From positions 9,718 through 73,717 of the forward strand of contig CAZQMF010000004.1 of NCBI GenBank assembly GCA_964594235.1: a stretch of DNA of 64,000 bases, in the 5' to 3' direction. The notes beneath the pieces were generated by a model. That model was not told the DNA's origin and made no database searches. It saw only the letters and a program-made list of their open reading frames with translations. The translations under genes were made by a program, and so were the position numbers. Position 1 is the stretch's first letter, and each line of letters begins with the position of its first letter. The DNA is from an uncultured Acidimicrobiia bacterium (lineage in GTDB: Bacteria; Actinomycetota; Acidimicrobiia; Spongiisociales; UBA4744). Positions 1-64,000 of this stretch are shown here, in pieces.

Positions 1-129
1 GGGCCCCGTTACGGGCGAGGTTCGTCGGGGTCATCGCCGCGCGGGCTCGTTCCACACGGCGCAGGACGCGGACCGTTCCCCAGGCGCCGGCGAGGACACC
101 GGCGACGAACCACCACAGTCTCACGATCA
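1..129 (-). CDS. hypothetical small membrane-anchored protein, N-terminal part only (runs off window start)
   Basis: ATG at 129-127, 10 nt after the rarA stop. Translation MIVRLWWFVAGVLAGAWGTVRVLRR has one hydrophobic helix. Third-position GC is about 85 percent. Absent from the ORF track because it is truncated. Confidence 0.4.
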
Positions 130-139
130 TGCGAGCAGG

Positions 140-1471
140 TTAGCGCTCCCTCTGATCCTCCCGCCTGGAGTTCCAGGCGTCGAGGCGCTCGGCGATCTCC
201 CGCTCGTCTCCCTGGGTTCCCGGCTCGAAGAACCGGTCACCCACCGATTCGTCCGGAAGATACTGCTGCACGACGAAGTGGCCCTCGAAGTTGTGGGGGT
301 ATCGGTATTCAGTCCCGTGACCGAGCTTCTCTGCTGCACGATACGAGGCATCCCTGAGATGCTCCGGCACCTCGGCACCCGCGGTCGCCTCGACCGCGGC
401 TTTCGCCTTTGCGATCGTGGCAGCGATGGTGTTCGACTTCGGAGACGTCGCGAGGTAGGTCGCCGCATGGGTCAGGGCGTAGCCCGCTTCGGGGAGACCG
501 ACGTAGGCGAGCGCCTGAGATGCCGCCACTGCGAGCGGGAGGGCGTGCCGGTCGGCCAGCCCGATGTCCTCTGAGGCAAAGATGATCATCCGTCGTGCGA
601 TGAACTCTGGATCCTCACCCGCCTCGAGCATCGTGTGCAGCCAGTAGGCGGCGGCGTCGGGGTCCGAGCCACGCATACTCTTGATGAACGCAGAGATGAC
701 GTCGTAGTGCCGGTCGCCGGACTTGTCGTAGCGCACGATGCGCCGTTGCAGCGCTTCGGCGACGTCTGCCTCGGTGATCGCGGTTCTCCCTGCTCCGATC
801 ACGAGACCGGCGGCGACTTCGAGCCCGTTCAGCGCAAGGCGAGCATCCCCACCAACCCGTTCCGCCAGCGCCCTGCGGGCGGAATCATCGATGGTGAGGC
901 CCTGTCTTCCGAGACCCCGTTCCGGGTCGGCCATCGCACGTTCGAGCAGTACCTCGAGGTCCTCGGGGTCGATGCGTTCCAGCCGGAACAGGCTCGCCCT
1001 CGAGATCAGTGGAGAGTTCACTTCGAAGAACGGATTCTCCGTCGTGGCCCCGATGAGGATGATCGTTCCGTCCTCTACTCCTGGAAGCAGCGCATCCTGC
1101 TGCGACTTCGAGAAGCGGTGGATCTCGTCGAGAAACAGCACGGTTCTGCGCTCTTCCTCGCCAAGCCGCCGTTCGGCCTCATCGAGAATCCGCCGCACGT
1201 CCTTGACACCAGCCGCCGTCGCGGACAGCTGCTCGAACCAGGCATCGCCCGAAGCGAGGCGAGCGAGGGTGGTCTTGCCCGTTCCGGGGGGACCCCAGAG
1301 GATCATCGACATGGGACGGCCCGACTCGACCAACCTACGGAAGGCAGCACCTTCCCCGACCAGGTGCCGCTGTCCAACGACCTCGCTCAGTACGGCCGGG
1401 CGCATGCGCGCTGCAAGCGGGGCCACCCTCGCTTTCACCTCCGCACGGCGGGCATCGAACAGATCTCCCAT
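140..1471 (-). CDS. rarA: replication-associated recombination protein A (AAA+ ATPase, RarA/MgsA)
   Basis: 443-aa ORF with Walker A GPPGTGKTT, Walker B LFLDEIHRF, and an MgsA-type C-terminal domain (HYDVISAFIKSMRGSD). Confidence 0.95.
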   Translation of the reverse strand: MGDLFDARRAEVKARVAPLAARMRPAVLSEVVGQRHLVGEGAAFRRLVESGRPMSMILWGPPGTGKTTLARLASGDAWFEQLSATAAGVKDVRRILDEAERRLGEEERRTVLFLDEIHRFSKSQQDALLPGVEDGTIILIGATTENPFFEVNSPLISRASLFRLERIDPEDLEVLLERAMADPERGLGRQGLTIDDSARRALAERVGGDARLALNGLEVAAGLVIGAGRTAITEADVAEALQRRIVRYDKSGDRHYDVISAFIKSMRGSDPDAAAYWLHTMLEAGEDPEFIARRMIIFASEDIGLADRHALPLAVAASQALAYVGLPEAGYALTHAATYLATSPKSNTIAATIAKAKAAVEATAGAEVPEHLRDASYRAAEKLGHGTEYRYPHNFEGHFVVQQYLPDESVGDRFFEPGTQGDEREIAERLDAWNSRREDQRER

Positions 1472-1472
1472 G

Positions 1473-3233
1473 TCAGCCCTCTGCCTTCACCTCCGGCCTG
1501 AGAGCGATACCCAGTTCCCGAAGCTGGTCGTCGTCCACCGGGGTCGGCGAACCGCTCATCGGATCCACTCCGGTCTGGGTTTTGGGAAATGGGATCACCT
1601 CCCGAATAGACCTCTCTCCTTGCAGGATCGCGAGGAGGCGGTCGATACCCACGGCGAACCCCGCGTGGGGCGGCGTACCAAACCGGAGTCCTTTCACGAA
1701 CCAGCCGAACCGTCGCTCGGCTTCCTCCTGCCCGATACCGAGGATGTCGAAGACCTGCTCTTGAACCACCGGATCGTGAATCCTGACGCTCCCCGATCCG
1801 AGCTCGGATCCGTTGAGGACGAGGTCGTACGACCTCGAGATCGCCGTTTCGGGTGAGGTGCGCATCTCGTTCACGTCGACGGGAGCGGTGAACGGGTGGT
1901 GGGCCGGAGACAGGCTTCCATCGTCGTTGACGTCGAAGACAGGAAAGTCGATGACCCAGAGGAACGCGAGTGCCTCGTGATCTCTCGGCTGCCCCAGCTC
2001 GAGACGGAGTTGCCCGAGCACCACGCTCGCCTTCTTGGAGTCGTCGGCGACGAGCAGTATCAGATCGCCGGGATGTGCATCGAACGCCTGGACGATGTGT
2101 GTCTGCTCCTCATCGGACAGGAACTTGGCGACCGCCGAGCGGAGCCCCGTCTCTTCAACTGCGAGCGAGATGAGACCTTTCGCTCCCAACTCACGAGCCC
2201 GGTCGGTGAGCGCGTCGAGGGCGGATCGGGACAGGCCGACGTTGCCCGAGTTGATGCCCTTGACAGCGCCCCCTGCAGCGACCGTCGATGCAAACACACC
2301 GAAGGCCGAGTCCGCGACGAGGTCGCTGATGTCGTGGATCTCCATACCGAAGCGAAGGTCGGGCTTGTCGGTCCCGTAGCGTTCCATGACGTCGGCGTAG
2401 GTGAACCGCCGGAAAGGAGTCTGCACGGGGACGCCCCTCACTCGTTCGACGACGGCGCCGATGACGGCCTCGAGCGTTTGAAACACACCTTCTCTGCCCC
2501 AGAAGGCGCCTTCGAGGTCGAGCTGTATGAACTCCAGCTGACGGTCGCTTCTGAAGTCCTCGTCGCGGTAGCACCGGGCAATCTGGTAGTACCGGTCAAC
2601 CCCGGAGACCATGAGGAGCTGCTTGAACAGCTGAGGCGACTGCGGCAGTGCATAGAAGGATCCCTTGCGAAGACGTGACGGAACCAGCACGTCTCGTGCG
2701 CCTTCAGGTGTCGATCGGATCAGCGTGGGAGTGTCCACGTCCATGAATCCCAACCCATCGAGCACCTCCCTCATCGCCCGAAAGGCCGCCGATCGAGCCC
2801 GGAGGTTCGCCGCCATGCGAGGCGAGCGCAGATCCAGGTACCGGTACTCCAGTCGGGTTCGCTCATCGACGTCCACTCGATCGTCGAGCATGAACGGCAG
2901 CGTCTCGGCAGCAGACAGCACAGTCAGCTCGTCGACTGCCACCTCGACCATCCCCGTGACCATGTCCGGGTTCTCGGTTCCGTCAGGGCGCGCCCGCACA
3001 ACACCTCTCAGCGAAACAACGTACTCGAGCTTCAGACTCCTGGCGTCAGGGATGCTCGCAGGGTCGATGACCGCCTGTACGATGCCCGACGCGTCCCGAA
3101 GGTCGATGAAGATGATGGCGCCGTGGTCGCGGCGGCGACCCACCCACCCGGCGATCCGGACGGTATCCCCGACGCGCTGTTCCGTCACGTGCCCCGCGTA
3201 CGTGTCCCGATATTCCACGTCTACCTGAGCCAT
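1473..3233 (-). CDS. aspS: aspartate--tRNA ligase
   Basis: ORF 1473-3311. AspRS homology begins at MAQVDVEYRDTYAG. ATG 3233 is preceded by GAGGAGG. Class II motifs include FRDED-like CYRDEDFR and GFAVGIDRL. Overlaps the hisS stop. Confidence 0.95.
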   Translation of the reverse strand: MAQVDVEYRDTYAGHVTEQRVGDTVRIAGWVGRRRDHGAIIFIDLRDASGIVQAVIDPASIPDARSLKLEYVVSLRGVVRARPDGTENPDMVTGMVEVAVDELTVLSAAETLPFMLDDRVDVDERTRLEYRYLDLRSPRMAANLRARSAAFRAMREVLDGLGFMDVDTPTLIRSTPEGARDVLVPSRLRKGSFYALPQSPQLFKQLLMVSGVDRYYQIARCYRDEDFRSDRQLEFIQLDLEGAFWGREGVFQTLEAVIGAVVERVRGVPVQTPFRRFTYADVMERYGTDKPDLRFGMEIHDISDLVADSAFGVFASTVAAGGAVKGINSGNVGLSRSALDALTDRARELGAKGLISLAVEETGLRSAVAKFLSDEEQTHIVQAFDAHPGDLILLVADDSKKASVVLGQLRLELGQPRDHEALAFLWVIDFPVFDVNDDGSLSPAHHPFTAPVDVNEMRTSPETAISRSYDLVLNGSELGSGSVRIHDPVVQEQVFDILGIGQEEAERRFGWFVKGLRFGTPPHAGFAVGIDRLLAILQGERSIREVIPFPKTQTGVDPMSGSPTPVDDDQLRELGIALRPEVKAEG

Positions 3234-4444
3234 TCCGAAACCTCCTCGACGGGCACCTCGCGTTGGTCTCCCGTCGCCATATCTCTCACAGTCACCGTGC
3301 CACGGTGCCACTCGTCCCCGATCACGAGAACCTTCGATGCTCCCCGGCGAGAAGCGATCTTGAACTGGGCTTTGACAGAGCGCCCGTCCACGTCATCGTC
3401 GACCCGGAACCCTTCGGCGCGCAAATCGGAGGCCAGTCGGGTCGCCTCCGCCCGCATCTGTTCGTCGGCCACCACGACAAAGGCGTCGAGTGCCCCGCCT
3501 TCGACGAGCTCACCTCGGGCCAGCACGATCCGATCGAGTCCCAGTGCGAGGCCGACGCCAGGAATGGGGGGACCTCCGATCGACTCAGACAGGCCGTCGT
3601 ACCTTCCACCACCTCCGACCGCGTTCTGTGCTGCGTCGAGGTCGGTGGCGATGTACTCGAAGGCCGTTCTCGTGTAGTAGTCGAGACCGCGCACCAGGTG
3701 CGGATCCTCTTCGAAGGGAACACCTACCACCCCGAGTGTCTCCTTCACGGTGCGATAGTGGGCGGTGCACGCGTCGCACAGGTGATCGACGGGCGTCGGG
3801 GCGTCACCGAGGATGGGTCTGCAGATCTTGCAGTCGAGGACCCTCAATGGGTTGCTGTCGATGCGTTGCTTGCTGTCCTCGCACAGCTGGTCCTCTCGGG
3901 CCCTCAGGTACACCCTCAGTAGTTCCTGGTACGCGGGCCGGCAGACGGGGTCGCCGATCGAGTTGACGGTTACCGTCACATCATCGAGGCCCACCTCCCA
4001 CAGATAGCGGTAGCCGAGTTCGATGACCTCCGCATCGGCGAGTGGCGAATCGCTTCCAAGGTATTCGACGTCGAGTTGGTAGAACTGCCGTCTCCTGCCC
4101 GCCTGGGGGCGCTCGTAACGAAACATCGGCCCCCAACTCGCTACCTTGCGCACGCCCGACCCACCTGCTTGTTGGTGTGCCCGCATGACCGAAGGTGTCG
4201 CTTCGGGTCGGAGGGTCAGTGATCGCCCCCCTTTGTCGGAGAAGGTGTACATCTGCTTCTGCACGATCTCGGTGTCTTCCCCCGAACCTCTCGAGAAGAG
4301 ATCGGTGGCCTCGAAGAGCGGAGTGATGATGAGGTCGTAGCCGAACCGCTCGGTGATCTGATCCCAGATGCGCAGCATCCGCCGCCACGTTCTCGACGCG
4401 GGTGCGAGGATGTCGTCTGTGCCTTTGGGTGCGCGGATGGTCAT
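3221..4444 (-). CDS. hisS: histidine--tRNA ligase
   Basis: 407 aa. HisRS motifs FRYERPQAGRRRQFYQ and GGGRYDGL, plus a C-terminal anticodon-binding domain. Confidence 0.95.
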   Translation of the reverse strand: MTIRAPKGTDDILAPASRTWRRMLRIWDQITERFGYDLIITPLFEATDLFSRGSGEDTEIVQKQMYTFSDKGGRSLTLRPEATPSVMRAHQQAGGSGVRKVASWGPMFRYERPQAGRRRQFYQLDVEYLGSDSPLADAEVIELGYRYLWEVGLDDVTVTVNSIGDPVCRPAYQELLRVYLRAREDQLCEDSKQRIDSNPLRVLDCKICRPILGDAPTPVDHLCDACTAHYRTVKETLGVVGVPFEEDPHLVRGLDYYTRTAFEYIATDLDAAQNAVGGGGRYDGLSESIGGPPIPGVGLALGLDRIVLARGELVEGGALDAFVVVADEQMRAEATRLASDLRAEGFRVDDDVDGRSVKAQFKIASRRGASKVLVIGDEWHRGTVTVRDMATGDQREVPVEEVSEWLR

Positions 4445-5076
4445 CGAAGATCTCGGAGGAACGGGTTGCTGCGGCGTTCGGCCCGCATCGTAGTCGTGGG
4501 TCCGTGCCCCGGATACACGGCCGTCTCGTCCGGCAGCGGCAGGATCTTCGAGCGCATACTCTCGAGCAGCTCCGGGAGGTCGCCACCTGGCAGGTCCGTG
4601 CGCCCTATCGAGCCCGCGAAGAGATGATCGCCGGAGAACAGGCGTCCCTCGACGAGAAAACAGCAGTGTCCCGGCGTGTGACCGGGTGTGTGGATGACCT
4701 CGATGTCGAGACCCCCGAGGAGCAGGCGCGTTCCGCCAACCAGCCGCTCAACCCGCTCCAAGAGCCGTGGCTGTTCATAGGTGCCCAACAACGCTGCGAG
4801 TTGTGTCGCCGGGTCGAATGTGAGGAAGTCGTCGTCAGGATGGACGTAGGCAGCGATCCCTGCCTGCTCGCACACATCCGGTGCGCCGCCGCTGTGGTCC
4901 ACATGTCCGTGGGTGAGAAGGAGCGCCGCGGGAGCGAGCCCGTGTCGCTCGACGAGTGCAAGCACGGCATCGGGATCGGGGGGTGCGTCAACGATGACAC
5001 ACGGTCCACCCGGTTCACGCGCGACCACATAGGTGTTCGTTGCGGCCAACCAGAGTGTGTCGGAGGCAATCAGCAT
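4441..5076 (-). CDS. MBL-fold metallo-hydrolase (glyoxalase-II-like)
   Basis: THGHVDHSGG (HxHxDH motif) and a later HTPGHTPGH. 4-nt overlap with the hisS start. Same position as the glyoxalase-II-like gene next to hisS in mycobacteria. Confidence 0.85.
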   Translation of the reverse strand: MLIASDTLWLAATNTYVVAREPGGPCVIVDAPPDPDAVLALVERHGLAPAALLLTHGHVDHSGGAPDVCEQAGIAAYVHPDDDFLTFDPATQLAALLGTYEQPRLLERVERLVGGTRLLLGGLDIEVIHTPGHTPGHCCFLVEGRLFSGDHLFAGSIGRTDLPGGDLPELLESMRSKILPLPDETAVYPGHGPTTTMRAERRSNPFLRDLR

Positions 5077-5109
5077 CCTCGGTAGGGTACAGGGACGCCG
5101 GAGATCGTT

Positions 5110-6543
5110 CTACGGAGTGCACCCCGGTGCATCCGCGGGTACCTCGCGCCAGATACGCGGTTGAGGGATGAACTGGTCGGCTGCGGCGGGATCGAACGAG
5201 AACACGCCCTGGATCGAGTCGTTCATCGGCCGGAAGTGCACATAGGACCGCTGACCCTGGTTGCCGCCCTCCCCGTAGATGGTCCCGTAGACCACCGAGT
5301 TGTTTTCCGTCGCTACGGTTCCCGCCGAGTACCCGAGGAAGTGGATGTCTTCGGTGCCGGTCATCGTGAACCCCTGGGCGAGAGACAGCGAGTTGACGGA
5401 CCCGGCCACCACCACGGCCACCGACACGGGCGTGTCGGTGGAGTCGGTGGTGACGTTCAGCCACTTGGTGATGTCGGCGTCCCCATCGGGAACGTAGATG
5501 ATGACGTCGCCGTGGAATTCGGTCTTGCTGAAATCGATCGAGACGTCGCCGTCTGGCATCCGGTAGCTCGTGGTCTGACCGGCGTATCCCAGCTCGGACG
5601 GGTTCCAATCGCTATCCGGCACCGCCTCTTTGTGTGGGGAAGCGCTCCACTCGAACGTCGGCAACAGCAGGGGAGCCACCGGCGTCCAGTCCACTCCTGT
5701 GAGCACTTCGTTGACACTGCCGAGGTCGCCTCCGGGCGGGGAGGGGTCGCGCATGTTCAGGCTGCCGACGATCGTCGGCTCCTTCAGATAGCTCGAAGAT
5801 CCTCCGATCGAGACGTCCGACTGGTAGAGGGTGTTCTTCTTGTCGTCGGTGATGTCCCCGTTCACCCTCACCGGGCCCGAGAAGCTACTCGCCGCGTTCG
5901 AGCTGATGGTCATGTCACCGACCACGCTGACGGCTCCTGTTCCGGGCCAGGGGATGTCGTTTGGGAGAACGGTCGTGGAGTTGTCGACTGCGAAATCGGC
6001 GGCACTGTACACGTCACCCCAGATCTTCTTGTTGTTGCCACCTGTGTACCCGGCAGTTCCGGTGAACACTGCGAAGTCGAACCCACCTCCGTAGGGACGA
6101 AGTTCGATCTCGAAATCGATCTTCTTCTGTGAAGAGAGACTCACGTCGTGTCTCGGAGCCCACCCCCAGGCCTCGATCCGGTAGCGCAGGTCGAACCCGG
6201 GGGTCTTGGTCGCTCTGACCCAGTACTCCCCAAGGCGATCCGATGCCGTGCCGGAGGAGTCCAGCTCCGTGTAGACGCACGCGCTCCCTTCGGGACTCGT
6301 CGAGTAGACAGCACCAGAGGTTTCCAGCGAGTCGCGAATCGTCGCGTCGTTGGCGAGCAGGTACATCATCTCTCGTGCGCCGGCCTCTGCGGCGTTGATT
6401 GCGGCCGTCGACACGCGATCCTGCGTCGCTTGATTGAGTTCGTGCGTACTGATCCCGTACCAGAGGGCGGCAAGGATGAACACGACGAACGAGATCATCA
6501 GAGCCGTGATCAGCCCGAATCCGTCCTCACGTTCGAATCTCAT
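5110..6543 (-). CDS. PilX/GspK-like minor pseudopilin with large unassigned C-terminal domain
   Basis: N-terminus MRFEREDG/FGLITALMISFVVFILAALWYG is a prepilin-like leader plus hydrophobic helix lacking Glu at +5. Start overlaps the upstream stop (TGATG at 6541-6545). Confidence 0.6.
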   Translation of the reverse strand: MRFEREDGFGLITALMISFVVFILAALWYGISTHELNQATQDRVSTAAINAAEAGAREMMYLLANDATIRDSLETSGAVYSTSPEGSACVYTELDSSGTASDRLGEYWVRATKTPGFDLRYRIEAWGWAPRHDVSLSSQKKIDFEIELRPYGGGFDFAVFTGTAGYTGGNNKKIWGDVYSAADFAVDNSTTVLPNDIPWPGTGAVSVVGDMTISSNAASSFSGPVRVNGDITDDKKNTLYQSDVSIGGSSSYLKEPTIVGSLNMRDPSPPGGDLGSVNEVLTGVDWTPVAPLLLPTFEWSASPHKEAVPDSDWNPSELGYAGQTTSYRMPDGDVSIDFSKTEFHGDVIIYVPDGDADITKWLNVTTDSTDTPVSVAVVVAGSVNSLSLAQGFTMTGTEDIHFLGYSAGTVATENNSVVYGTIYGEGGNQGQRSYVHFRPMNDSIQGVFSFDPAAADQFIPQPRIWREVPADAPGCTP

Positions 6544-7094
6544 CAGCAGCTGCCTCCCGGGCTGGGTGTCCAGATGTTCCTCCCCGACACCTCGGTTTCG
6601 GCGAGGCGGGGACCGATCCGGTCAGTCGGATCGGCGTCCGACCAGATGCTGATGGTCACGACCTTGCCCTCACTCGGAGTTCCGCCGGTCGACCCTTGCG
6701 TCTGAAAGAGCGGCTGAGACGACGCGTTGACAACGTCGTCGATCACGGTTCGCCACGTCGAGCCTCCGTCATCCGAGCGCTGGAGTGCCCCATCCACCAG
6801 CGTGTACACGATGTGTTGCTGGGTCTTCTCGGATCCGACATATGCCCTGGTGTCGAAGTCCAGGGTGTTGGACGTGTTGCATGGCAGTGGTTCATAGATC
6901 TGGTCCGCCGACCGGAGCTCGCGCGTGATCTGCTTGAGGACGAGTCGCGAGCTGTCGTTGGACGCTGCGTTGCCCTGGAAGTCCTTCGTCACAGTGAAGC
7001 TCGTTGACAACGCAGTCCCAAACACCGCAGCCGCTATCAGCATCAGCGCCATGGCGATCAGCAGTTCAACGATGCTGATCCCTCGCTCGTTCAT
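6543..7094 (-). CDS. prepilin-type N-terminal cleavage/methylation domain protein (PilW/GspJ-like)
   Basis: MNERG/ISIVELLIAMALMLIAAAVFG has the canonical G-[FI]-[ST]-x-x-E class III signal. 183 aa. Confidence 0.7.
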   Translation of the reverse strand: MNERGISIVELLIAMALMLIAAAVFGTALSTSFTVTKDFQGNAASNDSSRLVLKQITRELRSADQIYEPLPCNTSNTLDFDTRAYVGSEKTQQHIVYTLVDGALQRSDDGGSTWRTVIDDVVNASSQPLFQTQGSTGGTPSEGKVVTISIWSDADPTDRIGPRLAETEVSGRNIWTPSPGGSC

Positions 7095-8998
7095 GACAGC
7101 TCCGGATTGATATAGACGGCGGTGGCTTGCACGCCGCCGGCTGAGAATGTCAACGTCAGGTCATACAGCACCGACTTCACCTCACTACCCGGCGTCGTCT
7201 CACCAAACTCAGCGGCAGCAATCTTGTCGACGACCCGGTAGCTGATCGAGCCAATCACGATGCTCTTCGCGGACACGGTGTTCGAGCGAACTTCACCGCT
7301 GGTGTACTGCTGGGTCGATCCGACACACATTCCGTTGACGGTGACGTTTCCCTTCACCGTGTAGTCGAGCTGTGGCAGCCCAACCGTCGACGTCGTGAAG
7401 TCCTCGTCGATGACGAGCGGCTCGGAATCGCAGTTGGCGATACTCTCGTAGTCTTCGAAGATCCGTGTGTAGGAGTTTCCGTCCCACACGTCGATCGTCA
7501 CATCCCCAGTCTTCACGTCAATACCCGGGGTGAGCGCCGCATAGTACTCGCCTGCCTCGAGCGGCGCGACCGAACCCTCGTTGGAGATCCCGGGCAGTCC
7601 GACCACCACCCAACCTCTGAATTTTGGTGTGAGGCTGCCGATCACGTTGTCATCGAGGAGGTCGACCTCCTCACCTTTCCAGTCGAACTGGGCGGTCGCC
7701 TTGCGCAGACCGGTCGCTGAGACATCCTGACGGTCGACCTGGCCGCTCATCAGCATCGCTGACGCCTGGTCATGGTCTCCGTACCGGTAGAACGTGAACT
7801 CGTAGGCCGTTGTGCCGAGAGGCGAAGCTTGGTCGATGTAGGCCTGTGCCGGATCCCCCGCCCAGTCTTCGACACGAGTCATCGCGGTCCTCCCGGCCCC
7901 TTCGACCTCCATCGAGGCATGGGGCAGGTCATCGGTACTGTCGAGCGCGGCGGCCCCGCCCGGAGTGAGAATCCTCGTGTGGTTCTTCAGCGTGGCACCA
8001 CCCGACGACTCGGCAATGGTGACGCCGTCCTCAGTCGTGTTGAGCTGAGTCAGATCGATCTGAGCACTGATCGGATAGTTGACAGGAGCCGAAGACGTAC
8101 CGTCATCGTCGGCCAGCAGATCGGTCACTTGAGGATCAAGCGTGGCAAGCCGCACATCGTCGGTGCTGCTCGACCCGAGGACCCCATCGGGTCCCGCCCC
8201 GGTCCAGTAGCCAGATGTTCCTTCGAGCCGCGCCTCACCGACCGACACGTAGTCCGAGGTTGCGGTCAGCCGCACGGAGGGCATCGACAGAAGGATCGAC
8301 TCGTCTTGCGTAGTGTTGTAGTCCATGCCCCAGCCTCCGATGCCTGTGATACGGCCCTGGATCTGACCGAAACCTCCGTCGAGGTTCACCTCTGCCGAGA
8401 TGAACGGCTGTGACGGTTCCGTGAAGGGGCTCACATAGGAGCTGAGACGGACTTCTCTGCGATATCCGCTGGGTGCGTTCCAGCGCACCACTGCGGTGAT
8501 GCGCCGGTACTTCTCCGTCGCGGGGTCGCTGTTGTCGGTGCGAACCGACGTGATGAACAGATACCGGTCGAAGACCGTCTTGTCCCTGACCACCTGCTGA
8601 TGAAACGACAGGAAAGGATCAAACGTGCTTCCCGTGGCGAACACTACGGGTTCACCGCCAAACTCGTACCCGCCGCTGATGGCGGTGATTTCGGATGGGA
8701 AGTCGGCGGTGAACGAAGAACAGCCGACACCCTGTGGCGGGTCGGCAGGACTAGAAGGTTCCGTGCAGTTCGCGCTGTTCGCGTCGACGGTCAAGCCCAT
8801 GTTCGACCACTCCAACGACCGTGCGCGTTCCATCAGCTCGGATGCGAACGCGGAGCCCGCAGACTGGCGCTTGGTCTCGGACAGCACTCTCGAACCCGAG
8901 TCGATGCTTCGCAACATGACAAGCACGGCCCCAAAAATGATGACCAGTGCAACGATCGCCTCGGTGATCGTGAATCCATCTTCGCGCGAAAGCCGCAT
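7091..8998 (-). CDS. prepilin-type N-terminal domain protein (PilV-like), 635 aa with unassigned C-terminal region
   Basis: The ORF track starts at TTG 9025. ATG 8998 gives MRLSREDG/FTITEAIVALVIIFGAVLV, a typical short prepilin leader. GGAG lies 14 nt upstream. Confidence 0.65.
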   Translation of the reverse strand: MRLSREDGFTITEAIVALVIIFGAVLVMLRSIDSGSRVLSETKRQSAGSAFASELMERARSLEWSNMGLTVDANSANCTEPSSPADPPQGVGCSSFTADFPSEITAISGGYEFGGEPVVFATGSTFDPFLSFHQQVVRDKTVFDRYLFITSVRTDNSDPATEKYRRITAVVRWNAPSGYRREVRLSSYVSPFTEPSQPFISAEVNLDGGFGQIQGRITGIGGWGMDYNTTQDESILLSMPSVRLTATSDYVSVGEARLEGTSGYWTGAGPDGVLGSSSTDDVRLATLDPQVTDLLADDDGTSSAPVNYPISAQIDLTQLNTTEDGVTIAESSGGATLKNHTRILTPGGAAALDSTDDLPHASMEVEGAGRTAMTRVEDWAGDPAQAYIDQASPLGTTAYEFTFYRYGDHDQASAMLMSGQVDRQDVSATGLRKATAQFDWKGEEVDLLDDNVIGSLTPKFRGWVVVGLPGISNEGSVAPLEAGEYYAALTPGIDVKTGDVTIDVWDGNSYTRIFEDYESIANCDSEPLVIDEDFTTSTVGLPQLDYTVKGNVTVNGMCVGSTQQYTSGEVRSNTVSAKSIVIGSISYRVVDKIAAAEFGETTPGSEVKSVLYDLTLTFSAGGVQATAVYINPELS

Positions 8999-9078
8999 GC
9001 CATAGCTATCGGCTCCGACAGCCAAACCACTTAGCCATAAAGTGAGGTGGTCTCGATGGCTCCCGAAGTGTCTAGTCC

Positions 9079-11238
9079 TCAGCGCGGCACGAGCCGATAT
9101 GCGTCGTAGACACCTTCGATACCTCTGAGACCAACAACCAGGCGATCGAGCTGACCGGGGTCCGACAGCTCGACCTCGTAGCGGAGTAATGCGGTCCGAT
9201 CACTGCTCGTCGTCGACGACGATGCGCGGACGTCACCCCCGACCTCCGAGATCCATTCGGTGACGTCCCGAAGCATCCGCGGGCGGTCCAGCGCTTCGAT
9301 CTGAATCCACACCGAGAACCGTCCTACCCTGTCCGGCGCCCACGCTACGTCGATCATTCGCTCCTCACCCAGTGCGTGGATGTTCGTGCAATCCGAACGA
9401 TGCACCGAGACTCCACGCCCGACCGTCACGAACCCGACGATGTCGTCGCCAGGAACGGGGGCACAGCATCGGGCGATACGCACCCAGACGTCCTCCAGAC
9501 CTTCGACGATGATGCCGACTCCGCCGTCGGAGCGCGGCTGGACCGGCGGCAGCTCAGGCAGAACGGCCTCGGCCGCCTCCTCTTCTTCCGGTCTGGCAAG
9601 ACGCACGAGCCGGGCAACAACAGTGGAACCGGCGACGCCTCCTTCCCCGACAGCGATGAACAGCGAGTCGATGTCCCGTTGGCCCATTCGCCCGGCGACC
9701 TCTCTCAGAAGCTCGTCGCGCCGGTTCGCGTGTAGTCCGAGGCCTTCCTTGCGGAGGAGCGCCAGAACCGTCTCTCGTCCTTTCTCGAGCGCGGCAACCC
9801 GGCGCTCCTTTCCAAACCACTGCCTGATCTTCGCCCTCGCTCTCGAGGTCCGAACGTACGCCAGCCAGTCTCTGCTGGGACCGGCGTCCTGTGCCTTGGA
9901 AGTGACCACCTCGACGATGTCTCCGGACTCCAGTCTCGTATCGAGCGGGACCAACCGGCCGTTGACCTTCGCGCCGATACACCGGTGTCCCACTTCGGTG
10001 TGGACGCTGTACGCGAAGTCGACAGGCGTGGCCCCCCTTGGAAGCGTCTTCACCTCACCTTTCGGTGTGAGAATGAACACCTCGTCCTGGTAGAGATCAA
10101 GCTTCAGGCCCGCCAGGAACTCCGTCGGATCCTCGTACTCGTCTCTGAGAAAACGCATGTCCGCGATCCACGGAAGCGACTCGGCCGCCTCGCCTTCCTT
10201 GTATCGCCAGTGTGCGGCGATTCCGAACTCGGCACGTTCGTGCATGTCCCTCGTGCGGATCTGAACCTCCAGCGGGCCTCCACCCGGCCCGATCACCGTC
10301 GTGTGCAAGCTCTGGTACAGGTTGAACTTGGGCATCGCGATGTAGTCCTTGAACCGTCCATGTACAGGGGGCCACGTGGAGTGGATCACTCCGAGTACCG
10401 CGTAGCAGTCCCGAACGTCTTCGACAATCACCCTGATCCCGATGAGATCATGGATGTCCTCGAACGGAAGGCCGCTGGCCACCATCTTGCGGTAGATCGA
10501 GTATTGATGCTTCGGTCGACCACTCACATCACCCTTGATACCGGCAGAGTCGAGGAGTTCCCGCACATGGTCGATGACATCTCGCAGAAATGCTTCTCGC
10601 ATCGGTGCGCGCTGCTCGAGAAGGGCGTTGATCTCGGCGTTCCTCCTCGGATACATGATGGCGAAACACCTGTCCTCCATCTCGTGCTTGATCTCCTGGA
10701 CTCCGAGCCGGTGTGCCAGCGGGGCGTATACCTCGAGGCTCTCGCGGGCGATCCGCTGTTGTTTCTCCTCGGGGAACGGCCAGATCGTACGCAAATTGTG
10801 CAAACGGTCCGCGAGCTTGATCAGCAACACCCGAACGTCCTTCGCGAGGGCGACGACGAGCTTCCTGATCGTCGCGGCCTGCGCCTCTTCCCGCGATCCG
10901 AACTTGATCAAGTCGAGTTTCGTGACGCCGTCGATGAGTTCGGCGACGTGACCACCGAATTGCGCGGCCACCTGGTCGAGTGTCAGGTCGGTGTCCTCGA
11001 CCGTATCGTGGAGCAGTGCTGCGCACAGCGTCTCGGCATCGAGGCCGTAGTCGGCGAGGATCGCTGTCACCGCGACAGGGTGCGTGATGTAGGGATCGCC
11101 CGTTTGCCGCATCTGTCCCTCGTGGCGATCCCTGGCGAGCAGATAGGCCTCGGACAGCAGCGAGGTGTCGGCGGTGGGATGGTGGGCGCGAAACGAGTCG
11201 AGAACCTTCTCCATCCCCTCTTGCGAGAGGTCAGCCAT
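9079..11238 (-). CDS. relA: bifunctional (p)ppGpp synthetase/hydrolase RelA/SpoT family
   Basis: 719 aa. HD hydrolase domain (HDTVEDT), RelA/SpoT synthetase domain, TGS and C-terminal ACT-like regions. Confidence 0.95.
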
Positions 11239-11749
11239 ACGTCACGAGCGCGTGCAGGTCGGCACCATTCAGAGAAGCTCTGCCGCCGAGAAACGCCAAC
11301 TCGATGAACACCGCGACGCCGATCACCTCGGCGTCCAGTCGTTCGACCAACCTGATAGCCGCTGCCGCGGTTCCGCCGGTTGCGAGCACATCATCGACGA
11401 CCAGCACCCTGTCGCCCCGGCGAAGTGCGTCCTTGTGCATCTCGAGTGCGTCGGTCCCATACTCCAGCTCGTATGTCTCCCGAATGACGTCAGCAGGCAG
11501 CTTGCCCGGCTTGCGAATCGGCACGAATCCTGCACCGAGCTGCTCGGCGACCGGGGTCGCGAGAATGAATCCACGAGCCTCGATACCGACGACCTTCGTG
11601 ACGGACCCTCGTTCGTAGGGAGCACAGAGCTGGTCGATCAAGGCGGAGAATGCATCTGGATCGGCGAGGACTGGTGTGATGTCCTTGAAGACGACACCCG
11701 GCTTCGGGAAATCCGGGACGTCACGAATCAGATCGGCGTACTCGAACAC
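11231..11749 (-). CDS. apt: adenine phosphoribosyltransferase
   Basis: 172 aa. PRPP-binding motif [13 protein letters not shown]. 8-nt overlap with the relA start. Confidence 0.95.
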
Positions 11750-11767
11750 CGGTTGATTGTACCTCGC

Positions 11768-12820
11768 TCAGCGCTTGCGGCCCTTCTTGGGAGGCCTAGG
11801 CGCGGCACCACTCTTGCGTGACGGCGCCTGCGTGGTCACGGCCGCACTCTTTGGTGTCTCGCTGTCGGAACTCCGACCGCGGTCCCGGCGACGCCTGACA
11901 CGAGCCCACTCGTCTTCGTGTTCCTTCCATGATGCAAGGATCGGCGACGCGACGGCGATCGATGAGTATGTACCCGCTGCGATGCCCACGAACAGTGCCA
12001 ACGCGAAGTCGCGGAGCGTCTGTGCTCCGAGCAGGAATGAACCCACGAAGAGCAGGCTCCCGACCGGAAGGAGACTCGTCAGCGACGTGTTGATCGAACG
12101 CATCAGCACCTGATTCATCGATCGATTGACGAGCTCGGTGATCGTCATTCGGTCCGTGTGAAGTTCCTCGACGTTCTCCTTGACCTTGTCGAACACGACC
12201 ACCGTGTCGTAGAGGGAGTAGCCGAGGATGGTCAGGACCCCGATCACGGTCGCCGGTGTGACTTCGAACCTCGTCACTGCATACACGCCGGTCGTGATGA
12301 TCAGGTCGTGGAACAACGCGGTGATACCTGCCATCGCCATCTTCCACTCGAGTCGCCAGGACATGAACAAGACGACCGCCGCCAGGAACACGACGAGGGC
12401 TGTAGCGGCCCGTTTCGTGATCTGGGCCCCGAAGGTGGGCCCTACCTGGTTGAGCGAAAGCTCGTTGAGCGTCGTCCCGGTTGCGTCGGCTACCGCCTGC
12501 TGGAACTGCTCAGACTCGGTCGACGTCAACGAGCCGACCTGAACCCGAATGTCGGCCCCGCCGGCGAGTTCCTGGATCTTTGCCTCCTGCAACCCGAGCG
12601 GGGCGAGAGCCGATCGTATGTCCGCCACGCTGGCACCGGCCGGATTCGCGGTCTCGACGGCGACACCACCCCTGAAATCGAGGCTGAGGTTGAGTCCGAA
12701 GATGATGAGCGCGAGAAGCGAGACCAGGATCAGAGCGCTCGAGATGGTCAGCCAGATTCTCCTCGATCCAACAAAGTCGAAAGAGGTCTCTCCTCTGTAG
12801 AGGCGTGTGATGAGATTCAT
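11768..12820 (-). CDS. secF: protein translocase subunit SecF
   Basis: 350 aa with a six-TM SecF pattern. 4-nt overlap with the secD stop. Confidence 0.9.
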   Translation of the reverse strand: MNLITRLYRGETSFDFVGSRRIWLTISSALILVSLLALIIFGLNLSLDFRGGVAVETANPAGASVADIRSALAPLGLQEAKIQELAGGADIRVQVGSLTSTESEQFQQAVADATGTTLNELSLNQVGPTFGAQITKRAATALVVFLAAVVLFMSWRLEWKMAMAGITALFHDLIITTGVYAVTRFEVTPATVIGVLTILGYSLYDTVVVFDKVKENVEELHTDRMTITELVNRSMNQVLMRSINTSLTSLLPVGSLLFVGSFLLGAQTLRDFALALFVGIAAGTYSSIAVASPILASWKEHEDEWARVRRRRDRGRSSDSETPKSAAVTTQAPSRKSGAAPRPPKKGRKR

Positions 12821-14442
12821 GATGCCTCCTGCACTCCACCCGCTGCTGCTCTGATACTGAATCGCCCTCCTTCGCCGAGGCCACTATGCGCGATCGCACC
12901 CACCGCATTCCGCGTAAAGAAGTAGGCAACGAGGATGTCGAGGAAGGTGGCGATGCCCAATGTGAGTGCGAAACCTTTCACCGGGCCGACGGCGAGCAGC
13001 CAGAGCAGGACCGCAGCCAGAATCGACACCGTGTCGGCCGTGAGAATCGTGTGGAACGCCCGCGAGAACCCTTCGTCCACCGCTGCCTTCATTGTTCGAC
13101 CGCGGTGGAGTTCCTCTTTGATCCTCTCATAGAACACGATGTACGAGTCTGCCGTGATGCCGACCGACACGACGATTCCGGTCACGCCGGCAAGGGTCAG
13201 GGTGAGACCCGAAGTCGCACTCAGGAGCCCGAGCACGATCAACATCAACGACCCGAACACGCTCAGACCAACGATCGTCACCACTCCGAGGGACCGGTAG
13301 TAGAGCAACATGTAGATGGCGACCAGGATCAGACCCGCGAGCCCGGCGATGAGCCCGGACCGCAGCGAGTCCGACCCGAGCGTCGCTGACACACTCTGAA
13401 CCTGATCCTGCTCGAAACTCACCGGGAGTGAACCGTAGCGGAGGACCACTGCGAGGTCCTGTGCTTCGGACTGCTGGTTGCCACCGGTGCCCAGCGTGAT
13501 GACGGCGCTGCCGCCTGCAATGCCGGTGTTGGAATCGACGTTCGACGACACCTGCGGGGCTGAGATGATCTTCCCGTCGAGCACGATCGCGATCTGGCGC
13601 TGTGGGTCGCCCGTGGAGAACTGTGCAGCGGCACGGGTGAGCTCCTGGAACTTGCGAGCCCCGTCGTCATTGAGTTTGAGGTCGACCTGCCACTGGCCGG
13701 TGGTCTGGCTGAAGGTGGCGAGAGCTTCGGTGATATCGGAGCCTGTCAACGGATCGGGAGTGCCGTTGGTAGGAGCGCCATCACTCCCTTTCTGGCATGT
13801 CGCGAGCGTCGTTCCGTCATTGCACAGCGTTCCCACTTCGTAGCCGGCGACGAGCTGGCCGTTCGCGTCGTACTCGGGCACCCATGAATCCAGCAGGTCG
13901 GGGCTGTCATTGATCATGAAGCCGGTCGTAGGATCCACGCCGGCCGGGAGCGAGGTTGTGGTGGTCGCGGCCGTCGTGGTGGTCGACTCCGTCGTCGTGC
14001 TGCCGGCCGCCGTGGTGGTCGTCTCCCCCGCCGACGTAGTGGTGGTCTCCGGCACCGTTGTTGTGGTGGTCGTGTCGAAGATCGGGCTCTGGAACGAGGC
14101 AGCGAATACCGGCCGGAACGACAGGACGCCGGTCTGACCGATCGCCTGGAGTGCCCGCTCCCTGTCGGTCACACCTGGAAGCTGAACGAGGACGGCGTTG
14201 TTTCCGCTGATCGCAATCTCAGGCTCCTGCACTCCGAACGCCTCGATACGACCTCGCATGATTTCAACGGCCTTCGCCAGCACGGCAGGATCGGTGCCGT
14301 CGGGAGCCCGGAGAATCACGGATGTTCCACCCTTGAGGTCGAGGCCCAGCTTGGGTGTGCTGTGGGTGGCGACCACCGCTGCTACGCCCCCATAGGCGAG
14401 CGCAAGCACGATCACGAGCGTGGTGATCCGTCGCGACATCAC
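12817..14442 (-). CDS. secD: protein translocase subunit SecD (with Thr-rich insertion)
   Basis: 541 aa. N-terminal TM, LGLDLKGG motif, C-terminal 5-TM bundle. Thr-rich linker at residues about 124-164. Confidence 0.9.
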   Translation of the reverse strand: MMSRRITTLVIVLALAYGGVAAVVATHSTPKLGLDLKGGTSVILRAPDGTDPAVLAKAVEIMRGRIEAFGVQEPEIAISGNNAVLVQLPGVTDRERALQAIGQTGVLSFRPVFAASFQSPIFDTTTTTTVPETTTTSAGETTTTAAGSTTTESTTTTAATTTTSLPAGVDPTTGFMINDSPDLLDSWVPEYDANGQLVAGYEVGTLCNDGTTLATCQKGSDGAPTNGTPDPLTGSDITEALATFSQTTGQWQVDLKLNDDGARKFQELTRAAAQFSTGDPQRQIAIVLDGKIISAPQVSSNVDSNTGIAGGSAVITLGTGGNQQSEAQDLAVVLRYGSLPVSFEQDQVQSVSATLGSDSLRSGLIAGLAGLILVAIYMLLYYRSLGVVTIVGLSVFGSLMLIVLGLLSATSGLTLTLAGVTGIVVSVGITADSYIVFYERIKEELHRGRTMKAAVDEGFSRAFHTILTADTVSILAAVLLWLLAVGPVKGFALTLGIATFLDILVAYFFTRNAVGAIAHSGLGEGGRFSIRAAAGGVQEAS

Positions 14443-14723
14443 TTCTCCTGTTTCCCGGCGATCGCCCGCCGGGAGATGCGCATGCGTCCTTCTTCGAGGC
14501 CGAGCACGACGGAATCGTCATCGAGGCCGACCACGACGCCATACACACCGCCGTAGGTCCGAACCTTGTCGCCGATCTCCAGAGCCGCTGCGAGCTGTTG
14601 CTGTTGTTTCGACCTGACCCGTTGCGGTCGGATCAATAGGAAGTAGAACATCCCGATGAGCAATGCCAGAAAGATCAGCGAGGTCCAGAGACTTCCACCT
14701 GTGGCATCTGTTTGGGCAAGCAC
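14439..14723 (-). CDS. yajC: preprotein translocase subunit YajC
   Basis: 94 aa with a single TM followed by FYFLLIRPQ, typical of YajC. Overlaps the secD start. Confidence 0.85.
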   Translation of the reverse strand: MLAQTDATGGSLWTSLIFLALLIGMFYFLLIRPQRVRSKQQQQLAAALEIGDKVRTYGGVYGVVVGLDDDSVVLGLEEGRMRISRRAIAGKQEK

Positions 14724-14773
14724 GCGTTACCTTCTTTGTGACGAGTGGAGGCTCACGACCAGCGAGCCGGCGG

Positions 14774-15889
14774 TCATGCTAGCGACTTGCCGGAGACTGC
14801 AGAAACTCTTCGTTCGATCGTCGAGGCGACGAATGGCTCGAAGCGACCCTCTGTGATGGCGCTCCGCATGCCGCGCATGAGGTTGAACGTGTAGCTGAGG
14901 TTGTGCATCGTCAGGAGTCGCAAGCCGGTCGGTTCGCCGGTCTGGAGGAGATGGCGAAGGTACCCCCGGCTGTACGATCTACACGTCGTACAGCCGCACG
15001 AGGAGTCGAGCGGACCCGTCGAACGGGCGTGCTCTGCTCGTCGAAGACTGTAGTCGCCGTCGGGGGTCAGGACCTTCCCGTGCCTGGCGAGGCGCGTGGG
15101 AAGAACACAATCGAAGAGGTCGATCCCACGAGCGACCGCATGCAGCATCCCTTCGGTGTCACCCAACCCCATCGTGTAGCGCACCCGGTCTTCCGGCAAC
15201 TCGCCAACGACGACCTCGATGGCCTTGTCGCGTTCCGCGTCGGACTCTCCGACCGACAATCCCCCGACGGCGTACCCGTCAAATCCGAGTTCGGCAGTCT
15301 TGGATGCGCTCTCCGCGCGTAGTGACGCATCGGTGCCGCCTTGGACGATCCCGAACATCGACTGGTTCTGTCGGCGTCTCGCCTGCATGGAGCGGGCGGC
15401 CCATCGAAGCGTCCGCCGCATGGCCGCCTCGACGACCGGTCGTGAAGCCGGGAGCCCCACCAGCACATCGAGTGCGACTGCGACATCTGAGCCCAGGTCC
15501 TCCTGAACGGCCACTGCCCGCTCAGGGGTGAGTTCTACGCGAGATCCGTCGTAGGTCGACCGGAACGCGACGCCATCCTCGCTCACCTTCGCGTCGAGGG
15601 AGAACACCTGGTAGCCGCCCGAGTCGGTGAGGATCGGTCCACGCCAATTCATGAACTCGTGCAAACCTCCCAGGTCGCGCACGACGTCGGAGCCGGGACG
15701 CAGCATCAGATGGTATGTGTTCGACAGCACCATTTGCGCGCCGAGACTCTCGAGATCGTCCCCGTCGAGCGTCTTCACGGTTCCGCGGGTACCCACAGGC
15801 ATGAATGCCGGTGTGGCGACCGCTCCGTGGGGAGTATGAAACACCCCGGAGCGAGCCATGCCATCCCGCGCTTCGATCTCGAGCCTCAT
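14774..15889 (-). CDS. tgt: tRNA-guanine transglycosylase (queuine tRNA-ribosyltransferase)
   Basis: Homology starts at [13 protein letters not shown] 15889 overlaps the queA stop (ATGA). Motifs TDSGGYQV and zinc site CGCTTC...H. Confidence 0.9.
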   Translation of the reverse strand: MRLEIEARDGMARSGVFHTPHGAVATPAFMPVGTRGTVKTLDGDDLESLGAQMVLSNTYHLMLRPGSDVVRDLGGLHEFMNWRGPILTDSGGYQVFSLDAKVSEDGVAFRSTYDGSRVELTPERAVAVQEDLGSDVAVALDVLVGLPASRPVVEAAMRRTLRWAARSMQARRRQNQSMFGIVQGGTDASLRAESASKTAELGFDGYAVGGLSVGESDAERDKAIEVVVGELPEDRVRYTMGLGDTEGMLHAVARGIDLFDCVLPTRLARHGKVLTPDGDYSLRRAEHARSTGPLDSSCGCTTCRSYSRGYLRHLLQTGEPTGLRLLTMHNLSYTFNLMRGMRSAITEGRFEPFVASTIERRVSAVSGKSLA

Positions 15890-16893
15890 GCGCGCTCCGT
15901 GAACATTGCGTCCCCGAACGACAAGAACCGATAGCCCCGTTCGAGGGCCGTCCGGTACACATGTCGCCACCGTTCTCCGATGAACGCAGCCACAAGCACA
16001 ATCAACGTCGACCGAGGAACATGGAAGTTGGTGACCATTGCGTCCACCGCGCGGAAACGGTAGCCGGGTCGGATGAACAGCTCCGTGGAGGCCGAGCCCG
16101 GGCTGAGTCGGCCATCGACGACCGCTGACTCGAGGGCTCGCACCACGGTCGTTCCGATCGCGATGATCCTTCCGCCTCGCCGCCTCGCCGCCTCGAACGC
16201 GGCTGCCGTCTCCACCGGGACGTCGAAGCGTTCGCTGTGCATCTGGTGTGCTTCGATGGTTTCTTCCGCGATTGGTCTGAACGTGTCGATGCCGACGTGG
16301 AGGTCGATGGACGCGACGTCCACACCTCGATCGGCGAACTCCGCCAGCACTCGGGTACTGAGATGCAGACCGGCGGTCGGTGCAGCGGCCGATCCGAGTC
16401 TCTTCGCAAACACGGTCTGGTACTCGGAAGGATCGCCGAGCGGCGTGGTGATGTACGGCGGGAGAGGCACCTCACCCATCTCGCGTGCCAACGCCTCGAC
16501 GTCCGCGTCGAATCGTAGTGTTGTACGTCCCGATGCCGGGCGTTCCAGAACGACGGCGCGAGCACTTCCGAAGCGGAGCCGGACACCCGGTCTCACCTTC
16601 CGCGCCGGCCGGATCAGTGCGTCCCAGTCACCTTGACCACGGTCGCTGAGCAGCAACACCTCTACCGCGCCCCCCGTTTCCTCCTTCGTGCCCCGGAGTC
16701 TGGCCGCCCGCACCTTCGTGGTGTTGAGGACCACGAGATCCCCCGCATCGAGCATGCCCGGCAGTTCCGAGAAGGAGCGATCTTCGAGACCGCGACAGTC
16801 GAGGAGGCGCGCCGACTCACGCGGCATCGCGGGACGCTGGGCGATCGCGGCCGCCGGCAGCTCATAGTCGAAGTCGTCCGTGCGCAAAGTCAA
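15886..16893 (-). CDS. queA: S-adenosylmethionine:tRNA ribosyltransferase-isomerase
   Basis: 335 aa. N-terminal DFDYELP hallmark. The TTG start overlaps the ruvB stop (TTGA). Confidence 0.9.
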
Positions 16894-17900
16894 TCGAGCA
16901 GGGTGGGTTGATGCGGGGGCTCGAGCCCGAGATGCCGGAACGCTAGCGGTGTGGCCACCCGGCCCCGCTGGGTCCGTTTCAACAGGCCACGCTTCAGCAG
17001 GAAAGGCTCATACGCGTCCTCGACCGTCTCTGCTTCCTCCCCGACGACGATCGCGAGTGTGGAGAGTCCGACGGGCCCTCCACCGAACGTCTCGACAACG
17101 GCCCGGAGAATGTCGAGGTCCACTCGATCCAACCCGAGCTCGTCCACTTCAAACACGCGCAGCGCCTCGTTGGCGGTGTCGGTATCGACGATGCCCTTTG
17201 CTCGTGCGACGGCAAAGTCCCTCACTCTGGCAAGGAGCCTGTTGGCGATTCGAGGTGTTCCCCTGCTTCTCGCCGCAACGATCGCCGCACCGGCTTCGTC
17301 GATCGTGACACCCAAGATGCCGGCTGATCGGAGAACGATGTGCGACAGTTCGGCGTCGGAGTAGAACTCCAGCTTGTCGACGATGCCGAACCGGTCCCTC
17401 AATGGGGCCGTCACCTTGCCCTTGCGTGTGGTCGCTCCGACAAGCGTGAAACGTGGCAGCTCCAGGCGAATCGACTGCGCCGACGGCCCCTTCCCAAGAA
17501 CGATGTCGAGTCGGAAGTCCTCCATGGCAGGGTAGAGCACCTCTTCTACAGCCCTGGGGAGACGGTGAATCTCGTCGATGAAGAGCACCTCTCCCTCCTC
17601 CAGGTTCGACACGATCGATGCCACGTCGCCCGGACGCTCGAGAGCCGGTCCCGAGGTCACCCTGATTCGAACCCCCAGCTCGGTTGCGATGATCCCCGCG
17701 AGTGTCGTCTTGCCCAGCCCCGGTGGTCCCGACAACAAGACGTGATCGAGCGCATGGTCGAGCTGTCTCGCAGCGTCGAGACTGATCCTCAGCCGTTCCT
17801 TGACGTTGCCCTGTCCGATGAACTCGTCCAGCCGAGTCGGTCGGAGGGTTTCGTCTGTGTCGTCGGGCAACCGTTCAGAGGTGAGAATGTCTTCCCTCAT
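16890..17900 (-). CDS. ruvB: Holliday junction helicase RuvB
   Basis: 336 aa. Walker [10 protein letters not shown], Walker B LFIDEIHR. Confidence 0.95.
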
Positions 17901-18466
17901 CGCTTTCCCAGTTCCTGCAGTGCGAGCCTGAGCGATTCTTCCACGGTTGCCTCCTCGGGCAACGAGGCAACCACTTCTCGAAGCTCCGTCGGGGCGTAGC
18001 CGAGTCCTTCGAGAGCATCTCGGACTTGCGCTCGAGTGCTGGATCCCATGACATCCGCTTCCGCACCGACCATGCGGGGACGGAGCTCGAGAATGAGCTT
18101 CTGGGCGCTTCGAGAACCGATTCCAGGCACCACCGTGAGGGCAAGGGCATCCTCGGAGAGCACCGCACGACGAATCTCGTCGCCGCGCAGGCTCGCCATC
18201 ATGGCCATGGCGACCTTCGGCCCGACCCCGGACGCTCCCAGAAGCATTCGGAACAAGTCACGATCGGCTTGGTCGACGAACCCGTAGAGGTCAAGCACAT
18301 CTTCTCGGACATGCAGGTGCGTGTGCACGGTCGTCTCGGCCTCTCTCTCCGCGAGACGGCCGAGATCCCTCGGAGTCACCGTGATCTCAAAACCGACACC
18401 GGCCACGCCCAGCACAATCCTGTCTGTTCCACGAGACAAGATCGTTCCGCGCAGCACCCCGATCAC
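17897..18466 (-). CDS. ruvA: Holliday junction DNA-binding protein RuvA
   Basis: ORF track start is 18505. GTG 18466 gives the [10 protein letters not shown] RuvA-type N-terminus, is preceded by GAGGAGG, and overlaps the ruvC stop (GTGA). Confidence 0.9.
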
Positions 18467-18939
18467 GGAACCCTCCTCGAGAGGACGTGCTGCTGTAGAT
18501 GACACAGTGCGATCGCGACGGCGTCGGCAGCGTCAGGGGGCGACGGAGGCTCCGAAAGGCCCATCCGGGCGGCAACCATGCGTTGTACCTGCTCCTTCGG
18601 GGCGCGTCCATACCCTGCCACCGCCGACTTCACCGCCGAAGGGCTGTACTCCCACACCGGAACGCCATGCTCGGCTGCGGCGATCATGGCGGCTCCCGAC
18701 GCCCGCACGACCGATGTCGCCGTCTGGAGATTGCGGTTGACAAAGACCTGCTCGATCGCCATCACCTCCGGTGAGAACTCCACGATCAGGTCTGAGAGGT
18801 CCCGACGGATCTCGGCGAGTCGAGTCGGGACACTATCTGCGGGGTCCGTTGTTATGACGCCGAGTGCTACGACTTCACCTCCGCCGACGATCGCATAGCC
18901 GGTCGTGGTCAGCCCGGGATCGATACCGAGAACGAACAT
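18463..18939 (-). CDS. ruvC: crossover junction endodeoxyribonuclease RuvC
   Basis: 158 aa. N-terminal VLGIDPGL catalytic Asp motif and RNase-H-like fold pattern. Confidence 0.9.
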   Translation of the reverse strand: MFVLGIDPGLTTTGYAIVGGGEVVALGVITTDPADSVPTRLAEIRRDLSDLIVEFSPEVMAIEQVFVNRNLQTATSVVRASGAAMIAAAEHGVPVWEYSPSAVKSAVAGYGRAPKEQVQRMVAARMGLSEPPSPPDAADAVAIALCHLQQHVLSRRVP

Positions 18940-18982
18940 ATGTACGGGAGTGTAACCGGCGACTCGGACGTCACCACGGCTA

Positions 18983-19723
18983 TCAGGCCATCAAGTCGGC
19001 CAAGACATCGTCTGGGATGTCGAAGTTCGCGTACACTTCCTGGACGTCGTCGAGATCCTCGAGTGCGTCCACGAGCCGGAGGATCTTCGGGGCGGTCGCC
19101 CGATCGACGGGGACGACCGACTTGGGGAGATGGGTCACTTCTGCATTCTCGACCTCGGTCGCTACGGCCGCCACGGCGTCTCTCACCGCCGTGAACAGCC
19201 CCGGTTCGGAGATCACTTCGAACGCCCCGCCGGCAGGTCGCACATCCTCAGCACCTGCATCGAGCGCCGCGAGCAAGATGTCGTCCTCGTCGCCTCTCAC
19301 AACGACGTACCCCTTCTGCTCGAACAGATACGAGACCGATCCTGGCTCACCGAGATTCCCCCCGTTACGCGAGAAGGTGGACCTGACGTCAGACGCGGCC
19401 CTATTCCGGTTGTCCGTCAGGATCTGCAGAAAGAGAGCGACCCCACCCGGGCCGTACCCCTCGTACCAGAACTGCTCGTAGTCAACGCCCTCGACCTCGC
19501 CCGTTCCCCGCTTGATCGCCCGATCGATGTTGTCGTTGGGTACCGAAGCCGCCTTCGCCTTCTCGATGGCGTTGGCGAGCGTGGTGTTTCCGGCAGGGTC
19601 GCCACCGCCCTCTCTGGCTGCGACTTCGACGGCCTTCACGAGCTTCGCAAACAGCTTGCCCCTCTGTGCGTCCTTGGCACCCTTCTTGTGTTTGATCGTC
19701 GACCATTTGGAATGTCCGGACAT
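18983..19723 (-). CDS. yebC: YebC/PmpR family DNA-binding regulator
   Basis: 246 aa. Hallmark N-terminus [23 protein letters not shown]. Confidence 0.9.
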
Positions 19724-20301
19724 CAGGCTGCCCCCATACTCAGCGCCATCTTATGTATTCGCGGGTCTTCAGTCAGCTCGGGATGGAAGGCAGCTGCCAC
19801 GACATTCCCGTCTCGGACCAAGACGGGATGGCCGTCGATCTCCGCCAGCACCTCGACGCCCTTCCCCACGTGTTCGACCCATGGTGCGCGGATGAACACG
19901 GCGTGGAACGGTGCATCGAAGCCTTTCACGTCGAGTTGCACCTCGAACGAATCGTTCTGGCGACCGAACGCGTTTCGTTGCACGGTTACGTCCAGCACGC
20001 CGAGCAGCAACTGTGATCCTGTGGTGACGCCCGACGCGAGGAAGATCATGCCCGCACACGTCCCGAATGTGGGAAGTCCACCTCCAATCGCCTCTCTCAG
20101 TGGTTCAACGAGGCCGAAACGGTCGGCGAGCCGGGCGATCGTGGTCGATTCACCACCGGGAAACACCAACCCGTCCAGACCCCTCAGATCGGCAGGCTGA
20201 CGCACTTCGCGGGGGCTCCATCCCAGGGACCGGATGACGAACGCGTGCTCACGAACGTCGCCCTGGAGGGCGACGACGCCGATGTCGCCCACGCTCACCA
20301 A
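19723..20301 (-). CDS. pdxT: pyridoxal 5-phosphate synthase glutaminase subunit PdxT
   Basis: 192 aa class I amidotransferase (GGESTT, catalytic Cys in GTCAGMI). Adjacent to pdxS. Confidence 0.9.
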
Positions 20302-21176
20302 CCTCGCGTCTGAAGCAATTCCGATTCGGACAGCTCGGACAGCTCGATGCCGTGCATCGCCTCGCCGAGTCCTCGCGACACCTTCGCGACGATCGCAGGG
20401 TCCCGGAAGAATGTGACCGCCTCGACGATCGCTCGAGCACGCGGTGCAGGATCCTCACTCTTGAAAACGCCCGACCCCACGAACACACCCTCACAGCCGA
20501 GCTGCATCATGAGCGCTGCATCGGCAGGCGTTGCCACTCCCCCAGCGGCGAAGTTGACGACTGGGAGCTTGCCGGTCTCGGCCACTTCACGAACCAGTCC
20601 TACCGGCGCCCCGAGGTTCTTGGCGGCGGCCGACAGTTCCTCCGGTCCCATCGTGGTGAGCGCCCTCATCTCGCGATTGACGGTCCTCATGTGCCGGACC
20701 GCCTCGACGATGTTGCCCGTACCCGCCTCGCCCTTGGTCCGGATCATCGCCGCTCCTTCGCCGATACGGCGGAGCGCCTCGCCGAGATTCCTCGCGCCGC
20801 ACACGAACGGCGTCGTGAACTGCCACTTGTCGATGTGGTGCTCTTCGTCGGCCGGCGTGAGCACTTCGCTCTCGTCGATGTAGTCCACGCCGAGGGCCTG
20901 CAGCACTTGGGCTTCCACGAAGTGGCCGATGCGGGCCTTCGCCATGACAGGGATGTTCACCGTGGCCATGATCTCCTCGACCTTGGTGGGGTCCGCCATT
21001 CTCGCGACGCCACCTTCTTTTCGGATGTCGGCGGGGACACGCTCGAGCGCCATGACGGCGACAGCGCCGGCCTCTTCGGCGATTTTCGCCTGTTCGGCAT
21101 TGACGACGTCCATGATCACGCCGCCCTTGAGCATTTCGGCGAGTCCTCGTTTCACAAGATCGGTCCCACGTTCCAC
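20295..21176 (-). CDS. pdxS: pyridoxal 5-phosphate synthase lyase subunit PdxS
   Basis: PdxS homology ([23 protein letters not shown]) starts near residue 77 of the 369-aa ORF. GTG 21176 lies 8 nt after AAGGAGG. The upstream part of the ORF overlaps the neighbouring gene. Confidence 0.9.
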
Positions 21177-21189
21177 GTTCACTTCCTCC

Positions 21190-22245
21190 TTATGCCCCAA
21201 TTCTACCGGGAGCCCGTTCGATCGCTTGCTCGTACAGCATGATCCAGCGAGGGAGCACCCGAGTCCAATCGAACACGTTCCCCCTGGCTCTCGCAGCGCG
21301 CCCCAGGTGACGGACTCGTTCAGGGTTCGCCAGCAACTCGAGGAGGACATCTGCAAGGCGCTCGCTGTCATTGACAGGCACATGTTCGGCGATCCCACAG
21401 GCAACGCTCACGAATGCCGGTAGGTCGGTGCACACGACAGCGCACCCGGCGGCCATGGCTTCGATCAGGGTGATGCCGAAGCTCTCACCTCCCGTGTTCG
21501 GTGCACAGAAGACCGACGACGAGGCGAGAACTTCACGCTTGCGAAGGTCGGAGACGGTGCCCTCAAACCTGACCCCGGCCGCTCCAATCTCCCTCTTTGC
21601 GCCGACGACGAGCAGCTCCGCGTCCGGTACCGACGCGCGTACTCTCGGCCACGCGGCCAGCAGCACATCGAGGCCCTTGCGGGGGTCGTCGCGCCCCACG
21701 AACGCGACGCGGTGTTCAACTCGTTCCTGCTCTGCGAACCCTCCGACGTCGACGGCGTTTGGCACGATCTCGACGCCCGGGGCGAACTTTTCGACGGCCA
21801 TGGCCGCCTCGGCACTGACCGCCGTCAGCACTTCGATTCGCTCCATGAGATGCGCGAGAAGTGGACCACCGAACTTGTACACTGCTCTGACCACGGCAGC
21901 CGGTTCGGCGTGAAACGTCCCCACGGTGGGTACATAGGTGCCGATCCACGCGGCCGGCCCGACGACTGGAAGCAGCGGTTCGTGCACATGCACGACCTCC
22001 GCGCCGTCTATCGCCTCTTTCACACGCTGGATCGCACCCGGCTCCAAACACACCGGTGCCACCGCGTCGTTCGATTCGATGTTGGTGGTCCCTCCGACAG
22101 ACGTCCAGGTTCCATCGGATTCGCCAGGACCGATCAGCTTCACGCTGTGTCCGGCCCGAGCGAGTTGGTCTCGCAGTTGCAGTGCCTGCTCCTGCACACC
22201 TCCGTGTCTATCGAGCGCATACGGGCTGACGATCGCGAGTCTCAC
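21190..22245 (-). CDS. pimA: GT4 family glycosyltransferase, PimA-like
   Basis: 351 aa GT-B fold with [15 protein letters not shown] (E-x7-E). Sits with the acyltransferase and pgsA as in the mycobacterial PIM locus. The symbol is assigned by synteny only. Confidence 0.7.
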
Positions 22246-23180
22246 GGCGCTCTCCTATCGGAGGGCCAGTTCGGCTGCACGATGTGCCACTGCTCGGGTG
22301 CTCGCCGAATCAGCTCCTCGAGTGCCGCGGCAATCCTCCGAGTCCCCTCAACGATCCGCTCCTCCACCGTTCCCGAGCTGGGCATTTCGACGGGCGCTTC
22401 GACCACCAGTCGGTGGCCACGCCCTTTCTTGAAGTATGCGGCGACCGGGAACACGGGGACGCCGTGTCGCATTCCCAGCGCGGCGGCTCCTGCGGGCATC
22501 GACGTTACTTCGCCGAAGAACTCGACATCCACTCCCCCGTCCTTGACGTTTCGATCCATGACCAGTGCGACGGCGGCCCCGCGGTCCAGCGCCTGCCCCA
22601 GCCGGTTCATGATGTTCGGTTCGTTCGCCAGTACCACGTCGATGCCGAGCTGACGTCGTATGTCGATGAACCAGTCCACAACATCGCTGTCCGGTAGCGG
22701 TTCGGCGACCGCGAGGAGTTCCAGACCGATGTCGTGTGCAACGCTGCCCGCCACTTCCCAGTTGCCGATGTGGGGTAGCGCGAAGATCATCCCGGTTCCT
22801 TCGTCGCGCGCCGCCTCTGCCCGTTCCACTCCATCTCTGTCGATGTGGCGCAGGATCGCCGGTACGCGATGAGGTCGCACCCAGAACGCCTCTGCCCAGT
22901 ACCGGCCATATGCTCCGAACGCTCTCCTGGCGGTGTCTTCGACTTCCCACTCGGATCCGATTGCCCGACTCACGTGGCGGATGTTCATCCGGCGTCGCCG
23001 ACCCGCGCGTTCGAACGCGAGGCGTCCGGCTCGCTCCCCCACGACACGCACGATCGGCTCCGGCATCCACCCAGCCATGGCGATCCCCGCTCGGTACAGC
23101 GCGTTCACGCGTCGAGTCGTTTCCAGCCGATCCAGAACCGCTGAACGACGGTGATCCACACGAGCGCCACCATCGCCCAC
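22242..23180 (-). CDS. lysophospholipid/PIM acyltransferase (HtrB/PatA-like)
   Basis: HIGNWE acyltransferase motif. An alternative start, GTG 23108, overlaps the pgsA stop (GTGA), so the start is uncertain. Confidence 0.8.
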   Translation of the reverse strand: MGDGGARVDHRRSAVLDRLETTRRVNALYRAGIAMAGWMPEPIVRVVGERAGRLAFERAGRRRRMNIRHVSRAIGSEWEVEDTARRAFGAYGRYWAEAFWVRPHRVPAILRHIDRDGVERAEAARDEGTGMIFALPHIGNWEVAGSVAHDIGLELLAVAEPLPDSDVVDWFIDIRRQLGIDVVLANEPNIMNRLGQALDRGAAVALVMDRNVKDGGVDVEFFGEVTSMPAGAAALGMRHGVPVFPVAAYFKKGRGHRLVVEAPVEMPSSGTVEERIVEGTRRIAAALEELIRRAPEQWHIVQPNWPSDRRAP

Positions 23181-23698
23181 AACATCGGTCCGATCAGCCC
23201 GGACAAGATCCCGGCACCGAACAGGATCAGACGCTCGGCCCTCCCCATGATCCCACCTCGACCATCAACGCCACCGGTCTCTACTTTCGCCCGCAGGTAC
23301 GAGATCAGGAGCGAACCGCCAAGCGAGACAGTACACAGCGCGACCCATGCCGGTGTATCCGAGACAGCCAGTGCCAGACCGGTCCACATCGCCGTTTCTT
23401 CCACTCTGTCCGTCACCGAGTCCAGCAGCGCTCCCCGTGCCGAGACGCTCCCTCGTGCTCTGGCGACCGCTCCGTCGAGGGCGTCGATCGCCGATCCCAC
23501 CAACACGAAGCCGACGCCGAGTTGCAGTCGTCCGGCTGCGATCAGCGCTGCCCCTGCAAGAGCAACGATCAATCCGAACAGGGTGACGTGCCACGCGCGC
23601 ACCCCGACTCGGGCGAGCGCCTTCCCGATCGGCGCGAACATGGCATTGGCCCTCCGGCGGGCCTTGAGTTCGATCATGGGTGCAGCAACGTACCACAC
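23105..23698 (-). CDS. pgsA: CDP-alcohol phosphatidyltransferase (phosphatidylinositol-phosphate synthase-like)
   Basis: Motif DALDGAVARARGSVSARGALLDSVTDRVEE matches D-G-x2-A-R-x8-G-x3-D-x3-D. Start uncertain (GTG 23698 or ATG 23677). Confidence 0.8.
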   Translation of the reverse strand: MWYVAAPMIELKARRRANAMFAPIGKALARVGVRAWHVTLFGLIVALAGAALIAAGRLQLGVGFVLVGSAIDALDGAVARARGSVSARGALLDSVTDRVEETAMWTGLALAVSDTPAWVALCTVSLGGSLLISYLRAKVETGGVDGRGGIMGRAERLILFGAGILSGLIGPMLWAMVALVWITVVQRFWIGWKRLDA

Positions 23699-23764
23699 CG
23701 TTCGAGCGCCGGGATGAGGGGCGGCATCCCGCCACTAGAATCGTCCGAAACATCAGGAGGTCAT

Positions 23765-25810
23765 GTGGTCCCGGAGAACATACGGAACGTCGCACTGGTC
23801 GGTCACGGTGGAAGCGGGAAGACCTCCCTCGCCGAAGCGCTGTTGTTCACCGCCGGGCAGACCACTCGACTGGGACGCATCGAAGATGGCAACACCGTCA
23901 CCGACCATGAGCCAGAAGAGATCGAGCGCGAGTTGTCGCTCGGGCTGGCCACCGCGTCGTTCCCATGGGGCAGCCAGAGAATCACGATCATCGACACCCC
24001 GGGGTATGCCGACTTCGTCGGAGATGCGCGCTCTGCACTCAGAGCTGCCGACATGGCCGTGTTCGTCGTTTCGGGAGTGGACGGTGTGGAGGTACAGACC
24101 GAGGCGTTGTGGCAGTTCGCCGGCGAAGAGGGAGTTCCACGGGTCATCTTCGTGAACAAGCTCGACCGCGAGCGAGCGTCCTTCCAGCGGACACTCGACC
24201 AGCTTCGCGAGACGTTCGGAAAGGGGGTCGCTCCGGTACAGGTGCCGATCGGGTCGGAGACCGAGCTGTCGGGATTGGTTCGGGTCGTCTCGAACACCGC
24301 CGTTCAGTACGCCGGTGGCAACCCGAAAGGAACCCCGGCTAGCGCGCCGGACTCGATGAGCGATGTTCTCGGAGAGATGCACACAGCCCTCGTCGAGTCG
24401 GTCGTTGAGACCAGCGACGAGCTGCTGGAGGCCTACTTCGAAGGAGTAGAGCCCGACAGGCCGACAATCGTCGAGATCACTCGCTCGGGCATTCTCACGG
24501 GAGAGATCCAACCGGTGCTGTGTGGATCCGCGACGCAGCTCATCGGTATCGACACGCTCGCCGATTTCATCGCGGAGTTCGGACCCAGTCCCCTGGAACG
24601 TCCCCCCGTACCACTGAAGGGAGGCGGGACCCTCTCACTCGACGACGGCCCCGTTGCATACGTTTTCAAGACCACGTCCGACCCATATGTAGGGCGGATC
24701 TCACTTTTGCGGGTGTACTCGGGGAAGGTAGAGGCGGACGACGTCCTCGAGTCATCGACGGGCGAGAAGGTACGCGTCCACAACTTGTTCACCATGCAGG
24801 GCAAAGAGCACAATGATGCGACCGAACTGGTGGCCGGCGACATCGCAGCAGTCGCCAAGATCGAGAATCTCAGTCCCGGCGACACGCTGCATACGCCCGG
24901 TTCTTCCGTGGAGATCGCACCCGTGGCGATGCCGCGGCCGGTCATGAGCGTCGTCGTGTCCCCTCACTCCTCACAAGACGAGGAGAAACTCTCGACGGCG
25001 CTCGCAAGGATCGCCGAGGAGGACCCGACCCTCGAGGTCGAGCGAAGAGCCGAGACGAAGGAGACGGTCCTCTCCGGTCTCGGTGACACACATCTCGACG
25101 TCACCGTTGCCCGTCTTGCTCGCAAGTTCGGGGTCGAGGTGGAGACGTCGATACCGACGGTGGCCTACCGTGAGACGATCGGTGCGACTGCCGAAGCCGA
25201 AGGCAAGCACAAGAAGCAGAGCGGTGGCCGAGGCCAGTTCGGCGTGGCGTTCGTTCGTTTCGAACCCCTTCCGAGAGGCTCTGGGTACGAGTTTGTCGAT
25301 GCAATCAAGGGCGGGTCGATTCCCCGCCAGTACATCCCGGCCGTCGACAAGGGGGTCCAGGAGGGTCTGGAACGAGGCATCCTCGCCGGCTTTCCCGTCA
25401 CGGACATCAAGGCAACCGTGTATGACGGAAAGTACCACTCGGTCGACTCGGACGAGCTGTCGTTTCGGATGGCGGGGATCATGGCTGTGCGGACGGCGGC
25501 CCCGAGTCTGCGAGCCACTCTCCTCGAGCCGATCGTGAAAGCCCGGATCAACGTCCCGGAGGACTACATGGGTGACGTCATCGGCGACCTCAACGCGAAA
25601 CGGGGGAGAGTGCTCGGCATGGACTCGGACGGTCGGTATCGGATCGTGACGGCAGAGGTTCCACTGGCGGAGATGCAGCGATACGCGATCGATCTTCGGT
25701 CGATGACGGGCGGACGGGGTAGCTTTGAAATGGAGTTCGACCACTACGAGGAAGTTCCGAGGCAGGAAGCCCAGAAGGTGATCGCTTCTGCCCAACACGA
25801 AGATGCGTAG
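23765..25810 (+). CDS. elongation factor G paralogue (EF-G-like, actinobacterial fusA2 type)
   Basis: The listed 1024-aa ORF is homologous to EF-G only from VVPENIRNVALVGHGGSGKTS. GTG 23765 lies 4 nt after AGGAGG; in-frame ATG 23714 is an alternative. Motifs DTPGYADF and NKLD. Confidence 0.85.
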   Translation: MVPENIRNVALVGHGGSGKTSLAEALLFTAGQTTRLGRIEDGNTVTDHEPEEIERELSLGLATASFPWGSQRITIIDTPGYADFVGDARSALRAADMAVFVVSGVDGVEVQTEALWQFAGEEGVPRVIFVNKLDRERASFQRTLDQLRETFGKGVAPVQVPIGSETELSGLVRVVSNTAVQYAGGNPKGTPASAPDSMSDVLGEMHTALVESVVETSDELLEAYFEGVEPDRPTIVEITRSGILTGEIQPVLCGSATQLIGIDTLADFIAEFGPSPLERPPVPLKGGGTLSLDDGPVAYVFKTTSDPYVGRISLLRVYSGKVEADDVLESSTGEKVRVHNLFTMQGKEHNDATELVAGDIAAVAKIENLSPGDTLHTPGSSVEIAPVAMPRPVMSVVVSPHSSQDEEKLSTALARIAEEDPTLEVERRAETKETVLSGLGDTHLDVTVARLARKFGVEVETSIPTVAYRETIGATAEAEGKHKKQSGGRGQFGVAFVRFEPLPRGSGYEFVDAIKGGSIPRQYIPAVDKGVQEGLERGILAGFPVTDIKATVYDGKYHSVDSDELSFRMAGIMAVRTAAPSLRATLLEPIVKARINVPEDYMGDVIGDLNAKRGRVLGMDSDGRYRIVTAEVPLAEMQRYAIDLRSMTGGRGSFEMEFDHYEEVPRQEAQKVIASAQHEDA

Positions 25811-25880
25811 GGAGGAGTAGACCAATCACGCGAGGGCGTCCCCCCTCGGGCATGTCCTCGACAGAGCCCAAGGAGGCACT

Positions 25881-27179
25881 ATGGCATTGAAAGAAGCCCT
25901 AGAGCGGACAATCAACGAGTGGAGGCCGCGAACAACTCGACTGCTGAAGCAGTTTGGAGATGTCAAGGTCTCCGATGTCACCATTTCTCAGGCGATCGGT
26001 GGGGCCCGAGGTGTGCGGTGCCTCGTTACGGACATCTCATACCTCGACCCGAATGAGGGGATCAGGTTCCGGGGGCACACGATCCCCGAGACGCTTGCGC
26101 TGCTCCCGAAGGTCCCTGGGAAGGAGATGCCCTACGTCGAAGGCCACATCTACCTTCTTCTGACCGGTGAGATCCCCACCGAGGACGACGTCACCGATCT
26201 GGTCGATGACTTGAAGCGTCGCAGGGGCGTTCCCGGCTACGTGTTCGACATGCTCCGTGCGATGCCACTCGACACCCACCCGATGACGATGTTCTCCGCG
26301 GGCATACTCGCCATGCAGCGCGAGTCCGAGTACGTGAAGGCGTACAACGAGGGCCTCGGCAAGATGGACCATTGGCAGCCGACCCTCGAGGACGCTTTGA
26401 ACCTGTGGGCAAGGCTCCCGGAACTCGGCGCGTTCATCTACCGCCTCAAGTACAAGGGTGACACGCTTATCGCGTCTGATCCGAACCAGGACCTCGGAGG
26501 CGACTTCGCTCACATGATGGGTATCGAGGACCCGTACGACGACGTTGCTCGTCTCTACTTCATCCTCCATTCGGATCATGAGAGCGGCAACGTGAGCGCT
26601 CACACCGGACACCTGGTGGCAAGCGCCCTCTCAGACGTGTACTACGCGGCGTCGGCGATGATCGACGGCCTTGCCGGTCCTCTCCACGGCCTCGCCAACC
26701 AGGAGGTCCTGCGTTGGATCCAGGGTGTGATGGACAAGATGGGCGGCGTCGTACCGACTGAGGAGAAGATGAAGGAGTTCGTCTGGGAAACCCTCAACTC
26801 CGGTCAGGTGATCCCCGGGTTCGGGCACGCAGTGCTGCGCAAGACCGATCCGAGATATGCCGAACAGCGCAACTTCTGCCTCAAGCACCTTCCGGACGAT
26901 CCCATCTTCAAGTATGTGGACGTCCTCTACAAGGTGGTCCCCCCGATCCTGGAGGAGCAGGGCAAGGCGAAGAACCCCTGGCCGAACGTCGACGCGCAGT
27001 CCGGTGTCATCCAGTGGCACTACGGCCTGCAAGAGTACGACTTCTACACCGTGCTCTTCGGCGTCGGACGCTCCCTCGGGGTCCTGTCCAACATCGTGTG
27101 GGACAGAGCGCTCGGCTACCCGATCGAGCGACCGAAGTCACTCACGACGGCAATGCTCGAGGACATCGCCGGCGTCTAG
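25881..27179 (+). CDS. citrate synthase, eukaryote/mitochondrial-like type
   Basis: 432 aa. LHSDHESGNVSAHTGHLVASALSD, GLAGPLHGLANQEVL and GFGHAVLRKTDPRY closely resemble the motifs of animal mitochondrial citrate synthase. AAGGAGG lies upstream. Confidence 0.9.
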   Translation: MALKEALERTINEWRPRTTRLLKQFGDVKVSDVTISQAIGGARGVRCLVTDISYLDPNEGIRFRGHTIPETLALLPKVPGKEMPYVEGHIYLLLTGEIPTEDDVTDLVDDLKRRRGVPGYVFDMLRAMPLDTHPMTMFSAGILAMQRESEYVKAYNEGLGKMDHWQPTLEDALNLWARLPELGAFIYRLKYKGDTLIASDPNQDLGGDFAHMMGIEDPYDDVARLYFILHSDHESGNVSAHTGHLVASALSDVYYAASAMIDGLAGPLHGLANQEVLRWIQGVMDKMGGVVPTEEKMKEFVWETLNSGQVIPGFGHAVLRKTDPRYAEQRNFCLKHLPDDPIFKYVDVLYKVVPPILEEQGKAKNPWPNVDAQSGVIQWHYGLQEYDFYTVLFGVGRSLGVLSNIVWDRALGYPIERPKSLTTAMLEDIAGV

Positions 27180-27190
27180 GCCGAGCTCGA

Positions 27191-27223
27191 GAGAGTGGGA
27201 GTCCTCCCCGGACTCCCACTCTC
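27191..27223. terminator. bidirectional terminator-like hairpin between citrate synthase and the MMPL gene
   Basis: Perfect 14-bp stem GAGAGTGGGAGTCC / GGACTCCCACTCTC with a 5-nt loop, 12 nt after the citrate synthase stop. Confidence 0.6.
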
Positions 27224-27301
27224 GTATCTGGTACGTCGTACGCGACTGTCGGCGCACGGCGACCGCGGGGCGACTCGTACCCCTACGAGATACAAGGTAC
27301 G

Positions 27302-27328
27302 GGGTGAGCGAGCTTCGCTCGGTCACCC
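27302..27328 (-). terminator. hairpin immediately after the MMPL stop
   Basis: 12-bp stem with one mismatch (GGGTGAGCGAGC / GCTCGGTCACCC) and a 3-nt loop, 3 nt from the stop at 27331. Confidence 0.45.
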
Positions 27329-27330
27329 TC

Positions 27331-29883
27331 CTACTCGTCCAGGAGTCCGTGGGCGGCAAGCCGGTCTCTGTCGAACGTCGTGGCATGGCGGCGCCGGTGC
27401 CACGAGTCCCACAGCGCGAGCATCGACGGCAGTACCAACACCGACGCGATCAGCGCCGCAGCGAGCGCGAACACCGTCACCTCACCCATCTGCTGCATCG
27501 GCTTCAGCGATGAGGTCATCAGTATGCCGAACCCTGCCATGGTCGTGAACGCCGAGCCGGCGAGTGCAGCTCCCGTATGCCGAGCGGTCGATCGGATCGC
27601 TTCCTCCTGATCCTCGTACCGAATCCGATCCTCCTCGAATCTGTGGGTGACGTGAATCGTGAATGGCACGCCGATACCGATAGCCATTGCCGAGAGGGTC
27701 GCTGTCACCGGGTTGAACGAGATGCCGAACAGGGCCATCATCCCGAATGTCCACAACACCACGAGCGCGACCGGTGCGATCGTGATCACGCCGAGGAAGG
27801 GCCTACGGGTCTCGAACCAGAAGTTGCCGATCAACAGAAGCATGGCCGCGATGATGGCCACGAACAGCGACCGGATCTGCGAGTTGGACAGCTTCTCGAT
27901 GATCACCGACGAGATGATGTTCGTCGATGTGGGGGTCGCCATCAGCCCGACGTCCCTCACAGGCGAGAAGTCTCCGTTGAGATCGGTGAGCAGCTCCGTT
28001 GCTCGTTCCTCGCCCGCGGACGTCGAGATCGCGAATTGGGCCGCCGTGTAGGTCCCGTTCGTGTCCCTGTGGAGGACGCGTCCTGCCGCTTCTGGTAACG
28101 CGGCCATGGCTGCGTCGTAGATCGCGGAGACATCAGCGCTCGACGAAACGGTCAGATCCGGTTGGAGCCCAGCTGCTCCTGCCGCCTGAAGGAACGTCTG
28201 GTCCCCCGACTGCGCCAAGGTACCGATGACACTCAGTGGCGATTCCGCGGCGGCAATCCCACCGTAGGTGATCACATCGGGAGTGTCCGTGAGGCTCTTC
28301 GAGGCGTCCAGAAACGCGGCATACGCTGCCGGCGTGGCGACGTCGCCCTTGATGAGCACGTTCGTCTGCTCGCCGAAACCTCCAGAGAACTCCCGGTCGA
28401 GCGTCTTGAAGGCGAGAACCGACGGTGAGTCGGCTGGAAGAAAGTCGATGAAGCTGAACGTCGTTTTCAGCTGGCTGAGTCCATACGCACCGAGCCCTCC
28501 CAGGACCAGCGCGACGATCAGCGTGATGACGGGGATCCGCTCGGCGAGCACCGCTGTTCGTGCGGCGATCCGAGGGAGTGCCCGCTCGGTCGTCCCTGCA
28601 GCAAAGGAGTCGGCGTGCAGGCGTCCGGCACGCTCGGCTCGACGGTCCAGGATGAGTCTGATGGCCGGCAGCAGCGTGAGCATGAGGATGAATGCCGCCC
28701 CGATACCGATCGCCGTGAGGATGCCGAAGTCCTTCAATCCTGGAATGGGCGAGATCAGGTTCGTCAGGAATCCGACGGCGGTGGTGATCGTCGCGAGGAT
28801 GAGCGCAACGCCCACCGTGCTGATCGCTCTCGTCGAGGCCGAAGCCACGCTCTTGCCCGCGCTGATCTCTTCCCGATACCGCCCCGTCAAGTGAATCGCA
28901 TAATCGACCCCCAGACCGATGAGCAGAATCGGAACGATCTGCGTGATCTCGTTCAACCTGCCGATTACGCCCAGATGATCGGGTCCAAGTAGGACGGCGA
29001 GACCCTGCACCCATACGATGGCCGTCATGATCACCAGGAGCGTGAGTGCGACGTCTGCGGCGGTCCTTCGAAGGCTGCCCCACGGTGACCGTCCTCCGCG
29101 CGGACGAACCCAGTACACGTACCCGAGAATGAGCAGAATGATCACGAACGCGCTGATGAACAGGCGACCGACCTCTTTCGAGAAATCGAATTCGTTCCCG
29201 AATAGCAGCAGCGTGCTGAACGCCTGCACTTTGATCGTGTCGGTGGAGAACTGGTCGGCGGCGCTCGCGGCCGCCTGCTCTACGTCCACGATGCCCGAGA
29301 AGTCGTTTCCGCCTTGGATCGAGGACGTGTCCAGGAAAACGACGACCAGCCCCGCCGGCGAGACAGCGCCGTCGAAGTTGGTGTTGCTCGACACCAGCGC
29401 CCGAAGGTAGTCCGCCTGGTCCGCCGGTGCCTGCGACAGGGTGAGGGAGTACAGCTGCTGTACCTGCGAGTCGGTGAGGCCGTCCACAGGGATGCCTTGC
29501 ATAGAGGCGCCCTGCATCACTCCCCCGAGGTACGAAACGATGCCGGCACGGTCGGCGCGATCGGAGATGTAGGGACCCGCGTCGCTCGATCGGATTGCGT
29601 CCTCGATGCTCTGGACGGTCTTGACTCCGTCGGCCGAAATGACATTGTCACCACTGAGGATGATCTGCATCACCTGCTCGTTGCCGCCGGTGGAAAAGAG
29701 CTGCTCGATCTCCCTCGATGCCTGAAGCTCGGGTGTGTCCGGGGCGAAGCCCTCCTGTCCCGTGGACACCGTCGAATTCGACGCGAACGAGCCAAGTCCC
29801 GCCGTGACGAGCAGAACGATCCCGATCGTCCACCATGGCCATCGGCGGATGACGGCAGAGATCGCACCAACCAATTGCTTCAC
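27331..29883 (-). CDS. MMPL/RND superfamily membrane transporter
   Basis: 850 aa. Two repeated halves, each with a large extracytoplasmic loop and a TM bundle. GTG start preceded by AGAGGGAG. Confidence 0.85.
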   Translation of the reverse strand: MKQLVGAISAVIRRWPWWTIGIVLLVTAGLGSFASNSTVSTGQEGFAPDTPELQASREIEQLFSTGGNEQVMQIILSGDNVISADGVKTVQSIEDAIRSSDAGPYISDRADRAGIVSYLGGVMQGASMQGIPVDGLTDSQVQQLYSLTLSQAPADQADYLRALVSSNTNFDGAVSPAGLVVVFLDTSSIQGGNDFSGIVDVEQAAASAADQFSTDTIKVQAFSTLLLFGNEFDFSKEVGRLFISAFVIILLILGYVYWVRPRGGRSPWGSLRRTAADVALTLLVIMTAIVWVQGLAVLLGPDHLGVIGRLNEITQIVPILLIGLGVDYAIHLTGRYREEISAGKSVASASTRAISTVGVALILATITTAVGFLTNLISPIPGLKDFGILTAIGIGAAFILMLTLLPAIRLILDRRAERAGRLHADSFAAGTTERALPRIAARTAVLAERIPVITLIVALVLGGLGAYGLSQLKTTFSFIDFLPADSPSVLAFKTLDREFSGGFGEQTNVLIKGDVATPAAYAAFLDASKSLTDTPDVITYGGIAAAESPLSVIGTLAQSGDQTFLQAAGAAGLQPDLTVSSSADVSAIYDAAMAALPEAAGRVLHRDTNGTYTAAQFAISTSAGEERATELLTDLNGDFSPVRDVGLMATPTSTNIISSVIIEKLSNSQIRSLFVAIIAAMLLLIGNFWFETRRPFLGVITIAPVALVVLWTFGMMALFGISFNPVTATLSAMAIGIGVPFTIHVTHRFEEDRIRYEDQEEAIRSTARHTGAALAGSAFTTMAGFGILMTSSLKPMQQMGEVTVFALAAALIASVLVLPSMLALWDSWHRRRHATTFDRDRLAAHGLLDE

Positions 29884-29942
29884 AGAAACTCCCTCTGGCT
29901 GCGGTCAGGATATGTGCTTGCTGCAGTTTGCAGAAATCGCGA

Positions 29943-31868
29943 CTACCGGGGCGGCTCCACGGCTAACACGAGGCGAGCGACGGCCTCTTCCAGCGGTACC
30001 CCTCGGTCCTCGTGCTCGGCGTCGTACCGGCGGTAGCCCACGGTTCCGGCGGACGCATCCCGATCGCCTACGACCAGCACGGCCGGCACCTTCAGGGACA
30101 GCGCGCGCCGTATCTTCTCGCCGACCGTTTCGGATGTGCCGTCCACGTCGACGCGAACACCTGCATCTCGGATGACAGCTGCAACCTCGTTCGCATACTC
30201 GAGGTGTCTATCCGCGACAGGGATGATCGCGGCCTGGACCGGGGCGAGCCATGCCGGGAATGCTCCCGCATAGTGCTCAACGAGGATTCCGAAGAATCGC
30301 TCGACGGACCCGAACAGGGCCCGATGGATCATCACCGGACGCTCTCGCGTGTTCTCTGCGCTCGTGTACTCGATCTTGAATCGATCAGGCGTGGAGAAGT
30401 CCACCTGAATGGTCGACAGCTGCCACTTCCGACCGATGGCGTCTTTGATGTGCACGTCGATCTTCGGGCCGTAGAAGGCGCCTTCTCCCTCGGCGATGTC
30501 ATAGTGCAATCCGGCCGTCTCCAGGGACTTGGCGAGCGCTGCGGTCGCAATCTCCCACAGTTCGACCTCACCGACGTACTTCACCGGCCGCGTCGAGAGC
30601 TCGGCCTCGAACTCCTCAAAACCGAAGTCTCGAAGCACCATGAGGACAAAGTCGAGGAGGTTCTGCAACTCCTCACCGATCTGGTCCAACGTGCAGAAGA
30701 TGTGACTGTCGTCCTGGGTGAAACCCCTCGCCCTGAGCAGACCGTGAACGACCCCGGAACGCTCATACCTGTAGACGGTTCCGAGCTCGAAGAGACGCAA
30801 GGGAAGCTCGCGGTACGACCGCGACCGGCTCTTGTAGATGAGCACGTGGAACGGGCAGTTCATCGGCTTAACGATGTAGGAGTCGCCGTGGTCGAGTTCC
30901 AGCGGTGGGTACATGTTGTCGGCATAGAAGCCGAGGTGTCCCGAGGTCTCCCAGAGCTGTGCCTTCGCGACGTGTGGGGAGACGACGAGCTGATAGTCGT
31001 TCGCGAGGTGGACGCCGCGGCTGTAGTCCTCGATCACCTTGCGAACCAATCCACCTCTCGGATGCCACACTGCCAATCCGGACCCGAGCTCGGGCGGGAA
31101 CGAGAACAAATCCAGCTCTGTTCCCAGCTTCCTGTGGTCGCGCCGCTCGGCTTCCTGCAGCCGGTTGAGATACGCGTCGAGGGCCTTCTGGTCCTCCCAC
31201 GCGGTCCCATAGATCCGCTGAAGCTGCGGGCGGTGCTCATCCCCCCGCCAGTACGCGCCGGCCGAGCGCAGCAACTTGAATGCCTTCACCCTCGCCGTCG
31301 AGGGCACGTGTGGTCCTCTGCACAGGTCCACGAACCCGTTGTTCCGGTATACCGAGATGACAGAACCAACTTCTGACACATCGACCGATTGGATGATCTC
31401 GGTCTTGAACGGTTGGTCGGCGAAGATCTCGAGTGCTTCGGACTCCGAGAGCTCCTCTCTGACGAAGGATTGGTCGGCGGCGACGATCTCTCGCATGCGC
31501 TCTTCGATCCGCTCGAGATCCTCAGGAGTGAACGGACGACCGATGTCGAAGTCGTAGTAGAAGCCGTCCTCGATAGCTGGGCCGATCGCAAACCGGGCTG
31601 CCTCGAACAGCGACAACACCGCCTGTGCCATGACGTGTGCCGTCGAGTGCCGGAGCACGTCGCGTCCCTCGTCCGTCCCAACCGTCACGATCTCGATCCT
31701 TCCACCGTGGTCGAGCGGACGCGACAGATCGGTGAGGACACCGTCAAGCTTGATCGCTACTGCCGCAGCGGCCAGTCGTGGACCGATGTCGCCGGCGATC
31801 TCCAATCCGGTGACACCCTGGGGGTAGCTCCTGTGGGAGTTGTCGGGGAACTCGATATCGATGGACAC
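29943..31868 (-). CDS. thrS: threonine--tRNA ligase
   Basis: ThrRS homology (TGS domain IEFPDNSHRSYPQGVTG) starts at residue 111 of the 751-aa ORF. GTG 31868 follows GAGGTGG. HSTAHVMAQA editing motif and class II core. Confidence 0.95.
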   Translation of the reverse strand: MSIDIEFPDNSHRSYPQGVTGLEIAGDIGPRLAAAAVAIKLDGVLTDLSRPLDHGGRIEIVTVGTDEGRDVLRHSTAHVMAQAVLSLFEAARFAIGPAIEDGFYYDFDIGRPFTPEDLERIEERMREIVAADQSFVREELSESEALEIFADQPFKTEIIQSVDVSEVGSVISVYRNNGFVDLCRGPHVPSTARVKAFKLLRSAGAYWRGDEHRPQLQRIYGTAWEDQKALDAYLNRLQEAERRDHRKLGTELDLFSFPPELGSGLAVWHPRGGLVRKVIEDYSRGVHLANDYQLVVSPHVAKAQLWETSGHLGFYADNMYPPLELDHGDSYIVKPMNCPFHVLIYKSRSRSYRELPLRLFELGTVYRYERSGVVHGLLRARGFTQDDSHIFCTLDQIGEELQNLLDFVLMVLRDFGFEEFEAELSTRPVKYVGEVELWEIATAALAKSLETAGLHYDIAEGEGAFYGPKIDVHIKDAIGRKWQLSTIQVDFSTPDRFKIEYTSAENTRERPVMIHRALFGSVERFFGILVEHYAGAFPAWLAPVQAAIIPVADRHLEYANEVAAVIRDAGVRVDVDGTSETVGEKIRRALSLKVPAVLVVGDRDASAGTVGYRRYDAEHEDRGVPLEEAVARLVLAVEPPR

Positions 31869-31925
31869 GCCCACCTCATTTGCTCTCGTCTCGTGTAGCG
31901 TAAACGAAGGCGTTCCAATCGCCGA

Positions 31926-32765
31926 TTGCTTTACGAGGGAGTTCAGGTGCAAGCACGAGACATCGCAGCCCTCCTCGCGGACGGTGCAGGTATACACCCG
32001 CTGTCCCAAGGCACCAACAGCGTATTTCGCCTCACGCATGTCGGCGATCGCACATCGATCCTCAAGGTGTACGGCTCTGCGTCCTACCAGCGCCGCGAGC
32101 GCAGAGCGCTCGAGGCGCTCGAAGGCATGCAAGGGCTGCCCTCCATCATCGAGTGGGGCGCCACCGAAGGAACGAACTGGGTTCGTTTCACCGACCATGG
32201 TCGATGGAACCTGGCATCACTTCCTGGAGACAGCAAGGCCGCCACGAAGGCCGGTGCCCTGCTGCGTAAGCTCCACGAGGCGGACTTCTCGCGCCTGTCG
32301 AATCTCGAGGAAGGCATCGGATCGACCTGGATGGAGACGGCTCTCCGCGGCAACTTCGCCCGGCTCGAACGGTACCGGCGCCGGTTGAACGTCCCCTCGG
32401 CGGTGTTCGACAGGGCTACTGATCTCTCTTTCCCCAAGGCTGGTCCACCGAGAGGAAGCCACACGCGTCCATCGCCGTCGTCGTTCGTCATCGACGATGC
32501 CGGTACGGTCACCTTGACAGGCTGGACGTGGGCCACCTTGGCTCCACCGGAGTGGGACTACACCTTCGCCTACTGGCAACTGGCCAGACACGAAGGCGCC
32601 GCCGATGCGTTCGCGAACGGCTACGGCGCAACGGTGGATCCCGAGGTCCTCAAGGCGTGGATCATCTTCCACATCACCGCTCTCCTTCTCCGTGAGGCCG
32701 AGAGCAGGGATGGTCGGCTCGAAGACCTCCGCCCGTACGTAGAGCAACTCGACGCGGCGGTCTAG
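31926..32765 (+). CDS. aminoglycoside-phosphotransferase/choline-kinase-fold protein, predicted catalytically inactive
   Basis: 279 aa. N-lobe SILKVYG Lys and ERRALEAL Glu are present. The Brenner motif reads HTRPSPSSFVIDD (Asp and Asn missing) and the IDWE metal site reads TGWTW. Confidence 0.65.
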   Translation: MLYEGVQVQARDIAALLADGAGIHPLSQGTNSVFRLTHVGDRTSILKVYGSASYQRRERRALEALEGMQGLPSIIEWGATEGTNWVRFTDHGRWNLASLPGDSKAATKAGALLRKLHEADFSRLSNLEEGIGSTWMETALRGNFARLERYRRRLNVPSAVFDRATDLSFPKAGPPRGSHTRPSPSSFVIDDAGTVTLTGWTWATLAPPEWDYTFAYWQLARHEGAADAFANGYGATVDPEVLKAWIIFHITALLLREAESRDGRLEDLRPYVEQLDAAV

Positions 32766-32882
32766 AGCCCGCGGGCGCGTGACTAGTTCGGCCGCGGCAA
32801 CTTCAGTTGGACCCGCACTCATCGAGATACCAGCCGCTCATAGTGGTAGCTTGACCACGTATAGCGCGCATGGGGAGGCATC

Positions 32883-33143
32883 GTGGCCCGCAGTTGCAGA
32901 GAGCACCAGTACAGTGAGCCCGTCGCCGTCGGCGGCGGCATCGTGCGCACCAGTTGCTCGCGCTGCGGCGCCGTGCATCTGAATCTCGCTCGACCCGGTG
33001 TGCTCGCGAACTCGCCTCTCTTTCGGTCGGGTCGCAGCAGGTGGATGGCCTGGGATCCTGACGTCGTTCTGCCCGTTCCGTACAAGCGGACGTTCGGCAA
33101 GCCAGTCGGGCGGCGACAGAGACCCCAATCGGCGGTGGCCTAG
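32883..33143 (+). CDS. hypothetical small basic protein with C-x19-C-x2-C
   Basis: GTG lies 4 nt after GGGGAGG. Third-position GC is about 77 percent. No family recognised. Confidence 0.35.
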   Translation: MARSCREHQYSEPVAVGGGIVRTSCSRCGAVHLNLARPGVLANSPLFRSGRSRWMAWDPDVVLPVPYKRTFGKPVGRRQRPQSAVA

Positions 33144-33204
33144 ATCGCGAAATCCTTCCCTATGGGGCTTGCGGTTCATACACTCCGCCACGAGAGGAGG
33201 ACTC

Positions 33205-33420
33205 GTGGCGCAATTGCTCGTGGCAGCGTCGATCATCACGGTGCTCGTTGTGATCGCCGGAAGCCGTTTTCGAGATACCGGCGAGGACCTCGAGGTGCAA
33301 TCTTGGGCGGAGGCCTACCGAGTCGCGACCGAGCTGCCATGCCCTTGGTGTGGCGCGGAGACCGAAGAGTCCGATTCGGCGTGTCCCAACTGCCGGCGCG
33401 CGTTCGGCGTCACCGTCTGA
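33205..33420 (+). CDS. small membrane-anchored zinc-ribbon protein (71 aa)
   Basis: GTG lies 4 nt after GGAGG. N-terminal TM (LLVAASIITVLVVIAG). C-terminal CPWC-x12-CPNC. Stop is 13 nt before the patatin start. Confidence 0.45.
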   Translation: MAQLLVAASIITVLVVIAGSRFRDTGEDLEVQSWAEAYRVATELPCPWCGAETEESDSACPNCRRAFGVTV

Positions 33421-33433
33421 GTAACCTGCTCTC

Positions 33434-34378
33434 GTGAGCAGAGTGGGTCTCATCCTCGGGGGTGGGGGCGTTACCGGCGCCTCGTTTCATCTTGCAGCAC
33501 TGCTCGCGCTCGAGATGGCGACGGGGTGGGATCCAACGGCAGCCGATGTCATCATCGGCACATCCGCCGGTTCGTTCGCGGCCGCGATCGTTCGTTCAGG
33601 CAGCCTATCGCTCGACAGCATCGTCCGTCCCGGAGAGCGAGAGGAGGACGTCGAGGCGCGGATCCGATCGTGGGTCTATAAGAAGAAGCCGCTCAACGGG
33701 GTCGGACGATGGATCCGCCGCGGCATCATCCCGAGTTTCCGGCATCCGGGACTCACCTCCTTGCTCGGTGTGCCCGGTCGATTCGACCCATCGGGCATCG
33801 GTGACTGGGTCGCCGCCCAGGCGCCTTCAATCGCAGACACCTGGCCGGACCGACCGACGGTCGTAGTTGCCTATGGTCTCGAGGATCGGCGCCGGACGGC
33901 CTTCGGAACTACCGACGCCCCTGATGTCACGCTGCGCGACGCAGTCTCGGCCTCATCTGCCGTCCCCGTGCTGTTCGATCCACACGTCATCAAAGGCAAG
34001 AGTTACGTCGACGGCGGTGTCGCTTCAGGAACCAACGCGGACCTCGTCCTCGGGAGTCCGGAACCACTCGATTTCCTCCTCGTCCTGGCCCCGATGGCAG
34101 CGGAGGCTCAGAGAAACGGTGCTCTCTTCTATGAAGCTCTGTTCGATCGCGTCGGGCGTTCTGCGCTCCACGACGAGCTTCAGGCGGTGGCGACCGTGTG
34201 GCCCGAGACCGACACCCTCGTCCTGAGACCGACACCGGCGGTTCTCGCAGCAATGCGTCCCAACCCGATGGACCCGGCGCGGGCGGTGCCAACGTTCGTT
34301 CGAACGCTCGCATCGCTCCGATCTCGCCTCGCAAGACCCGAGGTCTGGCAGGTTCTCGAGCGCTACCTCGTGACTTGA
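33434..34378 (+). CDS. patatin-like phospholipase
   Basis: LGGGGVTGA oxyanion motif, GTSAG (GxSxG nucleophile), VDGGV (catalytic Asp). Confidence 0.85.
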   Translation: MSRVGLILGGGGVTGASFHLAALLALEMATGWDPTAADVIIGTSAGSFAAAIVRSGSLSLDSIVRPGEREEDVEARIRSWVYKKKPLNGVGRWIRRGIIPSFRHPGLTSLLGVPGRFDPSGIGDWVAAQAPSIADTWPDRPTVVVAYGLEDRRRTAFGTTDAPDVTLRDAVSASSAVPVLFDPHVIKGKSYVDGGVASGTNADLVLGSPEPLDFLLVLAPMAAEAQRNGALFYEALFDRVGRSALHDELQAVATVWPETDTLVLRPTPAVLAAMRPNPMDPARAVPTFVRTLASLRSRLARPEVWQVLERYLVT

Positions 34379-35358
34379 GAGGTCTCCTCGAGCCATGTGG
34401 CACGCTGCTCTTCGGTAGCAAACGATGCTTCGATCGACGACCGCGCAATCGTCGCCACATCCATCTCCGTGAGACCGAGTGCCGACGCCGCCGCCACGTA
34501 GTTGTCCACGATGTATCCGCCGAAGTAGGCGGGGTCGTCGGAGTTGATCGTGACGACCGCACCCGCATCGATGAGACGCTTCAGATTGTGCTGGGCCAGT
34601 TCATCGACAACACGAAGCTTCACGTTCGACAGCGGACACATCGTGAGGGGTATCCGCTCCTTCACGACCCGCCGCAGCAACACCGGATCCTCCTCGACCC
34701 TCACGCCATGATCGATCCGTTCGGCGTGGAGCAGGTCCAATGCCTGCCGGATGTACTCGGGTGGGCCCTCTTCTCCCGCGTGGGCGACGACATGCAGTCC
34801 CTCCCGGCGCGCACGACGAAAGACCTCCTCGAACAACGATGGAGGACGACCCACCTCCGAAGAGTCGAGTCCGACGCCGATGATCTTCATGCGGTGGCGA
34901 AGGCCATCCTCGAGCGTTTGCTCCGCGGCTTCAGGGCTGAGATGGCGGAGGAACGACAGGATGAGGGCGGCTGACACGCCGAGATCCTCGGCATCCTCTA
35001 CTGCCCGGTGCAGTCCCGAGATTACGGCGTCAAAGGGGATCCCCCGAGTGGTGTGCGTCTGAGGATCGAAGAAGATCTCGGCTCTCTTGACGCCGTCTGA
35101 TGCAGCCCTGTTCAGGTACGCCCATGCGAGGTCGTAGAAGTCGCGTTCCGTCCGAAGAACCGCCGCCCCTTCGTAGTAGATGTCGAGGAATGACTGGAGA
35201 TCGGTGAATGCATAGGCGGCTCTGATCTCGTCGACCGTCTCGAAACGCAAGGCAACATCGTTTCGTTTGGCGAGCGTCACCATGAGCTCAGGCTCCAGCG
35301 ATCCCTCGATGTGGATGTGGAGTTCCGCTTTGGGAAGACTTCGAACGTAGGTTTCCAC
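34363..35358 (-). CDS. add: adenosine/adenine deaminase (Aah1/PA0148-like subgroup)
   Basis: Homology starts at VETYVRSLPKAELHIHIEGSLEPEL. GTG 35358. Motifs HAGE and INSDDPAYF. The upstream 210 codons of the listed ORF have no homology. Confidence 0.85.
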   Translation of the reverse strand: METYVRSLPKAELHIHIEGSLEPELMVTLAKRNDVALRFETVDEIRAAYAFTDLQSFLDIYYEGAAVLRTERDFYDLAWAYLNRAASDGVKRAEIFFDPQTHTTRGIPFDAVISGLHRAVEDAEDLGVSAALILSFLRHLSPEAAEQTLEDGLRHRMKIIGVGLDSSEVGRPPSLFEEVFRRARREGLHVVAHAGEEGPPEYIRQALDLLHAERIDHGVRVEEDPVLLRRVVKERIPLTMCPLSNVKLRVVDELAQHNLKRLIDAGAVVTINSDDPAYFGGYIVDNYVAAASALGLTEMDVATIARSSIEASFATEEQRATWLEETSQVTR

Positions 35359-35400
35359 TGCTGATCTACCTCGCCGGCTTTGAATCCGGAATCTTACCCA

Positions 35401-36765
35401 ATGGTCGGTAGCATCGTCACCGATGTGACCACGCTGCTTGTCAAACATGCGACCGTCCTCGTCACGATGGACGAATCCCGGAGAGAGATTCGCGATGCCG
35501 GTCTCTTCGCCAGGGACGGTTGGATCGAACAGGTCGCTCCAACGAAGGAACTCCCCTCCTCTGCCGATGTCGTCCTCGATCTGACGGATCATGTCGTCAT
35601 CCCCGGCCTGGTCAATACGCACCATCACCTGTACCAGACACTGACGAGAGCCTACGCCCAAGATGCGGAGCTCTTCGAATGGCTGACCACGTTGTATCCG
35701 GTGTGGGCAAAGCTCACACCTCATGACATCCGTGTCTCTGCGCGACTTGGACTGACGGAACTCGCACTGAGTGGATGCACCACCTCCTCGGATCACTTGT
35801 ACCTGTTCCCGAATGGTGCACGTCTCGACGACGAGATCCACGCGGCCAGCGAGGTCGGTATCAGGTTTCACGCCGCGAGGGGGTCGATGAGCCTCGGGCA
35901 GAGCGATGGCGGCCTCCCTCCGGATTCGGTAGTCGAAGACGAGCAAGCGATCCTCGACGACACCCGCAGGGTCATCGAATCCTTTCACGATTCAACACCG
36001 GGTTCGATGCTCCGGGTGGTCGTTGCTCCGTGCTCTCCGTTCTCGGTGACGCCGGACCTCATGAGGGAATCTGCAGCCCTTGCTCGCCACTACGGCGTCA
36101 CCCTCCACACACACCTCGCGGAGACGATCGATGAGGAGGCGTTCTGCGTGGATCGATTCGGCATGCCTCCGTTGGCGTATGCAGAGAGTGTCGGTTGGGT
36201 GGGACCCGACGTCTGGTTCGCCCACGCGGTCCACATGTCTGAAGCAGAAATCACTCGGATGGCCGACACCAACACCGGCGCGGCCCACTGTCCCGCCTCG
36301 AACATGCGGCTCGGATCCGGCATCGCTCCGGTTGCCGAGTATCGCGACGCAGGTGTTCGGATCGGCCTTGGCGTCGACGGGTCCGCTTCCAACGACGGCA
36401 ACGACCTCCTCGGCGAGGCGCGGCTCGCCACGCTCCTCGCCCGCGTTCGGCGGCGAGGAATCATGCCTGTGCGATCTGCACTCGAGCTCGCCACGCTCGG
36501 CGGCGCCGCCGTACTGGGACGCGACGATATCGGTGCCCTCGCCCCGGGGAAGACGGCCGACTTCGCCGCGTTCGATCTCAGAAGAATCGAATATGCCGGG
36601 GCGCAACATGATCCGGTCGCGGCCCTGCTTCTGTGTGCCCCCACCCGGGCGGTCTACACATACGTCCACGGTTCACCCGTCATCTCCAGCGGCCGTCCCG
36701 TCAACGTGGAGCTGGAAGCCCTCGTCGAAGAACACAATCGCGCTGCAGCTCGCCTCTTCGAGTAG
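35401..36765 (+). CDS. 8-oxoguanine deaminase-like amidohydrolase (ATZ/TRZ/SsnA superfamily)
   Basis: LLVKHATVLVTMD....PGLVNTHHHLYQTLTRA with the HxH metal site. Start is ATG 35401 or TTG 35380. Confidence 0.8.
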   Translation: MVGSIVTDVTTLLVKHATVLVTMDESRREIRDAGLFARDGWIEQVAPTKELPSSADVVLDLTDHVVIPGLVNTHHHLYQTLTRAYAQDAELFEWLTTLYPVWAKLTPHDIRVSARLGLTELALSGCTTSSDHLYLFPNGARLDDEIHAASEVGIRFHAARGSMSLGQSDGGLPPDSVVEDEQAILDDTRRVIESFHDSTPGSMLRVVVAPCSPFSVTPDLMRESAALARHYGVTLHTHLAETIDEEAFCVDRFGMPPLAYAESVGWVGPDVWFAHAVHMSEAEITRMADTNTGAAHCPASNMRLGSGIAPVAEYRDAGVRIGLGVDGSASNDGNDLLGEARLATLLARVRRRGIMPVRSALELATLGGAAVLGRDDIGALAPGKTADFAAFDLRRIEYAGAQHDPVAALLLCAPTRAVYTYVHGSPVISSGRPVNVELEALVEEHNRAAARLFE

Positions 36766-36818
36766 TTCCCAACCTCCCGCCTCGCGCTCGCCCCGCGATC
36801 TCGCAGCGTTCCAGGCCG

Positions 36819-36837
36819 CCTACTGACAACTGACAAC
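36819..36837 (-). repeat. heptad repeat array A (plus strand CCTAC TGACAAC TGACAAC)
   Basis: Two exact 7-nt units directly 3' of the terminator hairpin of the Mo-subunit gene. Sense strand reads GTTGTCA GTTGTCA GTAGG. Confidence 0.6.
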
Positions 36838-36839
36838 TG

Positions 36840-36868
36840 GAGATCGGGTAGCTGAGCTACCCGATCTC
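36840..36868. terminator. bidirectional terminator-like hairpin
   Basis: GAGATCGGGTAGC / GCTACCCGATCTC, a 12-13 bp perfect stem. The right arm contains the last codons and TAG of the Mo-subunit gene. Lies between convergent genes. Confidence 0.6.
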
Positions 36869-39067
36869 TGCAATGTCCTCCGGGTGAATGGGCAGTCGCG
36901 TCACCGGCTTGCCGGTCGCGGCGCGAACAGCGGACGCCACCGCGGCCGCCGAAGAGATCGACGGCAGCTCAGAGAACCCTTTGGCGCCGAACGGCCCCCA
37001 GGAACTCGGCTGTTCCACGACGACGGCCTCGACCGGAGGCATATCTTCGATCGTCGGCAGGAGGTAGTCGGTGAAGGTCGGGTTTCTTATGACACCGTTG
37101 TCGAGAATGACCTCTTCCATGAGCGCCATGCCGAATCCCTGCGCTATTCCACCCTCGATCTGTCCGATCACCTGCATGGGGTTGAGGGCCTTCCCGACGT
37201 CTTGAGCCGTGTCGATTCGGACCACGCGAACCAGACCAAGGACAGGGTCCACGTCGACGACCGCCCTGTGAGCGGCGACGCAGAAATCGACGTGCACGTC
37301 GCCTTGTCCGTTCTCGTCGGGTCCCTCGGTGGGCACATGCCGGTAGCGGATCTCGCCGACGATCGGCCCGTCGACGCACAGTTCCGGCCAGGTCGCGACG
37401 AGTCGACCATTTCGCCACACACCGTCGTCATCCATCTCGTCGCCGCCGACTCGTTCCAATGCGGCCGCACGAGCACGACGGGCGGCGTGTTCGACCGCAC
37501 CACCCGTCATCTGAGTCTGTCTCGAAGCCGAAGTTGAACCCGCGGAACCGATCTGTGAGGTGTCGTCCCAGACGATCTCGACCCGCTCCAAGCCCAGCAC
37601 GCTCCGTCCGATCTGGCCGAGGACGGTCACCATCCCTTGCCCCACTTCGGCCGCGGCCGTGTGCACCTTTGCACCCTCGGGTGTCAGCTCCACCCTGGCG
37701 TCCGCATAGTCGTCGAAGGCCTCGGAGAAGGCCAGGTTCTTCAGCCCGACCGCATACCCGACACCTCGCACGACTGCAGAGACGGGTGTCGTCAGTCCGG
37801 TCCCTCCCGGAAGTCGGTCGGTGTCCTCTTCGGGCAGCGGAATCGACATCACCGACCGAATGACTTCCTCTGTCGGAAGTGGGTCGACGATGCGCTGGCC
37901 CGTAGTCGAGAGCACATCGCCCGGACCGATGGCGTTCTTCAGACGGAGATCGAGAGGGTCCATCTCCAGGACGGCGGCCAGCCTGTCCATCTGGGCTTCG
38001 TACGCGAAACAGACCTGATTGGCGCCGAACCCCCGCATCGCTCCCGTGGGCGGGTTGTTGGTACGCACCGCATACCCTTCCACGAACACGTTGGGGCAGC
38101 GGTACGGCCCGGCGGCGAAGTACACCGCGTTCGCGATGACGGCCTCTGAGGTGTTCGCGTACGCTCCACCGTCCAGCACGAGCCTCGCCTCGACCCTGGT
38201 GAGCGTCCCATCGGCTTCGGCCTCGTGCCGGTACCACATGTGGGCGCTGTGCCGCTTGACGTGACCGACGAAGCTCTCGTCGCGCCCGTACACCATCTTG
38301 ACGGGTCGGCCCGTCCGCAGCGCGAGCATGCACAGGTGGGTGTGCAGGCTGAGGTCCTCTCTGGACCCGAACGCGCCACCGAGGCCGGTCGGGTGGACAC
38401 GAAGCTGGTCGGACTCGAGTCCGAGACACCGTACGAGCTGCTCATGGTCCACATGGATCCATTGCGATGGCGGGTAGAGGTCTACTCCACCCGAGCCGTC
38501 GGGAACGGCAAGCCCCGCTTCCGTGCCCAGTGGCGCCTGGTCGATGTTCGGGGTCTCGTAGTAGCCCTCGACGACGATTGGACCATGCGCGTCGGGATCG
38601 CCCCGCCTTACGGTCAGCTTTCTGAAAATACCGCCGTGTTCGACTGCTTCCTCGAGGTTCGTCGCTGGGGCCAGTTCTTCGAGCTCGACGGTGATCGCGG
38701 CGGCCGCAGCCCGGGCCTGGTCGCGCGTTTGTGCTGCAACCAACGCGACCGCCTCACCCCAGAAACGGACCTCACCCTCGGCGAGTACCGGCTGATCCTG
38801 AACGATCTGCCCCTGGTACTTGAATCCGGGCACGTCATCGACGGTGAGAACGGCAACGACACCGTCCATGTCGAGCGCAGGCGTGACATCTATCGAAGCG
38901 ATGCGGGCATGCGGCATATACGCCCTGCGAGTCGCCCCCCACAGCATGGTCTCCGCATGGAGATCCCCGACGTACTCGAACGCGCCCGAGGTCTTCGCTG
39001 CCCCGTCGGGCCGCCGAATCGATTCACCGACCCCTCCACGCACTCGACTCGATGTCCGGGTGGTCAT
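36857..39067 (-). CDS. xanthine dehydrogenase family, molybdopterin-binding subunit (system 1)
   Basis: 736 aa. a/b-hammerhead plus Mo-cofactor domains. GLGGAFGSRED and MRGFGANQ motifs. ATGA overlap with the Fe-S subunit gene. Confidence 0.9.
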   Translation of the reverse strand: MTTRTSSRVRGGVGESIRRPDGAAKTSGAFEYVGDLHAETMLWGATRRAYMPHARIASIDVTPALDMDGVVAVLTVDDVPGFKYQGQIVQDQPVLAEGEVRFWGEAVALVAAQTRDQARAAAAAITVELEELAPATNLEEAVEHGGIFRKLTVRRGDPDAHGPIVVEGYYETPNIDQAPLGTEAGLAVPDGSGGVDLYPPSQWIHVDHEQLVRCLGLESDQLRVHPTGLGGAFGSREDLSLHTHLCMLALRTGRPVKMVYGRDESFVGHVKRHSAHMWYRHEAEADGTLTRVEARLVLDGGAYANTSEAVIANAVYFAAGPYRCPNVFVEGYAVRTNNPPTGAMRGFGANQVCFAYEAQMDRLAAVLEMDPLDLRLKNAIGPGDVLSTTGQRIVDPLPTEEVIRSVMSIPLPEEDTDRLPGGTGLTTPVSAVVRGVGYAVGLKNLAFSEAFDDYADARVELTPEGAKVHTAAAEVGQGMVTVLGQIGRSVLGLERVEIVWDDTSQIGSAGSTSASRQTQMTGGAVEHAARRARAAALERVGGDEMDDDGVWRNGRLVATWPELCVDGPIVGEIRYRHVPTEGPDENGQGDVHVDFCVAAHRAVVDVDPVLGLVRVVRIDTAQDVGKALNPMQVIGQIEGGIAQGFGMALMEEVILDNGVIRNPTFTDYLLPTIEDMPPVEAVVVEQPSSWGPFGAKGFSELPSISSAAAVASAVRAATGKPVTRLPIHPEDIAEIG

Positions 39068-39507
39068 TCCACACTCCTGATGGCTCTCACGATGGATCCA
39101 TACCCGGTGCAGCGACAGATATTGCCGGCAAGAGCCTCACGGATCTTCCCCTCGGAGGGATCCGGGGTGTGCTCGAGGAGATGTGTTGCGGCAACGACGA
39201 TTCCTGGCGTGCAGTAGCCGCACTGGACGCCTCCCTCGGCGACGAGGGCCTCCTGCACGGGGGACAGTCCGTCTTCAGGGGTGAGCCCTTCCACGGTGAT
39301 GACCTCGGCGCCCTCGGCGTCGAGACCCATGACGAGGCACGAGCACACCGGTTCCCCGTCCATCAGGACGGTGCACGATCCGCACTCCCCCTGTTCACAT
39401 GCATCCTTGGTCCCCGTCAGTTCGAGGTTCTCACGCAGAACCCGCAGAAGGCTCTGCGTCCCGTCGACAGCCACTTCCGTCTCAATGCCGTTCAGTCGGA
39501 ATCTCAT
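39064..39507 (-). CDS. [2Fe-2S]-binding subunit (system 1)
   Basis: 147 aa. CEQGECGSC and CGYCTPG...CRCTGY cluster motifs. Confidence 0.9.
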   Translation of the reverse strand: MRFRLNGIETEVAVDGTQSLLRVLRENLELTGTKDACEQGECGSCTVLMDGEPVCSCLVMGLDAEGAEVITVEGLTPEDGLSPVQEALVAEGGVQCGYCTPGIVVAATHLLEHTPDPSEGKIREALAGNICRCTGYGSIVRAIRSVE

Positions 39508-40295
39508 AGCAACCGCTCCAGAGTCCGTCGCGCTATCACACCGACGCCGTGCCGCCGGTAGCGTGCGGTCGCCCGGTGATCGGTAATAGGCGACGCCTCT
39601 TCGGATACGAGTCGCTGGAATTCATCGAGCGCAGCCTCGCTCGGTGATCGTTCTGCAGAGATCATCTCTTCCGCCTGCCACGCTCTCACCACCGTTGGAG
39701 CAACCGAGCCGAGCGCGACACGAGTCCTCCCGTCGGCGAAACGTGCGAGGCAGACCGAGGCGATTGCGATGACCATGGCCGAACGAGTGCCGATTTTCGA
39801 GAACCCCTGCCGGTCGGGCATCTCGGATGGCAGCTTGACACCGACGATGAGTTCCCCGGGGAGCAAGGCCGTGCGTTTGACGCCGGTGAAAAACTCGTTC
39901 CATCGCAGCTCCCGCGAGCCGTTCACGGACCGCGTCACAATCGTTGCATCGACCGCTGCGAGGAATGGGAGCGCATCACCGGCAGGACTCGCCGTTCCGA
40001 TGTTCCCTCCTATGGTTCCCGCGCTCCGGATCTGGGGTGATCCAACGGTACGGGCTGCCTCGGCCAGTCCGGGCCACGGCGAGTGTTCGAGGCGTGCGTG
40101 GGTGACGCCGGCGCCGATCCAATCGTCTCGCATTTCGCGGAGCTCTTCGATTCGTCGCAATGCGACCACGTGGGTGGGGTGGAGGTGTCCGAAGTTGACC
40201 TCGACCATCAGGTCTGTTCCGCCTGCGAGGCACGTCGTGTCGCCATCGAGCACCCGCACCGCGTCGTCGATCGTTGTCGGAAACTCGATGTGCAC
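39504..40295 (-). CDS. FAD-binding subunit of molybdopterin dehydrogenase (system 1)
   Basis: AGGTDLMVE and GTIGGNIG motifs. The listed start is TTG 40343. GTG 40295 gives a typical N-terminus (VHIEFPTTIDDAVRVL) and leaves a 62-nt divergent spacer. Confidence 0.8.
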   Translation of the reverse strand: MHIEFPTTIDDAVRVLDGDTTCLAGGTDLMVEVNFGHLHPTHVVALRRIEELREMRDDWIGAGVTHARLEHSPWPGLAEAARTVGSPQIRSAGTIGGNIGTASPAGDALPFLAAVDATIVTRSVNGSRELRWNEFFTGVKRTALLPGELIVGVKLPSEMPDRQGFSKIGTRSAMVIAIASVCLARFADGRTRVALGSVAPTVVRAWQAEEMISAERSPSEAALDEFQRLVSEEASPITDHRATARYRRHGVGVIARRTLERLL

Positions 40296-40357
40296 GTCAC
40301 GCCCAAATCTAGCCGCTTGCCGGCCCTGCCTACCCGCTGCCAAGTAAGGTCCGACTC

Positions 40358-41023
40358 ATGGACATCGATGCGATCCTTGCGCGGTGCGAGTCGGCTCTCG
40401 AAGGTTCCAACGCAGTTGACCTTTCAGGGTTGGGCTTCTGGAGGGTCGTTGCTCGGCTCAAGCGTGACCCGCAACTCGCTGCCCGCTACGGCAGTCGTGT
40501 TGCGAAGATCGACGAGAACGCGTTCTCTCGTTGGGCCTTTCTTCGGCTTCCCATCGGCGTCGGTATCGGTCTGATGGCGCTGTTCACCGTCGCGGGTCTC
40601 GCCGTGGTGTCGCTCGCCTACTACGTCGACGCTCCATGGAACGGCATCTGGGTGCTCATTGGCACGGGTGTACTCCTCGGTTCGACGCACACACTCGCGC
40701 ACTTCGTCGTAGGTCGAATCGTCGGTATTCGATTCACCCACTGGTTCATCGGGCGCACTCCCCAACCGGGCGTCAAGATCGACTATGTCAGCTACCTGGC
40801 CACGCCGCCACGTGCCCGGGCCTGGATGCACGCATCGGGGGCGCTGGCCACGAAACTGGTCCCGTTCCTCAACATCGGCGCCGCGTGGGGATCTCACTCT
40901 CCGGCATGGACGCTGTGGGTACTCCTGCTGCTCGGCCTCGTGATGATCGCGACGGACGTCTTTCTGTCGACGAAACAGTCGGACTGGAAGAAGTTCCGCC
41001 GAGAGATGCGCTACGCCTCCTGA
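40358..41023 (+). CDS. hypothetical polytopic membrane protein
   Basis: 221 aa. A soluble N-terminal region of about 70 aa, then about 5 hydrophobic helices. STHTLAHF (HxxxH). No family recognised. Confidence 0.5.
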   Translation: MDIDAILARCESALEGSNAVDLSGLGFWRVVARLKRDPQLAARYGSRVAKIDENAFSRWAFLRLPIGVGIGLMALFTVAGLAVVSLAYYVDAPWNGIWVLIGTGVLLGSTHTLAHFVVGRIVGIRFTHWFIGRTPQPGVKIDYVSYLATPPRARAWMHASGALATKLVPFLNIGAAWGSHSPAWTLWVLLLLGLVMIATDVFLSTKQSDWKKFRREMRYAS

Positions 41024-41101
41024 CAGCTCTGTTCAGGAGACGGTCTCGGGTCACTAGTCTCCAGCAACCGGCCCCCGCCGTGCATGGTCCCGGTGCGCGG
41101 T

Positions 41102-41128
41102 TCCTACCGAGAACCGACAACCGATGTA
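41102..41128 (-). repeat. heptad repeat array B (plus strand TCCTAC CGAGAAC CGACAAC CGATGTA)
   Basis: 7-nt units directly 3' of the hairpin after the Zn-ADH gene. Sense strand reads GGTTGTC GGTTCTC GGTAGG. Confidence 0.55.
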
Positions 41129-41152
41129 GGGCCCGCTCGCGGACCCTACATC
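41123..41152. terminator. terminator-like hairpin spanning the Zn-ADH stop
   Basis: 9-bp stem GATGTAGGG / CCCTACATC plus inner GC pairs. Lies between convergent genes. Confidence 0.45.
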
Positions 41153-42141
41153 GTAAGGACGGCTGCCCCCGCGACCCGGCCCTCGCGAAGGTCCAAGAGC
41201 GCCCGGTTGGCGTCCTCGAGCCCGTACTGCTGGACGACCGTTCTGATGGGAATCTCGGCGGCAAGCCGGAGGAACTCGCGGGCATCGTTCTTCGTGAAGT
41301 TGGCGACGCTGCGGATCTGTCTCTCCAGCCACAGGTACCGGTAGTCGAATGCGGGCATCTCGTCGAGGTGGATCGCGTTGATCGCGACTGCTCCTCCTCT
41401 ATCGACCGCTTTCAGTGCCTGAACGACGACGGACCCCACCGGTGCGAATGTCACAGCAGCGTCGAGCGGCACCGGCGGTACTTCGTTGTACCCGCCTGTC
41501 CAAACGGCTCCCATCTCGGTTGCCCGTGTGCGCTCCGCCTCGGATCTTGTTGCGACGTACACGCTGCATCCCCAGTGCAGGGCAACCTGCAGCGAGAGCA
41601 GCGCCGACGCTCCGAATCCGTACAATCCGAGCCTGCCACCCGGCTGAATTCCCGATACCTTCAGAGCGCGGTAGCCAATGACTCCACCGCACAGCAGCGG
41701 CGCCACGTCGACGTCAGATACGCCCTCCGGGAGTCGAAACGCGAACCCCGCGTCGACGGTCGCCTTCTCTGCATATCCGCCGTCGCGGTGCCATCCGGTG
41801 AACACCGCTGAGTGGCACAGGTTTTCGCGACCCGACCTGCAGAAGTCGCATGTTCCGCAACTCCCGCCGATCCATCCGACTCCGGCCCTGTCTCCCAGGC
41901 TCCACCCTCGCACCCCGTCTCCGACGGCGGCGACGGCCCCGACGATCTGGTGTCCTGGAATCACCGGAACCTCGTGCAGCTCGATGTCGCCTTCGACCTC
42001 CTGAAGGTCGGTGCGACACACACCGCATGCCTTCACGTCCAGCAGTAGTTCCCCGGCCATCGGAAAGGGATCATCTGTGCGCTCGAGGCGTAGCGGTTGC
42101 CGATCGATCGGCCCCGGTTCGTACAGCAGCTGCGCACGCAT
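41146..42141 (-). CDS. zinc-dependent alcohol dehydrogenase family oxidoreductase
   Basis: 331 aa. GVCRTDL...GHQIVG catalytic Zn site, structural Zn CGTCDFCRSGRENLC, Rossmann motif GFGASA. Confidence 0.85.
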   Translation of the reverse strand: MRAQLLYEPGPIDRQPLRLERTDDPFPMAGELLLDVKACGVCRTDLQEVEGDIELHEVPVIPGHQIVGAVAAVGDGVRGWSLGDRAGVGWIGGSCGTCDFCRSGRENLCHSAVFTGWHRDGGYAEKATVDAGFAFRLPEGVSDVDVAPLLCGGVIGYRALKVSGIQPGGRLGLYGFGASALLSLQVALHWGCSVYVATRSEAERTRATEMGAVWTGGYNEVPPVPLDAAVTFAPVGSVVVQALKAVDRGGAVAINAIHLDEMPAFDYRYLWLERQIRSVANFTKNDAREFLRLAAEIPIRTVVQQYGLEDANRALLDLREGRVAGAAVLTM

Positions 42142-42142
42142 G

Positions 42143-43612
42143 TCAGAGTTCTGCGAGGAGTCCGGTCTTCTCGTTGAACGCCTCGATGTGACGGTCCATT
42201 GCGTCGACCTCGGACTGGACTGACGTCCAGTAGTCGTCGTCGTACCACTGAGCCTGAATCTCCTCGTAGCTCCTACCCTGCTGCTCGACCCACGTGTAGT
42301 ACTTCAGGTTGTGGATGCGCTTGCGACCTTGGTAGTCGAGTTCGACCATGGCGTCGGTCCCGGTACCTCGCAGGTAGCGCTCGAACGCGCGGACTGCGTC
42401 GTCCCGAGTGAACGCACCACGCTCTTCATTGAGTTCCCTCAGTCGTGACTCGTACATCTCAACGGAGTCTGTCGCCACGGTCATCACGACGTCCCGGCCG
42501 GTCATCTCGTTCCACTTGGCGAACTTGATCGACGACAGCATGTTCGCAATGCTCGAGATGCCGAGCTGCGGGAGTTCCTCCACAAAGGATGCGTCCACAC
42601 CTCGCTCGATCAGGTAGTCCTGACCGACCGGTTCGTTGAAGAGCCGCAAAATCTGCATGGTGGCTTCGTCATCGATGGCTGTAACGAAGTCGGTGTTCTT
42701 CACATTGTGGATCCACGGAACGTGCTTGTCGCCAATCCCCTCGATTCGATGAGCGCCGAACCCATTCTCGAGCAACGTCGGGCACTGGAGGGCCTCACTC
42801 GCGACGATCTTCGACGTCGGGAACTGCTGCTTCATGTAGTCGCCTGAGCCGATCGTCCCTGCCGACCCCGTCGTCAACGCGACACCCCGGTACCGATCGC
42901 CGGATCCCAAGATCTGTTCCAGGACCTCGACCATCGCGGGACCGGTGATCGTGTAGTGCCACAGGTAGTTGCCGAACTCGTCGAACTGGTTGAAGATCAC
43001 GACGTCCTCGCCTGATCGCCTGAGCTCCCACGTCTTGTCGAAGATCTCTTTCACGTTGCTCTCCGAGCCAGGAGTGGCGATGACTTCGCCGGCGACCTTG
43101 GCGAGCCACTCGAACCGCTCTTTGCTCATTCCCTCGGGAAGGATCGCGACGGATTCACATGCGAGCAGATTCGAATCGTACGCCCCGCCCCGGCAGTAGT
43201 TGCCTGTCGACGGCCACACCGCCTTCTGTGTGGTCGGATCGAACTGGCCGGTCACCAGTCTCGGAACGAGGCACCCGAACGCAGCTCCGACCTTGTGGGA
43301 TCCCGTCGGGAACCATTTGCCGACCAGTGTGACGATGCGGGCCGGGGCACCGGTGAGTGCGGACGGGTACTCGAGGAAGTTCACACCACCGAACCCGCCC
43401 CCGCTCGGCACGGCTTCGTTCTTCCACGTGATCCTGAACAGGTTGACCGGGTCGAGGTCCCACAGGCCGACGTCACCGAGTCGCGTCTTGATCGCCTCGG
43501 GCACCAGCCTTGGGTCGCGCTGCTGAGCGAATGTCGGAATGATGATGTTGCGCTCGCGGGCCCTCTGAACCGCCCGCCCCAGCGGGCCTTCGTGAATGGT
43601 GAGGTCGATCAC
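42143..43612 (-). CDS. fold-type-II PLP-dependent enzyme (CysK/Trp-synthase-beta superfamily), atypically long
   Basis: 489 aa. Candidate PLP-Lys in PTGSHKVGAAFG and Asn-loop equivalent PSTGNYCRGGA. Extension of about 100 aa at each end. Substrate unknown. Confidence 0.75.
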   Translation of the reverse strand: MIDLTIHEGPLGRAVQRARERNIIIPTFAQQRDPRLVPEAIKTRLGDVGLWDLDPVNLFRITWKNEAVPSGGGFGGVNFLEYPSALTGAPARIVTLVGKWFPTGSHKVGAAFGCLVPRLVTGQFDPTTQKAVWPSTGNYCRGGAYDSNLLACESVAILPEGMSKERFEWLAKVAGEVIATPGSESNVKEIFDKTWELRRSGEDVVIFNQFDEFGNYLWHYTITGPAMVEVLEQILGSGDRYRGVALTTGSAGTIGSGDYMKQQFPTSKIVASEALQCPTLLENGFGAHRIEGIGDKHVPWIHNVKNTDFVTAIDDEATMQILRLFNEPVGQDYLIERGVDASFVEELPQLGISSIANMLSSIKFAKWNEMTGRDVVMTVATDSVEMYESRLRELNEERGAFTRDDAVRAFERYLRGTGTDAMVELDYQGRKRIHNLKYYTWVEQQGRSYEEIQAQWYDDDYWTSVQSEVDAMDRHIEAFNEKTGLLAEL

Positions 43613-44838
43613 GGAATCTCCAGTCTGTCGACAACTGCCTTGACGGCATCCAATGTGGGTTCGATCGTGTACGGCTCGGCACCCGCCATGCCGGCGGCGC
43701 GCACCGCAGACGCGACATCCTTGAGACCGTTCCCGGTGTTGAGAACGACAACACGGTCGGACTCTCCCAGGATCCCGAGCTCGCGTGCCCGAATGAATCC
43801 GGCGTATGCTGCAGCGCCGGCAGGTTCACCGAACACGCCGCTCGCTCGAGCCATCGCGGGAATCGCGTTCAGGATCTCGTCGTCTGCCACGGTCACGTAC
43901 GCACCCTCTGTTTCGATGACCGCCGCCATTGCCTTGATCCGGTCGCGTGGAAGGCCGGCCGAGATCGAGTCTGCAACCGTCGTCGCATCGATCGGTGGTT
44001 TGGTCAGCACATCCTCGCCGTTGGCCCAGGCTTGCGCGAGATAGTTGCTCCCCGCTGCTTGGACACCGATCAGCCTCGGAATCCGATCGGTCCATCCGAG
44101 GGCAACAAGATCCTTGAAGCCCTTGTGGAGGCCACCAATGATACATCCGTCCCCGACGCTCACTACGACCGCGTCGGGCACGTTCCACCCGAGCTGCTCT
44201 GCGATCTCGTAGGCGGCCGTCTTCTTTCCTTCGCTCATATACGGGTTGTAGGCGGTGTTGCGGTTGTACCAGCCGTACTCCGCCGCGACCTGCAGGCACA
44301 GCTCGAAGGCGTCGTCGTAGGTGCCCTGGACCGTAAACACGGTGGAACCGAACACGAGGAGCTGCGCGATCTTCGCTCGCGGCGCGGACGCCGGGACGAA
44401 GATCACGTTCCGTTGACCGACCGACGCCGCAATCCCTGCGAGCGCTGCCGCAGCGTTCCCTGTCGATGCGGTTGTCACAACGTCAGCACCACACTCTCTC
44501 GCCTTCACGACCGCGATGGCGCTCGCGCGGTCCTTGAAGGACGCCGTCGGTTCCCGTCCGTCATCCTTGATCCAGAGGCCACGCTCAACCTGGTACACGG
44601 GCGTCCAGCCGATGCGGAGTGGTGGAACCTCGGCGTTCTGTCGAATCGGCAGCAGCGGGCGGTATCGCCACATCGACCAATCGGAGCCGAGTTCGTCTCG
44701 ATCGATAGTCTCGCGCAAGGAGTCGTAGTCGTAGATGACGTCGAGGATGCCCTCATTGCCGTGTTTGGGACAGACGTACTCGACCTGGTCCGGCCCATAC
44801 ACCGTCCCGCAGATGACACAGCGAAGTCCGATGATCAT
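43609..44838 (-). CDS. threonine-synthase-like PLP enzyme with N-terminal zinc ribbon
   Basis: 409 aa. CVICG...CPKHG ribbon, TASFKDRASA PLP-Lys motif, ASTGNAAAALA. 4-nt overlaps on both sides. Confidence 0.8.
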   Translation of the reverse strand: MIIGLRCVICGTVYGPDQVEYVCPKHGNEGILDVIYDYDSLRETIDRDELGSDWSMWRYRPLLPIRQNAEVPPLRIGWTPVYQVERGLWIKDDGREPTASFKDRASAIAVVKARECGADVVTTASTGNAAAALAGIAASVGQRNVIFVPASAPRAKIAQLLVFGSTVFTVQGTYDDAFELCLQVAAEYGWYNRNTAYNPYMSEGKKTAAYEIAEQLGWNVPDAVVVSVGDGCIIGGLHKGFKDLVALGWTDRIPRLIGVQAAGSNYLAQAWANGEDVLTKPPIDATTVADSISAGLPRDRIKAMAAVIETEGAYVTVADDEILNAIPAMARASGVFGEPAGAAAYAGFIRARELGILGESDRVVVLNTGNGLKDVASAVRAAGMAGAEPYTIEPTLDAVKAVVDRLEIP

Positions 44839-45788
44839 CTCGTGATCCGTGTTCCGGTCTCACCTCGCACGGCCCGTTCGATGTTCTCGGGGTTCGTGAT
44901 GATGACCTCGGTGCCGCCAGCTTCGAGATACATGATCGCCGCCTCGATCTTGGGCGCCATGCTGCCTTTTGCAAAGTGGACGCCCTCACCGAGGTGCTGT
45001 TTCGCCTCCTCGAGCGTCATGGAGTCGACCCATCGCTGGTCCGATGTGCCCCATCCGAGCGCGACCTTCTCGACGGAGGTCGAGATCAGCAGGAGTTCCG
45101 CGCCGAGTTCACTCGCGAGCAGCGCCGAGGCCCGGTCCTTGTCGATCACCGCCGGAACGCCTCTCAGCCATCCCCCTGGATCGGCGACGACCGGGATTCC
45201 ACCACCACCGACACAGATGACGGCCATGCCACTCCCGAGGAGGTCACGAATGGCGCCGATCTCGACGATCCGTTTCGGTTGGGGAGATGCAACGACCCGC
45301 CGCCAGCCTCTGCCGGCATCCTCGACGACCTCCCATCCGTCAGACAGGCGCCGCTGTTCCGCCGTGCCCTCGTCCATGAACGAGCCGATCGGTTTCGACG
45401 GATGCTCGAATGCGGGGTCGGCCGGATCGACCTCGACCTGGGTGACGACCGTCGTGACTGTCTTGTCGATCCCGAGGGCAAGGAAGTCGTTGTAGAGGTT
45501 CTGCTGGAGCGCATACCCGATCGCGCCCTGGGTGTCGGCGCCACACACGTCGAGCGGGACCTCGTGGAGCTCACCTCGTGAAATCTCGGATCGCCGAAGG
45601 ATGAACCCGACCTGCGGCCCGTTCCCGTGGGTTATCGCGACGTCCCATCCTTCCCTGATCAGTTCAGCGATGTGGTGGTCGGTTTCCCCTGCTGCTATGT
45701 ACTGGTCCTCGACGGTGGAATGTGCACTGTCCTTGATCAACGAGTTGCCGCCGATCGCCACCACCGCCAGTTTCGTGTTGCCCAACAC
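44835..45788 (-). CDS. arcC: carbamate kinase
   Basis: 317 aa. AIGGNSL, THGNGPQVG, GGGGIPV, and a C-terminal amino-acid-kinase fold. AAGGAG lies before the GTG start. Confidence 0.9.
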   Translation of the reverse strand: MLGNTKLAVVAIGGNSLIKDSAHSTVEDQYIAAGETDHHIAELIREGWDVAITHGNGPQVGFILRRSEISRGELHEVPLDVCGADTQGAIGYALQQNLYNDFLALGIDKTVTTVVTQVEVDPADPAFEHPSKPIGSFMDEGTAEQRRLSDGWEVVEDAGRGWRRVVASPQPKRIVEIGAIRDLLGSGMAVICVGGGGIPVVADPGGWLRGVPAVIDKDRASALLASELGAELLLISTSVEKVALGWGTSDQRWVDSMTLEEAKQHLGEGVHFAKGSMAPKIEAAIMYLEAGGTEVIITNPENIERAVRGETGTRITR

Positions 45789-45814
45789 CGTCTCCTTCTG
45801 GAAGATGGCACTCC

Positions 45815-46789
45815 CTACATCGTCAGTGCCATCACTGCCTTCTGCGCGTGCAGCCTGTTCTCTGCCTGATCGAAGACGACACTATGTGAACCGTCGATGA
45901 CCCCGTCGGTGACCTCGATGTTTCGGTCCGCCGGCAGCGGGTGCATATAGATCGCGTCCTCGTTGGCGAGGGCCATCCTGCGCTCGTCGGTGATCCAATC
46001 CGTGTACTTGTCGCCGATCGCCTTCGATTCTGCATCGTCGGTCGTGGTCAGCATTGCACCCCAGCTCTTCGCGTACACGACGTCGGCTCCACGGAACCCC
46101 TCATCGAAGTCCTCGATGATCTCGAACGATCCGTGCGCCTTGCGGGCGTTCTCCTCTGCCTGCGCCACGATCTCGGGCATCAGCATGAACTCCGGTGGGC
46201 GGGTCAGTCTGACGTTCATCCCAAACCTCGTCGCCAGCAGGATCAGGCTCTGTGGAACGCTCAATGGCTTCTGGTAGCTGGACGCGTAGGCGTAGCTCAC
46301 GTTGATCGTCCTGCCGCGAGGATCACCCTTCTTCTCGATGATCGTCATCAGGTCCGCGAGGATCTGGTGCGGGTGGTACATCTCGCACTGCATGTTGAGT
46401 ACGGGCACTCGGCTTGCCTCGGCAACAGCACGCTGGTACCCATTTCCAACCCCCCAGTCGACCTGGCGAATCGCGATACCTGCGCTGTAACGACCGAGGA
46501 TCTCGCCGATCTCCGTGGCAGTGTCGCCGTGGCTGATCTGCGTCGTACGAGACTCCATGAACATGGCATGCCCGCCGAGTTGCGCCATCCCGGCCTCGAA
46601 ACTCGCTCTCGTCCTGGTGCTCGAGAAGAAGAACAGCATCGCGAGCACCTTGTCGCGCAGGTATGCGTGCGGCTCGCCGAGCGCCTGCTTGCGCTTCAAG
46701 TCCAACGCGACATCCAGCACCGTGTCGATCTCGTCCTTGGTCCACTCCTGGGTCGTGATCATGTCCCGACCCCTCAATCCCGTCTGCAT
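45815..46789 (-). CDS. ygeW: YgeW-like carbamoyltransferase of unassigned specificity
   Basis: 324 aa. STRTR carbamoyl-phosphate motif, HPHQ, YMHPLPAD. The stretch AYASSYQKPLSVPQSLILLATRFGM resembles my recollection of E. coli YgeW rather than OTC or ATC. Confidence 0.7.
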   Translation of the reverse strand: MQTGLRGRDMITTQEWTKDEIDTVLDVALDLKRKQALGEPHAYLRDKVLAMLFFFSSTRTRASFEAGMAQLGGHAMFMESRTTQISHGDTATEIGEILGRYSAGIAIRQVDWGVGNGYQRAVAEASRVPVLNMQCEMYHPHQILADLMTIIEKKGDPRGRTINVSYAYASSYQKPLSVPQSLILLATRFGMNVRLTRPPEFMLMPEIVAQAEENARKAHGSFEIIEDFDEGFRGADVVYAKSWGAMLTTTDDAESKAIGDKYTDWITDERRMALANEDAIYMHPLPADRNIEVTDGVIDGSHSVVFDQAENRLHAQKAVMALTM

Positions 46790-46856
46790 TGTTGCTCCTT
46801 GCGGTCTTCAGTCATCGGTTATCAGTTCAGAACGACGGAAGCACGGCCATCGGTAC

Positions 46857-46883
46857 TCCTACCGACAACCGAGAACTGAGAAC
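46857..46883 (-). repeat. heptad repeat array C (plus strand TCCTAC CGACAAC CGAGAAC TGAGAAC)
   Basis: Three 7-nt units starting 4 nt after the stop of the PyrB-like gene. Sense strand reads GTTCTCA GTTCTCG GTTGTCG GTAGG. Confidence 0.6.
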
Positions 46884-46887
46884 CGTC

Positions 46888-47847
46888 CTACTCCATCGCT
46901 CCCAGCACGAGGGCGAGGAGGGCCATGCGCATCACGACGCCGTTGTACGCCTCCTGCCAGTAGCGGGCGTACTTCGTGGCGTCCACATCGGGTGGCAGCT
47001 CGTCCATGCGCGGCAGCGAGTGCAAGATGATCGCATCCGACTTCGCCTTGTCTGCGAGGAGACCCCTGGTCACCTTGTAGTTGTCCGGGGTGAGACCCAT
47101 CTCGGCGCCGCGCTCGTCGCGGCCTTTCGTGTAATCGGCCTGCACGACTGGCTCCATGTAGATGACGTCCGCCTCTGCGATCACGTCCGCTACATGCTCG
47201 GCCGTACGGACGAACAGGTTCTGCTCGGCGAGTTCGGCCTTGAAGTCATCCGTCAGTGACATCTCGGGTGGCGAGACCGAAATCATCTGCGCATCGAACT
47301 GGGTGAGCGCATATCCGAGCGAGTGCATGGTGCGCATCCGCATGTCACCGATCGCGACGAACGTGAGGCCGTCGATCGTCCCCTTCTCGACCAGCACCGT
47401 GTAGAGATCGGTCAGCACCTGTGTCGGATGTTCTCCCCACCCGTCGCCTGCATTGATGACAGGCACACTCGCCCACTTGGCGGCCTCCTGCGGAGCACCC
47501 TGCTGGAAGTGCCGCATGACGATGGCGTCGCCGTAGTACTCCAGCATGTGAACGGTGTCCTTGATCGACTCCTGGTAGAAGTCGCCGGCACGCGTCATCT
47601 TGGCATCCGAGAACCCCAGCACGGCGCCTCCGAGCCGATGCATCGCCGCCTCATGAGCCATGCGTGTTCGAGTCGACGGCTGGTAGAAGGCGGTCAGCAG
47701 AGTCTTGTCCGACAGCAGATCGATGTTGCGACGTTCACGAGCGATCGGTTCCAGCTCGGATGCGGTCTCGAACACGTGCTCGAACTCTGCCCGTTCGAAG
47801 CCCTTCAGCGACAGGATGTCCCGGCCGGCGAAGCTCCTCATTGACAC
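46888..47847 (-). CDS. aspartate-carbamoyltransferase-like enzyme with a divergent second-substrate site
   Basis: 319 aa. STRTR, MRH, HPTQ and HSLPR conserved. The region aligned with the E. coli Asp-binding TRVQKER reads EPVVQAD. AAGGAG lies before the ATG. Confidence 0.75.
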   Translation of the reverse strand: MSMRSFAGRDILSLKGFERAEFEHVFETASELEPIARERRNIDLLSDKTLLTAFYQPSTRTRMAHEAAMHRLGGAVLGFSDAKMTRAGDFYQESIKDTVHMLEYYGDAIVMRHFQQGAPQEAAKWASVPVINAGDGWGEHPTQVLTDLYTVLVEKGTIDGLTFVAIGDMRMRTMHSLGYALTQFDAQMISVSPPEMSLTDDFKAELAEQNLFVRTAEHVADVIAEADVIYMEPVVQADYTKGRDERGAEMGLTPDNYKVTRGLLADKAKSDAIILHSLPRMDELPPDVDATKYARYWQEAYNGVVMRMALLALVLGAME

Positions 47848-47952
47848 TCTCCTTTCGAGGAATGGTCCAAGCCTATCGCTTCCCGCACCCCTCCCATCCG
47901 TTTCGGACGACGACCACCGAGGCCGGCCTCAACCCTCTATGCTTGCCCGAAC

Positions 47953-48542
47953 GTGGAGGGTAGGAAGCCGACCAACCTGAGGCTGCTGTCGCTCGCCGGA
48001 GGCCTCTTCCCTGTCATCGCGGTCCTCGGCGCGCTTCTGGTCGGCGCCATCATGCTGCTCATCCTGGGAGCAGATCCCCTCGAGGGCTTCCGTTCGCGAA
48101 GCGCGGGTTTCTCGATTTTGCGGCGATCGAGGAGCACTGCGACCAGCTCATCGCCGATTTCAACGTGAAGACGCCGTCGCAGAAGACACTGCTGAGCGCG
48201 ATGTCGGGCGGCAATATCCAGAAGGCAATTTTCGCCCGGGAGTTGTCAGGCAACCCGAAAGTACTCATCGCAGCACAGCCGACACGTGGCGTCGACATCG
48301 GGGCCACCGAGTACATCCATCGGCGACTCCTCGACCAACGGTTCATCCACGAGAAGCTCCTCGATCAACGCAAGGCCGGGACCGCAACGCTGCTGATCTC
48401 CGAAGACCTCGACGAGATCCTCATCCTTGCCGATCGAATCGCGGTCATCTATGAGGGCCGGATCATGGGCATCGTCAACCACGCCGACGCCACGATCGAA
48501 CAACTCGGCCTGATGATGGCAGGCGTGGAAGCAGACAGCTGA
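47953..48542 (+). pseudogene. relic of a BMP/nucleoside-type ABC transporter (permease N-terminus joined to ATPase C-terminus)
   Basis: 47953 to about 48092 encodes a permease-like N-terminus ([29 protein letters not shown]). From about 48100, in another frame, there is an ATPase C-terminal fragment ([23 protein letters not shown]...MSGGNIQK...LLISEDLDEI). No Walker A and no permease body. Confidence 0.6.
48312..48371 (+). repeat. imperfect 30-bp tandem duplication inside the ABC ATPase relic
   Basis: TACATCCATCGGCGACTCCTCGACCAACGG is followed by TTCATCCACGAGAAGCTCCTCGATCAACGC, encoding [10 protein letters not shown] / [10 protein letters not shown]. Confidence 0.7.
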
Positions 48543-48553
48543 CAGCCGACAGC
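48533..48553 (-). repeat. heptad repeat array E (plus strand AGACAGC TGACAGC CGACAGC)
   Basis: Three 7-nt units 15 nt after the ygfK-like stop in sense orientation (GCTGTCG GCTGTCA GCTGTCT). Overlaps the stop of the ABC relic. Confidence 0.65.
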
Positions 48554-48568
48554 GCCGACCCCTCGCGC

Positions 48569-51500
48569 TCAGCTGTTCGCTGTCCGCTGTTCGCTGTTCG
48601 CTGTTGGCAGGTGCGGCATCGACCCTCGCAGGCCTTGCATGATGGCGTACATGGTCGCGGCTGCCTCGAGCCGCAGGACCGCTCCCTCCTCGCCTGACGC
48701 GTCGAGGACCGTGAACTCGTCGGCATCGATATGCACGGTTCCCTCGGGGCTTTCGTAGGTGAGCGAACCGTTCAGCTCTATGCGGTGTGTCTCCCCAGCG
48801 AACCGCCCCTCCATCGCATCCTCATAGAGCATGAACGCGTTGTCCGTTTCACTGAGGAAATCATCCTTGTTGAGGTAGATCCGCGGCTTGTCGCGATATG
48901 GCTCGCCTGCCGTTGGGCAGAACGTCACACAGTTCCCGCACTCGTTGCAGAAGTCGGTGAGCACCGCTATCTGGTACCCCTGTTCGACCGAGAACGACTC
49001 ACCCGGTGCAACGCTCGTCTCTCCATCTCCAATCGTGACAACGGACAGATCGAACGACAAAGGCTCCATCGCGTAGGTCATCAGCGCCATGTTGGGGCAC
49101 ACGCCGACACAGATGCTGCAGTAGAGGTCGCAGTCGAGGCAGCGCGATGCCTCCTTCTGGGCTTCCTCCACCGTGTAGGGGAACGTCCCTATTTCGAAGT
49201 TCTTGCGTTCGCCGACCGGAACGTGCGTGATGGGCACGCGGTACTCGCGGTGCGCCTTGCGCACCTGGATGTCCGCCACGGAGAACACCGGCTGGTTTCT
49301 CGGTGCCGGCACGACCCTGCCACCCTCCCGCTCGATGATCGCCGCTGCAGCCACCTTGGCGTCACCGGCCGCCTTCACGATCGATGCCGGTCCCGGAGCG
49401 GCGACGTCACCTGCCGCGAACACGCCCGGGATGGACGTCTCCATGGTGGCCGGATCGACGTCGAGGTATCCGCCGCGGGTCAACGCGGGCGCCTCCTCGT
49501 CGAAGAAGTCGATCAGGGCATGCTGGCTGATCGCGAGGATCATCGTGTCGAACGGAAGCTCGAACTCCGACCCTTCGATCGTGTGCGGCACCTTGCGGCC
49601 CGACGCGTCCCTGTCGCCCCGGTACTCGTTGCGAACGCAGACCAACCCGGCAAGGGCTCCGTTTTCGATGTGGAGAGACACCGGGCTGGTCAGCTCCTCG
49701 ACACGGATGCCCTCTTCGAGAAGCAGATGGACCTCCTCCCTGTCCGCAGGCATCTGATCGATCGTACGCCGGTAGACCACGGTCACGTTGTCCGTCCCGA
49801 GACGCCATGAGGTTCGTGCGCAGTCCATTGCGGTGTCGCCGGCCCCGATGACCGCCACCCTGTCTCCGATCGGCACCGGGTGACCCTCTCGTGCCGCCCT
49901 GAGGAAGTGAAGGGCATCCATGACACCGGCGGCTTCCTCACCGTCGAGTCCGAGGCGCTTGCCGATTTGGGCACCGGCGGCTACCAGCACATAGCGGTAG
50001 CCCTGCTTCCGTAGGTCCGAGACGGTGAAGTCTCGTCCCGCAATCTGGCCATATCTGGTTTCGACGCCGAGGTCATCGACGACGACCATGTCCTTGTCGA
50101 TCTCGCTCTGGGGAAGGCGATACTCCGGAATCGCGCCGGACACCATGCCACCCGGGTAGGGGTGCTGTTCGAACATCGTGACTTCGAACCCCCCACCGGC
50201 GAGGAGCTCAGCGGCGGACATGCCCGCGGGGCCGGCTCCGATGATCGCCACTTTGATGCCGGTCGGCGGCTTCGGGACCGTCGCTGGGGGTGCGGTCTCG
50301 AGCGTCATGACGAATCGTTTCATATCCCGGATAGCCAACGGCTCGTCGTAGTGGGTCCTGACACAGGTGTGCTCGCACAGGTGGTCGCAGACCTGACCAA
50401 GGATCGTCGGGATCGGGTTGTCCTGACGGGTGACCGCAACGGCGATCTCCCAGTCGCCGTCTCGAACGGCGCGCATGTACTCGGGGACCCGCTGATTCAC
50501 CGGGCACTCGTCCTCGCATGGCGCTGCGATGCAGTCGAATAGGTCCAGGGGGCGCACGGTCTTGGAGCGGCTTCTGAAGAACGAACCCTTCTCGAGATCC
50601 CATGCGTGTCTCGTCTCCGCCGAGTAGGCGCGCAGGTTGACCCGTGCGGCGGCCGTGACCAGGGCATGACGAGTCGCCGGGTTTCGAGGCAGAATCCCGC
50701 CTTCACTGAGACGTACGACCTCTTCGGCCGCCGGCTCCACGCCGAGAGTTTCTGCGAACACTCCTGTGAGCTCGCCTGGGCGTTCCAGGGCGGTGCGCAC
50801 GATCAACTCGTCGAGGTTCCCTGCTCCCGCAACGTCGAGCGCGGCGTCGGTGGTTTCGAAGTACTGCAGCATCCGCATGTACCCACCGGACTTGAGCAAG
50901 TCACTGCACACGGTGACGGTGCTCATTCCTGAGGCGAGGAGTGACGGGACGTTGAAGGCGTCCGCTCCGCCCGCAAACGACATGAGCAAGTCCCCTGCGA
51001 ACTCCTCGTTGAGCCGGTTGGCGACACTGGTGGTGATCGCGTGCAGCGCCCTGCCGGACATGTACATGGTCTCGTCGGTGAACACATCGCGGAAGTTCTC
51101 CACCTCGAGGGTGTTCGTGAGCTTGACGCCAAACGTCAAGCCCTCGGCTGCTCCGACGGTTGTGAGTCTGCGCAGCATCGGAACTGCGTCTGAGTACTGA
51201 AGGTCGTGTCCGAAGGCGGCGTCGGGAACAGGCACGTCCCGGTAGCCGAGACCTGACAGGATGGAGCGAACACCGTCCGGACCCAACAGCGTTGGATTCA
51301 GCTTCACGCTCGTATGTAGATGTCGCTGCTTCATGAGGTACTGGCTGATCGTCTCGATCTCGTCCGGCGGGCAACCGTGCATCGTGGAGAGGGTGATCGT
51401 GTCCGACAGCCGTGTCGGAATGTCGATGGTGCGAACCTCCGGGTAGTCAGCTGCGACGATGTCGACCATCTCGGCGACCCCCTCGGAGGCGTCGTTCATC

Positions 51501-52012
51501 CGCTCGAAGTACCACTGGACGTTCGGCTGCTGGATACCTGCGTAGTCGTACCCGACACTCATGTTGAAGATCAGGCCGGGATGGTCGCCCGGGAAGCCGA
51601 GCCGCCGGTGGAGGGCATGAACGAGCACCCACGCCCGGAGGTACTCCTCGAAGGACTCGTGCACCTTCAGTTCCTGCGACCACTCGACGTTGTAGCCCTC
51701 GTCTTGGCAGTCGATACACGGCTTGGGCACGTCGAGTTCATCGAGCGTCTGCACTGTCTTCAGCTCGATGAACCGTGCACCGTGGAGCCACGCGACGACG
51801 ATGTTCTGGGCCATCTGTGTGTGAGGTCCCGCGGCGACACCGAACGGCGTGTCCAGCGCCTGACCGTACACGTTGGTCCGGTAGCGGTCCGTGGGGTCGG
51901 GAACGAAGAACGCGGAACGCGGGAACCCGAAGATCGTGTCTTCGGCCTCGAGTTCGGAGAACACCCATCTGCTGAGCGCGCGGGCGCTGATCGGGTGGAA
52001 TCGATCGGACAT
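48569..52012 (-). CDS. ygfK: YgfK-like multidomain Fe-S flavoprotein (DPD/DHODH-like barrel, GltD-like FAD/NAD(P) module, 2x[4Fe-4S])
   Basis: Homology begins at MSDRFHPISARAL. ATG 52012 follows GAGAGGAG. Motifs VAIIGAGPAGMSAA, VAVIGAGDTAMDCA, CLDCDLYCSICVGVCP and FCNECGNCVTFCP. Confidence 0.85.
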   Translation of the reverse strand: MSDRFHPISARALSRWVFSELEAEDTIFGFPRSAFFVPDPTDRYRTNVYGQALDTPFGVAAGPHTQMAQNIVVAWLHGARFIELKTVQTLDELDVPKPCIDCQDEGYNVEWSQELKVHESFEEYLRAWVLVHALHRRLGFPGDHPGLIFNMSVGYDYAGIQQPNVQWYFERMNDASEGVAEMVDIVAADYPEVRTIDIPTRLSDTITLSTMHGCPPDEIETISQYLMKQRHLHTSVKLNPTLLGPDGVRSILSGLGYRDVPVPDAAFGHDLQYSDAVPMLRRLTTVGAAEGLTFGVKLTNTLEVENFRDVFTDETMYMSGRALHAITTSVANRLNEEFAGDLLMSFAGGADAFNVPSLLASGMSTVTVCSDLLKSGGYMRMLQYFETTDAALDVAGAGNLDELIVRTALERPGELTGVFAETLGVEPAAEEVVRLSEGGILPRNPATRHALVTAAARVNLRAYSAETRHAWDLEKGSFFRSRSKTVRPLDLFDCIAAPCEDECPVNQRVPEYMRAVRDGDWEIAVAVTRQDNPIPTILGQVCDHLCEHTCVRTHYDEPLAIRDMKRFVMTLETAPPATVPKPPTGIKVAIIGAGPAGMSAAELLAGGGFEVTMFEQHPYPGGMVSGAIPEYRLPQSEIDKDMVVVDDLGVETRYGQIAGRDFTVSDLRKQGYRYVLVAAGAQIGKRLGLDGEEAAGVMDALHFLRAAREGHPVPIGDRVAVIGAGDTAMDCARTSWRLGTDNVTVVYRRTIDQMPADREEVHLLLEEGIRVEELTSPVSLHIENGALAGLVCVRNEYRGDRDASGRKVPHTIEGSEFELPFDTMILAISQHALIDFFDEEAPALTRGGYLDVDPATMETSIPGVFAAGDVAAPGPASIVKAAGDAKVAAAAIIEREGGRVVPAPRNQPVFSVADIQVRKAHREYRVPITHVPVGERKNFEIGTFPYTVEEAQKEASRCLDCDLYCSICVGVCPNMALMTYAMEPLSFDLSVVTIGDGETSVAPGESFSVEQGYQIAVLTDFCNECGNCVTFCPTAGEPYRDKPRIYLNKDDFLSETDNAFMLYEDAMEGRFAGETHRIELNGSLTYESPEGTVHIDADEFTVLDASGEEGAVLRLEAAATMYAIMQGLRGSMPHLPTANSEQRTANS
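48572..48611 (+). repeat. heptad repeat array D (GCTGTTC GCTGTCC GCTGTTC GCTGTTC GCTGTTG GCAGG)
   Basis: Five 7-nt units, inverted relative to array E. Overlaps the last 12 codons of the ygfK-like gene (tail TANSEQRTANS). Confidence 0.7.
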
Positions 52013-52025
52013 GCTCACACTCCTC

Positions 52026-53048
52026 TCACAGCCGGGCGTGGAGTCGCTTCGCTTGCTCTCGAGCTCTCGCCCGGATCTCCTGCGCGTCGACCTTCGTCGG
52101 GCTGCCATTCTGGAACACGACCTCGCCGTCCATCTCGACCTTCAGGGGCCGGACACCAGGGGTGAACGCCAGGTGCCAAGGGTCCATCGGTTCGTATGAC
52201 CACGTCACCTCGTCCTCGAGCGCCTCGGGCGCGAGGTTCCATCCTTCCTCCAGCCACCTCCAGGCTGTCTCAGGCGATGCGGTCACGTCGACAGACCGAT
52301 GCATCACGTAGGCAAGACGGAACGACTCGACCATCGCGGCGCCTATCCCGTCCGTGCCGAGCGCCACGGGGTTGTCGAATCGCACCGGGTTCGCGTACCC
52401 GACGGCGTTGTTCAGGTTGGACCGAGGGTTGTGCACGACCGTGCCACGGAGTTCGTGGTCGGTCGGCAGATGCACGGCGTGGATCAGCAACCAGTCGTCG
52501 GTCGTGAGCCCTTGGAGCTTGAATGTGGCGTCTCTGTCGATTTCGCCTTCTGCGACATGGACGTGGACACCGACCCTCATATCGTTGGCGAGTCCGGCAG
52601 CGGCCTCCAGGCTCCCGTCAGTGCAGGTGAACGCTGCGTGGATCCCAACGAGCCCGTTGCCACCTGCTTTGATGAACCGTTCGTTCTCCGCGAGTCCCCT
52701 CAGGGCCCCTTCGTGCCCGTGCCGGTCCGTGATCCCGTAGGCACAGACGACTCGCACGCCGACCTCGGCACAGGCATCTGCGATCACCGACAGGCTCCCT
52801 TCGATCGCGTTCGGCGACTCGTTGTGATCGATGATGACGGTGGTTCCCTGTTCGAGCGCCTCGAGTGCGCCGAGTTTGGCCGACCACTCGAGCATCTCGA
52901 GGTCGAGAGCAGTGTCGAGCCTCCACCACACCTGCTCGAGAATCTCGAGGAAGTTGGTCGGGGTAGCCGGCGGCGCCGGCATGCCTCGTGCGAGTGTCGA
53001 ATACAGGTGGTGATGTGCGCACACCATGCCAGGGGTCGTCGATGCCAT
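52026..53048 (-). CDS. ssnA: SsnA-like amidohydrolase lacking the usual N-terminal beta-sandwich segment
   Basis: 340 aa. Starts at MASTTPGMVCAHHHLYS, with the HxH site at residues 11-13. VWWRLDTALD, HNPRSNLNNAVGY and LGTDGIGAAM match my recollection of E. coli SsnA. AGGAGG lies 4 nt before the ATG. Confidence 0.8.
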   Translation of the reverse strand: MASTTPGMVCAHHHLYSTLARGMPAPPATPTNFLEILEQVWWRLDTALDLEMLEWSAKLGALEALEQGTTVIIDHNESPNAIEGSLSVIADACAEVGVRVVCAYGITDRHGHEGALRGLAENERFIKAGGNGLVGIHAAFTCTDGSLEAAAGLANDMRVGVHVHVAEGEIDRDATFKLQGLTTDDWLLIHAVHLPTDHELRGTVVHNPRSNLNNAVGYANPVRFDNPVALGTDGIGAAMVESFRLAYVMHRSVDVTASPETAWRWLEEGWNLAPEALEDEVTWSYEPMDPWHLAFTPGVRPLKVEMDGEVVFQNGSPTKVDAQEIRARAREQAKRLHARL

Positions 53049-53067
53049 AGAACCTCCTGCCGCAAAC

Positions 53068-55617
53068 CTACCCGCTGGGTGCCAGCGGAAGCGTCTTCCT
53101 CCAGAACCCGTCTCTGTCGTGCATTGCTGCAGCGACCGCCGGCGCGGTCGGGACCAGCCCGATCTCCCCGACGCCCTTCACGCCGTACGGGGCGTTCGGT
53201 TGAGGCACCTCGATGATGATGACGTCAACGGGGGGCATGTCCTTGGCACGCAGAATGCCGAAGCTGCGGAACGTCATGTTGGTGGGCCGTCCTGAGTCGT
53301 CGACAGGGAAGTCCTCGGAAAGCGCGTACCCGAGCCCCATGTGGACGGCACCTTCGATCTGACCTTCAACGAGCGTCGGATTCACCGCCTTACCGACGTC
53401 GTGTGCCGCGACGACCCGCTCGATTTCGCCCGTTTCGCGATCCATGATGACCACCTGCGCGGCATATCCGAACGCGGAGTGAATGGTCGGATGCTCGACA
53501 CCGGACTCGAGCGAGTCAGTCCAGTCGATGACATACTGGCCGAGGTGATCCACACCCACCGTTCTGCCTGCCTCGATGGCGTTCCGGCAGGCGTCTTGGA
53601 TTGCCCCCGCGCCGAGCAGCGTCCCACGGGAACCGGTCGTCTGTCCGTCCCCCAGCTCCCTCGTGGTGTCGACGATCACGCGGACGCGTGCCGTGTCGAC
53701 ACCGAGCTCCTCGGCGACGACCTGCTGCGCGACAGTGTGGACGCCTTGGCCCATCTCGGTCCAGCAGTGACGGACTTCGACAGTGCCGTCCTCTTCGAAC
53801 CGAACGACCGCCCTCGACTCCTCCTTGTACCCGTTGCCGAGGCCGGTGTTCTTCAGCGCGAGTCCGAGTCCCACCGCCTTGCCTTCCGATCGGGCGGCGT
53901 CGTACACGCTCTTGACGGCGGCCAGGCACTCCGAGGCTCCTCTGCAGCCGTCGTCCATGATCTGCCCAGGGCCCCACTCGACGCCGGGGGTGATGACGTT
54001 GCGTGCTCTGATCTCCCAGCCGGAGATGCCGACGAGCTCCGCCAACCGATCGAGGGTCCCTTCCATCGCGAATTGTGCCTGGTTGGCGCCGAACCCTCGG
54101 AACGCGCCACACACCGGGTTGTTGGTTCGCACCGCGATCGACTCGACGTCGACGTTGGGAACGACGTACGGACCAGTCGCGTGCCCCGCGGCACGTTCGA
54201 GCACTTTCATGCCGACGGAGGCGTATGGACCGGAGTCACCGACGAGACGCGCCCTCACTGCAGTCAGCCTGCCGTCCTCGTCGCACCCCACCGCGTACTC
54301 GAGACGGATGGGATGGCGTTTGGCGTGCATCAAGAGCGACTGTTCCCTGGTGAGCGTGCACTTGACGGGTCGGCGGAGCAGCCACGCAGCCAGTGCCGTT
54401 TGGCCCTGGTTGGACATGTCCTCTTTGCCTCCAAACGCTCCCCCGTTCGAAACGAGCTCGACCGTGACCGCGTCGTTCGGTGCGGCGAGCAACGCGGCGA
54501 TCTGATCGCGGTCATCCCATACGCCTTGGCCGCCCGAGTAGACGTGGAGTCTGCCGCTCGGCGCGGGCACGGCAAGGGTCGACTCCGGTTCGAGGAACGC
54601 GTGCTCGACCCGTTGGGTCGTGAAGATCTCGTTGATCGTGTGACTGCTCGATGCGAGCGCGGAGTCGACGTCACCGCGCTGGTACGTGGAGCGCGACAAG
54701 ATGTTGCCATCGAGCCCCCACACGGCATCCTCGTCCGATGCAAGAGCCTTCTCGGCGTCCGTGAACGGTGCAAGTGGGCGATAGTCGACAGCTATCAGCT
54801 CGGCGGCCCGAAGGGCCGTTTCCCGACGTTCGGCGACGACGATTGCGAGCACATCGCCGAGATAGGAGGTGCGCCCTCCTTCCGGGATGAAGACGGGCCA
54901 GTCCTTGTCGATCAACCCGACGCGGAGCGTTCCCGGCACATCCTTGGCGGTGAACACAGCAGTGACCCCGGCAACCGCTTTCGCGGCGCTGGTGTCGATA
55001 CCAAGGACATCTGCGCGAGCGTGGTCGGCGAGGCGCAGTGCTGCGTGAAGCATCCCATCGACCTTCAGATCATCGACGTACCCTCTAGTGCCGAGAGCCA
55101 ACTCTCTCGCCTCGTACTTGACGCCGGTGGAACCGACGCCGCCAGGCGACGCGACTTCGATCCGATCGCCGTGGGCGACAGCCTCGATGGCGGCGAAGAC
55201 CTTGAGGTAGCCGGTGCAACGGCAGAGGTTCGCTCCGAGGTGGCGCCGGAGATCGTTGCGCGTGAGCTCACGACCTTTCTTGTCGATCAGAGCCTTCGAT
55301 CGCATGATGATGCCCGGCGTGCAGAACCCGCACTGGGTGGCACCGTATGCAGCGAACGCGTCGGCGAAACGATCGCGCTCCTCGTCGGACAGTCCTTCCA
55401 GGGTGGTGATGGTCGTGCCTTCGGCTCTGTCGACGTCCATCTGGCACGACACGCGAGCCTTGCCGTCGACGAGGATCGTGCAGGCACCGCACTGGCCAGA
55501 GGGTGAGCAGCCATCCTTCGGTGAAGTGACACCGAGCTCTTCACGGAGTGCTGCCAGAAGATGGGGATGGTGGTCGTGTACCTCGACGGGCGTGCCATTG
55601 AGGTCGAAACGAGTCAT
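53068..55617 (-). CDS. xdhD: XdhD-like fused [2Fe-2S]/molybdopterin-binding hydroxylase (system 2)
   Basis: N-terminal CSPSGQCGAC, CGFCTPG and CRCTGY, followed by hammerhead and Mo-cofactor domains in one polypeptide. ATG 55617 (MTRFDLNGTPV) is preferred over the listed GTG 55626. Confidence 0.85.
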   Translation of the reverse strand: MTRFDLNGTPVEVHDHHPHLLAALREELGVTSPKDGCSPSGQCGACTILVDGKARVSCQMDVDRAEGTTITTLEGLSDEERDRFADAFAAYGATQCGFCTPGIIMRSKALIDKKGRELTRNDLRRHLGANLCRCTGYLKVFAAIEAVAHGDRIEVASPGGVGSTGVKYEARELALGTRGYVDDLKVDGMLHAALRLADHARADVLGIDTSAAKAVAGVTAVFTAKDVPGTLRVGLIDKDWPVFIPEGGRTSYLGDVLAIVVAERRETALRAAELIAVDYRPLAPFTDAEKALASDEDAVWGLDGNILSRSTYQRGDVDSALASSSHTINEIFTTQRVEHAFLEPESTLAVPAPSGRLHVYSGGQGVWDDRDQIAALLAAPNDAVTVELVSNGGAFGGKEDMSNQGQTALAAWLLRRPVKCTLTREQSLLMHAKRHPIRLEYAVGCDEDGRLTAVRARLVGDSGPYASVGMKVLERAAGHATGPYVVPNVDVESIAVRTNNPVCGAFRGFGANQAQFAMEGTLDRLAELVGISGWEIRARNVITPGVEWGPGQIMDDGCRGASECLAAVKSVYDAARSEGKAVGLGLALKNTGLGNGYKEESRAVVRFEEDGTVEVRHCWTEMGQGVHTVAQQVVAEELGVDTARVRVIVDTTRELGDGQTTGSRGTLLGAGAIQDACRNAIEAGRTVGVDHLGQYVIDWTDSLESGVEHPTIHSAFGYAAQVVIMDRETGEIERVVAAHDVGKAVNPTLVEGQIEGAVHMGLGYALSEDFPVDDSGRPTNMTFRSFGILRAKDMPPVDVIIIEVPQPNAPYGVKGVGEIGLVPTAPAVAAAMHDRDGFWRKTLPLAPSG

Positions 55618-55620
55618 CGG

Positions 55621-55642
55621 CCACACCTTACGCGCCGTGTGG
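55621..55642. promoter_or_regulatory. inverted repeat CCACAC-N10-GTGTGG in the divergent control region
   Basis: Lies in the 92-nt spacer between the xdhD-like gene and the FAD-subunit gene, and overlaps the SD-like AAGGTG of the xdhD-like gene. Function unknown. Confidence 0.25.
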
Positions 55643-55709
55643 CGGTTGTGCCCCTGTACTCTGGCTCTCGAAGAGACGACACCTCGGGGGCGCTAGCATC
55701 TGATCTCGG

Positions 55710-56525
55710 ATGATCACCGAGTACGTGCACTCCGACTCCGTCGAAGAAGCCTACGGGCTCCTGACGTCACTCGGGTCCAGGGCACGCCTCATGGGTGGTG
55801 GAACCGACCTCTCTCTCCACCCTCCCACGGAGGTCGATACGCTCATCGACCTCTCACGAGCGTCACTCGGCGGAATCAGTCGCGACGATGGGGCCATCAC
55901 GATCGGCGCTACGGCGACGTTGACGGAGATGCTCGAGTATGAGCCGCTCGGCAGTGTGTGGTCGGGCGTCGTGCACGCCATGCTCCGGCGTGTTGCATCT
56001 CCACTCCACCGGAACGCTGCCTCGATCGGAGGCCATCTCGCGAGGGGACGCCTCTCAGACGTGGTCCCCGTCATGCTCGCGATCGACGCGTCGGTGCGGT
56101 TCTATGACGGTGCACCGAGACAGATGCCACTCGGCGAGTTCTATGCGACGAGACGCAACCGACGGCCGCTGGTGGTGACCGGTGTTGAGATCCCTGTCGA
56201 TGGAGGCAGGGCCGCGTTCCGGAAGTTCGCCCGCACCACGTATGACCTGGCGATCCTCAATGTGGCATGCGGCGTTCGCTTCGAAGATGCCGTCGTTTCG
56301 TCTGCCAGGATCGTCGTCGGGGAGCGACCTAGCCTCGCCGTGGAACTCGGGGACGCGTCGGAGGTCCTGGTCGGTCAACCCTTCGACGAAGCCTCGATCG
56401 TGCGGGCGGCCCGCGTCGCGAGGGACACCGTCGACGTTCGCTCCGATCCACGGGGAAGCGCCGAGTATCGCCGCCACCTCACCGAGGTGCTCGTTCGTCG
56501 TTGTCTCTTGGAGGTCACACCATGA
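55710..56525 (+). CDS. FAD-binding subunit of molybdopterin dehydrogenase (YgfM-like, system 3 and possibly shared with system 2)
   Basis: 271 aa. GGGTDL and ASIGGHL motifs. The stop overlaps the next start (ATGA). Confidence 0.85.
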   Translation: MITEYVHSDSVEEAYGLLTSLGSRARLMGGGTDLSLHPPTEVDTLIDLSRASLGGISRDDGAITIGATATLTEMLEYEPLGSVWSGVVHAMLRRVASPLHRNAASIGGHLARGRLSDVVPVMLAIDASVRFYDGAPRQMPLGEFYATRRNRRPLVVTGVEIPVDGGRAAFRKFARTTYDLAILNVACGVRFEDAVVSSARIVVGERPSLAVELGDASEVLVGQPFDEASIVRAARVARDTVDVRSDPRGSAEYRRHLTEVLVRRCLLEVTP

Positions 56526-56989
56526 ACCTCACGGTCAATGGTGCCGCGTTCGATGTGGAGGTCAAAGCTTCCGAGAGCCTGCTGGATCTTTTGCGGCGGC
56601 TCGGGTTCAAGGGTGTGAAGAACGGCTGCGACAACGGAGATTGCGGGGCATGCGCCGTGCTGATCGACGGGAGGGCTGTCACGTCGTGTGACTATCCGGC
56701 CCCGGCCGCGGCGGACACCAGCATCCTGACCGTGGAAGGTCTCGGAACCGAGGGTGAGCTACACCCGATTCAAGCTGCGTTCCTCGACGCTGGTGGGGTC
56801 CAGTGCGGCTTCTGTACCCCCGGGATGCTGATCAGCGCCTACGAGTTGCTGAACCGCGTCTCGGAGCCCTCCGAAGACGAGATACGCGAGGCGTTGCGCG
56901 GGAATCTGTGCCGCTGTACGGGCTATGTGAAGCCGGTGGAAGCCATCAGCATCGCCGCGGCGAGGATGCGGGAGGCGACCGGTGGCTGA
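56522..56989 (+). CDS. [2Fe-2S]-binding subunit (system 3)
   Basis: MNLTVNG start 7 nt after GGAGG (the listed TTG 56501 is less likely). CDNGDCGAC, CGFCTPG, CRCTGY. Confidence 0.9.
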   Translation: MNLTVNGAAFDVEVKASESLLDLLRRLGFKGVKNGCDNGDCGACAVLIDGRAVTSCDYPAPAAADTSILTVEGLGTEGELHPIQAAFLDAGGVQCGFCTPGMLISAYELLNRVSEPSEDEIREALRGNLCRCTGYVKPVEAISIAAARMREATGG

Positions 56990-59285
56990 TCAGTTCGTCG
57001 TCGTCGGCCAAAGCGAACGTCGTGTGGATGGGCGAGCGCTGGTAACGGGGAAACCCGTGTTCACCGGTGATCTCGACCTCCCCGGCATGCTGCATCTCGC
57101 GATGCTCGGCTCGCCACATGCACACGCACGAATCACATCCATCTCGACGGAACGTGCAGAAGAGCTCGAAGGGGTGGAGCTCGTGCTGACGCACGTGAAC
57201 ACACCAACGGTCCGCTACACGACCGCGGGACAGGGTCACCCGGAGCCGTCCCCGTACGACTCGCGGATGTTCGATCCGAAGGTCCGCTTCGTCGGGGATC
57301 GGGTAGCCGTCGTCGCTGCCACGTCGAAGGAGATCGCAGAACACGCGCTCGAACTGATCGAGGTCGAGTACGAACCGCTGACGCCCGTCCTGTCGATCGA
57401 CGACGCGCTCGCCGAGGGAGCCCCGGTCATCCACGACGAGACGGACGCATCGGGGATATGGGATGCCGAACACAACATCGCAGGAGTGGTCGAAGCCGAC
57501 GTAGGCGACGTCGACGCGGCGATCGAGTCTGCGTTCGCGAGCGTCGAGTTCACGGGAGAAACCCAGTACGCACAGCATGTCCCGCTCGAACCACACGTAT
57601 CGGTGGCCTACCTCGATGACAACGGGCGGCTGGTGCTCTACACGAGCACGCAGGTCCCCTTCCACGTGCGCCGGATCATCGCACGTGTCCTCGACATCCC
57701 GGCCGGGCAGATCAGGGTCATCAAGCCTCGCATCGGCGGCGGCTTCGGCGTCAAGCAGGAGATCCTCATCGAAGACCTCGTCGGACTCGTCACCTACCGG
57801 ACCGGGCGGCCGTGCAAGCTCGAGTACACGCGAGCCGAGGAGTTCTATGCGTCCCGCACGCGGCACCCGATGCGGGTGACCGTCCGGCTGGGTGCCGACG
57901 AAGACGGCCGTTTGACGGCAGTGCACATGAACGCACTCGAAAACACCGGCGCGTACGGAGCCCACAACCTGACGGTCGTGTCCAACGCAGGCTCCAAGAC
58001 GCTCCCGATGTACAACAAGGCGCCGAATGTCAGGTTCACCGCAAAGGGCATCTACACGAATCTGCCTGTCGGCGGCGCCTACCGGGGATACGGCGCAACC
58101 CAGGGGATCTTCCCGCTCGAAGTCGGTATCGACATGCTCGCCGAGAAACTCGGGATGGACCCACTCGAGCTTCGACGCCTCAATCACATCCGATCCGGCG
58201 AGACCAGCCCGATCTTCGAAGAACTCGGTGAAGGTCGCAAGGGTGTGCCCCAAACGATCGGAAGCTGTGGCCTCGAACGATGCATCGACATCGGGGCCGA
58301 GCGGATCGGCTGGGCCGCCAAGCGTGGCACACGCCTCCGTGAGGGTCCTTGGGTGCACGGCATCGGCATGTCCATCCACATGCAGGGCTCGGGAATCCCT
58401 GCGATCGACATGGCTGCCGCCACGATCAAGATGAACGATGACGGGTCGTTCAACCTCCTGATCGGAGCCACCGACCTCGGCACCGGTTCGGACACCGTCC
58501 TCGCGCAGATGGCCGCCGAGGTTCTCGGCGTCACGCTCGACGACATCATCGTGCTCTCCTCCGACACCGACGTGACTCCGTTCGATGTCGGCGCGTATGC
58601 GTCCTCGACCACCTACGTCTCGGGGTCTGCCGTGGTGCGAGCCGCGACCGATGTGAAGGGCCAGATCACGGCGGTCGCGGCAGCGATGCTCAGAGTCGAT
58701 GCCGATGAGCTCGAGCTCGGTGACGGAAGGGTCATCGCCGAGGATGGTCGAAGCGTCACGTTGGCGGACGTCGCGCTGCGGTCGTTGTACGGGGTGGATC
58801 AGTTCCAGATCGGGGCCACGGCATCGTTCGTCGGTGATGTCTCTCCCCCACCATTCCTCGCGTCGTTCGCGGAGATCGCCATCGACACCGAGACCGGTGA
58901 ACTGAGGATCGTCGACTACGTCGCAGCCGTGGACTGCGGAACAGCGATCAACCCGCGTCTCGCCGAAGGGCAGGCCGAGGGAGCACTCGCGAACGGGATC
59001 GGCTATGCCCTGATGGAGGAGATGCGGTTCGACACGTACGGCCGGATGCGCAACCCCGACCTGGGTCGGTACAAGATTCCCGCTGCCACCGACATGCCTC
59101 CGTTGGAGGTCATCCTCGTGGATACGTACGAGGAGACAGGCCCGATGGGTGCCAAGTCGATCGCAGAGATCGGCATCAATGCCCCGATCCCGACGCTGGC
59201 GAACGCCATCTACGACGCTATCGGTGTCCGATTGACGCATCCTCCGTTCACGTCAGAGAAGATCTGGCGAGCGATGCAGGGCTGA
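56982..59285 (+). CDS. xanthine dehydrogenase family molybdopterin-binding subunit (system 3)
   Basis: 767 aa. IGGGFGVKQE and YRGYGATQG motifs. The GTG start follows GGGAGG and overlaps the Fe-S gene by 8 nt. Confidence 0.9.
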   Translation: MADQFVVVGQSERRVDGRALVTGKPVFTGDLDLPGMLHLAMLGSPHAHARITSISTERAEELEGVELVLTHVNTPTVRYTTAGQGHPEPSPYDSRMFDPKVRFVGDRVAVVAATSKEIAEHALELIEVEYEPLTPVLSIDDALAEGAPVIHDETDASGIWDAEHNIAGVVEADVGDVDAAIESAFASVEFTGETQYAQHVPLEPHVSVAYLDDNGRLVLYTSTQVPFHVRRIIARVLDIPAGQIRVIKPRIGGGFGVKQEILIEDLVGLVTYRTGRPCKLEYTRAEEFYASRTRHPMRVTVRLGADEDGRLTAVHMNALENTGAYGAHNLTVVSNAGSKTLPMYNKAPNVRFTAKGIYTNLPVGGAYRGYGATQGIFPLEVGIDMLAEKLGMDPLELRRLNHIRSGETSPIFEELGEGRKGVPQTIGSCGLERCIDIGAERIGWAAKRGTRLREGPWVHGIGMSIHMQGSGIPAIDMAAATIKMNDDGSFNLLIGATDLGTGSDTVLAQMAAEVLGVTLDDIIVLSSDTDVTPFDVGAYASSTTYVSGSAVVRAATDVKGQITAVAAAMLRVDADELELGDGRVIAEDGRSVTLADVALRSLYGVDQFQIGATASFVGDVSPPPFLASFAEIAIDTETGELRIVDYVAAVDCGTAINPRLAEGQAEGALANGIGYALMEEMRFDTYGRMRNPDLGRYKIPAATDMPPLEVILVDTYEETGPMGAKSIAEIGINAPIPTLANAIYDAIGVRLTHPPFTSEKIWRAMQG

Positions 59286-59288
59286 CGG

Positions 59289-60830
59289 TCACTCCCCCAT
59301 CAGCTTGCGCACCATCCCGACCTTCATGTCCCACAGACTGTCCGTGAGCGACACGTGGTAGACGTGCGGGTTGATGAGCCGGCGCACACCTGGATCGAGC
59401 CGCTCGAGGTCGGCGATGCGACGCTGCCTCAGCTCGTCGATCGTTGGCGACTCTTGGAGTCGCGTGCCGTTCGCGAGCACCGGCAGTGGAAGGGTTTCAA
59501 CGTCGGAGACCGCCCCCTCCGGGAGTCTTCTCATGGACGTCGGGATCACAGGATGATGCAGGGTGATGGGCATGCCCGTTTGAATCGTCTCGTCTGCCGT
59601 GCCGAGGACGTCGGCGGTTGCCGTTCCACGCGCGTCGTAGAGGCGCCACGCCTGCTTGCGACCAGGGTTGGGAATCTTCGCCTGCGACTCCGAAACCTTG
59701 ATCGCCGGTTGCCAGCCGGACGGTTCCTCGATGGCAACCAGCTTGTAGACACCATCCAGCGACGCGTCGCCTTGGGAGGTGATCAGCCGCGTCCCGACCC
59801 CGTAGCTCAGCCGTCCGATCAAGTGATCGGGATCGACCCGGTAGTTCGGTGCCTCGTTTCTGATCTGCGAAACGATCTGCCAGATCGCGAGCTCATCCAG
59901 GTTGGATGACAGGACGATGGATGTCTCTGCGAACCCGGCGTCATTGAGCATGCGTGCAGCCTGAATCGCCAGATAGGCCAAGTCGCCCGAATCGAGTCTG
60001 ATGCCGACGGGTTCGTGGCCGGAGCGGCGGAGCTCTTCGAAGACGGTGATGGCATTCGGGATGCCACTCTCGATCGTGTCGATCGTGTCGACGAGCAGCA
60101 GACAGTCGTCGGGGAACACGTCCGCGTACGCCCGGAACGCGTCGAGTTCGGTCTGACCCTTGGCGAGGAAGAGTTGGATGAGAGAGTGGGCATGTGTCCC
60201 CTTGGAGGGAACACCGACGGTGAACGACGTGCCGACGTTGGAGCTGAAGTCGGCGCCACCTATGAGGGCCGCTCGGGTTCCTGCGTTGCTCCCACGCTCG
60301 GGACCTCTGCGCATACCGAACTCCAGCACCGGCCGGCCGAACCCGGCCTCATGGACGCGCGATGCCTTCGTGGCGATCAACGTCGGGTAGTTGAGATGGT
60401 TCAGAAGCGAGGTCTCCAGCATCTGTGCGATCCCGAGCGGACCGACCACCACGACAATCGGCACGTTGGGATGCACGATGCGGCCCTCGGGGATAGCCGT
60501 CATGCTGATCCCTGAGAAGTCTCCATTCTGACGCAACCACTCGAGGAAGTCCGGTGCGAACAACCGGTCGCCCGAAGCGCTTCGGAGCGTCTGAAGGTGT
60601 TCGATGTCCTGATCGGTTGCACGAGTGGATTCCATCCAGTCGAGCAGCCAGTCGAGGCCCGCGTTGACCGCGTAGCCGGCCTGATGTTTGCCGTAGTCCG
60701 GGTAGGAACGGAAGTAGTAGTCGAACTCCGCAGGCTGCTCGTGGACGCCGAGCCGGTAGTACACCTGGGCCATCGTCAGCTGGTACAGGTCGGTGAACAA
60801 GAACCCTTCGGCGAGTGATGCCTCATACAT
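59289..60830 (-). CDS. pncB: nicotinate phosphoribosyltransferase
   Basis: Homology starts at MYEASLAEGFLFTDLYQLTMAQ (ATG 60830). The upstream 149 codons of the listed ORF are not homologous. Confidence 0.85.
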   Translation of the reverse strand: MYEASLAEGFLFTDLYQLTMAQVYYRLGVHEQPAEFDYYFRSYPDYGKHQAGYAVNAGLDWLLDWMESTRATDQDIEHLQTLRSASGDRLFAPDFLEWLRQNGDFSGISMTAIPEGRIVHPNVPIVVVVGPLGIAQMLETSLLNHLNYPTLIATKASRVHEAGFGRPVLEFGMRRGPERGSNAGTRAALIGGADFSSNVGTSFTVGVPSKGTHAHSLIQLFLAKGQTELDAFRAYADVFPDDCLLLVDTIDTIESGIPNAITVFEELRRSGHEPVGIRLDSGDLAYLAIQAARMLNDAGFAETSIVLSSNLDELAIWQIVSQIRNEAPNYRVDPDHLIGRLSYGVGTRLITSQGDASLDGVYKLVAIEEPSGWQPAIKVSESQAKIPNPGRKQAWRLYDARGTATADVLGTADETIQTGMPITLHHPVIPTSMRRLPEGAVSDVETLPLPVLANGTRLQESPTIDELRQRRIADLERLDPGVRRLINPHVYHVSLTDSLWDMKVGMVRKLMGE

Positions 60831-60845
60831 GGGCTCGATGGTACC

Positions 60846-60880
60846 CAACAGCGGACCGCTCACAGCTGACAGCCCACAGC
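60846..60880 (-). repeat. heptad repeat array F (plus strand CAACAGC GGACCGC TCACAGC TGACAGC CCACAGC)
   Basis: Five 7-nt units 16-50 nt upstream of the pncB ATG. Sense strand reads GCTGTGG GCTGTCA GCTGTGA GCGGTCC GCTGTTG. Confidence 0.6.
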
Positions 60881-60971
60881 CAGAGGATGGCAGAAGCAGG
60901 CGGTCCGTCCAACCGGTCTTCTTGCCGGAGACTGGAGCCTGACGGCACCTCGTCGCGGTACGCTGCACGGC

Positions 60972-61316
60972 ATGGTTGCGTGTGACACGATCATCATCTT
61001 CACGCCGAAGATGACCGAGCTCGCGGAGTTCTACCGGAACGGACTCGACCTCCCTGAACCGACGGCGCACGGCCCTTTGCACCTCGGGTTTCGTCTCGAC
61101 AACCTCTACTTCGGTTTCGACCAGGTCGACGGTGAGGCCACCGCCGGCGTTGGCGTCACCCTGTGGTTCGCGGTTCCGGATCTCGACGCTGCATTCGATC
61201 GATTCGTCGAGGCCGGTGCAACGGTCCGCTACCCACCGACTTTGAAGGCAATGGGAGACGTCCTCGCATCGCTCCACGACCTCGACGGAAACGTGCTCGG
61301 TCTCGTACAGCGTTGA
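60972..61316 (+). CDS. VOC (glyoxalase/bleomycin-resistance) family protein
   Basis: 114 aa single beta-alpha-beta-beta-beta pair pattern. C-terminal DLDGNVLGLVQ is typical of VOC proteins. Confidence 0.7.
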   Translation: MVACDTIIIFTPKMTELAEFYRNGLDLPEPTAHGPLHLGFRLDNLYFGFDQVDGEATAGVGVTLWFAVPDLDAAFDRFVEAGATVRYPPTLKAMGDVLASLHDLDGNVLGLVQR

Positions 61317-61317
61317 G

Positions 61318-61345
61318 TAGGGACGCTCCCTCGGGAGCGTCCCTA
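61318..61345. terminator. bidirectional terminator-like hairpin
   Basis: TAGGGACGCTCC(C) / (G)GGAGCGTCCCTA, an 11-12 bp perfect stem between convergent genes, 2 nt after the VOC stop. Confidence 0.65.
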
Positions 61346-61371
61346 CGTCTCGTCCGGGAAGGAGGGACGAT

Positions 61372-61794
61372 CTACTTGACCGGCACCAGCGGACACTCGA
61401 GGAACTGCGGATTGCTGTCGTCGATACTCAGGTTCCCTAGAGACACCTGCTCCATGAGCACGTCGAAGGACTTGATCAGGAAGGGGGTGGCACCGTCACT
61501 CCATGTCGCCGGTACCTCGTACCACCGGCCGCCGTTGTAGGCAGGATTTCCTGGGCCGGCCTCGGCAACGGCGAGTTGACCTTCGACGCCGTTGGTGATA
61601 CCGACCAGCATGTCGAATGACTGAAGGTTGTGTGCGTTGGGAGCCGGGATGTCGGCAACCTTTCTTGAGCTATACGCGGTTCCGTCGGCGTAGATGCCGG
61701 GCGCGAAGCTGAACTTGCCCGGCAGTGCAAATGCGGGTGCGGCCATCGCGAACAGCATCGCGATGACAAGACCCACAACGGCAATGCGACGCAT
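61372..61794 (-). CDS. secreted hypothetical protein
   Basis: 140 aa. Signal peptide MRRIAVVGLVIAMLFAMAAPAFA/LPG. No family recognised. Confidence 0.55.
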   Translation of the reverse strand: MRRIAVVGLVIAMLFAMAAPAFALPGKFSFAPGIYADGTAYSSRKVADIPAPNAHNLQSFDMLVGITNGVEGQLAVAEAGPGNPAYNGGRWYEVPATWSDGATPFLIKSFDVLMEQVSLGNLSIDDSNPQFLECPLVPVK

Positions 61795-61936
61795 GGTTAT
61801 CTCCTTTCACCGGGATCTCCGGTCTGCGACAGACGATGTCATGCGGATCTCTCGTCGCGACAACGTGGAGATGAACATTTCCGAAACGGGCGGTGCTCCG
61901 CTTCTCATCTCGAGTCCCTGCCCGTACGATGCGGTC

Positions 61937-62614
61937 ATGGATCGAGTCCTCGTCGTCGACGATGAACCAATGGTGCGTGAGGTCGTCACGGAGTACCTCG
62001 AACGTGAAGGCTTCGTGGTCGAAACTGTCCAGGATGGCGATGCCGCGCTCGAGGCCATCCGCGCCCGGCCCCCGGATCTGCTCGTGCTCGACGTCATGCT
62101 TCCCGAGAGGGACGGCTTCTCCGTTCTCCATGAAGTGAGGAAAGACTCGACGATCCCCGTGATCCTCCTGACCGCCCGCGGCGAGGAACCCGACCGAGTG
62201 GTGGGTCTCGAGCTGGGTGCCGACGACTACGTGGTCAAACCGTTCTCTCCACGGGAGTTGGCCGCACGAGTGCGTTCGGTGTTGAGAAGGAGCCGGCCCG
62301 AACCGGTCAACGAGACACTGGCATTCGAAGGCCTCGAGATCGATCGCCGCTCTCGCGAGGTGCGGGCGGATGGGCGGCTTGTTGAGCTGACGCCAAGGGA
62401 GTTCGATCTCCTCGTCTACATCGCTTCACACCCGAGACAGGTCTTTTCGAGGGGCCAGCTCCTTCAACACGTGTGGGAGTCCTCTTCCGATTGGCAGGAC
62501 CCGGCGACCGTCACGGTGCACATCGGCCGCCTCAGGACCAAGCTCGAAGCCAACCCCGCCAGACCCCGCTGGATCGCCACGGTGTGGGGGGTCGGCTACC
62601 GGTTCGAACCATGA
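61937..62614 (+). CDS. OmpR-family response regulator
   Basis: [11 protein letters not shown] receiver domain (phospho-acceptor Asp in LLVLDVMLP) and a winged-helix C-terminus ending GVGYRFEP. Confidence 0.9.
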   Translation: MDRVLVVDDEPMVREVVTEYLEREGFVVETVQDGDAALEAIRARPPDLLVLDVMLPERDGFSVLHEVRKDSTIPVILLTARGEEPDRVVGLELGADDYVVKPFSPRELAARVRSVLRRSRPEPVNETLAFEGLEIDRRSREVRADGRLVELTPREFDLLVYIASHPRQVFSRGQLLQHVWESSSDWQDPATVTVHIGRLRTKLEANPARPRWIATVWGVGYRFEP

Positions 62615-63792
62615 GATTCACCGGGTTGCTGATCGGAGCGGTCATCGTCGCCTACGGGGTCGTCGAGCTCCTCATGCGTCCATCGGGCCAGGATCGAGCG
62701 GCGTTCGCCTTCATGTTCGCGGGCATCGCCCTCGTGACTGCCCTCGTGGGGATTGTGCTGCGCTCTGTTGCCGTTCGGGCGAAGTCACTGTCCGCAACGA
62801 TGTTCGTCGTTTCGGTAGGAGCCGTCTTCATCGTTGCGCTTGCAGTAGTCGCCGCCGGCCGCCTGATGTTTCTGTCCGGCCATGACTTGCACCTGACGCT
62901 GATCGTCCTCGGCTTCGGCGTGGTGCTCGGCGCTCTCCTCGCCGGTGCCGTAGCAGAGCGGCTCAGCCATGACCTTCACCGTCTGCGTGACATTGCAGAG
63001 CAGGTGGCTGCCGGTGACTTCACCGCCCGGGCGGGACTGAACCGGCCCGACGAGGTGGGCGCGCTCTCGTTGGCGATCGACTCCATGGTGGAGCGTCTCG
63101 ATGCGGCCGACAACGAACGCCAGCGCATCGAGGCCTCCCGACGAACGTTCCTCGCGGCAATAGGGCACGATCTTCGAACCCCTCTGACATCGGCCCGAGC
63201 CGCGGTGGAGGCTCTCCAGGATGGTGTTGCGCGCGATCCGGAGCGGTTCCTGGGTTCGATCAGTCGCGATCTGTCGATCCTCAGCGGACTGGTTGAGGAT
63301 CTGTTCCTTCTCTCGAAGATCGAGGCCGATCAGCTCGATCTGCAGATGGAGCCCGTAGACCTGACCGATCTGGCAGACACGACGCTGGAGGCGATGACCC
63401 CGGTCGCACAGAAGAGACGCATCAATCTACGACTGGACGCCACATCCCACGTCCGCGTCCTCGCGGGAGAGCTGGAGCTGGCCCGAGTCCTACGCAACCT
63501 CGTCGACAACGCTATCCGACACGCCCCCGACGCCTCGGAGGTGACCGTGGGCGTGAACAGCGACCAGTCCGCCGTCACGGTCCGTGTGACGGATCAGGGC
63601 CCCGGATTCCCACCTGACATCGATGTCTTCGAGAGCTTCACCCGGGGTGATAGTGCGCGGGCCCGCGACACGGGAGGCGCCGGCCTGGGATTGGCGATCG
63701 CTCGTGGCATCGTGCACGCGCACGGAGGCGCCACCTGGATCGAACCCGGCCCGGGCGGCACCATCGCGTTCCGCATCCCGATCCGTCGCTAG
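62611..63792 (+). CDS. sensor histidine kinase (two TM, HAMP, HisKA, HATPase_c)
   Basis: The ATG overlaps the regulator stop (ATGA). H-box FLAAIGHDLRTPL, N-box LVDNAIRH, G-boxes DQGPGF and GGAGLGLAI. Confidence 0.9.
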   Translation: MRFTGLLIGAVIVAYGVVELLMRPSGQDRAAFAFMFAGIALVTALVGIVLRSVAVRAKSLSATMFVVSVGAVFIVALAVVAAGRLMFLSGHDLHLTLIVLGFGVVLGALLAGAVAERLSHDLHRLRDIAEQVAAGDFTARAGLNRPDEVGALSLAIDSMVERLDAADNERQRIEASRRTFLAAIGHDLRTPLTSARAAVEALQDGVARDPERFLGSISRDLSILSGLVEDLFLLSKIEADQLDLQMEPVDLTDLADTTLEAMTPVAQKRRINLRLDATSHVRVLAGELELARVLRNLVDNAIRHAPDASEVTVGVNSDQSAVTVRVTDQGPGFPPDIDVFESFTRGDSARARDTGGAGLGLAIARGIVHAHGGATWIEPGPGGTIAFRIPIRR

Positions 63793-64000
63793 CTATCCGA
63801 CCCCGGCGCGCTCGAAGCCGGCTGCCACGGAACACCGAGCCTGGGCAGCAGGAACCGGTCCAGTCCCAACCAACCCGCATTCCGCCACGCGAGGAACACC
63901 AGCCCGGAGACGAGGATCATCGCCGGGTTGACCCCTGCGCTTCCAGCGAACACATATGTGAAGTTGAGCATCGCGCCGAACAGCGCCGCGATCCCCGTGA
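63789..64000 (-). CDS. DoxX-family membrane protein, C-terminal part (open at window end)
   Basis: The frame stays open to position 64000. ...GIAALFGAMLNFTYVFAGSAGVNPAMILVSGLVFLAWRNAGWLGLDRFLLP resembles DoxX/DoxD C-termini. Confidence 0.5.
   Translation of the reverse strand, partial: TGIAALFGAMLNFTYVFAGSAGVNPAMILVSGLVFLAWRNAGWLGLDRFLLPRLGVPWQPASSAPGSDS

What the first reader, a model, noticed from the sequence alone, without database searches (positions are those of the whole stretch)
5110..9025. Orphan PilV/PilW/PilX-like minor-pilin operon inserted into the relA-hisS housekeeping block
Three consecutive minus-strand ORFs are translationally coupled (4-nt overlap at 7091-7094; TGATG stop/start at 6541-6545). 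Each opens with a class III prepilin signal: MRLSREDG/FTITEAIVALVIIF (from ATG 8998), MNERG/ISIVELLIAMALML, and MRFEREDG/FGLITALMISFVVF. The last lacks Glu at +5, as GspK/PilX-type minor pilins characteristically do. The order long-short-long resembles pilV-pilW-pilX or gspI-J-K tip-complex sets. Yet the window contains no major pilin, prepilin peptidase, PilB/PilT ATPase or PilC platform. Two members are far larger (635 and 477 aa) than ordinary pseudopilins. Their Thr/Ser/Asp/Gly-rich C-terminal regions match no family I recognise. The trio lies 53 nt after relA, where Mycobacterium tuberculosis has ppiB between relA and the glyoxalase-II-like/hisS pair. It therefore looks like an accessory insertion inside a very conserved synteny block. 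It is a candidate for an undescribed filament-tip or adhesin module in a monoderm actinobacterium.
Basis: partly seen in the sequence, partly recalled or inferred. Interest (0 to 1): 0.7.

Follow-up and report, generated by a model that had tools for sequence, protein, structure and literature searches.

The report
Type IV pilus tip-pilin trio
Three coupled genes between relA and hisS of an uncultured Acidimicrobiia bacterium encode the tip (minor-pilin) subunits of a type IV pilus; they are not orphans, because the full pilus machinery lies 10 kb downstream, just outside the window.

Summary
Three minus-strand ORFs (635, 183 and 477 aa) are translationally coupled, and each opens with a prepilin signal. 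The third lacks Glu5.

The trio is a conserved module of Acidimicrobiia. All three families co-occur in the same order in about 25 loci. In some MAGs the trio directly abuts pilB-pilB2-pilC-pilin-pilMNO-pilD.
- A resembles PilV/GspI at its N-terminus and carries a roughly 430-aa all-beta module with no detectable relatives outside this family.
- B resembles PilW/GspJ/ComGF.
- C is a PilX/GspK-class pilin with a beta-solenoid. Its best structural match is Thermus ComZ.

The "orphan" reading is an artefact of the window edge. A 418-kb contig that is 99.75% identical to the window continues past position 1. It carries PatA_N, pilB, a second ATPase, pilC, two pilins, an A24 peptidase and pilMNO. 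pilB starts 5.1 kb beyond the edge, on the same strand.

The relA-MBL slot varies among relatives. It can be empty or hold this trio, a different prepilin trio, or both.

Verdict: a new variant of the known minor-pilin tip complex, of moderate interest.

The parts
7091..8998 (-). Gene A: 635-aa modular minor pilin of the PilV/GspI/ComGE class. It has a leader of residues 1-8 ending in Gly, then Phe+1 and Glu+5.
   Evidence: Translation. Gene callers use ATG 8998. In the family alignment G8, F9 and E13 are nearly invariant. Sub-threshold NCBIfam hits across 41 members: ComGE 38, PilV 35, XpsI 34, HpsB 29, GspI 22. Pfam N_methyl matches 27 of 41.
8414..8974 (-). Pilin module of A (about residues 9-195): a long N-terminal helix followed by an antiparallel sheet, with the Cys78/Cys93 pair.
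   Evidence: AF2 model with pLDDT 79.7: helix 11-60, strands 104-189. C78 and C93 are invariant.
7094..8404 (-). C-terminal module of A (about residues 199-635): all-beta, acidic (pI 4.05), no known family or fold match. Proposed tip-displayed ligand-binding module.
   Evidence: AF2 secondary structure. Foldseek against PDB and BFVD gives only low-probability hits with TM about 0.1. No Pfam or PDB sequence hit. phmmer against 1.84 billion representatives finds only 16 proteins, all with the same architecture or fragments of it. Composition.
6543..7094 (-). Gene B: 183-aa minor pilin of the PilW/GspJ/ComGF class. Leader MNERG, Glu+5, conserved C-terminal GRN-W motif and terminal Cys.
   Evidence: Translation. 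Family alignment A4: G5, E10, G171-R172-N173 and C183 invariant. N_methyl matches 16 of 16. Sub-threshold NCBIfam: PRK10557 11/16, ComGF 10/16, HpsC 7/16, GspJ 4/16. Weak PDB profile hit to the Thermus pilin TTHA1219.
5110..6543 (-). Gene C: 477-aa PilX/GspK/ComZ-class cap pilin. Leader MRFEREDG, no Glu at +5.
   Evidence: Translation. In 32 family members the Gly is invariant, +5 is never Glu, and an AEAG motif is conserved. Pfam hits in family members: Bactofilin 21/32, DUF7305 16/32, PilX_N 10/32. AF2 pLDDT 85.6. Foldseek top hit is ComZ 6qvi, E 1.3e-7, probability 1.0.
5179..6081 (-). Beta-solenoid insert of C (about residues 155-455). The last pilin strand (residues 458-468) follows at 5140-5172.
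   Evidence: DSSP of the AF2 model shows short regular strands over 159-436, then strand 458-468. After ComZ, Foldseek returns ice-binding proteins and Caldicellulosiruptor tapirins. The ComZ topology is described in PMC6561018.
7091..7094 (-). ATGA stop/start overlap between A and B (translational coupling).
   Evidence: Sequence.
6541..6545 (-). TGATG stop/start overlap between B and C.
   Evidence: Sequence.
9079..11238 (-). relA, the upstream boundary of the slot. An 80-nt spacer separates it from A's ATG, with no terminator-like hairpin in the spacer.
   Evidence: Pfam; sequence; terminator scan.
4441..5076 (-). MBL-fold hydrolase gene, the downstream boundary of the slot. It starts 33 nt after C's stop, with no terminator between, so read-through into MBL-hisS-aspS-mgsA is likely.
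   Evidence: Pfam; sequence; terminator scan.

Best explanation
A, B and C are the core minor pilins of a type IV pilus in a monoderm Acidimicrobiia bacterium. They are the functional counterparts of GspI-GspJ-GspK, PilV-PilW-PilX and Thermus PilA2-PilA3-ComZ.

Proposed mechanism:
- The overlapping stop/start codons are taken to give roughly equimolar synthesis. The overlaps are shown; the coupling is inferred.
- The hydrophobic N-terminal helices insert in the membrane. The A24 prepilin peptidase encoded 10 kb downstream cuts after Gly8 (A), Gly5 (B) and Gly8 (C). This is inferred from the motifs.
- The three helices bundle into a heterotrimer. C lacks Glu5, so it needs no salt bridge to a subunit above it and sits on top as the cap. 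This is inferred from what is established for GspK and PilX.
- The complex primes polymerisation of the major pilin (a 157- or 163-aa pilin in the downstream cluster) by PilB, PilC and PilMNO, and ends up at the pilus tip.
- At the tip, C's beta-solenoid and A's 430-aa all-beta module are exposed. They act as the adhesin or ligand-binding head and the tip 'plug', filling the role PilY1 has in Proteobacteria. This step is inferred, and the ligand is unknown.

The trio sits in a variable slot between relA and the MBL-hisS genes. It forms one arm of a pilus locus that is interleaved with housekeeping genes.
For: - Class III signals are present and conserved. Gly-1 is invariant in the C and B families and nearly invariant in A. 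Glu5 is kept in A and B and absent from all 32 C members.
- The A-B-C order is conserved in about 25 loci.
- The trio directly abuts pilB-pilB2-pilC-pilin-pilMN-pilO-pilD in L012, L013, L014 and L029, and follows pilB in L034.
- A contig 99.75% identical to the window carries PatA_N, pilB, a second ATPase, pilC, two N_methyl pilins, Peptidase_A24 and pilM/N/O downstream on the same strand.
- Class assignments are consistent: A to PilV/GspI/ComGE/HpsB, B to GspJ/ComGF/HpsC/PRK10557, C to PilX_N/DUF7305 and the ComZ fold.
- AF2 gives a long N-terminal helix plus a sheet for both A and C.
- Purifying selection resembles that on the housekeeping flanks: dN/dS is 0.10-0.18 for the trio and 0.09-0.14 for the flanks.
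- Literature: ComZ is a tip pilin with a solenoid inserted between the penultimate and last strands, and it binds PilA2 (PMC6561018). Cyanobacterial PilX solenoids have been proposed as a PilY1-like plug (bioRxiv 10.64898/2026.02.12.705559). Modular pilins are presented at pilus tips (PMC8179133).
Against: - No curated HMM threshold is reached by the window's own proteins. N_methyl scores 13 and 20.9 bits against a cut-off of 21.2, C has no hit, and all PilV/GspJ/ComG matches are far below cut-off.
- B's fold was not predicted, and no heterotrimer model was made.
- The Foldseek match to ComZ has high probability but a low TM-score (0.30), so only the architecture is shown to be shared.
- No GspH/FimU-like fourth core pilin is in the operon.
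- No PilT-type retraction ATPase was seen in the downstream cluster.
- The machinery is shown in a 99.75%-identical contig, not in the window's own record.
- dS is saturated (1.1-1.7), so the dN/dS values are rough.
- Nothing about expression, processing or tip location has been tested.
Confidence: 0.8

Rival explanations
1. The trio tips a competence pilus. The ComZ-like protein C, with A, would be the extracellular DNA receptor of a DNA-uptake pilus rather than an adhesin. This is a functional sub-variant of the main explanation.
For: C's best structural match is ComZ, a DNA-binding competence tip pilin. A and B score best against the ComGE and ComGF competence pilin models, though below threshold. 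Cyanobacteria have a dedicated Com-type PilX/PilV set.
Against: A's module and C's solenoid are strongly acidic, with pI 4.05-4.1. No comEA, comEC or dprA was seen near the trio or the pilus cluster. The machinery has PilMNO and two MshEN-type ATPases, which looks like T4aP/MSHA rather than Com. After ComZ the solenoid matches are ice-binding adhesin-like domains and cellulose-binding tapirins.
Confidence: 0.2
2. The trio forms the tip of a short pseudopilus that drives protein secretion or cell-wall traversal, like the T2SS GspIJK complex. No long adhesive pilus would be involved.
For: The three-gene I-J-K-like set has no PilY1. Weak profile hits include GspI, XpsI and GspJ. JGI annotated some A homologues as 'type II secretory pathway pseudopilin PulG'.
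Against: The host is an Actinomycetota member (MAG labels). By general knowledge of the phylum it has no outer membrane, so no secretin is expected. The linked machinery is PilB/PilC/PilMNO plus T4a-type pilins with short leaders. The GspIJK-type hits are all sub-threshold and share only the N-terminal helix.
Confidence: 0.07
3. The three proteins are ordinary membrane-anchored surface proteins with signal-anchor helices, unrelated to pili. The prepilin-like N-termini would be coincidental.
For: The window's own proteins miss every curated HMM cut-off. Most of A has no recognisable family.
Against: Gly-1 and Glu5 are conserved across deep divergence in the A and B families, and Glu5 is consistently absent from C. 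The trio is physically linked to T4P machinery in several MAGs and in the near-identical contig. C has the ComZ fold. In the whole window only these three ORFs carry the motif at their N-terminus.
Confidence: 0.03

Closest known systems
Thermus thermophilus competence minor pilins PilA2-PilA3-ComZ (ComZ structure 6QVI; PMC6561018)
   Same: A GspK-class pilin carries a large beta-solenoid placed before the last pilin strand, which points to a tip location. It is encoded next to small GspI/J-like pilins in the same order. ComZ is C's top Foldseek hit (E 1.3e-7, probability 1.0). B's profile weakly hits the Thermus pilin TTHA1219.
   Different: Sequence identity to ComZ is only 10-12% and the TM-score 0.30. 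The host is a monoderm actinobacterium. The PilV-like partner here is 635 aa with an extra 430-aa module, whereas PilA2 is small. The modules are acidic, and DNA binding has not been tested. No PilA1-like fourth pilin is in the operon.
Type II secretion tip complex GspI-GspJ-GspK (Korotkov and Hol 2008, cited in PMC6561018 and PMC8179133)
   Same: Three consecutive genes in I-J-K order. The last subunit lacks Glu5 and carries an inserted bulky domain. The complex is expected to be a heterotrimer held by the N-terminal helices that caps and primes the filament.
   Different: GspK's insert is alpha-helical and sits between strands 3 and 4; here it is a beta-solenoid near the C-terminus. GspI is about 120 aa and A is 635 aa. 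No secretin or outer membrane is expected, and the linked machinery is PilB/PilC/PilMNO. Only sub-threshold profile similarity was found.
[quoted passage not shown]
   Same: The pilV-pilW-pilX gene order is shared. So is a priming and tip complex with a Glu5-less PilX on top. Some C-family members hit the PilX_N motif (10 of 32).
   Different: No FimU-like gene and no PilY1 gene were found at the locus. The bulky tip parts are instead built into the pilins themselves (A and C).
Cyanobacterial PilX (beta-solenoid)/PilV sets and HpsA-D (bioRxiv 10.64898/2026.02.12.705559)
   Same: PilX homologues carry a triangular beta-solenoid resembling ice-binding proteins, proposed to replace PilY1 as the tip plug. 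Alternative PilX/PilV sets occur per genome, which parallels the two trio types seen in L035. A and B weakly hit the HpsB and HpsC models.
   Different: The phylum and cell envelope differ. No polysaccharide-secretion (hps) context is present. A's large module has no counterpart described there.
Modular pilins of Streptococcus sanguinis (PilB with vWA, PilC with lectin; PMC8179133, PMC9934059)
   Same: A monoderm T4P in which a bulky functional module is grafted onto the C-terminus of a small pilin module and presented at the tip. This is the architecture AF2 predicts for A.
   Different: A's module is not vWA, lectin or any recognised domain. There is no sequence relationship.

Membership tests
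Type IV pilins / prepilins (class III signal peptide, PF07963 / TIGR02532) | A short, charged leader ending in Gly, followed by about 20 hydrophobic residues | tested here: met
   The leaders are MRLSREDG|, MNERG| and MRFEREDG|, each followed by a hydrophobic stretch. Gly is invariant in the C and B families and nearly invariant in A.
Type IV pilins / prepilins (class III signal peptide, PF07963 / TIGR02532) | Glu at +5 of the mature protein, except in cap subunits | tested here: met
   A has FTITE and B has ISIVE, both with Glu5. Glu5 is nearly invariant in A (E13) and invariant in B (E10). C has FGLIT without Glu, as do all 32 family members.
Type IV pilins / prepilins (class III signal peptide, PF07963 / TIGR02532) | Score at or above the curated HMM cut-off | tested here: not met
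   PF07963 scores 13.0 bits for A and 20.9 bits for B against a cut-off of 21.2; C has no hit. TIGR02532 scores 12.3 bits for B against 16.3. Across the families, N_methyl matches at E < 0.1 in 16 of 16 B members and 27 of 41 A members.
Type IV pilins / prepilins (class III signal peptide, PF07963 / TIGR02532) | Pilin fold: a long N-terminal alpha-helix packed on an antiparallel beta-sheet | tested here: met
   AF2 gives helix 11-60 and sheet 104-189 for A, and helix 7-65 and sheet 79-150 for C. B was not modelled.
Type IV pilins / prepilins (class III signal peptide, PF07963 / TIGR02532) | The genome encodes a prepilin peptidase, an assembly ATPase and a platform protein | tested here: met
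   Shown in contig_25735, which is 99.75% identical to window 1-11470. It has Peptidase_A24, two MshEN/T2SSE ATPases, T2SSF and PilM/N/O. Direct linkage is also seen in L012-L014 and L029. It is not shown in the window's own record.
Type IV pilins / prepilins (class III signal peptide, PF07963 / TIGR02532) | Cleavage by PilD, N-methylation and incorporation into filaments | not testable with these tools
   This needs biochemistry or proteomics.
PilX / GspK / ComZ class (cap minor pilin) | No Glu5 | tested here: met
   Position +5 of C is Thr, and no member of alignment A1 has Glu there.
PilX / GspK / ComZ class (cap minor pilin) | PilX_N (PF14341) or GspK profile match | tested here: inconclusive
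   The window's C has no hit. Ten of 32 family members hit PilX_N (best E 3.5e-6) and 16 of 32 hit DUF7305.
PilX / GspK / ComZ class (cap minor pilin) | A bulky domain inserted into the pilin fold (in ComZ, a beta-solenoid before the last strand) | tested here: met
   The AF2 model has a solenoid-like run at 159-436 and a terminal strand at 458-468. Foldseek ranks ComZ 6qvi first with E 1.3e-7 and probability 1.0, though TM is 0.30.
PilX / GspK / ComZ class (cap minor pilin) | Forms a heterotrimer with I- and J-like pilins at the filament tip | not tested
Only conserved synteny and translational coupling support this.
PilV / GspI / ComGE class (protein A) | Profile match at the family cut-off and a small (about 120-190 aa) pilin | tested here: not met
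   TIGR02523 scores 17.6 bits against a cut-off of 52.2, covering only residues 7-61. Sub-threshold hits are consistent across the family: ComGE 38/41, PilV 35/41, XpsI 34/41. A is 635 aa. It works like a PilV/GspI subunit, but membership in those families is not shown.
PilW / GspJ / ComGF class (protein B) | Profile match at the family cut-off | tested here: not met
   ComGF scores 15.3 bits against a cut-off of 80. Across the B family the best E-values are 5.2e-5 for PRK10557 (11/16), 2.9e-4 for ComGF (10/16) and 1.2e-3 for GspJ (4/16), all below cut-off.
PilY1 / PilC tip adhesin | A non-pilin protein with a C-terminal beta-propeller, encoded with the minor pilins | tested here: not met
   No such gene lies in the trio, in the window or in the downstream cluster. 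A's module gave no propeller match.

The most novel reading that the evidence does not exclude
The relA-MBL slot may be a cassette site where Acidimicrobiia swap or stack alternative tip complexes: none, this trio, an unrelated prepilin trio, or both. One pilus machine would then be refitted with different tip specificities. Under this reading, A's 430-aa all-beta module is a previously unseen fold that serves as the tip adhesin or receptor-binding head and replaces PilY1. Only 16 representative clusters of this module exist among 1.84 billion proteins, and it has no PDB or Pfam match.
Probability: 0.3. Interest if true: 0.55.

Novelty: new variant of a known kind. Interest (0 to 1): 0.35.

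Why it matters
Type IV pili of Actinomycetota, and of the abundant uncultured Acidimicrobiia in particular, have hardly been studied.

This locus gives a concrete three-protein tip complex for such a pilus. It extends the ComZ / cyanobacterial-PilX design, in which a solenoid-bearing cap stands in for PilY1, to a monoderm phylum. It also adds a large lineage-specific module on the PilV-like subunit, which is a candidate new adhesin fold.

The variable occupancy of one housekeeping slot by alternative trios hints at modular exchange of pilus tip specificity.

None of this overturns current models. It also serves as a caution that an 'orphan' call made from a fixed window can be an edge artefact.

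Tried and rejected
- Pfam and NCBIfam on the window's three proteins gave only sub-threshold N-terminal hits. Family-wide scans were needed.
- A PDB sequence-profile search found nothing useful for C or A, and only weak pilin N-termini for B.
- Foldseek of the whole A model against PDB and BFVD returned only spurious porin and phage hits with TM about 0.1. The model could not be cropped to the C-terminal module.
- A's C-terminal module shows no internal repeats.
- No promoter-like site and no convincing terminator lie around the trio. The window has no tRNA or Rfam match.
- I tried to link pilB to trio-bearing contigs by matching contig lengths in a PilB homologue search. No match appeared among the 120 hits listed.
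- An exact-pattern scan of metagenome contigs with the end of L035 found nothing.
It was circumvented by way of cluster membership.
- I considered a recent horizontal insertion and rejected it. GC content matches the flanks, the arrangement is conserved down to 63% relA identity, and dN/dS is like the flanks.
- I considered a pseudogene or relic and rejected it. The ORFs are intact, the coupling is kept, and selection is purifying.

Full report
**1. What is in the window**

Three minus-strand ORFs lie between relA (9079-11238) and an MBL-fold hydrolase gene (4441-5076). The hydrolase gene is followed by hisS, aspS and mgsA. Upstream of relA are apt, secF, secD, tgt and queA.
- A is 7091-8998 (635 aa from ATG 8998).
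- B is 6543-7094 (183 aa).
- C is 5110-6543 (477 aa).

The A/B junction is an ATGA overlap and the B/C junction is TGATG. GC3 is 0.75-0.81, like the neighbours, and GC content is indistinguishable from the flanks.

The N-termini read MRLSREDG|FTITEAIVALVIIFG, MNERG|ISIVELLIAMALML and MRFEREDG|FGLITALMISFVVF. A six-frame motif scan finds such N-terminal signals only in these three ORFs; one further match is internal to a glycosyltransferase. The proteins are acidic (pI 4.3-4.6) and rich in T/S/D/G (36-37% against 24-29% in the neighbours). Each has an even number of Cys: 4, 2 and 2.

The only correction concerns the spacer. The 53-nt distance to relA refers to TTG 9025. With ATG 8998, the start that gene callers chose and that matches close homologues, the spacer is 80 nt.

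**2. The trio is a conserved three-family module**

Homologue searches gave 38 relatives of C and 48 of A. Almost all come from metagenomes or MAGs, and those that carry a name are Acidimicrobiia. A scan of one genome per GTDB species found 17 loci, all of Acidimicrobiia type.

In every locus long enough to judge, A-, B- and C-type genes occur together in that order. Four contexts recur:
- relA | trio | MBL-hisS: the window, L016, L017, L018 and L026. L028, from a complete 1.7-Mb chromosome, has relA followed by the trio, but its downstream sequence is masked.
- rhodanese | trio | TRAM methyltransferase: L011, L015/L019 and L020-L024.
- trio | pilB-pilB2-pilC-pilin-pilMN-pilO-pilD: L012-L014 and L029.
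- pilB | trio: L034.

Direct adjacency to a complete type IV pilus (T4P) gene set in distant members (25-30% identity) is the strongest functional link.

**3. What each protein is**

*Protein C.* In 32 family members the cleavage-site Gly is invariant, +5 is never Glu, and an AEAG motif follows the helix. Family members hit Bactofilin-type beta-helix (21/32), DUF7305 (16/32) and PilX_N (10/32).

The AF2 model (pLDDT 85.6) has a helix at 7-65 and a pilin sheet. A long run of short strands follows, then a final strand at 458-468. Foldseek ranks Thermus ComZ (6qvi) first with E 1.3e-7 and probability 1.0. Ice-binding proteins and Caldicellulosiruptor tapirins come next. ComZ is a GspK-like tip pilin with a solenoid inserted before the last strand (PMC6561018). 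Cyanobacterial PilX proteins share this design and have been proposed to replace PilY1 as the tip plug.

*Protein B.* Sixteen orthologues were extracted from the loci. They share invariant Gly-1, Glu5, a C-terminal GRN-W motif and a terminal Cys. All hit N_methyl. Sub-threshold NCBIfam hits concentrate on J-class pilins: PRK10557, ComGF, HpsC and GspJ. A PDB profile search weakly reaches the Thermus pilin TTHA1219.

*Protein A.* Gly-1, Phe+1 and Glu5 are nearly invariant. Sub-threshold hits concentrate on I-class pilins: ComGE 38/41, PilV 35/41, XpsI 34/41, HpsB 29/41 and GspI 22/41.

AF2 (pLDDT 79.7) gives a helix at 11-60, a sheet at 104-189, and then a roughly 430-aa all-beta region. That region has no Pfam or PDB sequence match and no credible Foldseek match in PDB or BFVD. 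An exhaustive phmmer search of 1.84 billion representatives found only 16 relatives, all with the same architecture or fragments of it. A is therefore a 'modular pilin' in the sense of PMC8179133, carrying an uncharacterised, lineage-restricted module.

**4. Not an orphan**

The window itself has no T4P machinery. However, the window's exact A and mgsA proteins belong to clusters that include an ENA contig of 418,359 bp.

That contig (ERZ25039500 contig_25735; loci L119 and L120) is 99.75% identical to window 1-11470, with a single gap. It continues past window position 1 with these genes:
- orf62, alaS, ruvX and yceG;
- a PatA_N-domain gene;
- pilB (561 aa, MshEN+T2SSE), a second MshEN/T2SSE ATPase (511 aa) and pilC (T2SSF);
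- two N_methyl pilins (157 and 163 aa; SDEG|FTLVE and SDNG|FSLVE);
- a Peptidase_A24 gene, pilM, pilN and pilO;
- orf164, then aroC, aroK and aroB.

pilB starts 5,128 nt beyond the window edge, which is 10.2 kb downstream of C on the same strand. The identical PilB sequence also occurs in NCBI and in JGI samples of the same series as the trio contigs. More distant relatives show the same yceG-aroE-PatA_N-pilB arrangement (L037 and L042).

The 'orphan' claim fails.

**5. The slot is variable but the trio is kept**

In mgsA-centred metagenome loci from relatives, the relA-MBL slot takes four forms:
- empty: L048, L053, L057, L062, L067 and L077;
- the window-type trio: L045;
- a different prepilin trio: L040, L041, L056 and L061. 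This is A1 543 aa (DDDG|FTIVE), B1 226 aa (GDGG|FTLIE) and C1 514 aa without Glu5;
- both trios in tandem: L035 and L036.

Between the window and L035, the orthologous trio is 70/82/81% identical. The flanks are 75-80% identical. dN/dS is 0.175/0.111/0.099 for the trio against 0.09-0.14 for the flanks; dS is saturated, so the values are rough. The trio is thus an old, selected occupant of an accessory slot, not a recent insertion or a relic.

**6. Mechanism**

Shown by tool results: the signals, their conservation, the coupling, the synteny with T4P machinery, and the ComZ-like architecture of C.

Inferred from established knowledge of the GspIJK, PilVWX and ComZ-PilA2 systems:
- PilD cuts after the conserved Gly.
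- A, B and C bundle through their N-terminal helices.
- C, which lacks Glu5, caps the complex.
- The complex primes polymerisation of the 157/163-aa pilins and stays at the tip.
- C's solenoid and A's module are exposed there as the binding head and plug.

The ligand is unknown. The acidic surfaces and the absence of com genes nearby make a DNA receptor less likely than adhesion, but they do not exclude it.

No terminator-like hairpin separates relA, the trio and MBL-hisS (spacers of 80 and 33 nt). Co-transcription with housekeeping genes is therefore possible, but it was not tested.

**7. Comparison and novelty**

The system works like the I-J-K / PilV-W-X tip complex. In C's architecture it comes closest to Thermus ComZ and cyanobacterial PilX. 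In A's architecture it comes closest to the modular pilins of S. sanguinis.

Membership in the curated PilV, GspJ, ComG or PilX_N families is not established, because all matches for the window's proteins fall below cut-off.

The literature search found T4P genes mentioned only in passing for Acidimicrobiia (PMC12008989). It found nothing on their minor pilins, and no paper mentions DUF7305.

I rate the finding a new variant of a known kind. The new elements are the giant PilV-like subunit, the three-gene set without PilY1 or FimU, and the split locus with a cassette-like slot. Interest is moderate (0.35).

Noticed in passing
L035 3572-7399 and L036 1802-5629 (relatives; not in the window): A second, unrelated prepilin trio sits in tandem in front of the window-type trio in the same relA-MBL slot. 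It is 543 aa (DDDG|FTIVE), 226 aa (GDGG|FTLIE) and 514 aa without Glu5. Other relatives have only this alternative trio (L040, L041, L056, L061) or an empty slot (L048, L053, L057, L062, L067, L077).
   Followed up: partly
L120 9081-10004 (5 kb beyond window position 1 in the 99.75%-identical contig): A 307-aa PatA_N (PATAN) domain gene overlaps the pilB start by 4 nt. The same gene precedes pilB in L037, L042, L121 and L122. PATAN-domain regulators interact with the T4P motor in cyanobacteria (bioRxiv 10.1101/2021.06.11.447907), so this may be a built-in regulator of the pilus.
   Followed up: no
L120 10001-19634: The whole T4P cluster is wedged into the conserved housekeeping array between yceG (mltG) and aroC-aroK-aroB. 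It has two PilB-like ATPases, both with MshEN domains, and no PilT-type retraction ATPase. The A24 peptidase is called at only 189 aa and lacks the N-terminal A24_N_bact domain seen in L012.
   Followed up: no
window 21190-23698 and 29943-32198: A GT4 glycosyltransferase, a lipid-A-type acyltransferase and a CDP-alcohol phosphatidyltransferase lie in a row near thrS. From memory, this resembles the mycobacterial pgsA1-acyltransferase-pimA phosphatidylinositol-mannoside cluster.
   Followed up: no
window 35380-59285: This is a dense catabolic cluster. It has three molybdopterin xanthine-dehydrogenase/CO-dehydrogenase-family enzymes with their FAD and 2Fe-2S subunits. It also has a 1179-aa dihydropyrimidine-dehydrogenase-like oxidoreductase, two amidohydrolases, two OTCase-like genes, a carbamate-kinase-like gene and two PLP enzymes. 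It probably degrades purines, pyrimidines or other N-heterocycles.
   Followed up: no
L016 10001-15168; proteins P0075 and P0084: Some A homologues (810-820 aa) carry an extra insertion of about 190 aa in the C-terminal module. L016 also has an additional 172-aa gene with thrombospondin type-3 (TSP3_bac) repeats between C and the MBL gene.
   Followed up: no
L015/L019 3972-6161; L119 2473-4381: B and C are fused into one 714-aa call in L015, and A is split into 82 + 517 aa in L119. These are probably frameshift errors in long-read assemblies rather than real differences.
   Followed up: partly
L027, L029, L030, L033: Contigs carrying the Acidimicrobiia-type trio, and in L029 the linked pilB-pilC, are deposited in MAGs labelled Verrucomicrobiales or Burkholderiales. 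Mis-binning is the likely cause.
   Followed up: no
window 5110-8998: The trio proteins have even Cys counts. In A, C78 and C93 are invariant and C523 and C558 are also present. B has C72 and the C-terminal C183. C has C89 and C475. The terminal Cys of B and, in the closer clades, of C is conserved. This suggests disulfide-stabilised extracellular domains.
   Followed up: partly

Follow-up and report, generated by a model that had tools for sequence, protein, structure and literature searches.

Positions 34363-59285 of the window (the whole 64-kb stretch of DNA analysed, from an uncultured Acidimicrobiia bacterium) hold 18 genes that we read, with a probability of about 0.75, as a functional catabolic island for a variant of the reductive 2,8-dioxopurine pathway of purine and urate breakdown. 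Judged by its genes, the island appears genuine and intact, and its route would be independent of oxygen. The reductive 2,8-dioxopurine pathway was shown biochemically in 2025 in E. coli and Clostridium, with a canonical set of XdhD/XdhAC, YgfK, SsnA, HyuA, YgeW with carbamate kinase, YgeY and YgeX (bioRxiv 10.1101/2025.05.19.654654, also PMC12507026; bioRxiv 10.1101/2025.04.24.650524). What we observed for the following features is their family membership, their synteny, their conservation and the purifying selection on them; from these we infer the substrates of all enzymes.

34363-35358 (−): adenosine deaminase of 331 aa that starts with GTG (NF006850, 516 bits, cutoff 419; PF00962)
35401-36765 (+): 8-oxoguanine-deaminase-type amidohydrolase (NF006055, 678 bits against 532)
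36857-40295 (−): hydroxylase 1 (system 1), PucCDE-like xanthine dehydrogenase (FAD subunit 39504-40295; 2Fe-2S 39064-39507; Mo 36857-39067)
40358-41023 (+): 221-aa hydrophobic protein, at least two hydrophobic segments (no Pfam or NCBIfam match)
41146-42141 (−): Zn-dependent alcohol dehydrogenase family protein, Zn-ADH (TIGR02822, 387 bits against 283)
42143-43612 (−): PLP489, divergent CysK/TrpB-like fold-type-II PLP protein, second of the PLP pair (PF00291 only)
43609-44838 (−): PLP409, threonine-synthase-like PLP protein with an N-terminal Zn ribbon, first of the PLP pair (NF006050, 294 bits; cutoff 303)
44835-45788 (−): carbamate kinase, YqeA equivalent, predicted to make ATP from carbamoyl phosphate and ADP (NF009007, 377 bits against 266)
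45815-46789 (−): ornithine-carbamoyltransferase-like (OTC-like) protein without the ornithine motif (below every NCBIfam cutoff)
46888-47847 (−): aspartate-carbamoyltransferase-like (ATC-like) protein without the aspartate beta-carboxylate ligands (TIGR00670, 253 bits against 237)
47938-48542 (+): what is left of an operon for a Bmp-type ABC importer, a permease 5' stub running into the final ~125 ATPase codons
48569-52012 (−): YgfK (2,8-dioxopurine reductase, DOPOR; TIGR03315, 907 bits against 835)
52026-53048 (−): mini-SsnA, 340 aa, putative ring-opening aminohydrolase (SsnA profile positions 58-346; E. coli SsnA residues 56-438)
53068-55626 (−): fused 2Fe-2S/Mo hydroxylase of Clostridium XdhAC (DOPDH) type, candidate urate reductase (TIGR03311, 843 bits against 830)
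55710-59285 (+): hydroxylase 3 (system 3), split E. coli YgfM/XdhD type with three subunits, second candidate urate reductase (FAD 55710-56525; 2Fe-2S 56501-56989; Mo 56982-59285)

Profile searches recovered all the deaminases, XDH-family systems (three), YgfK- and SsnA-like proteins and carbamate kinase that an earlier note had claimed here. The equivalog cutoff of the NCBIfam model is exceeded by the two deaminases, by carbamate kinase, by YgfK and by the fused hydroxylase. The two PLP enzymes and the Zn-ADH had gone unmentioned.

The oxopurine pool would be fed by the adenosine deaminase and by the 8-oxoguanine-type deaminase, which would convert 8-oxoguanine to urate, while the PucCDE-like dehydrogenase would take hypoxanthine and xanthine to urate. 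Hydroxylase 1 scored 731 bits with the PucD profile TIGR03196 (below the cutoff of 784) and 182 bits with PucE, and its Mo subunit carries the equivalents of all four of bovine Gln767, Glu802, Arg880 and Glu1261. The deaminases and this PucD-like dehydrogenase, with its Glu/Arg/Glu purine-site triad, could be the urate suppliers. An orthologue of the adenosine deaminase is present in locus L025, and 8-oxoguanine deaminase orthologues with 63-64% identity adjoin XdhD/YgfM, YqeBC, YgfK and SsnA in L013 and L018. A mechanical 541-aa open reading frame at 34363-35988 (−) was rejected as the 331-aa deaminase plus a spurious extension, the 8-oxoguanine deaminase covering the opposite strand there. 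The Zn-ADH keeps its link with hydroxylase 1 in a locus that lacks the carbamoyltransferase, carbamate kinase and PLP genes (L005), and the 221-aa protein, described earlier as an unassigned membrane protein, co-occurs with both in L005, L025 and L028 (dN/dS 0.16-0.21).

Urate would next be converted to 2,8-dioxopurine by reductive dehydroxylation at C6, and this one island appears to carry both non-orthologous types of candidate for that step; each of the two known urate reductases has a homologue here, with 41-42% identity. The Clostridium-type fused FeS-Mo protein lies in one operon with SsnA and YgfK, with which it would be co-transcribed. Its counterpart behind SsnA-YgfK in the canonical cluster of a gut Firmicutes locus (L026) shares 42% identity with it (605 bits), and in nine further loci it sits directly upstream of SsnA-YgfK. 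Its Mo domain begins at aa 308 of 852, to be compared with Mo domains at aa 307-839 in C. sporogenes DOPDH (Liu et al.), and the urate degrader E. faecalis has a single fused Mo enzyme of this type in its cluster. No gene for an FAD or ferredoxin partner accompanies it. Xanthine dehydrogenases typically have a Glu802/Arg880 pair; because the fused hydroxylase retains it, this enzyme could produce urate instead of consuming it. Its earlier label, XdhD-like, is apt for the domain architecture and wrong for the family by sequence: the protein is 26% identical to E. coli XdhD and a member of TIGR03311, and its placement in the E. coli XdhD family was rejected.

The best match of E. coli XdhD is instead system 3 (41% identity, 562 bits), the divergently transcribed second candidate, which is also the best tblastn match of E. 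coli YgfM. Its score with TIGR03313, 666 bits, is below the equivalog cutoff, as is that of system 1 with its own model. System 3 and E. coli XdhD have in common the XdhD-specific Gln767-to-Thr change and a 'GEG(K/R)' loop with Glu606. Alongside SsnA-YgfK, L006, L009 and L011 have only the fused type, L010, L013 and L018 have only the E. coli type, and the window, L001, L003-5 and L016 have both. Either enzyme may be the one that reduces urate.

The ring of 2,8-dioxopurine would then be reduced by YgfK, which is 34% identical to E. coli YgfK over residues 1-1008, and opened hydrolytically by the minimal SsnA. Mini-SsnA starts at an ATG, retains all metal ligands (HxH, His, His, Asp), matches end to end (1-340) in the 12 Acidimicrobiia-type loci containing the gene and shows a dN/dS of 0.05-0.07. 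The following step would be hydantoin opening. With the HyuA orthologue missing from the 64 kb, this hydantoin/dihydropyrimidine ring opening has no candidate gene in the window, unlike 14 other loci in which HyuA accompanies the PLP pair.

The ureido groups of 2,3-diureidopropionate would be removed phosphorolytically by the ATC-like and OTC-like carbamoyltransferases, both of which we assign tentatively to this substrate, and the carbamoyl phosphate would yield ATP through carbamate kinase. The kinase is 48% identical to E. coli YqeA and adjoins the carbamoyltransferases. The OTC-like protein falls short of the models for OTC (264 against 306 bits), AOTC (253 against 288) and YgeW (175 against 453); it is 36% identical to E. 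coli YgeW and shares 'KPLSVPQ' and 'KSW' with it, lacks DxxxSMG, has HPLP instead of HCLP and finds its best PDB match in P. furiosus OTC. The ATC-like protein, with P. abyssi ATCase as best PDB match, retains STRTR, HPTQ and HxLPR; its K84 loop has the sequence 'GDFYQE', 'TRVQ' has been replaced or interrupted, and this is invariant in nine orthologues. The name YgeW-like given earlier matches in architecture, not in sequence family: there are two carbamoyltransferases, neither reaches the YgeW cutoff, and both were rejected as YgeW orthologues.

Finally, 2,3-diaminopropionate would be converted to pyruvate and ammonia by the fold-type-II PLP pair in the place of YgeX. PLP489, our candidate replacement for YgeX, has CysK as its best PDB match (E 4e-15), a CysK/beta-cyanoalanine-synthase fold according to an AF2 model and Foldseek, and orthologues 67-78% identical across phyla. 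PLP409 matches ThrC in the PDB (E 7e-50) and carries the 'SFKDR' lysine motif and a CxxC...CPxH ribbon. Gene contexts were counted in 80 metagenome loci anchored on PLP489, 42 of which had 8 kb of flank or more. PLP409 immediately precedes PLP489 in 53 of the 80; among the 42, carbamate kinase was found in 19, an OTC-like protein or YgeW in 19, HyuA in 14, the ATC-like protein in 12 and a Mo subunit in 11. L087 is a canonical cluster (YgeY and YgeW 72% and 71% identical to the canonical proteins, carbamate kinase, fused Mo enzyme, SsnA) in which the PLP pair occupies the YgeX position, as it does in dozens of metagenomic urate clusters.

In the 64-kb window, tblastn gave no match for E. coli HyuA, YgeY, YqeB, YqeC, MocA, XanQ, UacT or YgeV, and Pfam and NCBIfam found no uricase, allantoinase, allantoicase, XdhC/CoxI or SelD among the large ORFs. 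On this scale the earlier note's claim that aerobic urate genes, XdhC, Moco genes and selenium markers are absent holds, and homology and synteny (YgfK, the SsnA ligands, the urate reductase homologues, carbamate kinase) support the reductive, carbamoyl-phosphate-yielding route it proposed. Its statement that there is no transcription factor is correct for the island, where profile scans found no regulator; a histidine kinase and a response regulator of OmpR type are encoded at 61694-63792, 2.4 kb past its end. Missed genes have no room in the island, since the only intergenic gap above 125 bp is the 722-bp ABC remnant.

The ATC-like and OTC-like proteins, carbamate kinase, PLP409 and PLP489 form a conserved five-gene module. 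As the module stands alone as a self-contained GntR-regulated operon in L021, L023 and L024, with no urate genes within 10 kb, and is missing from the otherwise syntenic L005 by a clean 5.8-kb indel, it could serve another ureido compound. Urate catabolism would then be confined to the upper half (Mo enzymes, YgfK, SsnA), the module would be an independent ATP-yielding pathway for another ureido amino acid, and the HyuA, YgeW, YgeY and YgeX functions would be encoded elsewhere; the failed YgeW orthology of both carbamoyltransferases agrees with this. We nevertheless consider it unlikely, because other pathway genes (SsnA, YgfK, XDH-family, HyuA, YgeY or YgeW) adjoin the module or the PLP pair in 33 of the 42 well-flanked loci and YgeX stands beside the pair in none of the 80. 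The module adjoins SsnA or YgfK in the window, L001, L002, L006, L014, L015, L025 and L093, and in L015 the two form a single block of seven genes on one strand behind a GntR/UTRA regulator.

That the island is instead a decaying, non-functional remnant, with its transporter, its regulator, the genes for the selenium cofactor and half the canonical enzymes lost, seems highly improbable. The ABC relic reported earlier is real and comes from a Bmp-type importer: the ATPase C-terminal fragment at 48165-48542 (+) corresponds to positions 390-510 of CUT2-type ATPases, and comparison with L001 by blastn reveals a clean 4.09-kb deletion (window ~48086-48090 spans L001 14076-18168). No intact uptake system is left in the island, and Rfam found no riboswitch in the whole window. 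HyuA, YgeY, YgeX, YqeB and YqeC are likewise missing. Against decay, all 18 remaining genes are full length relative to orthologues and under purifying selection (dN/dS 0.02-0.21), the short SsnA has its own AGGAGG ribosome-binding site and start codon and is kept in 12 loci, and the close relative L025, with an intact permease-permease-Bmp-ATPase operon, has the identical enzyme set. We give equally little credence to the view that at least one of the three hydroxylases acts on non-purine N-heterocycles, for instance system 3 on nicotinate, so that three purine hydroxylases would be an overstatement. The sub-cutoff scores of systems 1 and 3 would allow it, as would 4-hydroxybenzoyl-CoA reductase, a reductive dehydroxylase, as nearest solved structure to system 3, and a nicotinate phosphoribosyltransferase (NAPRTase) conserved next to system 3 in L001, L003, L004, L005 and L030. 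Yet the NAPRTase gene is convergent and at the island border, system 3 is far closer to E. coli XdhD than to nicotinate dehydrogenase (230 bits) and has the XdhD-specific active-site features, and its fused orthologues sit with YgfM, YqeBC, YgfK and SsnA in L013 and L018.

Compared with the known systems, the island read as a variant 2,8-dioxopurine pathway differs at several points. Both Clostridium Mo enzymes require YqeB, YqeC and SelD, none of which is in the window; this tells against our reading, as do the missing ring-opening candidate and uptake system. The E. coli XdhD/YgfM type is split here into three subunits, and mini-SsnA lacks the N-terminal beta-sandwich segment. Four of the eight canonical enzymes (HyuA, YgeW, YgeY, YgeX) have no orthologue in the 64 kb, and the five-gene module stands where they are missing. 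The enzymes of the second half thus appear to be swapped for different, uncharacterised relatives, with the ATP-making kinase as sole exception. The route itself is already known; the variant gene set is the new part.

The first 34 kb of the window carry ordinary Actinomycetota housekeeping genes (AspRS, HisRS, RelA, SecDF, Tgt, QueA, RuvAB, YebC, PdxST, EF-G, citrate synthase and ThrRS). They are followed by a densely packed island bounded by a patatin gene (33434-34378) and a nicotinate phosphoribosyltransferase gene (NAPRTase, 59289-61277). The island was mapped by profile searches and inspection of start codons, and all the purine-catabolic genes that the earlier note had listed for 34363-59285 were found by profile search.

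Genes of the island (coordinates, strand, product)
34363-35358, minus: adenosine deaminase
35401-36765, plus: 8-oxoguanine deaminase
36857-40295, minus: PucCDE-like FAD/FeS/Mo hydroxylase (hydroxylase 1)
40358-41023, plus: 221-aa hydrophobic protein, no family
41146-42141, minus: Zn alcohol dehydrogenase
42143-43612, minus: PLP489, CysK-like PLP protein, 489 aa
43609-44838, minus: PLP409, threonine-synthase-like PLP protein, 409 aa
44835-45788, minus: carbamate kinase
45815-46789, minus: OTC-like carbamoyltransferase
46888-47847, minus: ATC-like carbamoyltransferase
47938-48542, plus: ABC importer remnant
48569-52012, minus: YgfK
52026-53048, minus: SsnA, 340 aa
53068-55626, minus: fused 2Fe-2S/Mo hydroxylase
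55710-59285, plus: FAD/FeS/Mo hydroxylase (system 3)

The 221-aa protein carries an HTLAH motif and always accompanies the Zn alcohol dehydrogenase and the PucCDE-like hydroxylase (related loci L005, L025 and L028); it is a real gene, because its dN/dS is 0.16-0.21. A 225-aa ORF at 35992-36669 on the minus strand was rejected as an artefact, since it runs antisense to the deaminase gene. Mechanical ORF calls added spurious N-terminal extensions to adenosine deaminase (34363-35988, minus; 210 aa), EF-G (22736-25810, plus; about 345 aa) and NAPRTase (59289-61277, minus; about 150 aa), and the Mo subunits are shadowed by long antisense ORFs, all of them typical high-GC artefacts that could mislead a reading by eye. 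Between an MBL-fold hydrolase and relA, three consecutive minus-strand ORFs (5110-6543, 6543-7094 and 7091-9025; 477, 183 and 644 aa) had no NCBIfam match, and the 644-aa ORF, the one scanned with Pfam, had no match there either.

Reductive urate degradation was established in E. coli and Clostridium in 2025. Urate is reductively dehydroxylated to 2,8-dioxopurine by XdhD-YgfM in E. coli or XdhAC/DOPDH in C. sporogenes, YgfK reduces 2,8-dioxopurine, and SsnA then opens the pyrimidine ring to give ureidomethylhydantoin. HyuA yields 2,3-diureidopropionate, from which YgeW frees carbamoyl phosphate for ATP formation by the carbamate kinase YqeA; the other ureido group is taken off by YgeY, and YgeX converts diaminopropionate to pyruvate (PMC12507026; bioRxiv 10.1101/2025.04.24.650524). 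The gene content of the island fits this pathway, so that the reductive, carbamoyl-phosphate-yielding route proposed in the earlier note in place of the oxidative one was correct in substance; the concept itself is not new. A search combining Acidimicrobiia with the pathway terms returned no literature specific to both. Judged from its genes, the island would be a functional purine-to-pyruvate mosaic running a variant of the 2,8-dioxopurine pathway, a reading to which we assign a probability of about 75%.

The fused 2Fe-2S/Mo protein had been taken for an XdhD-like enzyme, an assignment that did not survive comparison: in tblastn searches it was only 26% identical to E. coli XdhD, whereas both XdhD and YgfM of E. 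coli found their best match in system 3 (Mo subunit 41% identical, 562 bits). The nearest solved structure to system 3 was 4-hydroxybenzoyl-CoA reductase, a reductive dehydroxylase. In the alignment, system 3 shared with E. coli XdhD the threonine specific to that enzyme at the position of bovine Gln767, as well as a GEG(K/R) loop containing XdhD Glu606, the residue singled out for substrate orientation by Li et al. (PMC12507026). The fused protein itself belongs to TIGR03311 (843 bits, cutoff 830). Among 1.8 billion representatives searched, it has an abundant 860-aa relative (cluster of 5380 members) that is 42% identical to it and only 25% to E. coli XdhD. In a gut-type locus of 44% GC this relative stands in the order SsnA, YgfK, 860-aa fused enzyme, ferredoxin, XdhABC, YqeB, YqeC, MocA, followed by carbamate kinase, YgeW and YgeY.

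The family of C. sporogenes XdhAC was reached indirectly, from published domain coordinates, the E. faecalis gene table and a locus of gut Firmicutes. The Mo domains of C. sporogenes DOPDH span aa 307-839 (Liu et al., bioRxiv 10.1101/2025.04.24.650524). The Mo domain of the fused protein starts at aa 308 of 852. Because of these coordinates, and because just one fused Mo enzyme is encoded in the E. faecalis urate cluster, the fused protein is a candidate urate reductase of the Clostridium type. Homologues of both types of Mo-dependent urate reductase (XdhD-YgfM and XdhAC/DOPDH) are thus present, and the island unites two non-orthologous candidates for the same step. In related loci from other genomes and metagenomes, SsnA-YgfK occurred with the fused type alone (L006, L009, L011), with the E. 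coli type alone together with YgfM, YqeB and YqeC (L010, L013, L018), or, as in the window, with both (L001, L003-L005, L016), an alternation that functional equivalence of the two types would predict.

Purine-site positions were assigned from the literature on bovine and R. capsulatus xanthine dehydrogenase. Equivalents of bovine Glu802, Arg880 and Glu1261 were present in hydroxylase 1 and in the fused protein; the same positions read Gln/Arg/Glu in hydroxylase 3 (system 3) and Gln/Gln/Glu in E. coli XdhD. The fused protein thus retains the Glu802/Arg880 pair that is typical of true xanthine dehydrogenases and could make urate instead of consuming it; either candidate may be the enzyme that reduces urate here. 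Hydroxylase 1, PucD/PucE-like and with the full triad, is the obvious candidate for the urate-forming dehydrogenase.

YgfK scored 907 bits against TIGR03315 (cutoff 835) and aligned over residues 1-1008 of its E. coli counterpart. The best family of the 340-aa protein was SsnA, with 255 and 242 bits against cutoffs of 444 and 455; the shortfall is due to internal segments and some 55 N-terminal residues that the protein lacks. Its ATG lies just before the HxH motif and is preceded by AGGAGG, all metal ligands are kept, and it aligns to residues 56-438 of E. coli SsnA. The short form is full length, and conserved with YgfK, in all 12 gene-bearing Acidimicrobiia-type loci. A pseudogene was ruled out by the gene's own ribosome-binding site and ATG, this conservation and a dN/dS of 0.05-0.07; the protein appears to be a lineage-specific minimal form.

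Ring opening after SsnA has no assigned gene in the island, because HyuA, which accompanies the two PLP proteins elsewhere, is never found in Acidimicrobiia loci: tblastn gave no match in 64 kb at E 1e-3 or better, nor in any Acidimicrobiia-type locus fetched. Either the gene lies elsewhere or an unrecognised enzyme takes the step. The 8-oxoguanine-deaminase-like protein found no support as the missing hydantoinase and scored well above its own equivalog cutoff. YgeY likewise gave no tblastn match in the window. In four loci from Acidobacteriota MAGs (L007, L008, L012, L017), YgfK relatives have as neighbours HyuA, carbamate kinase, a canonical YgeW with 47-59% identity to that of E. coli, and M20 peptidases that resemble YgeY (30-32% identity), and in L007 a second, truncated YgfK-like paralogue lies directly downstream.

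The carbamate kinase scored above its cutoff (NF009007, 377 bits against 266; 48% identical to YqeA). The earlier note had listed a YgeW-like protein; the OTC-like protein does share the motifs KPLSVPQ and KSW with YgeW, whereas orthology did not hold, with 175 and 172 bits against YgeW cutoffs of 453 and 500 and 36% identity to the E. coli protein (for true orthologues from other loci, identity to YgeW of E. coli or of the Firmicutes locus L026 is 56-71%). It falls below every NCBIfam cutoff (OTC model, 264 against 306), and its nearest solved structures are archaeal OTC and N-acetylornithine carbamoyltransferase. The ornithine motifs DxxxSMG and HCLP are absent, and AKSWGAM and HPLP are present.

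The ATC-like protein (46888-47847) just passes the PyrB model TIGR00670 (253 bits against 237), and its carbamoyl-phosphate site is complete (STRTR, R105, HPxQ, HxLPR). Its 80s loop, however, reads AGDFYQE without Lys84, and in place of TRVQ (Arg229) it has EPVVQ..TKGR, with 8 residues inserted; in the literature on E. coli ATCase, Lys84 and Arg229 are ligands of the aspartate side-chain carboxylate. Loss of Lys84 and TRVQ is invariant in 9 orthologues. A housekeeping pyrB was rejected because of the missing aspartate ligands, the catabolic operon context and the co-transfer with the five-gene module described below. 2,3-Diureidopropionate is isosteric with N-carbamoylaspartate, a ureido group taking the place of a carboxylate, and albizziin is a short citrulline analogue. 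By this analogy the two compounds are plausible substrates of the two carbamoyltransferases.

No orthologue of YgeX, the fold-type-II PLP enzyme 2,3-diaminopropionate ammonia-lyase, was found in the window; the single weak match was to PLP409 (28% over 124 aa; NF006058, 49 bits against 276). PLP409 and PLP489 share with YgeX the Pfam family PF00291 and the position in urate clusters, whereas they are not its orthologues, PLP489 being CysK/TrpB-like. Homologues of PLP489 from Acidimicrobiia, Chloroflexota and many metagenomes share 67-78% identity, an unusually strong conservation; at least 586 metagenome stretches match, and the annotation given is only "cysteine synthase". In 80 metagenome loci anchored on PLP489, PLP409 lay immediately upstream in 53. 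Among the 42 with at least 8 kb of flank, 33 held further pathway genes: carbamate kinase (19), OTC-like or YgeW (19), HyuA (14), ATC-like (12), an XDH-family Mo subunit (11), SsnA (4) and YgfK (2); YgeX occurred in none of the PLP489 loci analysed. Locus L087 has the order PLP409, PLP489, YgeY (72% identical to E. coli), carbamate kinase, fused Mo enzyme, SsnA and YgeW (71% identical to that of L026), which makes it a canonical cluster with the PLP pair in the YgeX position. That the two proteins are nearly always adjacent suggests a two-protein enzyme or two steps. The AF2 model of PLP489 (pLDDT 74.8) matched in the PDB only generic CysK, beta-cyanoalanine synthase and CBS folds (Foldseek, TM about 0.75 to the targets), which do not separate lyase from synthase. 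Its lysine motif PTG(A/S)HKVGAA resembles the HTGAHK of TrpB, and extensions of about 85 aa at the N terminus and, helical, about 100 aa at the C terminus have no structural match.

The absence of an intact transporter or regulator was borne out: no permease was found within 64 kb, and the nearest regulator, an OmpR-type two-component pair (response regulator and histidine kinase, 61694-63792, plus), lies beyond the NAPRTase gene and outside 34363-59285. The OmpR-family response regulator is 97% identical in L001, an 86-88% identical relative of the window. Rfam searches of the whole window at the gathering threshold, and of 34-62 kb with the limit relaxed to E 1, returned no match; the missing regulator is therefore not made up for by a purine or Moco riboswitch. 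A promoter and terminator scan of 40-59.5 kb was uninformative in this high-GC DNA, since it gave fewer sites than shuffled sequence. The ABC transporter, read in the earlier note as a decayed relic, is a remnant left by one recent event: in blastn the window lacks exactly L001 14076-18168, a 4.09-kb deletion that joins the 5' stub of a permease to the last 125 or so codons of the ATPase gene. The intact operon of L025 encodes two permeases, a Bmp-family binding protein and the ATPase; importers of the Bmp type are known for nucleoside and purine uptake.

Also confirmed, within 64 kb, was the lack of uricase and allantoin genes, XdhC/CoxI and Moco genes. The markers of selenium-dependent Mo hydroxylases (YqeB, YqeC, SelD; Haft & Self 2008) were absent from the 64 kb and from 10 kb on either side of the close relatives. 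In a second type of cluster, that of L010, L013 and L018 (Acidimicrobiia and one bin labelled Kiloniellales), yqeC and yqeB adjoin a fused E. coli-type XdhD and YgfM downstream of SsnA-YgfK. These three loci lack the Clostridium-type fused enzyme, and an 8-oxoguanine-deaminase orthologue adjoins in L013 and L018.

The two carbamoyltransferases, carbamate kinase, PLP409 and PLP489 form a five-gene module that adjoins SsnA or YgfK in the window and in L001, L002, L006, L014, L015, L025 and L093; in L015, module, SsnA and YgfK make seven co-directional genes behind a GntR/UTRA regulator. The module also occurs alone with GntR (L021, L023, L024) and is missing from L005 as a clean 5.8-kb indel. 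That it serves another ureido compound seems to us unlikely. A decaying island is very improbable: dN/dS against orthologues was 0.02-0.21 for 18 island genes, all but the ABC remnant. We give just as little credence to the idea that at least one of the hydroxylases acts on non-purines such as nicotinate, of which the neighbouring NAPRTase is the sole hint. A functional mosaic for reductive purine breakdown remains our preferred reading. Locus L030 (JABAOH010069209.1, 1099-18828), with the same flanks, carries NAPRT, system 3, ATC-like, OTC-like, PLP409, PLP489, Zn alcohol dehydrogenase, system 1 (hydroxylase 1) and 8-oxoguanine deaminase without the fused enzyme, SsnA, YgfK, ABC operon or carbamate kinase, which points to an island assembled from exchangeable modules.

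More tentatively, and with the odds rather against it, Acidimicrobiia and many other environmental bacteria may use a 2,8-dioxopurine pathway whose lower half has been re-tooled. YgeX would give way to an obligate pair of fold-type-II PLP proteins (ThrC-like plus CysK/TrpB-like); both ureido groups of 2,3-diureidopropionate would be phosphorolysed, by an aspartate-blind ATC-like and an ornithine-blind OTC-like enzyme unrelated to YgeW; a minimal SsnA or an unrecognised enzyme would make HyuA dispensable; and NAD(P)H-linked (E. coli-type) and FAD-less (Clostridium-type) urate reductases would work in the same cell. Double phosphorolysis, if true, would raise the ATP gained per urate from one to two, the second carbamoyltransferase replacing the hydrolytic YgeY step and doubling the energy yield of urate fermentation, and two urate reductases in one cell would make different electron donors usable.

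The pathway, solved only in 2025, has been attributed to obligate or facultative anaerobes, of the gut and elsewhere; the genes of the island place it in free-living, high-GC Acidimicrobiia from environmental metagenomes. The known chemistry is not overturned by the island, which reveals a modular lower half of the pathway. With the PLP pair widespread in the place of YgeX, surveys scoring orthologues of HyuA, YgeW, YgeY and YgeX miss such organisms. Published surveys scored YgeX by PF00291 and YgeW by PF00185 (PMC12507026), and such scoring would lump the PLP pair and the carbamoyltransferases with the canonical enzymes. With two non-orthologous candidate urate reductases side by side, the island is a natural setting in which to ask why one reaction has two solutions; their coexistence, the YgeX-replacing PLP pair and a possible two-ATP double phosphorolysis are what merits follow-up.

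Among known systems, hydroxylase 1 is closest to PucD and PucE (731 and 182 bits) of the B. subtilis xanthine dehydrogenase PucABCDE, which works with the oxidative uricase/allantoin route, and it carries the purine-site triad; the scores, however, stay below the equivalog cutoffs, and the island has no PucA/XdhC-type maturation gene and the window no uricase, allantoinase or allantoate-degrading gene. With the arginine and agmatine deiminase pathways the island would share OTC-family phosphorolysis of a ureido group coupled to ATP synthesis by an adjacent carbamate kinase. It differs in having no deiminase, in two transferases sharing one kinase, and in an OTC-like enzyme without ornithine motifs and an ATC-like one without aspartate side-chain ligands. 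The Firmicutes urate clusters (C. sporogenes XdhAC/DOPDH; E. faecalis EF_2563-2582; L026) likewise place a fused 2Fe-2S/Mo protein of about 850 aa, 42% identical to that of the window, beside SsnA-YgfK, and have a carbamate kinase and a separate three-subunit xanthine dehydrogenase, of XdhABC type there and PucCDE-like here. Those clusters also have a ferredoxin after the fused enzyme, YqeB, YqeC, MocA, YgeY and a true YgeW with 66% identity to that of E. coli, none of which occurs in the island. In comparison with the E. coli ygeW-xdhD region, the island lacks HyuA, YgeW, YgeY, YgeX, YqeB, YqeC, MocA, YgeV and the XanQ/UacT permeases and has instead two non-YgeW carbamoyltransferases and the PLP pair; its XdhD-type enzyme has the FeS and Mo parts on separate subunits and retains an equivalent of Arg880, which is missing from E. 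coli XdhD, and its SsnA is shorter by about 55 N-terminal residues. Common to both are YgfK (34% identical, above the equivalog cutoff), SsnA (32%), carbamate kinase (48%), an XdhD/YgfM-type Mo enzyme (41% and 28%) and a deaminase in the cluster, and the overall logic is the same: urate reduction, ring opening and harvest of carbamoyl phosphate.

What the first reader, a model, noticed from the sequence alone, without database searches (positions are those of the whole stretch)
41146..47847. ATP-yielding carbamoyl-phosphate module with unusual partners replacing ygeX/ygeY/hyuA
The gene string on the minus strand is: PyrB-like carbamoyltransferase, YgeW-like carbamoyltransferase, carbamate kinase, ThrC-like PLP enzyme, 489-aa CysK-superfamily PLP enzyme, Zn-ADH. 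The 4-nt overlaps lie at 44835-44838 and 43609-43612. A 1-nt gap lies at 42142, and the other gaps are 26 and 98 nt. In the E. coli-type cluster, YgeW and carbamate kinase are accompanied by diaminopropionate ammonia-lyase YgeX (also a fold-type-II PLP enzyme), peptidase YgeY and hydantoinase HyuA. None of those three is present here. Instead there are two different fold-type-II PLP enzymes, a second carbamoyltransferase and a dehydrogenase. Two carbamoyltransferases feeding one carbamate kinase implies two successive phosphorolytic decarbamoylations of a di-ureido or ureido-amino intermediate. The PLP enzymes would then carry out deamination or elimination. I do not know of a described pathway with this composition.
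Basis: inference. Interest (0 to 1): 0.8.

Follow-up and report, generated by a model that had tools for sequence, protein, structure and literature searches.

The report
Two-transferase variant of anaerobic urate breakdown
This operon looks like an undescribed version of the recently discovered anaerobic uric-acid breakdown pathway, one that could make two ATP per urate instead of one and that finishes with two uncharacterised vitamin-B6 (PLP) enzymes instead of the known one.

Summary
They sit inside a purine-catabolism island. That island holds YgfK, SsnA, XdhD/YgfM-like and PucD-type molybdoenzymes, an 8-oxoguanine-deaminase-like gene and adenosine deaminase, i.e. the upstream half of the reductive urate (2,8-dioxopurine) pathway published in 2025. 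HyuA, YgeY and YgeX are absent from the window.

The five-gene core is pseudo-ATCase (CT1), AOTCase/YgeW-type transferase (CT2), carbamate kinase, ThrC-like PLP enzyme (PLP409) and a 489-aa CysK-like PLP enzyme (PLP489). I examined 163 related loci from Chloroflexota, Acidimicrobiia, Desulfobacterota and other phyla. The core recurs there, often beside HyuA, YgeY, SsnA, YgfK or XDH orthologues, and never with YgeX.

CT1 lacks the aspartate-binding residues of ATCase. CT2 lacks the ornithine motif of OTCase. PLP409 lacks the phosphate-site residues of threonine synthase. They are therefore not housekeeping pyrB, argF or thrC.

Best reading: CT2 and CT1 phosphorolyse the two ureido groups of 2,3-diureidopropionate. 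Carbamate kinase then makes up to 2 ATP. The PLP pair takes the place of YgeX.

The dehydrogenase is lineage-specific, and the hydantoin-opening step is unassigned. I rate this a new variant of a known pathway, inferred from comparative genomics only.

The parts
46888..47847 (-). CT1: pseudo-ATCase (ATCase-derived carbamoyltransferase). Likely true start is 47841.
   Evidence: OTCace_N and OTCace domains. Best solved relative is the P. abyssi ATCase, E 1.8e-72. It keeps STRTR, HPTQ and the R167-equivalent residue. It has EPVVQ[AP]DY in place of TRxQKER and HSLP in place of HPLP, and both changes are conserved in 11 orthologues. This fits the 'pseudo-ATCase' definition of Barba et al. 2013.
45815..46789 (-). 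CT2: carbamoyltransferase of the AOTCase/YgeW clade.
   Evidence: It scores below every NCBIfam cut-off and is 33% identical to E. coli YgeW. It lacks the OTCase motifs DxxxSMG and HCLP. It shares YAKSWGA with X. campestris AOTCase, and SWAYxxSYxKPxSVPQ with YgeW.
44835..45788 (-). Carbamate kinase (YqeA/ArcC type).
   Evidence: NF009007 scores 376.5 bits against a cut-off of 266. It is 48% identical to E. coli YqeA. It overlaps the next gene by 4 nt.
43609..44838 (-). PLP409: ThrC-fold PLP enzyme with an N-terminal CxxC...CPxH zinc-ribbon-like motif. It is not a threonine synthase.
   Evidence: PALP domain, E 2.9e-70. Four solved threonine synthases share STGNT and NPxR[IL]EGQKT. PLP409 and 51 relatives have STGNA and NP[YF][MT]xEGKKT instead. 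It lies within 10 kb of PLP489 (usually adjacent) in 54 of 79 loci.
42143..43612 (-). PLP489: 489-aa fold-type-II PLP enzyme of an uncharacterised, very conserved family. Databases annotate it as 'cysteine synthase'.
   Evidence: It resembles CysK/CBS only weakly: 83.6 bits against a cut-off of 350.95, and the best solved structure is CBS at E 4e-17. The Schiff-base Lys107, the STGNY carboxylate loop and the GSAGT phosphate loop are invariant. It is 67-78% identical across phyla and is found in at least 586 species-representative genomes.
41146..42141 (-). Zn-dependent alcohol dehydrogenase family protein. Lineage-specific accessory of unknown role.
   Evidence: TIGR02822 scores 386.8 against a cut-off of 283.5. 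It lies 1 nt after PLP489. An orthologue occurs only in the close relative L003 (and its near-identical duplicate L004), i.e. 1 of 163 counted loci.
48569..52108 (-). YgfK-type Fe-S flavoenzyme (reductive dearomatisation of 2,8-dioxopurine in E. coli).
   Evidence: TIGR03315 scores 907.5 against a cut-off of 835.3. It is 34% identical to E. coli YgfK over 1117 aligned positions, and the alignment starts at 52012.
52026..53048 (-). SsnA-like amidohydrolase (short form, 340 aa).
   Evidence: NF005540 scores 255 bits, below the cut-off of 444. It is 32% identical to E. coli SsnA residues 56-438.
53068..55626 (-). Fused 2Fe-2S/molybdopterin enzyme of the selenium-dependent XDH type.
   Evidence: TIGR03311 scores 842.8 against a cut-off of 830.45.
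55710..59285 (+). Split XdhD/YgfM-like enzyme: FAD subunit 55710-56525, 2Fe-2S subunit 56501-56989, Mo subunit 56982-59285.
   Evidence: Pfam and NCBIfam hits. The Mo subunit is the best window match to E. coli XdhD, at 41% over 794 aa.
36857..40343 (-). PucD-type xanthine dehydrogenase: Mo subunit 36857-39067, 2Fe-2S subunit 39064-39507, FAD subunit 39504-40343.
35380..36765 (+). 8-oxoguanine-deaminase-like amidohydrolase.
   Evidence: NF006055 scores 678.4 against a cut-off of 532. An orthologue lies upstream of GntR-CT1 in 28 of 40 metagenomic loci that have enough upstream sequence.
34363..35367 (-). Adenosine deaminase (the catalytic domain of the longer listed ORF).
   Evidence: NF006850 scores 515.9 against a cut-off of 419, matching residues 213-539 of ORF 34363-35988. 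The L003 orthologue is 334 aa.
40358..41023 (+). 221-aa predicted membrane protein with no family hit. Conserved only in L003/L004.
   Evidence: 65% identity.
47962..48551 (+). Remnant of a deleted Bmp/PnrA-type ABC importer operon.
   Evidence: tblastn with the L003 orthologues places permease residues 8-50 at 47962-48090. These abut ATPase residues 386-540 at 48090-48551.

Best explanation
The string is the downstream half of a variant of the reductive (2,8-dioxopurine) uric-acid degradation pathway, probably in an Acidimicrobiia bacterium.

Upstream steps (enzymes identified by homology; activities not tested). The flanking genes convert purines to urate, using adenosine deaminase, an 8-oxoguanine-deaminase-like enzyme and a PucD-type XDH. 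Urate is then reduced to 2,8-dioxopurine by the XdhD/YgfM-like enzymes. [quoted passage not shown]

Unassigned step. After hydantoin opening, for which no gene is assigned in this window, the product would be 2,3-diureidopropionate.

Downstream steps (inferred).
1. CT2, of the AOTCase/YgeW clade, phosphorolyses the 3-ureido group.
2. CT1, a pseudo-ATCase, phosphorolyses the alpha (2-) ureido group of 3-amino-2-ureidopropionate. In E. coli that step is hydrolysed without energy gain by the M20 peptidase YgeY.
3. Carbamate kinase converts both carbamoyl phosphates to ATP, giving up to 2 ATP per urate instead of 1.
4. The resulting 2,3-diaminopropionate is converted to pyruvate and ammonia by PLP409 and/or PLP489. 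These are non-orthologous replacements of the diaminopropionate ammonia-lyase YgeX.

The Zn-dehydrogenase is a lineage-specific add-on of unknown role.
For: Context:
- YgfK, Se-XDH-type, split XdhD-like, SsnA-like, PucD-type XDH, 8-oxoguanine-deaminase-like and adenosine deaminase genes flank the string.
- The pathway and its di-ureido intermediate are described.

Conservation:
- CT1-CT2-CK-PLP409-PLP489 recurs at 67-76% identity in Chloroflexota (e.g. L002, L006, L010) and in other lineages.
- Gene order is shuffled in L098/L099 while gene content is kept.
- Counts over the 163 loci: CT1 100, CT2 100, CK 90, PLP409 92, PLP489 100, HyuA 30, M20 22, YgeX 0.

Orthologues of the E. coli pathway sit beside the module:
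- HyuA at 36-42% identity in 24 of the PLP489-centred loci.
- YgeY at 40-69% identity.
- A YgeW orthologue at 67% in L050.
- YgfK, SsnA and XdhD.
- L060 has PLP489-PLP409-[185 aa]-HyuA-YgeY-CT-XDH, which is the E. coli gene set with the PLP pair where YgeX would be.
- L084 links the module to HyuA, SsnA and an F420/luciferase-type reductase. This is the Chloroflexota variant that Li et al. noted.

Positional equivalence. The gene directly upstream of CT2 is CT1 in 71 loci and a YgeY-type M20 peptidase in 8.

Active sites:
- CT1 keeps the carbamoyl-phosphate residues and the alpha-carboxylate Arg but has lost R229 and Q231. Acidic residues (E, D) appear in that segment.
- CT2 shares motifs with AOTCase, which acts on an N-alpha-acylated omega-ureido amino acid, and with YgeW.

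Precedent. A pseudo-ATCase, Rxyl_2847, has been reported to phosphorolyse the di-ureido acid allantoate next to a carbamate kinase.

Operon structure. There are tight junctions and no terminator-like site on the coding strand inside the string.
Against: - No biochemical or expression data exist for any of these proteins.
- HyuA is absent from this window and from all Actinobacteria-type compact loci (L003, L086, L087, L089, L094). One required step therefore has no candidate.
- M20, CT1 and CT2 occur together in L110, L120, L138 and L161 by strict adjacency. By gene content they also co-occur in L117, L121, L126 and L136. CT1 is therefore not simply a substitute for YgeY.
- One PLP enzyme would suffice for diaminopropionate elimination, so the need for two is unexplained.
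- PLP489 also occurs alone in unrelated contexts in about 12 genomes.
- In many Chloroflexota loci no XDH, YgfK or SsnA gene lies within 10 kb.
- Which transferase removes which ureido group rests only on analogy.
- The two published E. coli studies disagree on the same point for YgeW and YgeY.
Confidence: 0.6

Rival explanations
1. The transferase and kinase part works as proposed, but the two PLP enzymes do not simply replace YgeX. They might act on a ureido-amino acid such as albizziin or 3-amino-2-ureidopropionate. They might carry out a beta-replacement that salvages the C3 skeleton into serine or cysteine. Or they might each handle one enantiomer.
For: - CysK/CBS-type enzymes typically perform beta-replacement through an aminoacrylate intermediate (established knowledge).
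- Two different PLP enzymes are conserved together in 54 of 79 loci although one lyase would suffice.
- PLP489 also occurs without the pathway genes.
- The stereochemistry of the pathway intermediates is unsettled.
Against: - YgeX is absent from all 163 loci even though every other E. coli pathway enzyme has orthologues there. Some enzyme must therefore remove diaminopropionate.
- No sulfur-assimilation or serine-metabolism genes accompany the pair.
Confidence: 0.2
2. The five-gene module degrades a different ureido compound, and its position beside purine genes reflects a general nitrogen-heterocycle island. Candidate substrates are allantoate or ureidoglycine from oxidative uricolysis, N-carbamoyl-beta-alanine or beta-ureidoisobutyrate from pyrimidines, or an imported citrulline-like or albizziin-like amino acid.
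For: - In L002, L006 and L010 the module, with a GntR regulator, has no XDH, YgfK or SsnA gene within 10 kb.
- A pseudo-ATCase is reported to act on allantoate.
- HyuA-type enzymes and YgfK relatives also serve pyrimidine reduction.
Against: - No uricase, allantoinase or allantoicase gene was seen in the window or the loci examined.
- The accompanying M20 proteins are YgeY orthologues (up to 69%), and the amidohydrolases are HyuA homologues.
- An 8-oxoguanine-deaminase-like gene, XDHs, SsnA and YgfK are the recurrent neighbours.
- Beta-alanine-type products are not substrates for fold-type-II alpha,beta-eliminases (established knowledge).
Confidence: 0.15
3. The genes are housekeeping pyrB, argF, thrC and cysK that happen to be clustered.
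For: - CT1 passes the TIGR00670 ATCase cut-off (253 against 236.95), and PLP409 passes TIGR00260 thrC (180.9 against 167.1).
- Public annotations call them aspartate carbamoyltransferase and cysteine synthase.
Against: - CT1 has lost the RxQ aspartate motif and HPLP.
- CT2 has lost DxxxSMG and HCLP.
- PLP409 has lost the conserved Thr, Ser and Arg of the threonine synthase phosphate site.
- PLP489 scores 84 bits against a CysK cut-off of 351.
- The string is conserved together with a carbamate kinase, a GntR/UTRA regulator, a nucleoside-type ABC importer and catabolic purine genes across phyla.
Confidence: 0.03
4. The cluster is biosynthetic. It would make a carbamoylated diaminopropionate derivative such as a beta-ureidoalanine-type building block.
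For: CysK/SbnA-like PLP enzymes and carbamoyltransferases take part in diaminopropionate and beta-ureidoalanine biosynthesis in some natural-product pathways (my own knowledge, not tested here).
Against: - Carbamate kinase, a GntR/UTRA regulator, importer genes and degradative purine enzymes are the conserved neighbours.
- No NRPS, PKS or tailoring genes appear in any locus.
Confidence: 0.02

Closest known systems
Reductive uric-acid (2,8-dioxopurine / 'yanthine') degradation cluster of E. coli and gut Bacillota: xdhD-ygfM-ygfK-ssnA-hyuA-ygeW-ygeY-ygeX-yqeA (Li et al. 2025, PMC12507026; Liu et al. 2025, bioRxiv 10.1101/2025.04.24.650524)
   Same: - Homologues of XdhD/YgfM, YgfK, SsnA and YqeA are present in the window.
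- There is a carbamoyltransferase of the YgeW clade next to a carbamate kinase.
- The logic is the same: a ureido group is turned into ATP via carbamoyl phosphate.
- Related loci also carry HyuA and YgeY orthologues.
   Different: - The window has no HyuA, YgeY or YgeX.
- There is a second transferase, derived from ATCase.
- Two unrelated fold-type-II PLP enzymes stand where YgeX would be.
- CT2 is only 33% identical to YgeW and lacks its insertions.
- XdhD is split into three subunits.
- An extra Zn-dehydrogenase is present.
Pseudo-ATCases of Barba et al. 2013 (PMC4016543). Subgroup 1 includes the ureidoglycine carbamoyltransferase Rxyl_2847. The subgroup-2 protein of Nocardioides sp. JS614 lies next to a ygeW homologue, xdhABC and hyuA.
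   Same: - CT1's closest authentic relative is the P. abyssi ATCase.
- It keeps STRT and HPTQ, has HSLP instead of HPLP, and has lost RxQ.
- It sits next to a YgeW-clade gene, XDH genes and a carbamate kinase.
- The Rxyl_2847 precedent is phosphorolysis of a di-ureido acid coupled to carbamate kinase.
   Different: - The 2013 work assigned no function to the Nocardioides-type pair, and it predates knowledge of the reductive pathway.
- Rxyl_2847 belongs to an oxidative (uricase/allantoinase) context and has HPLA.
- I did not compare CT1 directly with those sequences, so its subgroup is undetermined. Its HSLP and V/M-E-P motifs resemble the tabulated subgroup-3 signature.
Arginine deiminase and agmatine deiminase pathways (catabolic OTCase or PTCase plus carbamate kinase)
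   Same: Phosphorolysis of a ureido group to carbamoyl phosphate, followed by substrate-level ATP formation by carbamate kinase.
   Different: - There are two transferases per kinase here.
- CT2 lacks the ornithine-binding motif.
- No deiminase was found among the ORFs scanned.
- The context is purine catabolism, not arginine or agmatine catabolism.
N-acetylornithine carbamoyltransferase (AOTCase; PDB 3KZC/3L02)
   Same: CT2 shares the VVYAKSWGA segment and the KPxS..V loop region. Its NF003384 score is 252.7 bits.
   Different: - The score is below the family cut-off of 288.
- CT2 has HPLP rather than HCLP.
- Its setting is catabolic, next to a carbamate kinase.

Membership tests
Reductive urate degradation cluster (E. 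coli type) | XdhD/YgfM-type molybdoenzyme | tested here: met
   The Mo subunit at 56982-59285 is 41% identical to E. coli XdhD. FAD and 2Fe-2S subunits lie directly upstream. There is also a TIGR03311-positive fused enzyme at 53068-55626.
Reductive urate degradation cluster (E. coli type) | YgfK reductase | tested here: met
   TIGR03315 scores 907.5 bits against a cut-off of 835.3, with 34% identity to E. coli YgfK.
Reductive urate degradation cluster (E. coli type) | SsnA ring-opening amidohydrolase | tested here: inconclusive
   SsnA models are the best hit, but at 255 bits against a cut-off of 444. Identity is 32% to E. coli residues 56-438. The protein is 340 aa and lacks the N-terminal ~55 residues.
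Reductive urate degradation cluster (E. coli type) | HyuA hydantoinase | tested here: not met
   tblastn finds no hit in the 64-kb window at E<0.01. Orthologues are present in 30 related loci.
Reductive urate degradation cluster (E. coli type) | YgeW carbamoyltransferase plus YqeA carbamate kinase | tested here: inconclusive
   The kinase criterion is met (48% identity; NF009007 above its cut-off). CT2 is only a clade relative of YgeW: 33% identity, and 175 bits against a cut-off of 453.
Reductive urate degradation cluster (E. coli type) | YgeY M20 peptidase | tested here: not met
   No hit in the window.
Reductive urate degradation cluster (E. coli type) | YgeX diaminopropionate ammonia-lyase | tested here: not met
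   Only a 28%/124-aa generic match to PLP409, and NF006058 scores 49 bits against a cut-off of 276. None is found in 163 related loci.
Aspartate carbamoyltransferase (PyrB) | Aspartate-binding RxQ (R229/Q231) and HPLP motifs | tested here: not met
   CT1 has EPVVQ and HSLP, and both are conserved in 11 orthologues. It passes TIGR00670 (253 against 236.95) but fails NF002032 (226.8 against 263).
Pseudo-ATCase (Barba et al. 2013) | STRT and HPTQ kept; HPLP and RxQ altered; purine or hydantoin gene context | tested here: met
   Motifs, judged against Table 1 of the paper. Context. Subgroup membership was not tested because no reference sequences were available.
Ornithine carbamoyltransferase (ArgF/ArcB) | DxxxSMG ornithine motif and HCLP | tested here: not met
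   CT2 has YAKSWGAM and HPLP. It scores below all OTCase cut-offs.
Threonine synthase (ThrC) | Phosphate-site residues (STGNT Thr; Ser and Arg of the N-S-x-N-P-x-R segment) | tested here: not met
   PLP409 and 51 relatives have STGNA and NP[YF][MT]xEGKKT, whereas four solved threonine synthases keep the Thr and Arg. That these residues bind phosphate is from my memory of the T. thermophilus structure. It passes TIGR00260 (180.9 against 167.1) but fails NF006050 (293.6 against 303).
Cysteine synthase / cystathionine beta-synthase | Family-level sequence score; PLP lysine and carboxylate loop | tested here: not met
   PLP489 scores 83.6 bits against a cut-off of 350.95. The PLP Lys and the STGN loop are present. 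It is therefore a fold-type-II enzyme but not a CysK or CBS family member.
Carbamate kinase | Equivalog-level score | tested here: met
   NF009007 scores 376.5 against a cut-off of 266. TIGR00746 scores 353.9, just under its cut-off of 358.25.

The most novel reading that the evidence does not exclude
In the Acidimicrobiia-type clusters, which never contain HyuA, the module would be a distinct branch rather than a one-for-one substitution. The pseudo-ATCase and the AOTCase/YgeW-type transferase would strip both carbamoyl groups as carbamoyl phosphate, giving 2 ATP per urate, possibly starting from a still-cyclic ureido intermediate. The two uncharacterised PLP families would perform chemistry not seen in the E. 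coli pathway, on a ureido- or diamino-acid. That would define two new PLP enzyme functions and a new pseudo-ATCase activity, spread over hundreds of environmental species.
Probability: 0.2. Interest if true: 0.8.

Novelty: new variant of a known kind. Interest (0 to 1): 0.62.

Why it matters
- **Reach of the pathway.** The anaerobic urate pathway was worked out only in 2025, and only in gut bacteria. This module suggests that environmental Chloroflexota, Acidimicrobiia, Desulfobacterota and others run a different downstream half.
- **Energy yield.** Conserving both ureido groups as carbamoyl phosphate would double the substrate-level ATP yield per urate.
- **Function for unknowns.** It would give a function to a very conserved, widespread PLP family and to ThrC-like and pseudo-ATCase families. 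Thousands of database entries currently annotate these as cysteine synthase, threonine synthase and aspartate carbamoyltransferase.
- **An open question.** The pattern, in which an ATCase-derived enzyme or a YgeY-type peptidase sits next to a YgeW-clade enzyme, bears on an unsettled point: which ureido group YgeW removes and which YgeY removes.
- **Application.** A two-ATP version could interest groups engineering uricolytic probiotics.

Tried and rejected
- **Structure prediction of PLP489.** AlphaFold2 with the 9-sequence alignment gave a mean pLDDT of 52. That is too poor for a fold search, so none was run. All available homologues are at least 67% identical, so no deeper alignment could be built.
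- **RNA and signal scans.** The Rfam scan of the whole window found nothing. The promoter and terminator scan was uninformative, apart from showing no terminator-like site on the coding strand within the string.
- **Search for a HyuA substitute.** The 221-aa ORF at 40358-41023 is a membrane protein with no family hit. The amidohydrolase at 35380-36765 is a confident member of the 8-oxoguanine deaminase family, and it co-occurs with HyuA elsewhere. The genes after PLP489 in other HyuA-less loci are heterogeneous: an alpha/beta hydrolase, a Band-7 protein, CorA and a nuclease-family protein. No candidate emerged.
- **Genes between PLP409 and PLP489 in other lineages.** These are a GT2 glycosyltransferase, VanZ, an MBL-fold protein, a glycoside hydrolase, an M55 peptidase and an AI-2E transporter. 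They show no common theme, so I do not count them as pathway members.
- **Strict exclusivity of CT1 and M20.** I first thought CT1 and the M20 peptidase were mutually exclusive. The CT1-centred metagenome loci showed that all three enzymes can co-occur, so I weakened the claim to positional equivalence.
- **Literature.** Searches found no description of this variant.

Full report
**1. Observation**

The junctions are ATGA at 44838-44835, GTGA at 43612-43609 and TGA-c-ATG around 42142. The remaining gaps are 26 and 98 nt.

Pfam and NCBIfam confirm the domain content:
- two aspartate/ornithine-type carbamoyltransferases;
- a carbamate kinase (NF009007, 376.5 bits against a cut-off of 266);
- two fold-type-II PLP proteins;
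- a Zn-dehydrogenase (TIGR02822, above its cut-off).

The only correction concerns the first transferase. It most likely starts at the ATG at 47841, which is preceded by AAGGAG and matches the orthologues' MRSFAGRD start. The GTG at 47847 is less likely.

tblastn with the E. coli proteins finds no HyuA and no YgeY in the 64 kb. YgeX gives only a generic 28%/124-aa match.

**2. Context**

The string lies inside a purine-catabolism island of about 25 kb.

Directly upstream on the same strand:
- a YgfK orthologue (TIGR03315, 907.5 against 835.3);
- a short SsnA-like amidohydrolase;
- a fused 2Fe-2S/Mo enzyme that passes the selenium-dependent XDH model.

Divergently transcribed is a three-subunit enzyme (FAD, 2Fe-2S, Mo). 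Its Mo subunit is the window's best match to E. coli XdhD, at 41%.

Downstream lie a PucD-type XDH, an 8-oxoguanine-deaminase-like protein (NF006055, 678 against 532) and adenosine deaminase.

The rest of the window is actinobacterial-style housekeeping: ruvAB, secDF, relA, pdxST, thrS, fusA and gltA. The closest relatives of the 489-aa protein are labelled Acidimicrobiia.

**3. What is known**

Two studies from 2025 established the reductive urate pathway (commentary).
1. XdhD/YgfM (or XdhAC) reduces urate to 2,8-dioxopurine.
2. YgfK dearomatises it.
3. [quoted passage not shown]
4. HyuA opens the hydantoin to give 2,3-diureidopropionate.
5. YgeW phosphorolyses one ureido group, and YqeA makes ATP from the carbamoyl phosphate.
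6. YgeY hydrolyses the other ureido group.
7. YgeX converts 2,3-diaminopropionate to pyruvate.

The two groups disagree on which ureido group YgeW removes. The window encodes the upstream enzymes but has a different downstream set. Neither paper, nor any other paper I could find, describes that set. In its neighbourhood survey, Li et al. counted any PF00185 protein as 'YgeW' and any PF00291 protein as 'YgeX', which would hide this difference.

**4. Comparative genomics**

*Distribution of the 489-aa protein.* It belongs to a very conserved family. Identity is 67-78% between Acidimicrobiia, Chloroflexota, Desulfobacterota, Myxococcota, Burkholderiaceae, Terriglobia and Halanaerobiales. It matched at least 586 species-representative genomes.

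*Loci collected around PLP489.* I analysed 79 loci.
- The ThrC-like gene lies within 10 kb, usually adjacent, in 54.
- Carbamoyltransferases are present in 35.
- Carbamate kinase is present in 31.

*Loci collected around CT1.* I analysed 80 metagenomic loci. The usual order is: 8-oxoguanine-deaminase-like, GntR, (M20), CT1, CT2, CK, (PnrA-type ABC importer), PLP409, (GT2), PLP489, a 192-aa unknown protein, HyuA.

*Counts over all 163 loci*:

| Gene | Loci |
|---|---|
| CT1 | 100 |
| CT2 | 100 |
| CK | 90 |
| PLP409 | 92 |
| PLP489 | 100 |
| HyuA | 30 |
| M20 | 22 |
| YgeX | 0 |
| ADH | 1 |

*Identity of the accompanying genes*. The amidohydrolases are HyuA homologues at 36-42% identity. The M20 proteins are YgeY orthologues at 40-69%. 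One locus, L050, has a 67% YgeW orthologue.

*Informative individual loci.*
- L060 (Halanaerobiales) reads PLP489-PLP409-[185 aa]-HyuA-YgeY-CT-XDH. This is the E. coli gene set with the PLP pair where YgeX would be.
- L098 and L099 keep the same gene content in a different order.
- L084 is a complete Anaerolineaceae chromosome. It joins the module to HyuA, SsnA, Fno, CofE, CofD and a luciferase-like reductase. This is the F420 variant Li et al. mentioned for Chloroflexota.

The module is therefore a conserved functional unit tied to reductive purine degradation. All five proteins are 67-76% identical between phyla, which suggests the unit moves horizontally. That last point is an inference.

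**5. The genes are not housekeeping**

*CT1.* It keeps STRTR, HPTQ and the Arg equivalent to R167. In place of the ATCase segment TRxQKER it has EPVVQ[AP]DY, which means R229 becomes P and Q231 becomes V. It has HSLP in place of HPLP, and its 80s loop is remodelled. These features are conserved in 11 orthologues. Barba et al. (2013) defined exactly this kind of protein as a 'pseudo-ATCase'. They noted one in Nocardioides sp. JS614 next to a ygeW homologue, xdhABC and hyuA, and assigned it no function. They reported another, Rxyl_2847, as a ureidoglycine carbamoyltransferase that phosphorolyses the di-ureido acid allantoate next to a carbamate kinase.

*CT2.* It lacks the OTCase motifs DxxxSMG and HCLP. 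It shares VVYAKSWGA with N-acetylornithine carbamoyltransferase and SWAYxxSYxKPxSVPQ with YgeW. It belongs to the AOTCase/YgeW clade, but it is not a YgeW equivalog (175 bits against 453).

*PLP409.* The protein and 51 relatives have STGNA and NP[YF][MT]xEGKKT. Four solved threonine synthases have STGNT and NPxR[IL]EGQKT. From my memory of the T. thermophilus structure, these positions bind the phosphate of O-phosphohomoserine.

*PLP489.* It keeps the Schiff-base lysine, the carboxylate-binding STGN loop and the phosphate-binding loop. It scores far below the CysK and CBS cut-offs.

**6. Proposed mechanism (inferred)**

*CT2.* It would act like YgeW on 2,3-diureidopropionate. Its kinship with AOTCase, whose substrate has an acylated alpha-amine and an omega-ureido group, favours attack on the 3-ureido group.

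*CT1.* It is derived from an enzyme that handles an alpha-ureido acid. It has lost the beta-carboxylate-binding residues and gained acidic ones. It would phosphorolyse the 2-ureido group of 3-amino-2-ureidopropionate.

*Positional support.* The gene immediately upstream of CT2 is CT1 in 71 loci and a YgeY-type M20 peptidase in 8. This agrees with the order proposed by Liu et al. The equivalence is not strict. M20, CT1 and CT2 are strictly adjacent in L110, L120, L138 and L161, and by gene content they also co-occur in L117, L121, L126 and L136.

*Energy.* With both carbamoyl groups passed to carbamate kinase, the yield would be up to 2 ATP per urate.

*PLP enzymes.* The diaminopropionate would be removed by PLP409 and/or PLP489. 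PLP489 is the more constant partner, because it occurs with pathway genes even where PLP409 is absent (L023, L039, L058, L075). Why two PLP enzymes are kept is unexplained.

**7. Open points**

- HyuA is missing here and in all Actinobacteria-type compact loci (L003, L086, L087, L089, L094), and I found no substitute. It may be encoded elsewhere, or this lineage may take a different route.
- The dehydrogenase and the 221-aa membrane protein are confined to the window's close relatives.
- The structure prediction of PLP489 failed for lack of diverse homologues.
- All functional statements are inferences from homology, motifs and gene context.

**8. Verdict**

What remains new is the variant itself:
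- a pseudo-ATCase paired with a YgeW-clade transferase on one carbamate kinase;
- two uncharacterised PLP families in place of YgeX;
- a wide distribution in environmental bacteria.

I rate it a new variant of a known kind, with interest 0.62.

Noticed in passing
window 47962-48551 (+): The apparently empty 720-nt spacer between CT1 and ygfK holds the fused ends of a deleted Bmp/PnrA-type ABC importer operon. Permease residues 8-50 abut ATPase residues 386-540 of the orthologues, which are intact in L003/L004. This implies a deletion of about 4.5 kb in this lineage.
   Followed up: yes
window 52026-53048 (-): The SsnA-like protein is only 340 aa, against 442 in E. coli. It lacks about 55 N-terminal residues, and an in-frame stop just upstream prevents a longer reading. 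tblastn matches in L047, L087, L089 and L094 span a similar ~340-aa length and lie next to XDH or the module.
   Followed up: partly
window 36857-40343 (-), 53068-55626 (-), 55710-59285 (+): Three separate xanthine-dehydrogenase-family molybdoenzymes lie in one island: a PucD type, a fused selenium-dependent-XDH type and a split XdhD-like type. Which of them reduces urate to 2,8-dioxopurine is unclear.
   Followed up: partly
L017, L045, L059, L061, L079 and other Anaerolineaceae loci (about 9000-19000): A GtrB/ArnC-like GT2 glycosyltransferase sits between PLP409 and PLP489 (a tblastn match in 46 of 163 loci). A conserved 192-aa protein with no Pfam hit follows PLP489 (34 loci). After HyuA comes a conserved block of two unknown proteins, a proton-antiporter-like protein, another unknown protein and SelB.
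   Followed up: partly
L084 (CP070708.1, Anaerolineaceae chromosome) 400-20700: A single cluster joins CT1-CT2, the ABC importer, PLP409, GT2, PLP489, HyuA, a Nudix protein, SsnA, Fno, CofE, CofD and a luciferase-like F420 enzyme. YgfK appears to be replaced by an F420-dependent reductase, together with cofactor F420 biosynthesis genes.
   Followed up: partly
window 42143-43612 and the loci: All five module proteins, not only PLP489, are 67-76% identical between Acidimicrobiia and Chloroflexota. That is unusually high for cross-phylum comparisons and suggests recent horizontal spread of the cassette.
   Followed up: no
window 59289-61277 (-) and 22736-25810 (+): The nicotinate phosphoribosyltransferase ORF carries about 155 residues before the first domain match. 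The EF-G ORF carries about 345. These may be real N-terminal extensions or may be artefacts of taking the first possible start codon in high-GC DNA.
   Followed up: no
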